Shown here: positions 1-64,000 of the stretch, one piece after another | Position numbering within the stretch: position 1 is the first letter of the stretch | Layout: each line of letters starts with the position of its first letter | Assembly (NCBI RefSeq): GCF_964194155.1 | Contig: NC_135893.1 | Location: 58,032,001-58,096,000 of the forward strand | Origin: Cetorhinus maximus | Taxonomy: Eukaryota | DNA length: 64,000 nucleotides | Direction of reading: 5' to 3' | Made by a program: the position numbers and the translations under genes | Notes under the pieces: model-generated | What the model saw: the letters and a program-made list of their open reading frames with translations, nothing else | Database searches by the model: none | Told to the model about the DNA's origin: nothing

Positions 1-407
1 ACCCTCTTTTGTTTTAAGGGAGCTTGCTGGGGCTTCTGCTAGACACCTCATTAATGCGACAAGGCTGTGATTAGGAAGCCACCTGAATGTATATAGAGAT
101 TCAAATCAAATATATATACCTCTGTATTGCTCCAATCTGGTTTTACATCCCAAGTCCATGATGTCTCGGTGCAAGCGGACATTTTTCCCTATTGGTTATG
201 TTCAGTAACCAGTTGGCAACTGTTTAATTTTGGTTTTGTGTACAAGCTAGTATCGTGTTTTGGAATCCAAGCTGAGCAGGAAGTGTGCTTAAAAGACTAT
301 TCAGGATTGTTGAGATAAGTGGTGAGGTACAGGAGCCCTCTGCTTTTTGACGTTCTTTTTAACCTGATTTTTGTGTTGATTTGGTCTCCACTCCCCGGCT
401 CTTACAG

Positions 408-493
408 GTTCCTATAATCGAACTCATCCCCATTCCAGATGCTGTGAATATCCTGTGTGTGGCTTTTGGAAGCCTGGAGATAAGAGAAGTGAA
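408..493 (+). CDS. PALB2: PALB2 internal coding exon (equivalent to human exon 8), WD40 domain
   Basis: cttacag|GTT...GTGAA|gtaag; 86 bp; VPIIELIPIPDAVNILCVAFGSLEIREVK resembles human PALB2 [29 protein letters not shown]. Upstream exons lie outside the window. Confidence 0.93.
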
Positions 494-1734
494 GTAAGGC
501 TACAAAGCATATTGATAAAACTGTGGAAATACTCTAGAACTGATTGATTACACATTAACAATATTTTGCAGAGAAGTGGGGGTTTCACACTGAATATAAA
601 AGTGTGGAGCAATTTTGTGTCCTGTCACACTTTTCTGAAATGGTATTTACACTTTTGCAGACTGGCTATTTTCATAAAAATAACCAGTTCTACAATATAT
701 TATGTTTTATAACTAAACTGTTGAAATTGACCCCCACTCCCTCCCCTCATCGCATCATTGGCATGTGGTGACATGGAAAGAACAGTGATAGGAAATAAGC
801 TTGCACGCTGCCAGGCTGAGGTGTGAACACAGAACGGAGGCCCAAATCTTGACACAATGGATGAGGAAAGCAGTAGGAGACGTACCCCTCTTAGCAACTT
901 GTTTTGGACTGACACATCCAAAAGGCCTGCAGGGACCCTAAGCTGTAAATACTGAGGAGTGTGGTGACACTAGGGAAAACTATTTTCTAAGACTGTACTT
1001 AAGCTCTGAAGGAAGCACATTGGCATAGAATATTGGTAATCCTGCTGTATGTTAAACTGGGAATTAACCCAAGTACTTTCCCTGCCATGTCATTACAGGA
1101 AGCACTGCCAGTCATTAGCCCACTTGAATTGTGCATTACAGAGCAGAATTTGCAGAAGCAAGACATCTGCTTGTTTTCTGTCTTTGTTTGGACTATTGTG
1201 TGTGACTTAATAAGGGGGGGATGAGACTTTTTTAAAGAATAGTCAAAAGCATTTAATAGTGAGGGGTGATTAATGTTAGTGCATTAATAATTAGGCAACA
1301 TTTTAAATAGGGTTTAATTTAAATTTTATTAGCACATGCAACTATTCCCTTGAATACAGAATTAATTCACTTTTAGTTAAAGTACAATATTCAGGCACTG
1401 TGAAGAGCTTTATTCTCTGTCAAACCTGTGCTGTATCTGCCATTAGGAGTGTCTGATGTAGGGAGAGCTTTGCTCTGCTCTGTATCTAACCTGTATTGCA
1501 TCAAACTTGGGCGTTTACTAAATGCTGAAACTAAGTGCTTAAGTGGTAAACCCTTGCATTCTCAGCACTGACACCCTTCACTTCATCAAACTATGTACAA
1601 AAAAAAATGTTTTTTTCACCAAGATTGCTACTACAATCCTAATAATGGATCCAAGTGAAATTATAGCTCAGGCAACACCTGTCTTTCTTGAAGCATGGCT
1701 GATTGATTTTTCTACTGCTCCTGTTTGTTTTAAG

Positions 1735-1893
1735 AGTATTGCACTCCACAGAGAGGGGCTGTTTGGAACACACCCTGCTGCAGGCAGGAGACATAAATGC
1801 AGTGCTTGGGCTGCCTGGAAGGAGGCTGGTCTGCTCTTGTGGCACACTCCAGAGTCAACACATAGAACTCAGCACCCTATCCAAAGAAGGAAG
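1735..1893 (+). CDS. PALB2: PALB2 coding exon (human exon 9 equivalent)
   Basis: ttttaag|A...GGAAG|gtcaga; VLHSTERGCLEHTLLQAGDINAVLGLPGRRLVCSCGTLQSQHIELSTLSKEG resembles human ...[25 protein letters not shown]...; phase compatible with neighbours. Confidence 0.92.
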
Positions 1894-2545
1894 GTCAGAT
1901 ATGATTTGTATTTCTTTTTAATTAACCATGTTTTTGTTTTGGTTTGCTTGCTTAGCAACACCTCAAACTAGTGGAACATGTTAACTGTTGTGTGTCTGAT
2001 GCTTGTTTAGAACATTAAAATGATAAGTGAAAAATACGAGGGTTTAGAGGATTCAAAAGTAATACATGAAATAAGAAGAAAGGGGGAGTAGCTCTACACT
2101 TTAGAACACTAAAAGGTGAAGAAAGTCAAGTTGTTGATGGAGGATAACGATCCCAGAGAGCTTGCTGGAAGTATGTATTCTTGTTGGGAACAAAGATGAC
2201 TTAAAGATTTTCTAAAGGTCACCAGGTCAAAACATAAATGAAGACTGATAAGTCTGCAAAGGGGTAAGGAAGATTGGTTAAATAGAATGATTGTTTAAAA
2301 TCCCTTGTTAGTACAATCCAACGTCAACTCAGAATGCTCAAGCAGTCTAGATTCATCTAGTAAATGTATTCTCAGGATGAGGTTGGCCATTTAGGACTAA
2401 GCTGAAGAGAAATTTCTTCACTCAAAAAGGGTTGTGAATCTTTGGAATCCTCTATCCCACAGAGTTGTGGATATTCAGTCGTTGGTTGGGTATACGAAAC
2501 AGAGATTGTATCCAAAAAAGAATCAATGGGAATTAAGGGATATGG

Positions 2546-3692
2546 TTTTTTTTTGATTCATTCAGGGGATGTGGTAGTGGTCGTGGGTTTGGAAGGTGCT
2601 GTCTAAGGAGCCTTGGTGAATTCCTGCAGTGCATCTTGTAGATGGTACACACTGCTGCTACTGTGCATCGGAGGTGGAGGGAGTGAATGTTTGTGGATGT
2701 GGTACCAATCAAGCTGGCTGCTTTGTCCTGGACGATGACCAGCTTCTTCAGTGTTGTAGGAGCTGCACTCATCCAGGCAAGTGGGGAATATTCCATCACA
2801 TTCCTGACTTGTGCCTTGTAGATGGTGGACAGGCTTTGGGGAGTCAGGTGGCGAATTACTCGTCACACGATTCCTAGCCTCTGACCTGCTCTTGTAGCCA
2901 CAGTATTTATATGGCTAGTCCAGTTCAGTTTCTGGTCAATGGTAACCCCCAGGATGTTGATAGTGGGGGATTCAGTTAAGGTAATGCCATTGAACATCAA
3001 GGGGCGATGGTTGGATTCTCTCTTATTGGAGATGGTCATTGCCTGACACTTGTGTGGCGCGAATGTTACTTGCCACTTGTCAGCCCAAGCCTGGATATTG
3101 TCCAAGTCTTGCTGCATTTGGACATGGACTGCTTCAGTATCTGAGGAGTCGCAAATGGTGCTGAACATTGTGCAATCATCAGTGAACATCCCCACTTCTG
3201 ACCTTCTGATGGAAGGAAGGTAATTGAAGCAGCTGAAGATGGTTGGGCCTAGGACACTACCCTGAGAAAACCCTGCAGTGATGCCCTGGTGCTGAGGTGA
3301 CTGACCTCCAACAACCACAACCATCTTCCTTTGTGCTAGGTATGACTCTAATCAGCAGAGAGTTTTCGCTCTGATTCCCGTTGATTCCAGTTTTGCTAGG
3401 GCTCCTTGATGCCACACTTGGTCAAATGCTGCCTTGATTGTCAAGGGCAGTCACTCGCATCTCACCTCGGGAGTTTGGCTCTTTTGTCTATGTTTGAACC
3501 AAGGCTGTAACGAGGTCAGGAGCTGAGTGGCTCTGGCGGAATCCAAACTGGGTGTCAGTGAGCAGGTTATTGCTAAGCAAGTGCCGCTTGATTGCACTGT
3601 TGATGACCCCTTCCATTACTTTACTGATGATCGAGAGTAGACTGATGGGGCGGTAATTATCCGGGTTGGATTTGTCCTGCTTTTTGTATACA
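2546..3692 (-). mobile_element. Degenerate CR1-group LINE (RT fragment), inserted into a CR1 3' tail
   Basis: Minus ORFs: DKSNPDNYRPISLLSIISKVME, QFGFRQ, QGSVLGP, FTDD; host tail at about 2380-2545 resumes at about 3695-3790. Confidence 0.88.
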
Positions 3693-4139
3693 TGGTGCAG
3701 AGTGTTGAGTTGAGGTAGGATATCAGCCATGATTCTATTGAATGGCAGAACAGAACCATATGGCCTATTCCTGCTCTCATTTCTTATGACCTTAATTGTG
3801 GGGATGCTTCCTGACCCTATGTGTTAATGATGTCACAAAAGGTAATGCTCATTTCAAAGGCAAGTGATCCAGGTCTTATAGTGGATATGTAAGTAGCGCA
3901 ATCAAGCAAGCCCCAGGAAACCAGGTTCCCTGTGATTCATCACATTCAGAACTCCACAGCTAAAATGGTTTCTCATTTCCCAAACCTGATATCAGTAAAG
4001 GCCTGTGAAGAGGTCCCTTCTCAGCCCTCCATGGGGAATGGTACCTGTATGGAACAGGGGGAAGATGCGAGGGGAAGAGAGGAAATGTTTTATGAGCTAA
4101 TTGCAGTTTTGTGATGTCTGCCTGTTTTCTCGTGGTTAG

Positions 4140-4256
4140 GAGTAAGCAATGCATGCAGCTGGTCCCACCCAATGAAATGGTACTGGCTTTCAGTGAAATC
4201 GAAGGGGAGGCAGAAGCTTTGCTTGGATCGACTATAATGAGCAATATTGTCATCTG
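4140..4256 (+). CDS. PALB2: PALB2 coding exon (human exon 10 equivalent)
   Basis: ggttag|G...ATCTG|gtaagt; 117 bp; SKQCMQLVPPNEMVLAFSEIEGEAEALLGSTIMSNIVIW vs human [34 protein letters not shown]. Confidence 0.95.
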
Positions 4257-4845
4257 GTAAGTGCATGATTCCTTCTAACTGGATTAGAATTTTGGATTTA
4301 TGGATAGTTTCTGATTCATTCATTGACTCAATTAACCCTTTTGGCTGAACAAGTCCTGTCGTCCTCTTCTGACTTTTTCCTATGATTTCAGCTTGTGCAG
4401 CGAGACTGAAATTAGTCGTATAAATAGCTTGCAGTAATAAATTACTCAAACACCAGTTGTAGCCTTACTAACTCCAAGATAGTAAAATACACTCAGGACA
4501 CAAGTTTAGCTGGTTCTGCCTGCCCTGCTGTTGCTGTTATTTCTTTCCCACACACAATCTCTTTCCTTGTTCTCATTTTCATTTAACTTTTGGCCGAAAA
4601 GAAAAGTAAAACTAATCCAGCCAACCTATTTTTTTCTACTCTTTTGATCTCTCTAACAAAGTTTTAAACTCTCCTTTTCTGTTCTCACCCTCTAACTTGG
4701 AGGTATGAACACAGGAATGGGAGTAGGCCACTCAGCTCCCTGCTCATTTTCCACCATTTAGTTTGATCATGGTAAATTTAAAAAGACAGAAGTTTACTTT
4801 GGATTTTTATTTTTAAAGCCAGTGTGATGGGCACTCGCTTCTAAT

Positions 4846-5069
4846 ATATATAAAAACAAAAAACTGCGGATGCTGGAAATCCAAAACAAGAACAGAATTA
4901 CCTGGAAAAACTCAGCAGGTCTGGCAGCATCGGCGGAGAAGAAAAGAGTTGACGTTTTGAGTCCTCATTACCAGAGGGTCATGAGGACTCGAAACGTCAA
5001 CTCTTTTTTTTATCCGCCGATGCTGCCAGACCTGCTGAGTTTTCCCAGGTAATTCTGTTTTTGTTTTTG
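4846..5069. mobile_element. Fold-back Penelope-like terminal fragment with 13-bp target-site duplication
   Basis: About 86-bp inverted arms (4883-4968 / 4981-5068); ACTCGCTTCTAAT duplicated at 4833-4845 and 5070-5082. Confidence 0.8.
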
Positions 5070-5304
5070 ACTCGCTTCTAATGTTGTGACATCAGACGTT
5101 TGTGGACCGTACATCCCTCACCTTCCTTAAAGCCCGTATTCTGTGCATAACATCTGCCTTGCACACCAACAAATTAATCAAGGATTAATAGCAGATATTT
5201 GCATAAACTGTAATTGGCTGTGACTCAAATGTTAAAATAGCAACATTGGCTTTCTTCAGTGTAATCTTGTCATTTAATCAGAGGGTAATACTGTGGAATG
5301 GTGC

Positions 5305-5510
5305 CAGCTTGGATCGGTTGGTAGCACTCACCTTATGGGTAAGAAGGTTGGGGATTCGAGCCTCTATCCTGAACATGAGCTGACATTCCAGTGCAGTACT
5401 GAAAATACCACCATGTCGCAGATTCTGCCCTTTGGATACGACATTAACCCGGGTCCTGACTACTACTGGTGGTTCAGATTAAAGGATCCCATTGAAGAAG
5501 GGCAAGGAGC
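5305..5510 (+). mobile_element. SacSINE1/DeuSINE-like SINE 5' part
   Basis: tRNA-like head (ggatcggttggtagcact...gattcgagcc) and body similar to the copy at 58006-58462. Confidence 0.6.
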
Positions 5511-5595
5511 TCATGGAATTATAGAATGATTACAGCACAGAAGGAGGCCATTTGGCCAGATAAGTCTGTACTGGCTGACTGCAAGAGCAAAAAAA

Positions 5596-8310
5596 AAGTA
5601 GGTGGGAAGGCAAGTGATGAAGATGACACAAAGAGTCTACAGAGGGATATAGGCAGGTTAAGTGAGTTGGCAAAAACTTGGCAGATGGAATATAATGTGG
5701 GAAAATGTCAGGTTATGTACTTTGGCAGGAAGAATAGAGGAGCTGAATATTATTTAAATGGAGAAAGACTGCAGAAGGCTACATCACAGAGGGATTTGGG
5801 AGTTCTTGTGCATGAATCCCAAAAAGCTAACATACAAGTTCAGCAGGGAATAGGGAAGGCAAATGGAATGTTGGCCTTTATTTCAAAGGGAACAGAGCAT
5901 AAAAATAGGGAAATCTTGCTAAAACTATACAAGGCACTAGTTAGACCACACCTAGAATACTGTGAACAGTTTTGGTCCCATTATCTAAGCAAAGATATAC
6001 TGGCATTGGAGGCAGTCCAGAGAAGGTTCATTAGGTTGATCCCGGGTATGGAGGGATTTTCTTATGAGGAGAGGTTGAGTTTAGAATTGGAGTTTAGAAA
6101 AATGAGACACGACCTTATTGAAACATACAAGATTATTAGGGGGCTTGACAGGGTAGATGCTGAGAGGTTGTTTCCCCTTGGGGGAGAGTCTAGGACCAGA
6201 GGGCATAATCTCAGAGTAAGGGGACGCCCATTTAAAACAGAGATGAGGAGGAATTTCTTCTCTAAGGGTAGTCAATCTGTGGAATTCTTTCGCAGAGGGC
6301 TGTAGAGACTGGGTCGTTAAGTATATTCAAGGCTGAGATAGACAGATTTTTAATCAGTAAGAGAATCAAGGGTTATAGAAACATAGAAAATAGGAGTAGG
6401 AGTAGGCCATTCGGCCCTTCAAGCCTGCTCCGCCATTCGTTATGATCATGGCTGATCATCCAACTCAATAGCCTGCTCCCGCTTCCTCCCCATATCCTTT
6501 GATCCCTTTCGCCCAAGAGCTATATCTAACTCCTTCTTGAAAACATACAATGTTTTGGCCTCAACTACTTTCTGTGGTAGCGAATTCCACAGGCTCACCA
6601 CTCTCTGGGTGAAGAAATTTCTCCTCATCAGTCCTAAATGGTCTACCCCGTATCCTCAGACTGTGACCCCTGGTTCTGGACTCCCCCACCATCAGGAACA
6701 TCCTTCCTGCATCTACCCTGTCTAGTCCTGTTAGAATGTTATAAGTTTCTATGAGATCTCAGCGCCCCCACCCCCCACCACCCTCATTCTTCTGAACTCC
6801 AGTGAATATAATCCTAACCATCTCAGTCTCCCCTCATATGTCAGTCCCGCCATCCCAGGCATCAACCTGGTAAACCTTCGCTGCACTCCCTCTATAGCAA
6901 GAACACCCTTCCTCAGATAAGGAGACCAAAACTGCACGCAATATTCCAGGGTGGTCTCACCAAGGCCCTGTTTAATTGCAGCAAGACATCCCTGCTCAAA
7001 TCCTCTCGCTATGAAGGCCAACATACCATTTGCCTTCTTTACCGCCTGCTGCACCTGCATGCTTATCTTCAGCGACTGGTATGCAAGGACACCCAGGTCT
7101 CATTGCACATTTCCCTCTCTCAATTTATAGCCATTCAGATCTGCCTTCCTGTTTTCGCTACCAAAGTGGAGAACCTCACATTTATCCACATTATACTGCA
7201 TCTGCCATGCATTTGCCCACTCACTCAGCTTGTCCAAATCCCACTGAAGCATCTCTGCATCCTCTTCACAGCTCACCCTCCCACCCAGCTTTGTGTCATC
7301 TGCAAATTTGGAGATAGTACATTTAGTTCCCTCATCTAAATCATTAATATATATTGTGAATAGCTGGGGTCCCAGCACTGATCCCTGCGGTACCCCAGTA
7401 GTCACTGCCTGCCATTCAGAAAAAGACCCGTTTATTCCTACTCTTTGTTTCCTGTCTGCCAACCAGTTTTCTATCCTTCTCAATACACTACCCCCAATCC
7501 CATGCGCTTTAATTTTATATGCTATTCTCTTATGTGGGACTTTGTCGAAAGCCTTCTGAAAGTCCAAATAAACTACATCCACTGACTCTCCCTCATCGAC
7601 TCTACTAGTTACATCCTCGAAAAATTCCAGTAGATTTGTCGAGCACGATTTCCCTTTCATAAATCCATGCTGACCCTGTCCGATTCTGCCACTGTTTTCC
7701 AAGTGCTCAGCTATTAAATCTTTTATAATGGACTCTAGAATTTTCCCCACTACCAACGTCAGGCTGACTGGTCTATAATTCCCTGTTTTCTCTCTACCTC
7801 CCTTTTTAAACAGTAGGGTTACATTAGCTACCCTCCAATTCGTAGGACCTGTTCCAGAGTCTATAGAATCTCGGAAGATGACTACCAATGCATCCACTAT
7901 TTCTAGGGCCACTTCCCTAAGTACTCTGGGATATAGATTATCAGGCCCTGGGGATTTATCGGCCTTCAATCCCATCAATTTCTCAAACACCATTTCCCTA
8001 CGAATACTGATTTCTTTCAGTTCCTCCCTCTCACTAAACCCTGTGTTCCCCAACATTTCTGGCATGTTATTTGTATCTTCCTTTGTGAAGACAGAACCAA
8101 AATATGTATTTAGTTGGTCAGCCATTTCTTTGTTCCCCTGTTTCTGACTGTAAGGGACCTACATTTGTCTTCACCAATCTTTTTCTCTTCACATACCTAT
8201 ATGGGGAAATGGCAGGAAAGTGGAGTTGAGGAGTATCAACCATGATCTCATTGAATGGCGGAGCAGACCCGATGGGCCAAATGACCTACTTCTGCTCCTA
8301 CGTCTTATGG
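5596..8310 (+). mobile_element. CR1 LINE 3' part (5596-6374 and 8200-8310), interrupted by an antisense CR1
   Basis: 259-aa ORF with WQMEYNVGKC, LYKALVRPHLEYC, TRGHNL; sequence aatcaagggtta| resumes as tatggggaaatggcagg. Confidence 0.9.
6375..8199 (-). mobile_element. Relatively young CR1 LINE, RT region to 3' end
   Basis: 341-aa ORF with KSPGPD, NYRPVSL, LDFQKAFDKV, GVPQGSVLGP, FADD; (tttctatg)-type tail at 6375-6390. Confidence 0.95.
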
Positions 8311-8682
8311 CCAATTTAGCTTGTCCTCCCCATTGCCCTGCAAATTTTTTTCCCTTCAGGTGCTTATCCAGTTCTCTTTTGGAAACCAAGATTGAATCTG
8401 CCTTTACTACCCTTTCAGGCAGTGCATTCCAGATTCTAACAACTCATCTTTAGCTCTTTTGTCAATCACCTTAAATATGTGTCCTCAGGTTCGTGACCTT
8501 TCTTCCAATGGGAACACTTTCTCTCTAACTACATTGTCTTGACCTCTCATGAGTTTGAATGCCTTCATCAAATCAATTAAACAACCTCCTCTGTTCTCCT
8601 TAGAGATGAACTTCAATTCTCCAATTTATCCATGTAACTGAAGTCTCTCATCTCTGGAACCATTCTTGTAAAGCTTTTCTGA

Positions 8683-9135
8683 TAGACTCAATCAGCCTGT
8701 GCTTGCAAAACCCAAAACAAAACGTCTACTGTTAGATGTGATTCTGCGATTGCGCAATACTTGCTGAACAATCCTGAGCGTGTGAATAGCATTAACAACC
8801 AATTTAAGATAATCAGTCAAGCTCATAACATGGCTCATTTAGGCTCACTAGAGACATACATTCATACGCACAGATCTGTTCTCTGCAAACCGAAAAGGAT
8901 ATGTTCAAAACTTTTGTGCCTCTTTTAAATTGCTCGGAAGCTTGGGGAATCTGTGGCCCCTTTGCTTTCTCCGTGGTTAAGCCTTGGCCAATCAGAGTAG
9001 ACTTGTTACCAGTCAGCAGCCCTTTTCTCTTGTGGTATAAATTGTTGTGATCATTTGAAATTTGGTATTTTTGCATTTGTCCTGATGAGTGCAAGACAAA
9101 AAGCTTTGCCAGCATCTTTTCAGCAATATTCAAGT
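8683..9135 (+). mobile_element. Penelope-like element 3' fragment (end of GIY-YIG endonuclease plus pseudo-LTR with hammerhead motif)
   Basis: 8701-8928 reads ...CDSAIAQYLLNNPE...NQFKIISQAHNMAHLGSLETYIHTHRSVLCK, the SAI..HL...F.I......L..LE..YI....LC pattern of PLE endonucleases; then CCAAT, TATAAA and CTGATGA. Confidence 0.75.
9069..9112 (+). ncRNA. Minimal type I hammerhead ribozyme-like motif, degenerate (G12 to A)
   Basis: TTGTC-CTGATGA-G-TGCAAGA-C-AAAA-AGCTTT-GCCAG. Confidence 0.6.
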
Positions 9136-9690
9136 TCTACATTAATATTTTCCTTAATCAGTGCTGTCACCCCACCTCATTTTTAACCTCCCCTATCTTT
9201 CCTGAACACCTTCTATCCAGGAATATTGAGTACCCAGTTCTGCCACTTTTTTGAGCCAGGTCCCTATTATTGCCAGTACATCATATTCTTATGTGGCTAT
9301 CTGCATGTACAACTCAAAAATAAATGAGTTCCAGCCAGCACCACTGAAAAATGGTTTGTAATTTCACTGTTGTTAATGAGGTCTTTATCAAAAAAAAAAG
9401 TTGCCACGTCTGCCATCAGAGCAACCAATATACTTTAAAGGAATGAAAAGAAATTGAAGCAGTTTAGGGTATTTCTAAAACAAGTGGTAAATCTCTATGT
9501 AAGAATACTTTGTAAACCACTGAAGGTGTTTTAATCCCAGTCTCACCATAGCCTCTCTTCTGCTCAACTCCTCTCCATTTTCTGTCTGCTTTGCCTCATT
9601 GTTTTAGTGATTCCTGCATGATATTATTCAACAGGGATTGGTCTGGAGAGAAACTCATTTCAGATTGGTTTCTGTGTGTTTACCTCTTAG

Positions 9691-9778
9691 GAACTTAAAG
9701 ACAGGACATCTCCTGAAGAAGATCCATTTAAGTGAAAGCTACCCTGGTACTGTCTGCCAGAAGGCCTACTCAGAGTCT
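9691..9778 (+). CDS. PALB2: PALB2 coding exon (human exon 11 equivalent)
   Basis: ctcttag|G...GTCT|gtaagg; 88 bp; NLKTGHLLKKIHLSESYPGTVCQKAYSES vs human [29 protein letters not shown]. Confidence 0.95.
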
Positions 9779-10544
9779 GTAAGGAGCAATATTTTTATCT
9801 TTATAACTCCAAAAAGTGGTGATATCTCACAGGCTATTAGTTTGTGACATTGCTACTTCCAGGAGAGGGGAGGTGTTATCAGTGTAGGATTTGTATTGCA
9901 ATGTGGATTTAATGATAGCGGGGACCAGGCAGTAAATAAATTGCTGCATGTAGCATAAGTTTCTCTAAGAGAGTGTGCTATGTGAGGGAGAGACCCAGTG
10001 TCCCTGCATTAACTTTTCACCTCAGAGACATGCTTTGAATCCAGTTCAGACTGATGGAAGGAAATGCGTGTTTGATTTTAAGGGTCTTAACTGGTTAATT
10101 TAGCTGGTTCCCATATAGTCCAAATCCATGGTGCAAAACTGGCATCATTGGCATGTAAATGTGAACTTCAGATGTCACAATGTCAAATGTTGGAAACAGT
10201 AAATGCCAGCCTGTTAGAGTTGGGAGCAACATGTATAAATGTAGGAGTGACTTTACATTTAATTCATGGAGGGCTGGCACTGAGACCAAGAAGCATAGGT
10301 GCTTCATCTAAAATCCTGATTATTTGAGAATAAAAGACCACTACAAAAAAAAAAATTATTCATAATGGAAATGGGCTGTTTGCCTTTAATAAACTATTTC
10401 AAGATATGGACATGCACCTGTGGTACGGTCTTCACTGCCCTGGACGAACAACATTTATTTATTTTCACGCTTTGCATTGCCAATAAATGAGAACTGTACG
10501 AGGTCTGGACCAACTGACTGGCCAGCCACATGATTAAACAGCTT

Positions 10545-10760
10545 GCAATAAAAACTGCAAATGCTGGAAATACACAACAGGATCTAATACGTCAGTGAGG
10601 AGATTTTTTAAAAAGTCAAGTTAATGATTTTCATGTCAGTCCTTTGTCAAACTCGAAGTGAAATCAAGGGTCGATATCAGAAACCCTACTGTTTTCCCTA
10701 CTGTACAGATGTTGACAGTCCTGCTGTATATTTTTAACATTTGTAGTTTTTTTCCTTGCA
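10545..10760. mobile_element. Old diverged fold-back element related to 4846-5069
   Basis: aaaactgcaaatgctggaaatacacaacagg ... cctgctgtatatttttaacatttgtagtttt inverted ends. Confidence 0.55.
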
Positions 10761-11025
10761 GTTGCATTTCTGTCCCAGTTCAATTCTGACCAAGGCCATT
10801 GGTTTGTGAATTTTACTGAAAAAAGGACAGAATTGCAGAATGCAACCTGCAGTGCAGTGATAAAATCTCTTGTTGTAAAATAGCAAGTGACTTGCTGTAA
10901 ACCTGTGGCTCTAACTACAAATGGACAGGATCTTGAATGCAGCTCCCGGTTAAAAAATCTGCAAAGTAAAAATTGGCAGTCCTTTGGAAGTAAATATTTT
11001 ATTGCTTTTTATTTTTGTATTTTAG

Positions 11026-11183
11026 GGCATTTTGTTCCTTCTCCTCAGTCACCGGTATGTTGGCACCTGTGATGGATCTGTCAGAAGGAGAGTTTGTGTT
11101 TTAAGAATGGTTGCTGTTAATCCAATGAATGGTAAAAGTAGACCTGTCATGTCATATATGCTTCCTCTGGAATGCAATGGAAG
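11026..11183 (+). CDS. PALB2: PALB2 coding exon (human exon 12 equivalent)
   Basis: ttttag|GGC...GGAAG|gtaagg; GILFLLLSHRYVGTCDGSVRRRVCVLRMVAVNPMNGKSRPVMSYMLPLECNG vs human GLLFIVLSH...[20 protein letters not shown]. Confidence 0.92.
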
Positions 11184-11372
11184 GTAAGGTGCATTCTATA
11201 TTACATATGCATCAATGTCCTCCTTTGGGAAAAGTGCCTCTCAATGCTAGAAGGTCTCTGGTTCCAATCCTCTGTTAAATTAGTAAATCTCATTGGGGTG
11301 TTAGTTGGGGTCTCTTCATCTTGAACACACATTCATCCAGTTGTTTCTGAAAAGGTTTCTGTGTAAGGTTTT

Positions 11373-23394: not shown

Positions 23395-24716
23395 TAATAA
23401 GAATAGGGAAACTCTTGGGAAACGTGACCTATTATAGTAAAATCAGGTCTGCTAGAATTGGCAATTTCTCTAACAAGCCCAACCAAATTCTATACTCAGA
23501 TTGTAGACTGCTAGTCTACATTTGCCCTCTCCATTTCCAGCACCACATATTAGTATGTGGTCTGAATGTATTTATTTTCCCCCCCCACCCCAAAAAAAGA
23601 TGATGCAAACACTTCTGTTTAAAGCAAAAAAGGTTATGAGAAAGATGCTTAAAATATAAAATAAATGAGGTGTTGACAAGCCACCATATGGCCACCTTTA
23701 CATGCCTTGTCATACACAGTGCAAAAACATTATGATTAAATGTGTTTTAAAGTTGGCTATAGGTGGGTGTCATTCTTTTTGTCTTGGGGTGGAGGGGGTG
23801 GGCGGAGCAATATACAACACTCCCGTGATATTCCTGTTATACGGTATTTGTACGTAACTAGGGTAACCAGATGCAAGATCAACCAAACTTTTATTACTTA
23901 CCATTAGTTTTATTAACATTAAAACACTGCAGCTTTTACAAATAGAAATGCATAAAATCTTCCCGGCATACCTTCTGGTCAGCTTAACAGTCCATTTAGC
24001 CAAACTCAGCATCTTTGTCAGGGTTCTAGTCAATCTTTTAGTTTCCTTAAAATTGATATTGTTAAGCCTAAAAATGTTTCGGTGTTGTATGCAGCAAGCC
24101 CTGGATAACATTGAAGCTTGGGCTGCTAAATGGCAAGTAATGTTCTCGCTACACAAGTGCCAGGCAATGACCGTCTTCGCCTAGAGAGAAGCTAACCCTA
24201 TCCTGTTGACATTCATCCAGGCAAGCGTGGAGTATTCCATCAAACTCCTGACATGTATATGATGGGACAGATTTGGGGAGTCAGGAGGTGAGTTAGTTGC
24301 AGAATTCCCAGCCTCCGACCTGCTCTTCTAGCTGTTTGTATTTATGTGGCTGGCCCTGTTAAGTTTCTGATCCAGGGATCCCTGGATAGAATGAGCCACA
24401 GGCTTTACAGACTGCTGAAGTATTTTAGAAGGTTGGCACAACCAACGTGTGTTTGCACTTCCTGGCCAACCAGTGGATGTGAATGAACCTTAACAGACAC
24501 TGTTCACAAGGCAACAAAGGGGAAAATCAAAAGGAATGTAACACACAGTCACTCTCACAGTCTTCCTCCCACCCTTAAGAAAAGCTTCTCAGAACTTGTT
24601 ATGAGGCAGCAAATCCCAGTCTTGTCTGGGTGATACTGGAAGAAGACCAAGGTTCTCTGTTCAGTGTTTTTCAGAGCGTCAAATCTGTTGCTGGTGGGGC
24701 TGGAAGTCTTGAATGA

Positions 24717-24950
<234 letters not shown>

Positions 24951-25253
24951 TGAAGCTGTTCTCTTGATCTGTTGAATCTTTCTGTCCGCCTTATTGATTT
25001 GTACCCTGGCGCATGGTTTTGCACTCATGGATGGCCTCTTGGTACTGCGATCAAGTAGCTAATTGTCCAGTGGGAGCCCAGATACTTCTCAGCCTGTTCA
25101 ACCCTTGGGGCATCACAGACTCTCTAGTCCTATACCTGTCCTCTTCCAATGATGATATCGTGTTAAGCTCCATTTGCAATTTCTTGTAGGATGAAGCAGT
25201 TCCTGCTTACAGTAGACCTGGTTAACATTCAGGCTTAAGCTGCTAGTGGCAAG

Positions 25254-26160
25254 TATTATGATGCAGCGGATGATGTGTGCTAGGCAGATCAAATCCATGA
25301 GAGAAATTTGATCACACGGTCACAACTGTTTTGCAATTTGTATTTTATTCCAAGATGCGTGCCTTGAATTCAGAAATAATAGACTACTGCGACTTGAGGT
25401 TTTTCGAAAACTAAATTAAACATTTATTAACAAAAGGAAAGATTTCAAGCACATACGTAAGTCTACAAATTACTATTATAATAACTCCTAAAACCCCTAA
25501 CTAATCTGGCTCCCAGTTACAGCTCCGTTAAAGCAACAATAAAAATGAATAGATTTAGACAGACCCAGGCAAAGCAACATACTACCCTGGACAGTCGCAT
25601 TTAAAGTGAGTTTTCTCAGCTTTGGTTCCTTTAGACAGCAACTTGATGCACAGAGGCTAGAGGCTTTTCACACTTGTGTTAGATCTTAGGATGCCTTCCC
25701 TTCTGACACACAGCCTCATCTCCTTTATACATGTTTCTCTCTTTTTAATGCAAATTCCATTGTTCCCATATGTTTTTGCAACTTTACTTTTCTCATAATA
25801 TAAATCTTTCATAGTAGTAATTTTATCAGTAACCTTTGGGGAAAAATAAACACACTGTTTAGCTTAGCTTCTTCTGGCTAAGTGTAACATCTTATCATCT
25901 CTTTGAAATTCAAACTAACCTAATTTATCTAAGAATACAAATGTTCCTCACACCTCATATTCTAAAACTTCAGCCATGTTTATGCATTTAGCATTTCAAA
26001 CCTAACTACTTGTTGATACCTCAAAACCTCTAGACCAGCTGTCTCCAATTCAGTTAAATCCCCTCCTACACACACACACACAAACTAATTCAAATTCCAC
26101 TATTAACTCACTTTTACACTAAGTCACAATAATATTGAGAATTATTATATTTTCATGACA
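25254..26160 (-). mobile_element. Probable solo LTR (about 907 bp) splitting a CR1-group fragment in NDUFAB1 intron 3
   Basis: Minus strand starts TGTCATG; TATAAAGG (about 25725) precedes AATAAA (about 25425); host sequence ...gtggcaag| resumes as |aagtaaca...cacaagtgccag. Confidence 0.6.
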
Positions 26161-26857
26161 TAAAGTAACAGCTGTGCTACACAAGTGCCAGACAAGGACT
26201 GTCTCCAACAGTAGAGCACTGAACCACTTCCCCTTGACAATCAACAGCAGCACCATCAGTGACTCCCCCACCATTACATTTCTGCAGCCGGTGGGGTGCC
26301 GGGGTTGCCTTTAATCAGAAACTATCTGGATCGGCCACATAAACACTGGCTACAAGAACAGATCAGAGGCTGCATATTCTGTGGCGAGTGACTTGCCTCA
26401 CAACTCCCCAAAGCCTCTTCACTTATAAGACACAAGAGTGTAATGAAATATTCTCCACTTGCCTGGATGGCTGCAACTGCAACCACACTCGAGAAACTCA
26501 ACATCATCCAGGACCATCCACCACCTCCACTCCCTCCATCACTGGTACACCATGGCTGCAGTGTGTACCACCTACAAGATGCGCTGATGCAATCCTCCAA
26601 GGCTTCTTGGACACCATCTACCAAACCCGCAACCTCTACCATCTAGAAGGACAGGGGCAGCAGTTTATGCCAGGTGCAGAACAGATGCTGTAGATCTGTT
26701 AGTGTTACCCTGAACAGAGTTGATTCAAGCTGGTGACAAATAATACCTGAGGGCAGGTTGTTGAATGGCTTTATACCTGCAAAACTACCCAACAAATCCA
26801 TGGGTTACAATGTGAAAGGATTGGTGTGTGCCCAGTGTGGGATGTGAAGGCTGTTAA

Positions 26858-27010
<153 letters not shown>

Positions 27011-27779
27011 TCTTTTTCCCTGGAGACAAAAAAGGGTAAGAACTCGTCAGATGAGTACTAAAATGGAGGGGGAGCAGTGTGCACTTTCTCACAACTTGTG
27101 CCTTGTCACAATTTCATGATTTCTAATCGGGTAAGAACAGGATTGACTGGAATTGTTTTTTCTCTGATCTCCCTGGACTCAAAACTAGTGCACTGACACG
27201 TCATGTTGAGCCTTGTATCTGAAAAAGAATGGCTCTGAGTTGATGTTCGAGGGGTTGATGAGGGTGGGAGGGGGTTGATGCCCATGGAACTGCCCTGACT
27301 TCAGTCAATCTTCAGGGTAGAGGTGGGCACAGGGACCTCCCAATTGTGAGAGAAAAGCTTGTTGTATGAATCACTAAGCACATTGTCACAGTAAGTGGAC
27401 CCACAGCTGTGGTGTGGACAGGTGTTGGGAAGGCAGCAGCATCTGTCAGCACAAATCACTCATACAGGTGATGATGAAATCAAAGGTTTCCCTTATTCCC
27501 CCCCATCAGGAGGCACTACATCTTGTTAGGAGAAGGGACTTGATTGAATCCCACTGCCCTCACCCCCCAAACCTCCACAGTCTAAAGGACTGTTCCCTCT
27601 ATAAAGATCAGCTAACTCAGCATAGTCTGGAGTTCGAACCTGGGACTGAAGGAAGGCTACTTTATCCTAACCAGTACTGACATCACAGCTGATCAGTGAT
27701 GTCTTTTGATTTCCAGAAATGTTTTGGAAAAATTAGAAAAATATATATTAAATTCTGAAACCTGTTTTTGACTTTGCAG

Positions 27780-27960
27780 GTGCTTGTTGCTGGGAGCATG
27801 TGAAACACTCAATATGTGGGGGATCGCAAGTACTGCTTGAAGCATAAGTGCTGTTCTATGGTTTTTGTTGTCAGATTATGTTTGTTCAACCAGTGATATT
27901 TCAAGTTCTTGATCACTTGACTTCAGGAATGAATAAATTACTATTGGAGACTTGAGCCTG
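27780..27960 (+). other. NDUFAB1: NDUFAB1 non-coding 3'UTR exon with polyA signal
   Basis: acceptor ctttgcag|G at 27779/27780; AATAAA 27932-27937 followed by GT-rich sequence; end coordinate approximate. Confidence 0.75.
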
Positions 27961-29619
27961 GATGTGTGTCTGCTGTTTATTCACCAAGCCACTCCGATAC
28001 TCTTCCTCTCCATGAATTCTAGACTTCTGAGCATCGTTGGACATGCTTCTTCCTCGTTAGGAAGAGGCCATTCAGCCCTTTGAGTCTGTACCGTCTCTGC
28101 CATTCAGTGAGACAGTGGCGAATCTGTATCCGAATTCCATTTGCCTGCCTTGGCTCCATAATTCCTTAATATAGTTGGCAGGCAAAAATCTTGATCTTGG
28201 ATTTAAAAATGATAAATTGAGCTAGCATCTATTGCTTATTAATTGAACTGGCAACTATTGCTTTTTGTAGGAGACAGTTCCACATTTCAACCACCCTTTG
28301 TGTGAAGAAGTGTTTCTCAACTTCTTCCGAGTGGTCTGTCTGTAATTTTATTATGTCCCCTTGTCCTAGACTCAACCGCCATCAGATGAAAGTTTCTCTT
28401 CACCTACTTTCACTTCCTTTCAAAATTCTAAAAAAAACATCTCAATCAAATCACCCCTTAACTTCTATATTCCAAGCAATGCAAGCCCATTTTATTATTT
28501 TGTTATGAACTTAAGGTCAAGACCAGCCATGATCTAATTGAGTGGCAGAACAGGCTTGAGGGGCAGTATGGTCTCTTGTTTCTAATTAATCTTCAGCTGT
28601 CCCTGGCCTCTATGGAAGCAGCTGGTAGGGGAGAATTGAAGTTAGACTGCAGATGAAACTCCAGCCTCTTAATTTTCTTTCTTCTCTTCCTTGTTCATTT
28701 GACATCTTGCTTTTGAATTTGGTATTCACTACCAAATGAATTCACTCTGCTGCACTGTTAAATTCATGCCAGTTACAGTACTAAAGGCTGAGCCTCTGTC
28801 CACAGGGTATGCATGGTACTATTTGTAAAGTGAACATTAATCATTGAGCCATTTCAGCTCATTTTGCCAGTTTCATGCTTTGCCACCTAGTGATGTGTGG
28901 TACTAAACCATAAAAGAAATTGCATTTATATAGCACCTTTAATGTAGTTTCAAAAGTCCTAAGGTGCTTTGCAACAACATTAATTAGATAAAAATTGGCA
29001 CCAAGCCAAAAAAGGTGCCATGAGGACAAATGACCAAAAATTTGATCAAAGAGGTTGGTTTTAAAGAGTGGGAGCACAGGAAAGATGTTTCAGGAAGTGA
29101 TTTCAGAGCTTTACATAAAATTTACGTAAGGCTGTACAGCACAGAAAGAGGCCATTCCGCCCAACCAGTCCATGCTGTCCTTTATGTTCCATATGAGCCT
29201 CATCTAACACACTATCCTTTGATTTCTGTCTCCATTGTGTACTTATCTAGCTTAATCTTAATTGTATCTGTCATTTCCCTCAAACACTCCATGTGGTCGC
29301 GAGTTCCACATTCTAACCATTGTTTGAATTCCTTATTGGATTTATTAGTGACTATCTCATTTATGTCACCTCGTATTGGTCTCAAACACATGTGGCAAAT
29401 ATCTACAGCTAGCCCACGGAACCCCTTCAGAACTTCAAAGACCTCTATCAGATCACCCATTGGGCTACTCTCTATAGAAAACCTAAACCTATTCAGTCTT
29501 TCCTGGTAGTTATAACTTCTCAGTTCTGTTGTAAATCTTTTTTTTTCCCACCTCTAGTCCCTCTATATCCTTTCTGTGGTACGGAGTTCATAGCTTTCTC
29601 AGTCAAGAATCTGACACTC

Positions 29620-30800
29620 TTACGCTCACACTCCGCGAAAGTGGCAGGTTAGAAAATGGTCCTTGCAGAATAGCTATAGCACAATGAATTTAAGGGGAGG
29701 CAAGCAAAACGAGTTAGATAGAAATACAAACATGTATGTTTGCAGGCAGGAATCATTGTACCTGCAAATGTAAACTAATCTTAATTAGAAAGTGAAATTG
29801 TCACAGGCGAAGCCCGCCTTTCCGTAGGGGGTCACTGAGTAGCAAACAGGAACTGGAGTCTTATCCCGACTCCAGAACGACTCCTGGGTTCGGGATCCTG
29901 ATAAAATTGGCGGGCGCAGGCGAGGGAATCTCACGTCGTTTCCGTACTCTAGGTTTTGGCCGCATTGTGGCACGAGCGAGCAGCATTTTCAAGTATAATT
30001 CACCACACCCCAAATTCCCTCATGTATACCGCGCTTTACTGCTAATAGGCACTAAATTATCCTTTAATTTTCCCGGTTGGTTTATCTATCTATAGCGGGA
30101 CTAACTGCACAGCTCTCAAAGCTGGCACAGACACGATGGGCCGAATAGCTGCCTTCTGTGCTGTAAGATCGTTTTCCCTCAATTGCCTCTCCTCTGTCTC
30201 TTTCCCCCTCTCTTGGTCCGCGCTCTCTCTCCCCTCCCACTCCCTTTTCCCAATGCCACACTGGGTGTTGACTGTCCCCCACCCCCCTCAGACACGCGGG
30301 ATCTCTCCCATTTCCCTGACCGGCTCACAGACGGAAATCCTCTCCGGCTGCCTTCCAACCACAAGGTCTCAGATATCGGCAGCTCCGACCCATCCTCCTG
30401 CCGATAAATGCAGCTCCCAGGCCGGCTGCAGTTTGCTCCCCTCTCCCGGCACCTCGGCTTCTTCCACTCCAGCCTCTGGGCAGCAGCGGAGAGGCCGGAC
30501 TATGTTGGCTCGGGCCAGCTGGCTGCTGCTTCTCTCCAGCACAGGTATCCTCAGCATTCACTCCGACACTCAGGGACACAGAATGGCTTAGGAGCGGAGT
30601 GTAGGGAGATCTATCTATTCTGGGATTGTTTTGCATTATATTTATTACATCGCGTTCTATACTGTTATATTACAGAAATTATTGTATATTACTGTAAATT
30701 CTGCGTTGCATATTTATGGGGGTCCGGATGGCGCCTCACTGACCCTAGAAAGCTTCGTGTTTCGAAGTTGCCCTTCCAGCGGTGTAACAGGACTGACTCC
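29620..30800. promoter_or_regulatory. CpG-enriched region around the first exon of the unnamed mucin-like gene
   Basis: Visibly many CpGs against a CpG-depleted background; TATA-like GATAAAT near 30403, about 100 bp before the ATG. Confidence 0.45.
30502..30544 (+). CDS. Unnamed CUB-mucin-SEA-EGF-TM protein, exon 1 (signal peptide start)
   Basis: actATG; MLARASWLLLLSST+G; donor CAG|gtatcc; phase 1 joins the next exon to give signal peptide MLARASWLLLLSSTGFLLASVQP. Confidence 0.75.
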
Positions 30801-30849
30801 GAGAACTAACTGTGTTCAACAGGGCTTTCTGTCTCGCACTGAGTGTGTT

Positions 30850-33384
30850 TGTGTGTAACAGATCTCAGTGTTCCAGCTCTGACTGTGTGTATATAACAGG
30901 ACTGAGAGATCCCGGTGCTGACTGTGTGTGTATAACAGGACTGAGAGATCCCGGTGTTGACTCTGTATATAACAGGACTGAGAGTTCCCGGTGCTGACTC
31001 TGTCTGTATAACAGGACTGAGAGTTCCCGGTGCTGACTCTGTGTATAACAGGACTGAGAGATCTCGGTGCTGACACTGTGTGTTTAACAGGACTGAGAGA
31101 TCCCGGTGCTGACTCTGTATGTATAACAGGACTGAGAGATCTCGGTGTTGACTCTGTGTGTATAATAGTACTGAGAGTTCCTGGTGCTGACTCTGTGTAT
31201 ATAACAGGACTGAGAGTTCCCGGTGCTGACTCTGTGTATATAACAGGACTGAGAGATCCCGGTGCTGACTCTGTGTATAACAGGACTGAGAGATCTCGGT
31301 GCTGACTCTGTGTGTATAACAGGACTGAGAGATCCCAGTGCTGACTCTGTGTGCATTACAGGACTGAGAGATCTCGGTGCTGACTCTGTGCATATAACAG
31401 GACTGAGAGTTCCCGGTGCTGACTCTGTGTATAACAGGACTGAGAGTTCCCGGTGCTGACTCTGTGTGTATAACAGGACTGAGAGATCCCGGTGCTGACT
31501 CTGTGTGTATAACAGGACTGAGAGTTCCCGGTGCTGACTCTGTGTGTATAACAGGACTGAGAGATCTCGGTGCTGACTCTGTGTGCATTACAGGACTGAG
31601 TGTTCCCGGTGCTGACTCTGTGTATATAACAGGACTGAGAGTTCCCGGTGCTGACTATGAGTGTATAACAGGACTGAGAGTTCCAGCTCTGTGTGTATAA
31701 CAGGACTGAGAGATCCTGGTGCTGACTTTGTGTGTATAACAGGATTGAGAGATCCCGGTGCTGACTGTGTGTGTATAACAGGACTGAGAGCTCTTGGTGC
31801 TGACTCTGTGTATAACAGGACTGAGAGTTCCCAGTGCTGACTCTGTGTGTATAACAGGACTGAGAGATCCCGGTGCTGACTCTGTGTGTATAACAGGACT
31901 GAGAGATCCCGGTGCTGACTCTGTGTGTCTAACAGGACTGAGAGTTCCCGGTGCTGACTCTGTGTATAACAGGACTGAGAGATCCCGGTGCTGACTCTGT
32001 ATGTATAACAGGACTGAGAGATCTCGGTGCTGACTCTGTGTGTATAACAGGACTGAGAGATCCCGGTGCTGACTCTGTGTATATAACAGGACTGAGAGAT
32101 CCCGGTGCTGACTCTGTGTATATAACAGGACTGAGAGTTCCCAGTGCTGACTCTGTGTGCATAACAGGACTGAGAGCTCTTGGTGCTGACTCTGTGTGTA
32201 TAACAGGACTGAGAGTTCCCGGTGCTGACTCTGTGTGTATAACAGGACTGAGAGTTCCCGGTGCTGACTCTGTGTGTATAACAGGACTGAGAGATCTCAG
32301 TGCTGACTCTGTGTGTATAACAGGACTGAGAGATCCCGTGCTGACTCTGTGTGTATAACAGGACTGACAGTTCCCGGTGCTGACTCTGTGTATATAACAG
32401 GACTGAGAGTTCCCGGTGCTGACTCTGTGTATAACAGGACTGAGAGATCTCGGTGCTGACTCTGTGTGTATAACAGGACTGAGAGATCCAGCTCTGACTC
32501 TGTGTTTATAATAGGACTGAGAGTTCCAGCTCTGTGTGTATAACAGGACTGAGAGTTCCTGGTGCTGACTCTATGTATATAACAGGACTGAGAGTTCCAG
32601 CTCTGACTCTGTGTTTATAACAGGACTGAGAGTTCCAGCTCTGTGTGTATAACAGGACTGAGAGTTCCTGGTGCTGACTCTGTGTGTATAACAGGAATGA
32701 AAGTTCCCGGTGCTGACTCTTTGTGTATAACAGGACTGAGAGATCCCGGTGCTGACTTTGTGTGTTTAACAGGACTGAGAGATCCCGGTGCTGACTCTGT
32801 GTGTCTAACAGGACTGAGAGTTCCCGGTGCTGACTCTGTGTATAACAGGACTGAGAGATCTCGGTGCTGACTCTGTGTGTTTAACAGGACTGAGAGATCC
32901 CGGTGCTGACTCTGTATGTATAACAGGACTGAGAGATCTCGGTGCTGACTCTGTGTGTATAATAGTACTGAGAGTTCCCGGTGCTGACTCTGTGTATAAC
33001 AGGACTGAGAGATCTCGGTGCTGACTCTGTGTGTATAACAGGACTGAGAGATCCCGTGCTGTCTCTGTGTGTATAACAGGACTGACAGTTCCCGGTGCTG
33101 ACTCTGTGTATAACAGGACTGAGAGTTCCCGGTGCTGACTCTGTGTATAACAGGATTGAGAGATCTCAGTGCTGACTCTGTGTATAACAGGACTGAGAGT
33201 TCCCGGTGCTGACTCTGTGTATAACAGGACTGAGAGTTCCCGGTGCTGACTCTGTGTGTATAACAGGACTGAGAGTTCCCGGTGCTGACTCTGTGTGTAT
33301 AACAGGACTGAGAGATCCCGGTGCTGACTCTGTGTGTATAACAGGACTGAGAGATCCCGGTGCTGACTCTGTGTGCATAACAGG

Positions 33385-33420
<36 letters not shown>
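30850..33420. repeat. 39-bp minisatellite array (about 65 units) ending in (GT)n
   Basis: Unit ATAACAGGACTGAGAG(A/T)TC(C/T)CGGTGCTGACTCTGTGTGT with 37- and 32-bp variants. Confidence 0.97.
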
Positions 33421-33834
33421 CAGTACAGGATTGAGCATGTATATAACAGGTAATTAAAGGTCTCATGGGACTATTTCAAAGGAGAGTAGGGTAATTCTTC
33501 CTTGTGTCCTGGCCTAATATTTATTCTAAGGCCACCATTACTAGAACCAATTATCTGGTCAATATCATGTTGTTCTTTTTTGGGATTTTGCTATGTGCAA
33601 ACTGGCTGCCACGTTTCCCACATTACAACACTAACTACACTTCAAGAGTACTTTATTGTCTGTAAAGCACATTAGCGTGTCCTGAGATTTTAAAAGTCTA
33701 GGGTCATGGCTGAGTGGGTAGGTGAGCTATAGAAGGACAGCTATGGCTGAGGAACTGTAACATGGCAACAGCTGATGCCTTTAGGAGGGGAGGAGAATGG
33801 GATAAAGGAATAAACAAATACACAACAACAACAA

Positions 33835-34197
33835 TGACTTATATAGCGTCTTTAACATAGTGAAACGTATCAAGGTACATCACATGAACATTATCAAACA
33901 AAATTGACAGAGAAAGCCCCATAATGAGATAGCAGGATAGATGGCCAAAAGCTTGACCAAAGTGATAAGATTTAAGGAGTGTCTTAAAGGAGGAAAGATA
34001 GGCCGAGACGTTTAGGGAGGGAACTGCAGGGCTCAGGGCCTTGGCAGTGGAAAGCATGTCCATCAGTGGTGGCATGTTCAAGGGGCCAGAACTGGTGGAG
34101 CGCAGAGATCTCAGAAGCTTGTAGGGCTGGAGGAGGTTACAAAGATAGGGAGGCATGAAGCCATCAAAGGATTTTGACACAGGATGAGAATTTTATC
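33835..34197 (-). mobile_element. L2-type LINE 3' fragment
   Basis: Minus ORF PPYLCNLLQPY..LRSLRS...SSFKTLLKSY.F.QAF; tail gacgctatataa; related copies at 28915-29110, 35400-35718, 42050-42335 plus 42700-42753. Confidence 0.75.
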
Positions 34198-34251
34198 AGT
34201 ACAGAATTCAAACTTCTGAAATGAAATTAATCAGGGGTTTGTATCCTGCAG

Positions 34252-34632
34252 GATTTCTACTCGCTTCAGTGCAGCCGGACTGTGGTGGTGTTCTGCTGCC
34301 CAGTGTCACCAGTAGAACCCTACAGTATGCCCTACTGGTGACTGACTCCATCAATGGGACCACGTGCTCCTGGATTCTGCAAGCACCCTCTTCAGAGACT
34401 GTTGAGTTAGAGGTTATCTCATACCAGACGGTATCCTGGACAGACACCAGCTGCACCTCTGCTTATCTGGCCATCAAACTGGGGCCAACACAGAAGGAAA
34501 GACGGTTCTGTGACTCATTCAGGAGTATTCCTGAGGTTGGTAGAAAGCTAGTGATTCGAGGGAAAGGGCCGGGTGTTGTCACCCTGCAAGCAGCTTACGG
34601 CATGAAACAAGGATTCACCCTGCGGTACTCAG
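34252..34632 (+). CDS. Exon 2: CUB domain
   Basis: cctgcag|GA...TCAG|gtgagt; phase 1-1 module; DCGGVL...TCSWILQAP...VELEV...CTSAYLAI...RFCDS...QGFTLRYS follows the CUB pattern. Confidence 0.85.
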
Positions 34633-35918
34633 GTGAGTTGTGATACATTATAAACCACATGAGACATTTGGAACTGTTTACGGCCTTTCTCTTGAAAGTA
34701 GGTATGTGAATCTGTTTGTGCATATATATGTCTACATCTGTATTAACTGTGGGTGTCTCCCTGACTGTGTGTGACTCTTGTGTGTCCATATGTGTGTGTT
34801 TGTGTATCTGATTCTTAGAAACATGGAAAATTCTAGCACAGAAGGAGGCCATTCAGCCCATTGTGTCTCTGCCAGCCGAAACACAATTATCCCATCTAAT
34901 CCCACTTTCCAGCTCTTAATCTGTGGCTTTATGGGTTATGGCACTTCAAATGCAGGTTGAAGTAATTTTAAATATAAGGGTTTCTGCCTCAAACACCCTT
35001 TCAGACAGTGAATTCCAGACCCTCACAACCTTCTGGTTGAAAAAAACACTCCTTAATTCTCCCCTAATCTTTCTGCCAATTACTTTAAATCTATGCCACC
35101 TGGTTGTTGATCTTTCTGCTAAGGGGAACAGGTCCTTCCTATCCACGCTATCTAAGCCACTCACAATTTTATAGACCTCAATTAAATCTCCCCTCAACTT
35201 TCTCTGTTACAAAGAAAACAACCCCAGTCGATCCAATCTTTCCTCATAGTTAAAGATCTACATTTCTGACGACAACCTTATAATTCTTTTCTGTACCCTC
35301 TTTAGTGCAATCACATCCTTCCTGTAATACGATGACCAGAACAATATGCAGTACTCTAGCTGTGGCCTAACTAGTGATTTATATACAGAACCTTTTCTTT
35401 TGCTGTAACTTCCTCCGGCTCTAGGACTCCACGCCCAAGATATCTGCCCCTCCAATTTTGGCCACTTGCACACTCCCGATTTTTAATCATGCCACCATTG
35501 GCATGTGCCTTCAGACCCTAAACTGTGGAATTCCAACCATTAAACCTCTCTGCCTTGTTACCTCTTTCTCCCCTTAAGACAATCCTTAGAACCTACCTCT
35601 TTGACAAAGCTTTTGGTCATCTACCATATTATCTCCTAATGTGGCTTTTGTGTCAATTTTGATTGATAACGCTCCTCTGAAACGCCTTGGGATGCTCAAG
35701 GTGCTATATAAATGCAAACCGTGTGTTTTTCTGTTTCTGATTCTTGTCAGTCTGTCACTGTCTAGTATGTGGGTGTTGCTGCAATTCAATTTGTCAATCA
35801 AACATGGTGTGAGTGATGAGGGAACAATGCAGTTTGAGTAGTATTAAAATTCCAGCCGTGTATCTGAGTGCCAGGCTCTGCTGATGAAATTCCAATCACG
35901 TTTTGTTCTCATTCCTAG

Positions 35919-38900
35919 TGCTTGTACCAGACGTGAACCATAGAGAAATTGATACAAGAGCCTTGGAGCTGCGAACTCTGACTCCATTATCTTCCTCAGT
36001 GTGGGGGGAGGGTAAGCAAGTTGACCTCAGCAAAGGAGAGGCTGTGACGTTCTCTACATCAACTGGACAGGGGCAGCAAATCATTCCGGAATATCCCAGC
36101 ATGTCAACAGTGCAGGGGAGACCAGGGCCTCCCTGGACCCATCAGTCTTCCTGGTCTCCTGGACATCCTAAGCTCCCAGGCCATCCTTCAGATCAAGGAC
36201 TGAGGACTCAAGCTCAGTTGCAGCCAGGAGAAGTCCCAGCAACAAAGGATTCCCAGTTAGATTCCAGAACCACACTCCACCTCAAATCTCTGGGAACACA
36301 AACTTCCCCAGAAAGGTCTAAAATTTCACAAGGTCCAGTAACCCTTAAAATTGCTACTGTTTCAGATTTCAACACCAGCCCCCAAGTCAATCTTGCCTCC
36401 ATTCTCCTATCCCCCTCCCCCTCTGGCCCCGGTCCGAGCTCCCCCTCCCCCTCCGGCCCCGGTCCGAGCTCCCCCTTCCCCTCCAGCCCCGGTCCGAGCT
36501 CCCCCTTCCCGTCCGGCCCCGGTGCGAGCTCCTCCTCCGGCCCCGGTCCGAACTCCCCCTCCCCCTCTGGCCCCGGTCCGAGCTCCCCCTCCCCCTCCAG
36601 CCCCGGTCCAAGCTCCCCCTCCGCTTCCAGACCTGGTCCGAGCTCCCCCTCCCCTTCTGGACCTGATCCAAGCTCTCCCTCCCCCTCCGGCCACGGTCCG
36701 AGCTCCCCCTCCCCCTCTGGCCCGGGTCCGAGCTCCCCCTTCCACTCCCGCTCTGGCCCCGGTCCGAATCCCCCATCCCCCTCCGCATCTGGCCCCAGTC
36801 TGAACTCTGCCTCCACTCTAACCCTCAACTCCAAACTGAACCTCGACTCAACTCTGTCTCTCGGCCCCAGACTTCCATTCTCTTTTTTATCTGACAGTAC
36901 AAGTACGATTGATAATACGCCATTATTAAGTTTGAAGAAGTCATTAGCAAAATCTTCAGTTATTCAAAACAAAGACCAGAGGAATGTGATGAACCAAAGC
37001 AGAACCAAACTGAACAGCCAGCCTACCCTGGACTCATCAGAACGACCCTGGGGCACAGATTCCAACTCAGGGCAGCTGCCACTGCTGACCAGCACATGGA
37101 CTGTGGAACCCACTGAGATGAACACTAGTGAAGAAGACATGGATACCAGAAATGATGCCAATACTCGCCCAGTCAGTATTTCACTGGGAGGACCAAAATC
37201 CCGGCTAAAGATCTCAGGAGAACTTGTAACCAGCATTTCACCAAACACTGACCAAGCATCAACAACCCAATCAGCAGGGACAATGCCACCAATGGCATTT
37301 AAAATCCCCTCCGTCACAGCGAGCGTTTCTGGAGATGAGGTTTCTAATGATCAATGGAGGAGCCGCCAGCGGGACCGCTCATGCACACATGGCATCACGC
37401 TTTCGGCAGACCCTGAGATTGAACTAGTGACAAGGCCCCAGTCATGGGACGAAGTGAAGGTTCCAGTCACGTCGACCCCAGCTCGTGACCTTTCAGCTCA
37501 TTTAAGTATTCTTGCCGATGAGGGAGTGGTGGAGATTTTCCCAGGGAGTGGTTCTGTGAACAGGGTGGAAAGATCCAGTACAGCAAGCGACACAGCATGG
37601 ACTGAAAGTCAGGACCAAAACTCCCTTCCGGGTGTCCCTGCCAGCCCCAGTGAGCTTATCACACCTCACTCAGAACAAGGCAGGAAACAGGAAAGTGAGT
37701 CAGATCAACACACACTTTTCTTCTCTCAGACCACTGACATTTCAGAATTGCTCTCCACTCAAAATGTAAACACACAAAATCTCGTAAACAGCTTCAAGAT
37801 GGATCCAGTGGTAGGGGCAGTGAATCAGCTAGAAACCACTCATTGGACATTAGATTTCAAAGACACTTCATCAGATTTTGATGGATCCATTACATCAACT
37901 CTCAACCAAGTAATGATTAAATCTGTGTCCAGTTCCGGGAACATGTTTGAAGTTCCTGAGCTGATGACCCATTCTTCAAACCTTCCAGTACAGGAAGTTA
38001 CTAATGGTGCTGAAAAAGATACTGCAACACTGAGCTATGAGTCAGGACCCAGTGGCAGTGCATGTCTTCCTGAAATACTTCCAGCAGTTGCCTCTCTGAG
38101 TAGTGCCGTCACGACACAGAGTGCTCGATCACAGTTCCCAATAACGGATGAAAATGCCCTCACGACACAAGGGAGATTGTTCACTAACAGAATCCTCAGC
38201 TCCATTTCATTGACTCTAGGTATGACTCTCGCTGCCAACTCTGTTGATGGAAGTGGAGGTGAAATGGTGTCAAGTGAAGTGACAGAGGCTAGTGGTGGTG
38301 TTACAGGCAGGGGCTCTGAGATTCCAAGTACTAGAGACACCCAAGTGGAGGATGATGGGAATGTGACACTGTTAACCTTCACTAAAGATGGAACGACCAA
38401 GGTGATGGCCACTCACAGCCAAAGGTTGGAGGTTACTCCGAGGGCTAAAAGCAGTTCAGGAATCTCAGTCATTTTTGACTTAGCAGGGACTGAAAAGAAT
38501 GGCAACAGAATGAATACTCTCCATGACAGCACTATTGAAATGATGGTTACCACAGAACCTTCTGGTAAAACCGCTTGGTTTGAGGGAGGAACCAGTTCAC
38601 CGTCAAATTCTGGAGGGAAAAATACAGGTGGGTCTCTAACTGAAGGTAACATTGTATATGGGGACAGAGTCCCATCATTCAGCCCAAGAACACCTGCACC
38701 AGAGCCCATCATACCACAGCCACCAGCGAGTGTAAGCCCAACATCCATTGAAGTTGATCGCAGTGCAATTCCACCTAAAGAAATCTTTTCAACCACCCTG
38801 TCACTCACATGGTTGCCAGGGAGTTCTTCAACAGACTTGGAGGCATCCCCATCACTGACCAGTACTCGAGGAACCATTGCTCCAACCTTAAGTAAAACCA

Positions 38901-40022
38901 CAATGCCCAGATCTGACAATCCAATCTCATCTTCAGGAAAGACAACTGAGGCACAAACGTCTGCAGGTGAGAGGCTCAGAGAAACATTAACCTCAGTAAT
39001 GAACCAAACTTTCCAGGAGGTGACTGAGATGAGCAGACCAGTAATTGCCTCGGGAACACCATCCTTTACTCCAGGATCCTTGGATCAAACTCAGCCTGAT
39101 ACCAGACCCCCAACATCTCCTTCGCTTCCAGTGCTGACTGACTCTGTTGATTCAGTGACAAACTTGGCACAGCTTCTGCCATCTGTATCCACCTTTGAGA
39201 CAGCATCTCAACCATCATCTGACCAGACTGGCACAGGGAGTTCACAAACATTTGGCAGCTCCTCTGCAACCTCTGGTGTCTCAGATAGAGGGGAACCAAC
39301 CTGGCCAGCCACCATCGATTTGAAGATTACAGTTCCTCCTCCTCCAGCTTTTCCTTCTGCTGAAGAGGAAGAAAAGCTTGTAACCAGTGAGGAACCTACC
39401 TTGTCATGGATGCTTCGGGTGAACCAGTTGGGATCACAGCCTAATGATGGTTCTCCTGTCACACACGTTGGCACAAAGGATCTTAACAGCGATCTATCCC
39501 AATCTGCCAAGCCCGGAGGAAACAAACAGTGGCAAAGGGAAATATTGTCAACACTTGCTGCTGCACACTCTGCCACCACTGAGGGCTTTTGGACGTGGGG
39601 TCAATCTGATTTAGGGACACTGTCAACTGGCCATGGGATTGTCCCAACCTCGGGGTCCTCAGCTTCTCCTGAAGGAGCCACGTCACTTCCAGCAGTTACA
39701 ATTATAGCCAAGTCAGTGATAACTCACAGGATTCCCACCACCCCAACACCTAGCCGCGCTGAAAGCTGGACACTGGGCAGGGATGACACCTCTCCAAACT
39801 CGCCCACCCCAGGATTGGGAATGCTGACGTCACTGACGCCAACGTCGCAGCCTCTGCACTCACACATTAACCCAACATCATCAGAGAGAGCTGTCCAAAC
39901 CACAATGCACCAACCTACACTAGGCACACTCAGGGAGCTGATGAACTCGGTCCCGTCGTCCACTCCAACAGAGAAACGTAAACAAATTTTCATCGTGGGG
40001 AATAAGCTGCCGCTGATCAAAG
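35919..40022 (+). CDS. Exon 3: 4104-bp Ser/Thr/Pro-rich mucin/proteoglycan-like stalk
   Basis: Uninterrupted 1376-aa ORF in the track; ttcctag|TG...AAAG|gtgagt; phase 1-1; S/T/P rich. Confidence 0.92.
36405..36800 (+). repeat. Coding 30-bp tandem repeat (PSPSGPGPSS, about 12-13 units)
   Basis: Repeated ccccctccccctc(t/c)ggccccggtccgagct. Confidence 0.9.
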
Positions 40023-40319
40023 GTGAGTTTTGATGATAACTGACCAATCCCAAGCTTGAATGGTCAGAACTGACCTCTGACTTCAGGCCAGAGTTTCTTT
40101 GTTTATTATATTGAGGAGCATCGACAATCTGTGCATGGGGCAGTCAGAACAATTTAGTCCCTGGGCTTCGATGGGAAGGGCGGGGAAAGTTGTGGGGGCG
40201 GGTGTTGGTTTCTCCAGTTACTTTCTCTAGAATCAAGGAGGTCTGTTCAAAGACACCTTTAATGACACTGCAACATCAACACATTTCCATTGTGGAGCTG
40301 GGGGATTTAGAGAAAAGAA

Positions 40320-40740
40320 AGAACTTGCATTCACATTGCACCTTTCATGGTCTCAGGATGTCCCCAAGTGCTTTGCAGCCAATGAAATACTTTTGAAGTG
40401 CAATTACTGTTGTAATACAGAAAACATGTCAGCCAATCGCACACATTAACTTTGTTTCTCTCTCCAGGTACTGCCAGACCTGCTGAGTTTTTTCCAGCAC
40501 TTTTGTTTTTATTTCAGATCTCCAGCATCTGCAGTATTTTGCTTTTATTATTCCACAGTGATAATGACCAGATAATCCATTTTAGTAATGTTGATTGAGG
40601 AATAAATATTAGTCAGGGCACTAAAGAGAACTGCCCTGCTCCACTTCATAATAGTCTTGTGGGATCTTTACATCCGCCTGAGAGGGCAGATAAGCCCTTG
40701 GTTTAGCATCTCATCCAAAAGACAGCATCCCTGGCAATGA
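40320..40740 (-). mobile_element. SacSINE1/DeuSINE-like fragment with an inserted Penelope-like end (about 40445-40550)
   Basis: Similar to 58006-58462; internal tgccagacctgctgagtttttccagca...ccagcatctgcagta. Confidence 0.65.
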
Positions 40741-40786
40741 GATATAAAGACACGTGCTGGAAACACTGGGATATAGAGCAGGGACA

Positions 40787-40980
40787 CATTGGGAACAATG
40801 GGATATGGAGGGTTCACCGAGAACATTGGGATGTTGAGGGTACATTGGGAACAATGGGATATGGAGGGTTCACCGAGAACATTGGGATGTTGAGGGTACA
40901 TTGGGAACAATGGGATATGGAGGGTTCACCGAGAGCATTGGGATGTTGAAGGTACATTGGGAACAACGGGATTATAGAGG
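40787..40980. repeat. 56-bp tandem repeat, about 3.5 copies
   Basis: ggatatggagggttcaccgagaacattgggatgttgagggtacattgggaacaatg at 40801, 40857 and 40913. Confidence 0.9.
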
Positions 40981-42771
40981 GAAGACACAGAGCAGTGGGA
41001 GAGAGAACACACAAGGAACAATGGCATGTAGAGCAGGTATGCTGAGAGCAGTGGGAGGTAAAGAGGGGACACACAATGGAACAGTTGAAAGTTGGATAAG
41101 ATTAAAGGATGGGAGTGGTAGGTGAGTTTGAGTGGGAGCGTACTGGGGTGGGGGGGGTGCTTGTGCATACTGGCAGTGAAAGAGAAATCACAATAAGTCC
41201 TCAGTTCAGATGTTTTCATCTGCAGGCATGTGGATGAGCTTTGCTCAGGGTTTGGTCTAAATGTTGATGTGGAAAAATGATCAAAGTTTCCAACGTTCTT
41301 ATCAATAAAACAACCTTGTTGATGGACTGCAGCCAGCATGCAAATCCCAGGCTTCAGTCAGATGTTCCACAGCCTGCAGTACTGACAGACAAACCAGTCT
41401 ATCTATCACAGCATATTATATTTCATAACAATTTCTGTCATAGTCAGACCCCTTTTTTGGTTACAAATCTCCTAGGTTGGATATTACTTAGAATTTCCAG
41501 CGCAGAAACAGGCCATTCGGCCCATATGGTCTATGTTGATGTTTATGCTCCACACAAGCCTCCTTTCACCCTACTCCATCTCACCTTAATAGGATGCCCT
41601 TCTATTCCTTTCTCCTGCGTGCGTTTATCTAATTTTCCCTTAAATAGCATTTCCTTTAAATGCTATTTGCTTCAGCTACTCCACATGGGAGTGAGTTCCA
41701 CATTCTAACTACTCTGGGTAAAGAAGTTTCTCCTGAATTCTCTATTAGACTTATTAGTGACTATCTTACATTTATGGTCCCTGGTTTTGGACCACACTTC
41801 AGAAGCACTCCACTGGCAGTAAAATACTTTGGGAGATCCTGAGGTTGTGAAAAGTGCAAAGGAATATAGAGGAGAGACACTGGCTACAGTTAAAAAGTTG
41901 GATAAATTCAAAGTACAGGAAAAATACAAGTTCTTTCTTTCATTTTGTAATATGGTCACTCTTGCGCCTCAAGTACCTTGGTACAGGGATGGTGAGTGAT
42001 ATCTTCCAATACAGTTTTAAGAGCCATCATCCTCACCCCAAATAACAACAGCTCGCATTTATATAGCACCTTTATGGCAGTAAAACACTTCACAGGAATG
42101 TAAATGGTCAGAAATTTGACACCATGCCATATAAGGAGTACGGGTGACTCAAAAGCTTGGTCAGAGAAGTAGGTTTAAAGGAGGAGAGGTAATGAAGTAG
42201 GTTTAGAGGAGGAGAGCTGGAAGTTTAGGGCCTTGGCAGCTGAACATGTCTGCCAGTGTGGAACGATGGAAATTGGGGATGCTCAAGAGACTAGAATTGG
42301 AGGACTGCAGAGTTCTTGAAAGATTGTGGGACTGAAGAAATTTTTTTATTATTCTTTCATTGGATGTGGGTGTTGCTTACAAGGCAAGCCCATCCCTAAT
42401 TGCTCTTGAGCTGAATGGTTTGCCATTTCGGAGGGCAGTTAAAAGTCAACCACATTGCTGGGAATCACATGTAGGCATGGCAGATTTTCTTCTGTAAAGG
42501 GCATTAGTGAACCAGATCAGTTTATACAACAATCAATGATGGTTGTCATGGTTACCATTACTAGATTAGCTTTCAATTCCAGATTTTATTAATTGAATTT
42601 AATTTCCACTAGTTGCCATTGCTATATCCCCCAGAGCATTAACCTGGGCTTCTAGATCACTAGTCCAGTGACATTACCACTACGCTATCATCTCCCCATG
42701 GATAGTGAGGGGCAAGGCCATGGAGGGATTTGGACACAAGGATGAGAATTTTAACTTGCTGTCTCTTCCAG

Positions 42772-42887
42772 AGGGCGTCACAGTGAAGATTCCAACAAAG
42801 CTCATTCTGGACAAGAATTTTACTGTCCAGTTGGAAGACTCGACATCTGAAGAATACCAGAACCTGGCCAAGGATTTCACACACAAA
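42772..42887 (+). CDS. Exon 4: SEA domain N-terminal part
   Basis: tcttccag|AG...AAA|gtgagg; GVTVKIPTKLILDKNFTVQLEDSTSEEYQNLAKDFTHK matches the SEA F..L.D..S.EY..L...F pattern. Confidence 0.9.
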
Positions 42888-43121
42888 GTGAGGGTTCAAG
42901 ATCATGCTGCTTTCCATAAAACTCTTGTCCCAGTCACTTTCTTGCACAATAGTGTTGGTTTTTTAAGACAGAGTGTAATTGTGCTGTTGTGCAAAATGCT
43001 TATTCCCCCACCCTTAGAGTTGATAAGAGTCTTGACAATTCATAGTGGTTTCTAGTGCCCTCCCAACCCCAGCCAATGCCAGATGATGTAGTGAATGTGT
43101 GGTTACAGCAAGACTCATTTA

Positions 43122-45733
43122 CAGGAAATCCTCGGTTAACATTGTTAATTCGTTCCCAGAAAATGCAAAATTATGTTATACGAATCACCTGTACGATATT
43201 ATAAATGGGATTATATTTCTAGGGGAAGGCTTTTGGAATGTACAATTCCAAACCAGCATGTACATTAACATTTTAAAGCTTAACAAGCATCAACTATAAA
43301 TTTGACCAAATGTCGAAAAGCTAAGAAAAGATTAAGTTTGGGTACTCACCACGATGTGAAGCTTTGTCTCACTGGATGATTGGTGCTGGAGGTGGGTCTT
43401 ATTGGAGGCTGGGAGGACTTCTGGAGAGCTTATTGAAGTGGTTTTTGAGGACTTGGTTTACTGGGGAATTGTTATTACTTCTGTTCACTCATGAATTGTG
43501 CTTTATATTATCTATCAAAAGGCATCATCACATGATCTTCAGGACTCTGCAGCATCCTTTGAAAGGTTCTTTGCAGTGGGGTTTTTAAATAATTTTTCTT
43601 TGTGGAGCTCCCTCTAGCAATTAACTGCACTGTTAATGCTTCTGTTCACTCTTGAACTGTGCTATCAGGGTTGTCTTCATTAAAATTGGCCATTGCTTCT
43701 TCAAAATTTTTCAAGGCATCATCAAGTGATCTTCAGCTAAATGTCTTGGTGGACCTTACTGAAGGCTTGGAGGGCTTATGGAAGTGGCTTTTTGGAGGCC
43801 TGCTAGGACTCCTTGTTGAATCTTTTGAAGGGTTCTTTGTAGTGGGGTTTTTAAAGAATTTTTCCAGTGACAGCTGCACTTTTGCTTTTTTCTTTTCTCT
43901 GTGGAACTCCATGTAGCAGTTGATTGCATCGTTAATGCTTCTGTTCACTCTTGAACTGTGCTCTCTATCAGGGCCATCTTCATCAAAGTGGCCATTGTCT
44001 CTTCAGACTTTTTAAAGACATCATCAAGTGATCTTTGAGCTAAATGTCTTGTTTGGTTGTTCTTCTTGCTCATCATCATTCCCCCTCTTCCACAGCCCTC
44101 TGTTGTTCCATTTCCTCCAGGTCCTCAGCAGGCAACACCTCTGCATAGGAGGCAAGCGACGCTGCAACATTCTCAGTGTTTAGCTCATTCAATCCAATTT
44201 GCTTGCCCATTTCCACAATTGCCTCTTGGATCTTCTTGATAGGTTCCACATAGCCTTTGGCCCTAATGCAATTTGGCCACAACTTCCTCCACATACTATT
44301 CATATTGGATGAGGTAAACTTTCCATGCCATAGTGATGCTATTGATGGCCTTGACAGTGTTGTAATTCTTCCAGAATTCTTTCAGGGTAGGAGCGTCATC
44401 ACCTCAGTTTCCCTGATGACTTGTCCAAAAGATTCTGGTAATAGGCCTTGACGGTTGCAATAGCCCCTTGATCCATAGGTTAAAGAATGGAGACGTTGTT
44501 AGATGGTAGAAAGAGCACTTTAACATTGTCACTGAGGTCATCAAAAGCTGCAGAGTGGCCAGGAACAATGTCCAGGAGAAGCACTGCTCTTTTGGAAAGA
44601 TTATTTGCTGAACAATAATCCCAAACAGCTGGGCAAAAGTAGGCTGTAAATCGATTCTCAGAAATCACTTGGGTTCACCATGCCTCCTTTCTTGCCCTCC
44701 ACACATCTGGCAGCCTGTTCTTTGAATTACCCTTCATTGCCCTGTGGTTTTGGGAATGGTAAACAAGCATCAGCTTCACTTTAAAATCATCTGCTACACT
44801 TCCACCAAGCAGCCTAGCATACACTTTCCTTTCTTGAAATGTATGTCCTGGAAGGCATCCTTTTCCAGAATAAACCAGTCTCATCAATATTAACCACTTG
44901 CTGAGGCGTGTATCCACCCTCCTCAATGATTTCACGTAGTGTTTTAATGAAGGATGCAGTTGCTTTATCATCAGCACTGGCAACTTCCCCACTTACAACA
45001 ATGTTTTGCAAGTTAGTATATCTTTTCTACCTTGCAAACCACCCACGACAAACATTAAATGGTCTATGTTTGAGCTTCCATCACGGCCTTTCTTAAGATC
45101 ATTTTATAAACTCCCAGCCTATTTTTGAATAACCTAAGAGGCATGCATTGCTGAGTTTGATGTTCAATCTAAATGGTTAGGAGTCTTTCCATGTCCATCA
45201 TAATTCCAAAGGAGGCATGCAGGTAATACTGTAGTGAGAGGCTTTGGAGAATCTTTAGACACTTTTCGTTGTCTTTTCTCAGCAGAAAGCACTTTATAAT
45301 CATTGGCTCTTTATTGACTCATTATGAACAAATTAATGAATAATACCTCAACAATTCAAAAGAACTAAGCTGGCAACGGGAGAGAACACTGTTTTGGGTG
45401 CTTTACAAAATGGCGCAAACGCCTCCTGTTTACAAGGCGGTGACTGCTTAACCCCAGTAGTCTTCAAAAGGACCACGGTGGACCACTACAGTACCACACT
45501 GTACACTAAAACCTGGGCATAGAACAAAATCCCAAAGATTCTTCAAAGCCTCCCAATGCAGAATTGCCTGCACGCCTCTTCACCCAAGACACAGTTCCTT
45601 CAGCTTTGTGGGAGTTATGCAGGAATGTCCGGGCATACGGTGACTTTAATATGAATCAGTAGCAATGCAACTCGAGTCTGGATATTAATTTAAGAATGAC
45701 ATTAATGCAAAACTACGTGGCGAGGACACCCTG
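43122..45733 (-). mobile_element. Tigger/pogo-family DNA transposon with decayed transposase
   Basis: SGEVASAD...IIEEGGYTPQQVVNIDETGLFWKRMPSRTYI, VLLLD..GH, FLP, MNSMWRKLWP; TA|CAGGAAATCCTCG ... CGAGGACACCCTG|TA. Confidence 0.9.
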
Positions 45734-46079
45734 TATGTGGGAACTCCACTGTTTAATCAGCTGTTCCGTCATGGCCTGATTGACAAGTTGCTGCTCACTT
45801 ATTTAAATTTCCATGTTACTAATTTTCTAAGCATTGTAAGTAAACTGCACTCACAGCTCCAGGAGAGAGCCTTCTGGTTGTTCTCCCTCCCTCTTATTTG
45901 GTGTAACAATGAGTAACTGCTTACACTTGGTGTATACACCATTGGTTAATACTGGGTGAGTGCTCACAATTTAGTGTTTACACCATTGTTAGTGTTGCTG
46001 GGTAACTGCTCACTTTGGTAGTTTTTACATAATCCTACAGGAAAGTGAGATCATTTTCATCATTTTCATCATTCTGCAG

Positions 46080-46138
46080 GTTTCTCCATTTTATAAGAAA
46101 GTTCCTGGATTTAAGCAGCTGCTGGTTAAATACTTCAG
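46080..46138 (+). CDS. Exon 5: SEA domain middle
   Basis: ttctgcag|GTT...TTCAG|gtgatt; VSPFYKKVPGFKQLLVKYFS; phase 0-2 bridges exons 4 and 6. Confidence 0.85.
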
Positions 46139-46329
46139 GTGATTAAAGTTCAACTTATTGATTCACTCATCATGCAGTCTAATACTGAGAATTATTTTCC
46201 CTTTCATTCAATGCAAAATTGGCACTTACCAGAACTTCTAACATTAATACTCTGCCATTTCCTCCATCATTAATATTGTCAATTAATGCCTCCATCATTA
46301 GTAATCTGTAGCATTAGAGATTAATACTT

Positions 46330-46670
46330 TGTGAACATTGCCTGTGTTTGGGCTGTTGTGTTACTGCAGTGTGCTGTTGTTTGTGAGCACTGTGTGTGCG
46401 GGCTGTTGCCTTTGGGCACTGTGTGTGTGTGGGTATTGCCTGTGGATGATGTCTGTGTGCGGGCTGTTGCCTGGGGGTGCTGTGTGTGTGCGGGCTGTTG
46501 CCTGTGGGCACTGTGTGTGTGTGGGCTATTGCCTGTGGATGATGTCTGTGTGCGGGGTGTTGCCTGTGGGTGCTGTGTGTGTGCGGGCTGTTGCCTGTGG
46601 GCGCTGTGTGTGTGTGTGTGTGTGTGTGTGGGCTGTTGTCTATGGATGATGTATGTGTGCCTGTTCCTAG
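46330..46670. repeat. TG-rich minisatellite/microsatellite
   Basis: Repeated gtgtgcgggctgttgcctgtgg units plus (GT)n. Confidence 0.85.
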
Positions 46671-46703
46671 CTGTTGCCTTATTTTAGTGACCTGTTTCCA
46701 CAG

Positions 46704-46867
46704 TGCGGGCAGCGTGTTGATCGAGTTCGATGTTGTCTTCATTGCAAAGGAAATCCGAGCTTACCTGCTGGACCCCAATTCGATTGTCAATGTTACTGGC
46801 TTGCACAATGCGATCGCAGGTGGCTTTGAGATTGACAGGGCCCGGGTGCTGAGAGTGTATGTTTCAG
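46704..46867 (+). CDS. Exon 6: SEA domain C-terminal part with G-SV cleavage motif
   Basis: ttccacag|T GCG GGC AGC GTG...TCAG|gtaact; AGSVLIEFDVVF... Confidence 0.9.
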
Positions 46868-47569
46868 GTAACTGTCACCTAACTACTGTCCAAAACCTAC
46901 CTTTTCTAAACACACACACACGCTGACCATCCTGGCCATGGAGGGGAAGGGAGGACTCCCTTTGTCTCCCCTTATACAATCTCTTTCCCTTCTTGTCCCC
47001 TGTTTTCTTCAACTTTCTTGAGTTAGGGGTGATCAAAATAAAGTGTTTAAGATGATTAAAGGATTTGATAAGGTAGATAGAGAGATAAATATTTCTACTG
47101 GTGGGTGGAATCGAGAAGAAAGATGCAGAACCTTAAAGTTGGAGCTGGGCTGTTTTGAGGCGATGCTAAGAAGCACTTTTACACACAGAGTAGTTGAATT
47201 CTGTGACTCTCTCCCCCTAAAAGACTGTGGATGCTGGGCTCAATTAAAAATTTCAAAACTAAGTTCAAAAGATTATTCTTGGGTAAGGGTATTAAGGATT
47301 GTAGGACAAAGGTGGGTAAATGGAAATAAGATGCAGATCAGATTGAATGACGAAATGACTGAATAGCTGCCCTGCAGAGGCTGAATGGCCTCCTCCTGTT
47401 CCCTCACTGTTGATGAAATTCCTACTTTTGTTGCGGGGGGGTGGTGGAGAGTTCCCCTGGACCTGGCCCCAGCTAGAATCAGCATCTTCAGGAAAGGAGA
47501 GGAGAAATCCCCTCAAATAATAACCAATAAAATGAACTGTTTTGTGCTTTTTTTTGTCTCTGTCTGCAG

Positions 47570-47732
47570 AGGATTTCATTGCTTTGTGCGGTGAGGTGTT
47601 TTCCTGCCAGACTGGGTTCCAGTGCATTCACAGTGATACGAGGAATGTAAGCTGTACCTCCCTTTGCCACGCTGGATACTGCAAAAACAGTGGCATCTGC
47701 ACTCACAACCAGGGCCAGGGGCCCATCTGCCA
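47570..47732 (+). CDS. Exon 7: Cys-rich / EGF-like
   Basis: tctgcag|AG...GCCA|gtaagt; LCGEVFSCQTGFQCIHSDTRNVSCTSLCHAGYCKNSGICTHNQGQGPIC. Confidence 0.93.
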
Positions 47733-48714
47733 GTAAGTGACACATTTTTCCACTTGCTTGGAGTGTTTGTCAGTTTCAGTATGGACCAGGAAACTCAAAA
47801 CAACCTTGTGCCAGCTGCTATCAAGCTTACACTCTGAGATAGGAAGAAGAGTTGCCATTTAAACCCTCAAACCTATTCAGCAATTCAATAAGATTATGGC
47901 TGATCTGCAACCTAACTCCGTTTACTTGCCTTGCCTCATAGCCATTAATACCTTTGTTAACAAAAATCTATCAATCTTTCAATTTTAAAGTTAACAATTG
48001 ATCCAGCACCAATGTCCATTTGTAGAAGAGTGCTCCAAACTTCTATCACCCTTTGCATGTAGAAGTGTTTCTTAATTTCCTGAAAGGTCTGCCTCCAATT
48101 TTTAGACTCTGCCCCCAGTCCTGTATTCTCTAACTAGTGGAAATAGTTTATGCCAATCTACCCTTATCTGTTCCCCTAAATGTCTTGAAAACTTTGGTCA
48201 AAGCACCCCTTAATTTTATAATTCAAAATGGTACAACTTTAGTTTGTTTAATCTCTCCTCATAGTTTAAACTTTTGAGTCCAGGTTTTTTTTTTAATATT
48301 CGTTTACGAGACGTGGGCATCACTGGCTGGGCCAGCATTTATTGGCCATCCCTCGTTGCCTTTGAGAAGGTGGTGGTGAACTGCCTTCTTGAACCGCTGC
48401 AGTCCATGTGGTGTAGGTACACCCACAGTGTTGTTGGGGAGCGAGTTCCAGGATTTTGACCCAGTGACAATGAAGGAACAGCGATATATTTCCAAGTCAG
48501 GATGGTGAGTGGCTTGGAGGAGAACTTTCAGGTGATGGCGTTCCTATGTGTCTACTGCCCTTGTCCTTCTAGATGGTAGTGGCCAGGGGTTTGGAAGGTG
48601 CTGTTTAAGGAGGCTTGGGATCTGCAACCTAACTTTGTTCCCTTGCCTCATATCCATTAATACCTTTAACAAAAATTTATCAATCTTTCAATTTTAAAGT
48701 TAACAATTGAACTA

Positions 48715-51700
48715 GGAGAAAACAGAGTAAAGGGTGAGGATGGTGGTAAATTCCTCAAATACATACGGGAGAACTTTCTTAGTTAGCGTGTTTTTAGCCC
48801 AGTGAGGAAGGAAGCAGTGCTGAATCTAGTTCTAGGGAATAAATTAGGGCAAGTGGAGTGTGCAGTGGGAGAACATTGGATAATAGAGTTGATAATATAA
48901 TTAGCTTTAAAGTATTTTCACAAAGGAAGAAAGGAAAATCAAAAGTGAAAATAGAAATGGAATAGAGCCAATTTCAGCAATTTCAGAAGGATTATGGCAT
49001 TGGTAGACTGGAAACAAAAATTGGCCGGGAAAACAGCTAGTGAGCAATGACAGGTCTTCAAGAAAGAGATAGTTCTGGTACAATCCAAGCAAATTCCCAT
49101 AAGGAGGAAAGGTGGGGCCTCCGAGATCCCTGGATGAGGTTAAAATAACACAGAAAAGCGACGTACAGGTCGAGTATCTTTATCCATGAATCCAAAAACC
49201 GCACTATTTTGAACCTCATTGACCCTTAGTGCAGAAAGTCTCTGACCTGAGCCGACATGAAACTTGCTGACTGCACCCGACCTTTAGGGTGGGAAGTCTA
49301 GTTGTTTCTCTGCACTGTTTACCCTCTCCTACAAGCAGAATCTCAGATGACCCCACAGGTGGGATCTTATTACAGGTACCGTGTATTTATTACTCGGTGG
49401 TACATCTTACTTTTCTAGGCATTTTATTTACTTTAGACTATAATTAGCCTAGGCTTCTGCCATTGTAATATAAGTAGGCCTAGGCCTAAATGCGGCATAT
49501 GAAAACTGAAATTATCTGAAATTCAAAACACAATTGGTCCCAATGGTTTCAGATAAAGGATACTCAACCTGTATATAAGACACATGTCAGATACAGAATA
49601 TAGCAGAAAGCTAGGCAGAGTACGGAGATTGCAGGGAGAAATTGAAAAAGGATATATATAAAAACAGAGAATATAAAAGATTAGTGGGGAATATAAAAGG
49701 GAACCCAATCATCTTTCATACTTACAGTATAAGAAGTAAAAAGGTACGATGCATCAGTTGCTGAGGAAAGCTTGGGTGGAGTTAGCAGAAGTTCTGATCA
49801 CGTTCTTTCTATCCTCCTTGGATATGGGAGTGGTGCCAGAGAATTGCAAATGATACACCCCTGTTCAAGGTAGGGGATAAAGATAAAGCTGGTAAATACA
49901 GACCAGTCAGTCTAATGTCAGTGATGTGAAAACTATTAGAGGGCCATTGTCGAGGACAAAATTAATTTTTATTTGGAGAAGCATCTGTTAATCAGGATAT
50001 GTTAATCAGCATAAATTTTTTAAAAGAAAAATCATGTGATCTGATTAAGTTCTTTGAAGGTAATGCAGTAAGTATTTATATATGGGCTTTCAAAAAACAT
50101 TAATAAATTACCACGCAACACACTTAATTGGAACATATAAGCACGTGGTATATTAAAGGGAAGATGGTAATTTGGATATGTAATTGGCTAAGGGATAGGA
50201 GGCAGAGAGTATTTGTGAACAGATATTTTTCTGATTGGAGATAAAAATGCAGCGGGGTTCCCTAGGGGTTGATATTAGGACCATTGCTTTTTTAAAAAAT
50301 ATATATAAATGACCTGGACTTTGGTGTAAGGAATACAATTTAAAGTTTGAAGATGATGCAAAATTTGGCATTGTAGTCTGTCATGCCCTCCGGAGGTCCT
50401 CACCGTTTACAGCCCTGCCAAATTTTGCAGACTTGTGAAAGATGAAACATAATGTGGATACCATGAAGTGATGTCCTTTGGGAGAAACAACATGGAGAGG
50501 CAGTGTAATCTAAATGGTATTATTTTGAGGGGAGGTGTCAGGGTGTATATTTACAAATTCTTGATGCTGCAGAGCAAGCTGGTAAGGCCGTTTAAAAAGT
50601 GTATCGAAAACCTGTTTTTTAAAATAGGTAATTGAATACAAAACCAAAAATATTATTCTAAACCTTTGTAATTCACTGGCTAGACCTTGGCATCACACTA
50701 GGAAGGGTGTCAAGGCCCTGGAGAGGAGGTTTATCAGGATGATACCAGGGATGAGGGACTTCAGTTATGTGGACAGATTGGAGAAGTTGGGTTTGTTCCC
50801 CTTAGAACAGAAAAGGTTAAGGGGAGACCTAATAGAGATACTCAAAATCATGAGGTGGGAGGGTGTTGTTAGAGCAAGGAGAAAGAAATTGTTTCCTTTG
50901 GTATTTACCACCCCATCAGCCTAGTCTCATTCATCAGCTAGCTGCTGGATGGTATCATCAAACAGCAGTTAATCACCAATAACCTGCTCATTGCTGCTCA
51001 GTTTGGGTTCTGCCAGGACCACTCAGCTGCTGACCTCATTATAGCCTTGGTCCAAACATGGACAAAAGTGTTGAATTCCAGAGGTGAAATAGGAGTGACT
51101 GCACTTGACACCAAATTCAGCATTGAATCAAGTGTGGCATCAAACAGCCCAAGTAAAATTGAAGTCAATGAGAATTGGGGGAAAACACTCCATTGATTGG
51201 AGTCCTAACTAGTTCAAGGGAAGATGGTCGTGGTTTTTGGAGGCCAATCATCTCAGCCCAACTATGCAAAGGTTCCTCAGGGCAGTATCCTAGATCCAAA
51301 CATCTTCAGCCGCTTCATCAATAACTTTTCTTCCATCATAAGATTAGAAATGGTTGCATTCTCGGCAGATTGCACAGTGTTCAGTTCCATTCATAACTCC
51401 TCAGATAATGAGGTAGTTCTGTGACCACCTGCAATAGGACCTGGACAATATTCAGGCTTGTGCTGATGAGTGACAAGTGACACAAAAGCCAGGCAATGAT
51501 CATCTCCAACAACAGAGGCTGTTGGCATTCAATGCCATTACCATTGTCAAATCCCCCACAATCAACATACCAGGGACTACTATTGACCAACCATTCACCA
51601 CTAACTGAATCAGTCACATATATAATGTAGTTATAAGTGCGTATCTGAGGCAGGAAATTCTGTGGCAAGTAACTCACCTCCTGACTCTCCAAAGCCTGTC

Positions 51701-52392
51701 CACCATCTACAAGTCAAAATTCAGCTGGAATACTCTCCACTTGCCTGGATGTGTGTAAATCCAACAGCACTCAAGGTCACAGCACTTTGTTTGATTGGAA
51801 CGCTATTCATCACCTTAAACATTCACTCCTTCCACCACTAGTGCCATGTGACCTGCCTTGTGTACCATCTACAAGATGCGCTGCAGCAACTTGCCAAGGC
51901 TTCTTCAATAGCACTTCCTAAACCCACAACCTCTGGAAGGACAAGGACAGCACCACTACCTGCAAGTCTCACACCATTCTGATTTGGAAATATATCATCA
52001 TTTCCTTCACCATTGCTGGATCAAAATCCTGTAATTACCACATTATCGAGGCAATTAGGAATGGGAAATAAATGCTGGCCTTGCCACATGTGATGAATAA
52101 ATAAATATGTGAAAAAAAGAGGCCTTTGATTTAAGATAATTGGCAAAAGAACTGTAGGGGAAATGAGAATTTTTTTTCAAAGGGCTGTTCTGATCTGGAA
52201 CGCACTATCTAAAAGGGTGATGGAAACAGATTTCATAGGAACTTTTAGTAGGAATTTGGACATATATTTGACAAAAACTAATTTGCTGGGATACGGGAAA
52301 AATGCTGTGTGGGGCTTAATTCGACAGTTCTTTCAAAGAGCTGGCACAAGCATGATGGGCTGAATGGCTTACTTCTCTGCTGTAAGATTCTT
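48715..52392 (+). mobile_element. Highly decayed CR1 LINE with nested MITE and nested CR1-group fragment (about 50910-52110)
   Basis: MIPGMRDFSYVDRLEKLGLF, VPQGSILDP, FFQRAVLIWNAL fragments. Confidence 0.8.
49166..49571. mobile_element. Tigger4/MER46-like MITE
   Basis: TA|CAGGTCGAGTATCTTTATC ... GATAAAGGATACTCAACCTG|TA terminal inverted repeats with TA TSD. Confidence 0.85.
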
Positions 52393-52431
52393 ATGGAATC
52401 TCCTGTGAAGAATCATCAAATTGTATTGCAG

Positions 52432-52623
52432 GTGCCCTGTGGGTATTGATTACTGGTTCATGGGTCCCAGGTGTGACCACAGAATGACCCGGCAGAACCT
52501 GATTGGAATCGCACTTGGTGTAGTGCTCAGTCTCCTGGTTGTCATTACTGCTGTTGCGATCGCTGTCCTCAGAAGGTTCAAGGTCTTGTTGATTGAGGCC
52601 AAAATTGACCAGACGAAAAGCAG
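52432..52623 (+). CDS. Exon 8: end of EGF, transmembrane helix, stop-transfer
   Basis: ttgcag|G TGC...GCAG|gtaaga; CPVGIDYWFMGPRCD...LIGIALGVVLSLLVVITAVAIAVL-RRFK. Confidence 0.93.
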
Positions 52624-53544
52624 GTAAGAGAACACCCATCAGAGCTGGTCTCACATCTGTCAGGTGGGGTTGCATCAACTCTGGAGAAAGGGTGGGAATG
52701 GGTCATAATGGGAGGGGAGGTGCAGAGAGATCTGTGACCTATGTCTGGGTTCAGACCTCCACGTTTCCCTACAACTGCAGGGATCTGTTAGCTGAATGGC
52801 CTGCTTCTGTGCTGTAAATACTATTAATATATTGTAACAGTGACTGTCATGATATCTGCAAATTCATGGGAGCAGGGATTTAAATTCTATCCATGGCCCC
52901 TCCCCAAGAATGGGGTATCACCCAAGTGACCCCCTTGAAGGCAAATGCTTTCAACTCTGTACTCGCAATGTGCAGGATGATTCCCTGATGATCTTGCTTC
53001 CTCCGTTTTGCAATGCTGCCAGCTAAAATATCACATCTTGAAGAGCAAAGGGGATGGATTTAATTAACATGGAAATTACACCAAAAACTGTGTTGAAATA
53101 GAGAGGTAGCTGTATGGGATCCATGAGAATGGGAAGGGCAATGATAATAGTAGGACACATGCAGTAAGGACTCATTGATCATTGGGGCCTGACCTGCTTC
53201 TCGATGTAGGACAGACAGAGCTGATTTATAAGGCGTGAGCACAGCTTCATTTGCCACACCTCCGAAGGTTAATTCATACCAGCAAGTTGTGCAAATTGCC
53301 TCATTAATATGCATGGTCTATTGGTCTCTGTGCCTCTTGGTTATGTCCTTGTTGCTTTGTGCTGTTCAGATGGATTTAAAGAACTGGATTTAATAAACAC
53401 ATTTATTCTTTCAGTCAAATTACCTCACTCCCACAAGAATGCAGCAGCACAAAGGACACAAGCAAGACACTGCCTTCTCACTATCCCTATCCTCTCTGTC
53501 GTTTTCTGGCTGTAATCTGTCTCTCTACCTCACTGTGTTTCTCA

Positions 53545-54750
53545 TTCATAGAATCACAGAATGATTACAACACAGGAGGCCATTCGTCCTATCTTGTCCT
53601 TGCTGGTTGCCTGTAAGAGTAACTCAGTTAATCCCACTCCCCTGCCCTTCCCCCACAGTCCTGGGCCGGGATTTCCTGGTTGGCGAGTGGGGGGTGGGGC
53701 CACGGGCGGGATGAGGTTTCACCTAGGTTTATAAATTTTTAATAAAAGTGAAACTGAAAGTGATGGACATGTCCCCTCATGTGACAGTGTCACATGAGGG
53801 GACATGTCAGGGAATTTTTTTTTTCTGTTTTTAATATTTTTTAATGTGTAGCCAATCTCCCTGAGGCAGCACTTGGCCTCAGGGAGATGAGTGCGCTCTT
53901 TCGTGTGCATAGTGCTTCCTTGCGGACATCACGCTGGGTGGGCCTTAATTGGCCCACCCATGTAAAATGGCGGTGCGCCCGCTCTTGAACTTCCCCCCCG
54001 ACAGGGGGAAAATTCTGATCCTGCATTTTTTTCTCTTCAGGTACTTATCCAATTTCCTTTTGAAAGCCACAATTGAGTCTGCCTCTACCACACTCTCAGG
54101 CAGTGCATTCCAGATCCTAATCACTCACTGCATAATAAAATTCTTCCTCATGATTGGTTTTTTCACCAATCAACTTAAATTGTGAGCTAGTGGGAACAGT
54201 TTCTCGCTATGTACTAAGTCTAGACTCCTCATGATTTTGAACACTTGCATCAAATCGCCTCTCAACCTTCTCTTAGGAGAACAACCCTAGCTTCTCCAAT
54301 CTGTCCATATAACTGAAGTCCCTCATCCCTGGAACCTTTTTCATAAATCTTTTCTGCACCCTCTTCTCACCCTCCCTAAAGTGCCCTTAATTGGAAACAC
54401 TTCTCTATTTGAGGCTGAACCAGTGTTTTATGAAGGTTCATCACAACTTCCTTGCTTTTGTACTCTATGCCTGTATTTCTAAAGCCCAGGATCCTGTATA
54501 CCTTTTTTAATCATTTTCTCAACCTGCCCTGCAACCTTCAATGATTTGTGCACGTATACCCTCAGGTCTCTCCGCTCTTGTACCCCCTTTAAAATTGTAC
54601 TCTTTATTTTATATTGGCTTTCTTCATTCTTCCTACCAAAATGTATCACATCACACTTCTCTGCATTAAATTTCATCTACCACATGTCCGCCCGCTCCGC
54701 CAGTCTATGTCCTCTTGAAGCCTATCACTATCCTCCTCACAATTCACAAT
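53545..54750 (-). mobile_element. CR1 LINE 3' fragment
   Basis: MKFNAEKCDVIHFGRKN...ERRDLRVYVHKSLK; tail catagaatcacagaa. Confidence 0.85.
53663..54021. mobile_element. GC-rich MITE-like insertion with a central perfect palindrome
   Basis: Interrupts the CR1 tail; imperfect inverted ends GGGCCGGGATTTCC / GGAAAATTCTGATCC; 21-bp perfect inverted repeat at 53766-53808. Confidence 0.65.
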
Positions 54751-55469
54751 ACCTCTGTCTCTCTATCTCACTATCTCTTCCCCTGTCTCTAGGTCCCTCC
54801 CTTTTTACCCATCTCTTCCTTGTCACTCCCCCTCTAATGGTCACAAGGAAGAGGAGTGACTTTGGGATGCTGTGAAAAATGTGGGGAGGGAATGGGACAG
54901 ATCAAGTGGAAGGAATGGGTGGAGCGAAGAGATGGAATGTATTGGTGAGAGAGAGATGGAATGGGATCCAGACAGCTCAGCACACCATGTGATTCTGAGA
55001 TCCATGCACCAGGAAGAATCCAAGTTCCACCTTGTCTGCACATTAACCAGTCTCAGCTACCAGTCAGGGAATGAGAATTAGCCTCATTGCCTTGGGTTGG
55101 GTGAATGGGGGGTGGGGGGTGGCGGGTGTGTGGAACAGGACAGGGATGGAAGAAAATTAGCCAGGAATTATACTTAGCTGAAAAGTCATGAACAGAAAAA
55201 TAAATCTGGAAGGCTGCAGCCCAGTCAGTGAGTGCAGCAGAGTAACAAACTGGAACACAAATTCAGACAGGGGCTAATGACCAGATTTCCTCCTGACCCC
55301 TGTTTACCTAAAGCAGTTTCTTGTTTCCTGCTCCCCTGAGCTGCATTTCCTCAGCTGCTCATCTCAAACTTTTGGTTTCAGTACTAGCAACTGGTATTGC
55401 ATCACTTGGATGTGGAGGAATCCTGCTCCGGTCTTAACAATAGACTGTGTTAACTAAGGCAGCCTAAAC

Positions 55470-56105
55470 TTCCACCCAACGCTCCTCCCTCGCTCCCACC
55501 CCCTTCCTCCCTTCTCACTCTTTCTTCCCCTTCCCTCTCCCCTCTCCATTTCTTTCTCTCTCTCATCATACCCCTCTCCCCTCCCTCATTCCTTCTCCAA
55601 CATCTCCCCTCCCTCTCTCCCTTCTTCTCGCCTACCTCACTTCCTTCCCCATTACCCTCCCTTCCTCCCACGCCCCCTTGCTCCCTCCCTTCTCTTCCCT
55701 GCCTCCCCCACCTTCCTCCTCCTTTCCACTGCTCCCCCAACCCCACGTCCTCCCTGCTCCCTCAACCTCCATATCCTCCCTCCCTACCCTACTGCCCTAT
55801 CTGCTGCCCTGGTCTCCTCCCTCACACGCTTCTCCCCTCCCTCCCTACCCACCCACTCTTTCTTTCCCCTCCCTCTCTTGCTTGCTTCCTCCCCCTCTCC
55901 TTCTCCCTCCCTCTCCCCATCCCCCAAGTCCCTCCCTCTTCTCCGCTCTCACCCTCATTCTCCTCCCCTCCCTCTTCCCTCTCCCTCCCTTCCTCTCACC
56001 CATTCCCCCTCTTCCCCAACTCCCTCTCCCCTTCCCATCTCCCTCCATCCAAATCTCTCTCATCTCCTTTTCCCTCCCGTTCCCCCATCTTCCCCTCCCC
56101 CTTCA
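55470..56105. repeat. Low-complexity polypyrimidine (CT-rich) tract
   Basis: About 630 bp almost entirely C/T on the + strand. Confidence 0.9.
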
Positions 56106-57619
56106 TGAAATGCTGAAAAATTTTGGCATCCATGAAGGATCAAAGGAATTAACTGTTCAGGCATGGCATTGTCACAAGTGGATGAACAGACTGAATGAAG
56201 GAACACATCAATATGTTGCTTTGTCAGATGAGTGTTTGTAACTCTCTCCAATCCCCTGCAGGTGTCAACCCGCTGAGGAAAGTTCACCAGACCCTGGTCA
56301 ATATCCAGTGCCATGTACAAGTGACCGATGAATATGGGTTGGGTACAATTAACAACTTGGACAGATGGTGAAATTAGCCATCTAGATGGTTAAGTTACTA
56401 CGGACATGTTGAAGAGGTGGTGGGGTTCTGTCACAGGGATGGTTGCACAGTGTTTGATTCCAGGTGCAGCCACTTCTGGTGACGGCACTGAAACCTGCTA
56501 CATTCTCAGTTGAGTTTGTTGCTCAGGTGGACTTGACCATCACCTAATTCTCAGAACCAGTGTGGGGTTTAATGACAGTGCCCGTCATGCTGGCCATCAC
56601 TGTTCCATGTTCTCAAACCTGAAATAAGATTAGTTTGGGACATCACCGTCCAACATACTGCCTTTTAAGAGTCTAACCACTCTGGTATGTAGAAATTGAG
56701 GCGTGCTGGTGGAAGCGGATGTTTCCTTGACTCCAGCCTAGGCAACAGCTGAAACTCTCTCTACAAGTCCTTGAAGCCTGTCTTGAATTTTCCTTTTTAT
56801 TGTTTGAGTTTTACTAACAGGCCCCAGGGAGTAGGAGAGAAACAAAGAAATGCATAACAGCACCAGATCTATCCAACATGATATCACTTAGAAACCTTTT
56901 GGGGATCCACAGCCCAGATGGGAGTGTGTACATATGCACACACACAACACAAACAGCATATATATATCATATAGATGACTAGTGTGTGGTTCAGAATAAC
57001 GCCAACGGCATGAGATCAATTCCTGTTCTGGCTGAGGTGGATTTGGAACCTGCCTCCTTGCCTGCCCCTGAGATTGGAAGGCAATGATGAATCACCAGAC
57101 AAAAAACTGCTAAGAAAACAGCTCAGGATTAAGCATCAGCAGACAATGAGCCACGAACCTGCTTTTGTGCAGAGCACAGATAAATAAATTAGTGTATTTT
57201 TATATACACACACACATGGTTATCTTATGCCTGAGCGACGATCCCAGTGTGTGAAAGAGCAGTATCTAGCCCACTGTCCCAGCTGGTGAAAGACAGAGCC
57301 TGACCTCCCTGTAACGGTTCCATCCCCTGTGTTTCATTCAGTTTTTTTACCCTCTCCCGCTGACTTTGCTCTGAAACCAGCTAGCAGAAGGCACCAGGCT
57401 CCTGGAGACTCCATTCATAATTTTCAGTATGGACCGATCTAACTGTCACCCAGTGCTGGCAGAGCTGGAACTCAGAACTGACTAGTAGACAGAAACATGG
57501 GTAGAAACTCTTCACCCGTGCCCTGTCATCCCAGGCAAAGCTCAGACTGAGTGCTCAGGGACCAGACTCAAACACTTTCAGGAAGTGATGTTGTGACCTT
57601 TCTATTTTTCCCTCTCCAG

Positions 57620-57847
57620 TTACAAGCGCTTCAGTCGGTTTGATGATTTCTCCAATCAATACCAGTCCCAGTCCTGGCTCAACTACTCAGTCAGTTCTTT
57701 GGACAATCCTGGCTTCAGTAACTCAGATGAGCTGATCCACCTGCAGATGTTGGACAGCAGTTACTACTCCTGTCATGAGGAGTCTGTGACAGGTACCTAC
57801 AGCAGCTGGAGGACAGCCCCCCACGGTCGATCAACCTTCAGGCACAG
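57620..57847 (+). CDS. Exon 9: cytoplasmic tail
   Basis: ctctccag|T TAC...ACAG|gtaaag; phase 2-2, open; YKRFSRFDDFSNQYQSQSWLNYSVSSLDNPGFSNSDELIHLQMLDSSYYSCHEES... (not in the ORF track). Confidence 0.88.
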
Positions 57848-58005
57848 GTAAAGACCATTAGTAAGAAAACAAACTACAAATAAAAGACAGAAATTGGCGG
57901 AATTGTATAAAAGTTAGGGACAAGAAAACACACATCCAAGTCCACACTGTTCTGTCAGGGTCTGACTCTCTGGTGCCCTGACTTTCCAGTCAGAGAAAGA
58001 TAGCT

Positions 58006-58462
58006 GTACATTTATATAGTGCCTTTCACAATCTCAGGATGTTCCCAAACTCTTTACAGTGAACAAAGTACTTATGAGGTGTAGTCACTTGTAATGCAGG
58101 AAAGGCAGCAGCAAATTTATGCACAGAAGATTTCACAAACAGCAATATTGTCAATGATCATATGATAATGACCAGATAATTTTTTTTTCAGTGATGTTGG
58201 TTGATGGATAAATATTAACCCGAACAATGGGAATAACTCCCATGCTCTTCTGAATAGTGTAACTGGATGTTTTACATCCACCTGAGAAGGCAAACAGGGC
58301 CTTGGTTTAATCTCATCTGAAAGATAACACCTCCAACAATGCAGCACTCCATCAGTTAGCACTGGAGCATTAGCCTGGATTTTCTGCTTAAGTCTCTGGA
58401 GTGGGTCTTGAACCCACAATCTTCTGACTCAGAGGCTAGACTGTGACTCACTGAGCCATGGC
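58006..58462 (-). mobile_element. Near full-length SacSINE1/DeuSINE-like SINE
   Basis: Minus strand: box A TGGCTCAGTGAG, box B GTTCAAGACC, body, L2-like tail aaaggcactatataaatg. Confidence 0.75.
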
Positions 58463-59044
58463 TGGTTGAAAGCCTGTCTCTGGTGCCTAGACTCTCTCAG
58501 CCTTAAACACTACATCCTGACCTAGTAGATTCCAAATGTTTCTCTGAAATTGGGATCTCAAACTGCCTGTGACTTTTGCTACTATAAAGACATTTGTTTG
58601 ATGTTACCGGACAGGTTTACAACGATTTTTAGGATAGTAAGAGGTTAAGTTTTGCTCCTGTTTTTGAAATTCTCAGTTGGTGGGTGGATGTTGGGAAGTT
58701 TGCCACGATCCTGAAATAACATCCGTAGTGAGATTCGGGTGGTGACCAGGGCGAGAGACAAACAAACCTTCCCCACCCCAACAGACCAGCCCCAGCTCTT
58801 GTCACTCTGCATTATCAAAGGGGCTGCAGTTGCTTTTTCCTTTAACCTTAACCTTGTTAATTAAGAAGGTGCAGCTCAGAGTCCAGCCCCCAGAGAGCTA
58901 AACTGAGTTTAGTTCCCACTGATAGCACTGAATAATTACCAGTGTTAGCTCCACCCAATTAATCTTAAAACCAACACAAGTCAGTGAATGAGGGGGCCCA
59001 TCCCGTTACTGAGTCAAGGCCAGACTCCATTGAGCCTCAATATT

Positions 59045-60255
59045 TTTGTATTCTTCACAGGATGTGGGCATTGCTGGCTAGGCCAACATTGGTTACCCAT
59101 CTCGAATTGCCCTTGAGAAAGCAGTGGTGAGCTGCCTTCTTGAACCACTGCAGTCCATGTGGTATAGGTACACCCACAGTGCTGTTAGGGAGGGAGTTCC
59201 AGGATTTTGAAGGAACCAGCGATATAGTTCCAAGTCAGGATGGTGTGTGGCTTGGAGAGGAACCTGTAGGTGGTAGCGTTCCTATGCATCTGTTGCCCTT
59301 GTCTTTCTTGGAAATAAAGGTCACGAGTTTGGTGCATTCAAGAGCCTTGGTGATTTGCTGCAGTGCATTTTGCAGATGGTACACACTCCTGCCACTGTGC
59401 TTCGGTGGTGGAATGAGTGTTTAAGATTGTGGATGGGGTGCGAATCAAGCGGGCTGCTTTGTCCTGGGTGGTGTCTATCTTCTTCAATGGTGTTGGAGCT
59501 GCACTCATCCAGGCAAGTGGAGAAGATTCCACCACGCTCCTGACTTGTGCATGTATGATGCTGGGGACCTCAGGAGGAGGCTGAAATTGATCATCCAGTC
59601 AGCACTTCTGGCTGAAGATGGTTGCAAATACTTCAACCTTGTCTTTTGCACTCATGTGCTGGGCTCCCCTGTCATTGAGCCTCCTCCTTTTCCATTTAGT
59701 TGTTTAATTGTCCACCACCATTCATGACTGGATGTGGCAGGATTGCAGAGCTTAGATCTGATCTATTGCATGTTGCTTCTGCTGATTGGCATGCATGTAG
59801 TCCTGTGTCACTTCATAAGACACCTCATTTTTAGGTATGCCTGGTGCTGCTTCTGGCTCTCTTCATCGAACCAGGGTTGAAATCCCAGCTTGATGGTAAT
59901 GGTGGACTGGGGCATATTCTGGGCCATGAGATTACAGATTCTGGTTGAATACAGTTCTGCTGCTTCTGATGGCCCATAGTGTTGTATGGATACCCATTTT
60001 GAGTTGCAAAACTGGGTATCCATACGACAGATACAGACGGCAGATTTCCTTCTCAAAAGGACATTAGTGAAGTAGGTAGGCTTTTACAACAATCGACAAT
60101 GGTTTCATGGTCACCATTACTGAGACTAGCTTTTAATTCTGAATTCATTAATTGAAATGCCAGTAGCTGCCGTGGTGGGATTTGAAACCAGAGTATTAGC
60201 CTGGGCCCCTGGATTGCTCCTCCAGTGACTATTACTATAGCACCATCTCCCCCTT
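59045..60255 (-). mobile_element. CR1-group LINE pieces followed by an HE1-like SINE (about 60035-60255)
   Basis: SPLAWMSAAPT.LKK.DT.QDKAARLI; SINE resembles the copy at 42350-42700. Confidence 0.7.
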
Positions 60256-60583
60256 GGGCTGTGTTGAGTCTGCTGATCCCAAGCTGAGTGGCAGGGGAAA
60301 TAAGGGGAGGTGGAGGGGATTGGAATGTTGAGCAGGAAAGGAGTTTTGGGGAAGGCAGAGGAAAATCACCCAGGGTTTCCATACCTAATCACTAATTTGT
60401 TGGAAAGTGCACATACAGATGTAAGCAGAGGAGAGTTGCTGATGGTCATTCAGAAGCTGAGACTTCCAATGGTCAGCTGCTAACTTAGGGACACTCAGTA
60501 GTGCAATGACTTTCCACTCAGTACTCTGAATGCTGGGTGTGCCCAAATGAGTCATTTTTTTCAAGTTAACTTTTTTGCTTTAG

Positions 60584-60737
60584 TTTACAAAACAATCTGG
60601 ACGTCAGTATCAACAGCATCAATGAGCATGCTGGGGACTCCGGAAAAGCCAGTGACTTGTCTGTTTACAGCTGGCCCATTGAACCTCTCCAGTGGTCACC
60701 CTTTCCAATCCTGTACCAGCTGAGCACGGACAGACCT
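60584..60737 (+). CDS. Exon 10: cytoplasmic tail; no stop, gene continues
   Basis: gctttag|T TTA...CCT|gtaagt; LQNNLDVSINSINEHAGDSGKASDLSVYSWPIEPLQWSPFPILYQLSTDRP. Confidence 0.85.
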
Positions 60738-61049
60738 GTAAGTATTCACTTCAATCAATCTTTTTTTCTAATTTTTTTGGTATTAGTCCTCACATTATTA
60801 ACCTGGTTCCAGACCACCAGCAGGAAGCACTAGCAAACACCCATAGACAAATGCTTTGGGATCTTCTTTCTTTCCTGCAGGAAGGTGCCAATGGTTCCTG
60901 CTCAGACCAGGAAGCACGTGGAAGTAGGGCTAAGAGTGCCCATTCTCCGTGTCAGCACTCTGATGCTCAAATGCAAATACCCTACACAAATCCAAATCAC
61001 CAAAGCAGTCCAGCAGAATGGCCTGATCCTGTCCCTCATTGTACATACG

Positions 61050-64000: not shown

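Follow-up and report, generated by a model that had tools for sequence, protein, structure and literature searches.

A long series of open coding segments on the forward strand of Cetorhinus maximus contig NC_135893.1 raises the question of whether they form a single gene for a giant receptor-like protein, and if so what that protein is and does. The stretch analyzed, referred to here as the window, spans 64,000 nt (positions 58,032,001 to 58,096,000). An initial annotation had proposed that ten exons with GT-AG boundaries at 30502..60737 (+) join in frame to encode an unnamed protein. In this protein, a signal peptide, a CUB domain, a long stalk, a SEA domain, an EGF-like domain, a transmembrane (TM) helix, and a cytoplasmic tail were thought to follow one another.

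The ten exons proved to be real. In the window sequence every proposed exon length matches, the joined exons form 5604 nt (1868 codons) free of stops, and AG is present at 9 of 9 internal acceptors and GT at 10 of 10 donors. The 4104-nt open frame of exon 3 is far longer than expected by chance, as 1000 base shuffles produced a longest frame of 333 aa and a mean of 135. Along with a protein-coding end that lies beyond the window, the features are as follows:

30502..30544, plus strand: exon 1, coding part (aa 1-14), start of the predicted signal peptide, placed by its GT donor and frame
34252..34632, plus strand: exon 2 (aa 15-141), remainder of the predicted signal peptide, then a divergent CUB domain (four Cys)
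35919..40022, plus strand: exon 3 (aa 142-1509), Ser/Thr/Pro-rich stalk
36410..36785, plus strand: tandem repeat within exon 3, 30 nt x 12.5, Ser/Pro/Gly-rich, found by TRF
42772..42887, plus strand: exon 4, first part of SEA (Pfam SEA E 0.0012)
46080..46138, plus strand: exon 5, SEA, identical in the RefSeq model P0027
46704..46867, plus strand: exon 6, SEA, with the cleavage-type motif G1570|SVLI at 46708-46722
47570..47732, plus strand: exon 7, Cys-rich unit plus the beginning of the EGF-like domain
52432..52623, plus strand: exon 8, end of EGF, TM helix (about 52499-52570) and basic stop-transfer
57620..57847, plus strand: exon 9, tail with Y-x-x-F (57621-57632) and N-P-x-F (57705-57716)
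60584..60737, plus strand: exon 10, tail with DSGxxS-xx-S-xx-S (from 60636) and a conserved Trp/Pro-rich block
60738..64000, plus strand: intron 10, running out of the window
L002:752-826, plus strand, outside the window: exon 11, 24 aa ending W-T-A, a stop, then about 1.7 kb of 3' UTR

Splicing was assessed with transcript-like contigs of related species, drawn from four runs without an RNA or tissue record. It had been suggested that a lack of reads joining exon 2 to exon 3 or exon 3 to exon 4 would count against the model; that outcome did not arise. Exon 2 is covered in all four runs, and its join to exon 3 is present in three. In runs X1 and X18, the two of four listed for this region, the contig pieces matching exon 3 and exon 6 are separated by a 174-nt gap that is exactly the length of exons 4 and 5. 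No single contig from the four runs covers CUB through TM, and none bridges the repeat at 36410-36785, where the contigs leave gaps. Run X19, which carries the same species label as the DNA and is small, leaves exons 9-10 uncovered. Orthologs P0028, P0003, and P0008 align to the shark protein from residue 1, and P0028 is 79% identical over exon 2. Exons 7, 8, and 9 each have one genome match, indicating a single copy. The locus is thus a real, spliced gene.

The ten-exon model stops short of the C-terminus. A GTAAGT donor closes exon 10, showing that the gene continues past 60737, and at exactly this position the contigs of three of four runs exit the window, carrying 1723-1814 nt past exon 10. 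The last coding exon, exon 11, lies 752 nt beyond the window and adds 24 aa and a stop, giving a full protein of 1892 aa. Two candidate last exons inside the window, at 60813 and 60881, were rejected because the contigs exit at 60737 and the orthologs end in the same way as L002.

The description of the gene as unnamed could not be sustained. Residues 499-1868 are 100% identical over 1370 aa to the RefSeq shark entry “uncharacterized protein vap” (P0027), so this is not the discovery of a new gene. P0027 shares a 90% cluster with catshark “si:ch211-14k19.8”, and from such database labels we infer that vap and si:ch211-14k19.8 are the same gene. The loach protein P0079, for which UniRef gives the label “Vascular associated protein”, forms one clade with the shark protein (SH-aLRT 97). 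The family tree roughly follows the species tree, which, together with the single copy, fits a one-to-one relation. Most likely, then, the shark gene is the counterpart of zebrafish vap; this link draws on database labels and on the tree with loach. Other orthologs carry incorrect automatic names, including IMPG2, mucin-2/4/5AC/17, collagen-like, and NACA-like.

The proposed vascular site of the protein is drawn from zebrafish data. A 2012 paper on zebrafish vap by Kawahara, Endo, and Dawid names erythropoiesis and angiogenesis in its title and is reportedly a morpholino study. A literature search on vap returned nothing beyond two citations and two gene-list mentions. Genes neighboring the shark locus were identified, and a search on synteny around vap returned no paper. 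Zebrafish si:ch211-14k19.8 (ENSDARG00000088975) is a member of the ZFIN blood-vasculature set and shifts in response to angiogenesis inhibitors (PMC11968557); it is also enriched in iridophores (PMC3706446).

The proposed domain order holds when judged by hydropathy, Pfam, and fold comparison on an ortholog. By hydropathy, the N-terminus is hydrophobic and is predicted to be a signal peptide. The Pfam CUB match of exon 2 (E 0.0047) is below the cut-off, and phmmer found no match for the exon in the PDB. A first, single-sequence fold was useless (pLDDT 36). The four Cys at 25/53/82/101 would form two pairs. A model of ortholog P0028 resembles many CUB chains at Z 6.5-7.9, all of them middling matches when taken singly; the best is spermadhesin (Z 7.9, rmsd 2.7, 87 aligned), and further CUB chains match on residues 27-137. 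Confidence in this part of the model is just pLDDT 43-73, and is lowered because the second half of CUB was misaligned for the long rows in the alignment used for this second fold. A CUB fold is therefore supported on the ortholog's model. The SEA domain is clear, with a Pfam E of 6.9e-9 that is above the cut-off and an ortholog fold matching MUC16 SEA5 (Z 12.4, rmsd 2.4, 107 aligned). The EGF-like region has 10 Cys and reaches Pfam E 0.0007-0.04 on orthologs, which is below the cut-off. One TM segment is predicted, with 19-residue hydropathy up to 2.98 for windows starting at 1700-1705.

As had been claimed, the stalk is mostly non-repetitive, the exception being the 30-nt repeat at 36410-36785. 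Its composition is 29% S+T and 40% S+T+P, and 928 of 1259 windows of 100 aa reach 25% S+T with 5% P and only 11 of 1259 reach 40%. Exon 3 is phase 1 at both ends and can thus be skipped in frame. Indeed, one new result is that stalk-less models exist in several sharks and rays, covering sawshark, bamboo shark, and stingrays (P0003, P0004, P0028, P0008, P0029) from four cartilaginous fish species.

A cleavage-type motif is present in SEA as anticipated. In an alignment, G1570|SVLI in exon 6 falls on the position at which the GPR110 SEA domain is cleaved; PMC6954182 and PMC9564314 describe cleavage of the GSVVV type and shedding by force. The motif occurs in 133 of 189 distinct SEA regions, with carriers that include lamprey, hagfish, chimaera, sharks, coelacanth, turtles, birds, and platypus. 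It is missing from frogs and from teleost orthologs, loach Vap among them, and loach P0079 has no Pfam SEA match. This loss of the predicted self-cleavage motif in teleosts and frogs is also new, and it means that the only lineage with functional data is probably not self-cleaving.

Among the closest known systems is zebrafish Vap, of the same gene family by database labels and tree. Its loach counterpart follows the order of the shark protein, with stalk, EGF, and TM after a CUB-like N-terminus, and shares its tail motifs. Loach Vap is about 1220 aa in length compared with 1892 aa for the shark protein, which has stalk-less relatives and keeps a clear SEA with its cleavage motif. The initial annotation had likened the architecture to that of MUC3/12/13/17, but the closest named outgroup is IMPG2. 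MUC1, MUC3/12/17, MUC13, and MUC16 resemble the shark protein in having a stalk encoded mostly by one large exon, a SEA G|SV motif, and a TM, and the shark protein has the SEA domain and one TM of SEA-type transmembrane mucins. It differs from them in its N-terminal CUB, mostly non-repetitive stalk, longer conserved tail, and lack of an EGF before SEA. MUC3/12/17 have the order EGF-SEA-EGF; by contrast, a sequence scan of the shark stalk and SEA found no Cys from residue 857 to 1629, and EGF does not flank SEA on both sides. PMC1552070 places SEA-type mucins by the grouping of their SEA with a named mammalian mucin.

Two other comparisons are informative. HEG1 is described in the same source as a PTS-EGF-TM protein of the cardiovascular system that has both membrane and secreted isoforms; by that description it differs in that SEA was not found and CUB is not listed (PMC1552070). 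GPR126/ADGRG6 was the top Foldseek match, a weak one; its ectodomain begins with a CUB, contains a SEA that can be cleaved, and changes shape through a splice switch (PMC6954182). However, that receptor has seven TM segments and a GAIN domain, the features of adhesion GPCRs, and the shark protein has a single TM segment and a mucin stalk.

Members of the family occur from lamprey to platypus. Among the 90 top representatives there was no candidate from a marsupial or placental, in agreement with the earlier statement that no human gene has the CUB-stalk-SEA-EGF-TM order, and marsupials and placentals appear to have lost vap. The entire domain order is present in a sevengill-shark RefSeq protein (P0054, 2417 aa). 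Of 132 long family rows, only 47 begin with a CUB-like region, and no named model from amphibians, lizards, birds, or platypus does so. Since CUB is missing from much of the family, as is a cleavable SEA, a CUB on a sheddable tether, as first envisaged, cannot be the core function of the family. Judged by sequence identity, the conserved core is instead EGF-TM-tail. The EGF region is 54-97% identical wherever present; identity in the non-repeat stalk is about 25% or less outside cartilaginous fish.

The 168-aa tail is 99% identical in white shark, 67% in sturgeon, and 47% in loach and platypus. DSGxxS occurs in 194 of 195 complete tails and the S-xx-S-xx-S run in 193, compared with about 1% of shuffled tails; the 195 tails are bird-heavy and related, and so are not independent. 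The lamprey tail retains DSGxxS, it is missing from the bichir model, and none of the tail motifs is present in the hagfish model. Retention of this degron-like motif is a further new finding. The C-terminal W-T-A is conserved as well. In contrast to DSGxxS, a Y-x-x-hydrophobic motif appears by chance in 91% of shuffled tails. An Atlas search gave no usable match for the tail, and the whole short isoform gave leads only. DSGxxS drives endocytosis of IFNAR1 and PRLR (PMC3036580), and the conserved DSGxxS of GHR is unnecessary for hormone-induced endocytosis. The shark tail has the cytoplasmic DSGxxS motif of a candidate betaTrCP substrate, and the GHR example indicates that such a motif can be unused.

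On these grounds we lean somewhat toward the view that the gene is the zebrafish vap ortholog and encodes a 1892-aa predicted type I glycoprotein, likely a mucin-type glycocalyx and contact receptor on vascular cells. It would most likely be a putative cleaved, length-switchable glycocalyx receptor with regulated turnover. From its composition, the stalk of about 1350 aa would be O-glycosylated and could lift CUB off the membrane by as much as about 0.3-0.5 micrometre, estimated at 0.25-0.35 nm per residue. SEA may cut itself at G1570|S1571, as judged by the motif and by MUC1 and GPR110. The CUB-stalk half would then stay non-covalently bound until shed by force or proteolysis. Skipping of exon 3 would set CUB directly on SEA, creating a long/short switch of the kind suggested by database isoforms. 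Motifs in the tail suggest that it could set surface residence time via Y-x-x-F and N-P-x-F sorting signals, and that DSGxxS phosphorylation might recruit SCF-betaTrCP and lead to ubiquitin-dependent endocytosis. The conserved W-T-A probably binds a scaffold.

A passive role is unlikely, yet it deserves consideration. Endomucin and podocalyxin are sialomucins of this kind, and a similar anti-adhesive or lumen-spacing protein would depend on stalk bulk, with the tail serving for sorting and anchoring and with CUB and SEA cleavage as accessories. All 17 members measured have a stalk of 500-1850 aa with 20-35% S+T whose sequence is not kept, and the loss of CUB and of the cleavage motif in large clades fits the same picture. 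Nevertheless, EGF and the 168-aa tail are conserved far beyond the needs of a spacer, and the stalk-less models in four cartilaginous fish species would lack the part presumed to matter.

We consider it very unlikely that the protein is a membrane-bound matrix proteoglycan that, like IMPG2, organizes extracellular matrix via glycosaminoglycan chains. IMPG2 has SEA, a Cys-rich unit, EGF, and TM, is 23% identical over 347 aa of SEA-EGF-TM (E 1e-18), and lends its name to many bird orthologs by automatic annotation; moreover, the stalk holds 26 Ser-Gly pairs. Yet many of these pairs lie in the Pro-rich repeat and lack acidic neighbors. IMPG2 also forms a separate clade, has two SEA domains (two in P0159 versus one stretch here), lacks CUB, and has an unrelated tail without DSGxxS or SYxxF.

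Just as little credence can be given to a shed EGF-like ligand precursor, whose membrane-proximal EGF would be released or presented to an ErbB-type receptor. The strong conservation of the EGF region favors such a role, the best sequence matches among solved structures are EGF, an EGF/TGF-alpha chimera, and epigen, and RefSeq isoforms from a shark (P0026) and a turtle (P0047) skip exon 8 and with it the TM. However, those matches are weak (E 0.04-0.88) and exon 8 skipping removes some EGF cysteines.

Least credible of all is that the long form with CUB is a minor product or does not exist, the true products being a short CUB-SEA form and one without CUB from Met499: the long RefSeq models of six sharks (P0001, P0002, P0005, P0009, P0010, P0027) do begin just after the repeat, which no contig crosses, but contigs join exons 2 and 3, the frame is open throughout the repeat, a Met499 start has no hydrophobic signal, and CUB and stalk occur together in P0054, in P0152, and in sturgeon, coelacanth, lungfish, turtle, and teleost models.

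The glycocalyx and contact receptor might also be extended into a broader proposal, which we regard as doubtful. The protein would represent an ancient vertebrate signaling receptor in a class of its own. A splice switch would place CUB either at the membrane or hundreds of nanometres away from it, a self-cleaved SEA would serve as a force fuse, and a betaTrCP phospho-degron, along with other invariant tail motifs, would link this to a pathway in vessel and red-cell maturation. The gene would have been kept by all non-therians and lost in marsupials and placentals at an NDUFAB1-TNRC6A chromosome break. A tie between this gene loss and red-cell enucleation was rejected, because platypus keeps the gene and has enucleate red cells.

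The significance of these findings is modest. Orthologs of vap have been hidden under incorrect names, and the long shark models in RefSeq are now seen to start without a signal peptide or CUB. Should its loss from marsupials and placentals be borne out, vap would be a vascular gene that is invisible to human-centered work.

The shark gene is a member of the Vap family. The initial annotation regarded it as unnamed, but RefSeq already carries the name: the Cetorhinus maximus model P0027 ("uncharacterized protein vap") lacks the first 498 residues and is identical to residues 499–1868. Because a catshark protein in the P0027 cluster bears the name si:ch211-14k19.8 and the label of a loach family member reads "Vascular associated protein," we infer that vap and si:ch211-14k19.8 are one zebrafish gene. 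Zebrafish si:ch211-14k19.8 is included in the ZFIN blood-vasculature set (PMC11968557) and listed as iridophore-enriched (PMC3706446). A search with exon 9 matched 24 proteins among 34 candidates, ranging from sharks to turtles. Public databases mislabel many bird orthologs (P0213–P0310) as IMPG2, CSPG5, MEP1B, or collagen-like.

The ten-exon model proved accurate in its exon lengths, GT-AG ends, and 1868 stop-free codons. Exon 3 is open for 1367 codons, versus a longest frame of 333 aa in 1000 shuffles. Exon 10 terminates in a donor site, and exon 11, 752 nt beyond the window, contributes 24 residues and a stop for a full protein of 1892 aa. An out-of-frame upstream ATG (window 30408–30544, +) lies 94 nt before the vap start, and its frame overlaps the vap start codon; it may sit in the 5′ UTR, because contigs extend 171–254 nt upstream of exon 2. 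Intron 1 is mostly filled by a 2.5-kb tandem array (window 30879–33388) of a 39-nt unit in ~66 copies. PALB2 and an NDUFAB1-like gene lie upstream of vap, and a TNRC6-type gene lies downstream, on stretches past the window end (L003–L005):

Neighbors of shark vap
Window 1703–1918, 9611–9844, 16322–16567, + strand: PALB2 WD40-domain exons; the 3′ end of PALB2 is within the window
Window about 22400–22860 and 24717–24950, + strand: acyl-carrier (PP-binding) exon and CpG-rich stretch with a transit-peptide-like frame
L003:1258–2273, L004:1862–2074, L005:4366–9359, − strand: TNRC6/GW182 exons that converge on vap from 11–40 kb beyond the window

The acyl-carrier exon, which precedes the vap start by ~5.5 kb, and the transit-peptide-like frame are most likely NDUFAB1. 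From human synteny we take the downstream gene to be TNRC6A, and these genes are not known to be neighbors at human 16p12. A broken LTR-retrotransposon-like element with RT, RNase H, and integrase fragments (window 13063–15327, +) lies within a PALB2 intron, and a LINE-like repeat has a reverse-transcriptase frame of 352 codons (window 7103–8158, −).

Part of exon 3 is present in 13 sequencing runs guessed to be RNA (two related organisms) and in one unclassified run from a third organism, none of them recorded as RNA. Splicing was examined in four runs over exons 2–8 and four over exons 9 and 10, five different runs altogether. The exon 2–3 join, whose absence would have counted against the model, is carried by contigs of runs X2, X3, and X18; an X1 contig ends where exon 2 ends. 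Among the matches listed for X1 and X18, a single contig covers exon 3 and then exons 6, 7, and 8; its exon 3 and exon 6 pieces are separated by 174 unlisted letters, which is the expected length of exons 4 and 5. These contigs and one from X3 carry on through exons 9 and 10 and exit at 60737; X19 has no cover of exons 9 and 10. Since no contig in the runs examined over exons 2–10 crosses the GC-rich repeat at 36410–36785, no single CUB-to-TM molecule was seen.

When 1.84 billion representatives were searched with a profile, 90 matched at E 1e-30 or better. The 29 named ones span lamprey, hagfish, chimaera, sharks, rays, bichir, paddlefish, teleosts, coelacanth, lungfish, amphibians, lizards, turtle, birds, and platypus; of the 61 unnamed, three resemble unrelated SEA proteins and none has platypus as its nearest relative. 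In a quick tree of 128 rows kept from 145 (near-duplicate turtle and isoform rows were left out), 99 rows form one clade (SH-aLRT 97) separate from IMPG2-like and other SEA proteins, and platypus sits alone on its branch. No mammal appears among the best 120 of 354 matches listed by a second search. The gene was thus likely lost in marsupials and placentals, as judged from its absence in the protein collections searched.

Structure was predicted for P0028, a stalk-less bamboo shark ortholog, from an alignment of 46 rows. The SEA, EGF, and TM regions are confident (pLDDT 76–96), the CUB is middling (43–73), and the tail is below 50. Structural matches are to SEA domains for residues 145–259 (Z 12.4) and to CUB domains for residues 27–137 (best Z 7.9); Foldseek gave the same assignments with weak E-values. 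The SEA motif G↓SVLI aligns with the cleaved site of GPR110. Among 189 distinct SEA regions, 133 have a cleavage-type motif. The 56 without one come mainly from teleosts and frogs; the remainder come from lungfish, bichir, and some turtles or are mis-predicted rows. Of 132 long rows, 47 open with a CUB-like region; truncated shark models lack it, and so do the named models from amphibians, lizards, birds, and platypus. In sharks, the CUB is not followed by the Cys-rich EGF-like unit that comes after it in sturgeons, coelacanth, lungfish, and turtles. By feature score (0.86–0.88), Atlas clusters named zgc:66455, a chordate CUB and calcium-binding-EGF family, are possibly distant relatives.

Five models, drawn from four species of cartilaginous fish, join exon 2 directly to exon 4, and bamboo shark is represented by long as well as short models; all are database predictions rather than reads. 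The RefSeq isoforms P0026 (shark) and P0047 (turtle) skip the TM exon, exon 8 (window 52432–52623); the product would be secreted and its EGF disrupted. P0026 lacks this exon in addition to the N-terminal stretch missing from P0027.

Neither Pfam nor the Atlas gave a match for the cytoplasmic tail. Scoring assigned 243 of 310 proteins to the family; of their 220 distinct tails, 195, a bird-heavy set, have a family-type end (25 truncated or alternative ends were left out). These carry S-Y-x-x-F (190 of 195), [DN]-N-P-x-F/Y (184), DSGxxS (194), W-P-x-E/D-P (190), and a C-terminal W-T-A (185, a partly circular count because rows were picked by their end). The lamprey tail retains S-Y-x-x-F, DSGxxS, and the last block; bichir and hagfish models have lost some or all motifs. 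We take Y-x-x-F and N-P-x-F to be sorting signals, the serine spacing to be a kinase relay, and the C-terminus to be a PDZ-type ligand. DSGxxS drives endocytosis of two receptors and is dispensable in a third (PMC3036580).

On balance, we favor the proposal that the vap product is a cleaved, length-switchable glycocalyx receptor whose turnover is degron-controlled. The domain order offered by the initial annotation stands; the strongest counterpoint to its picture of a CUB on a sheddable tether is that the CUB and cleavage are each dispensable in large clades while the EGF, TM, and tail are kept. The stalk contains 29% Ser plus Thr, 11% Pro, and two Cys residues. A passive spacer mucin is a less likely alternative. 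An IMPG2-like proteoglycan is improbable, and an EGF-ligand precursor is just as doubtful. That the long CUB form is rare or absent is similarly unlikely.

The vap product would work like SEA-type transmembrane mucins (PMC9564314, PMC6954182, PMC1552070). It belongs to none of the MUC3/12/17, IMPG, and adhesion-GPCR groups. The gene itself, named vap, is already known. Its family-wide range, splice forms, tail motifs, and apparent therian loss were not found in the literature searched, outside which lie most subscription journals and the primary vap paper.
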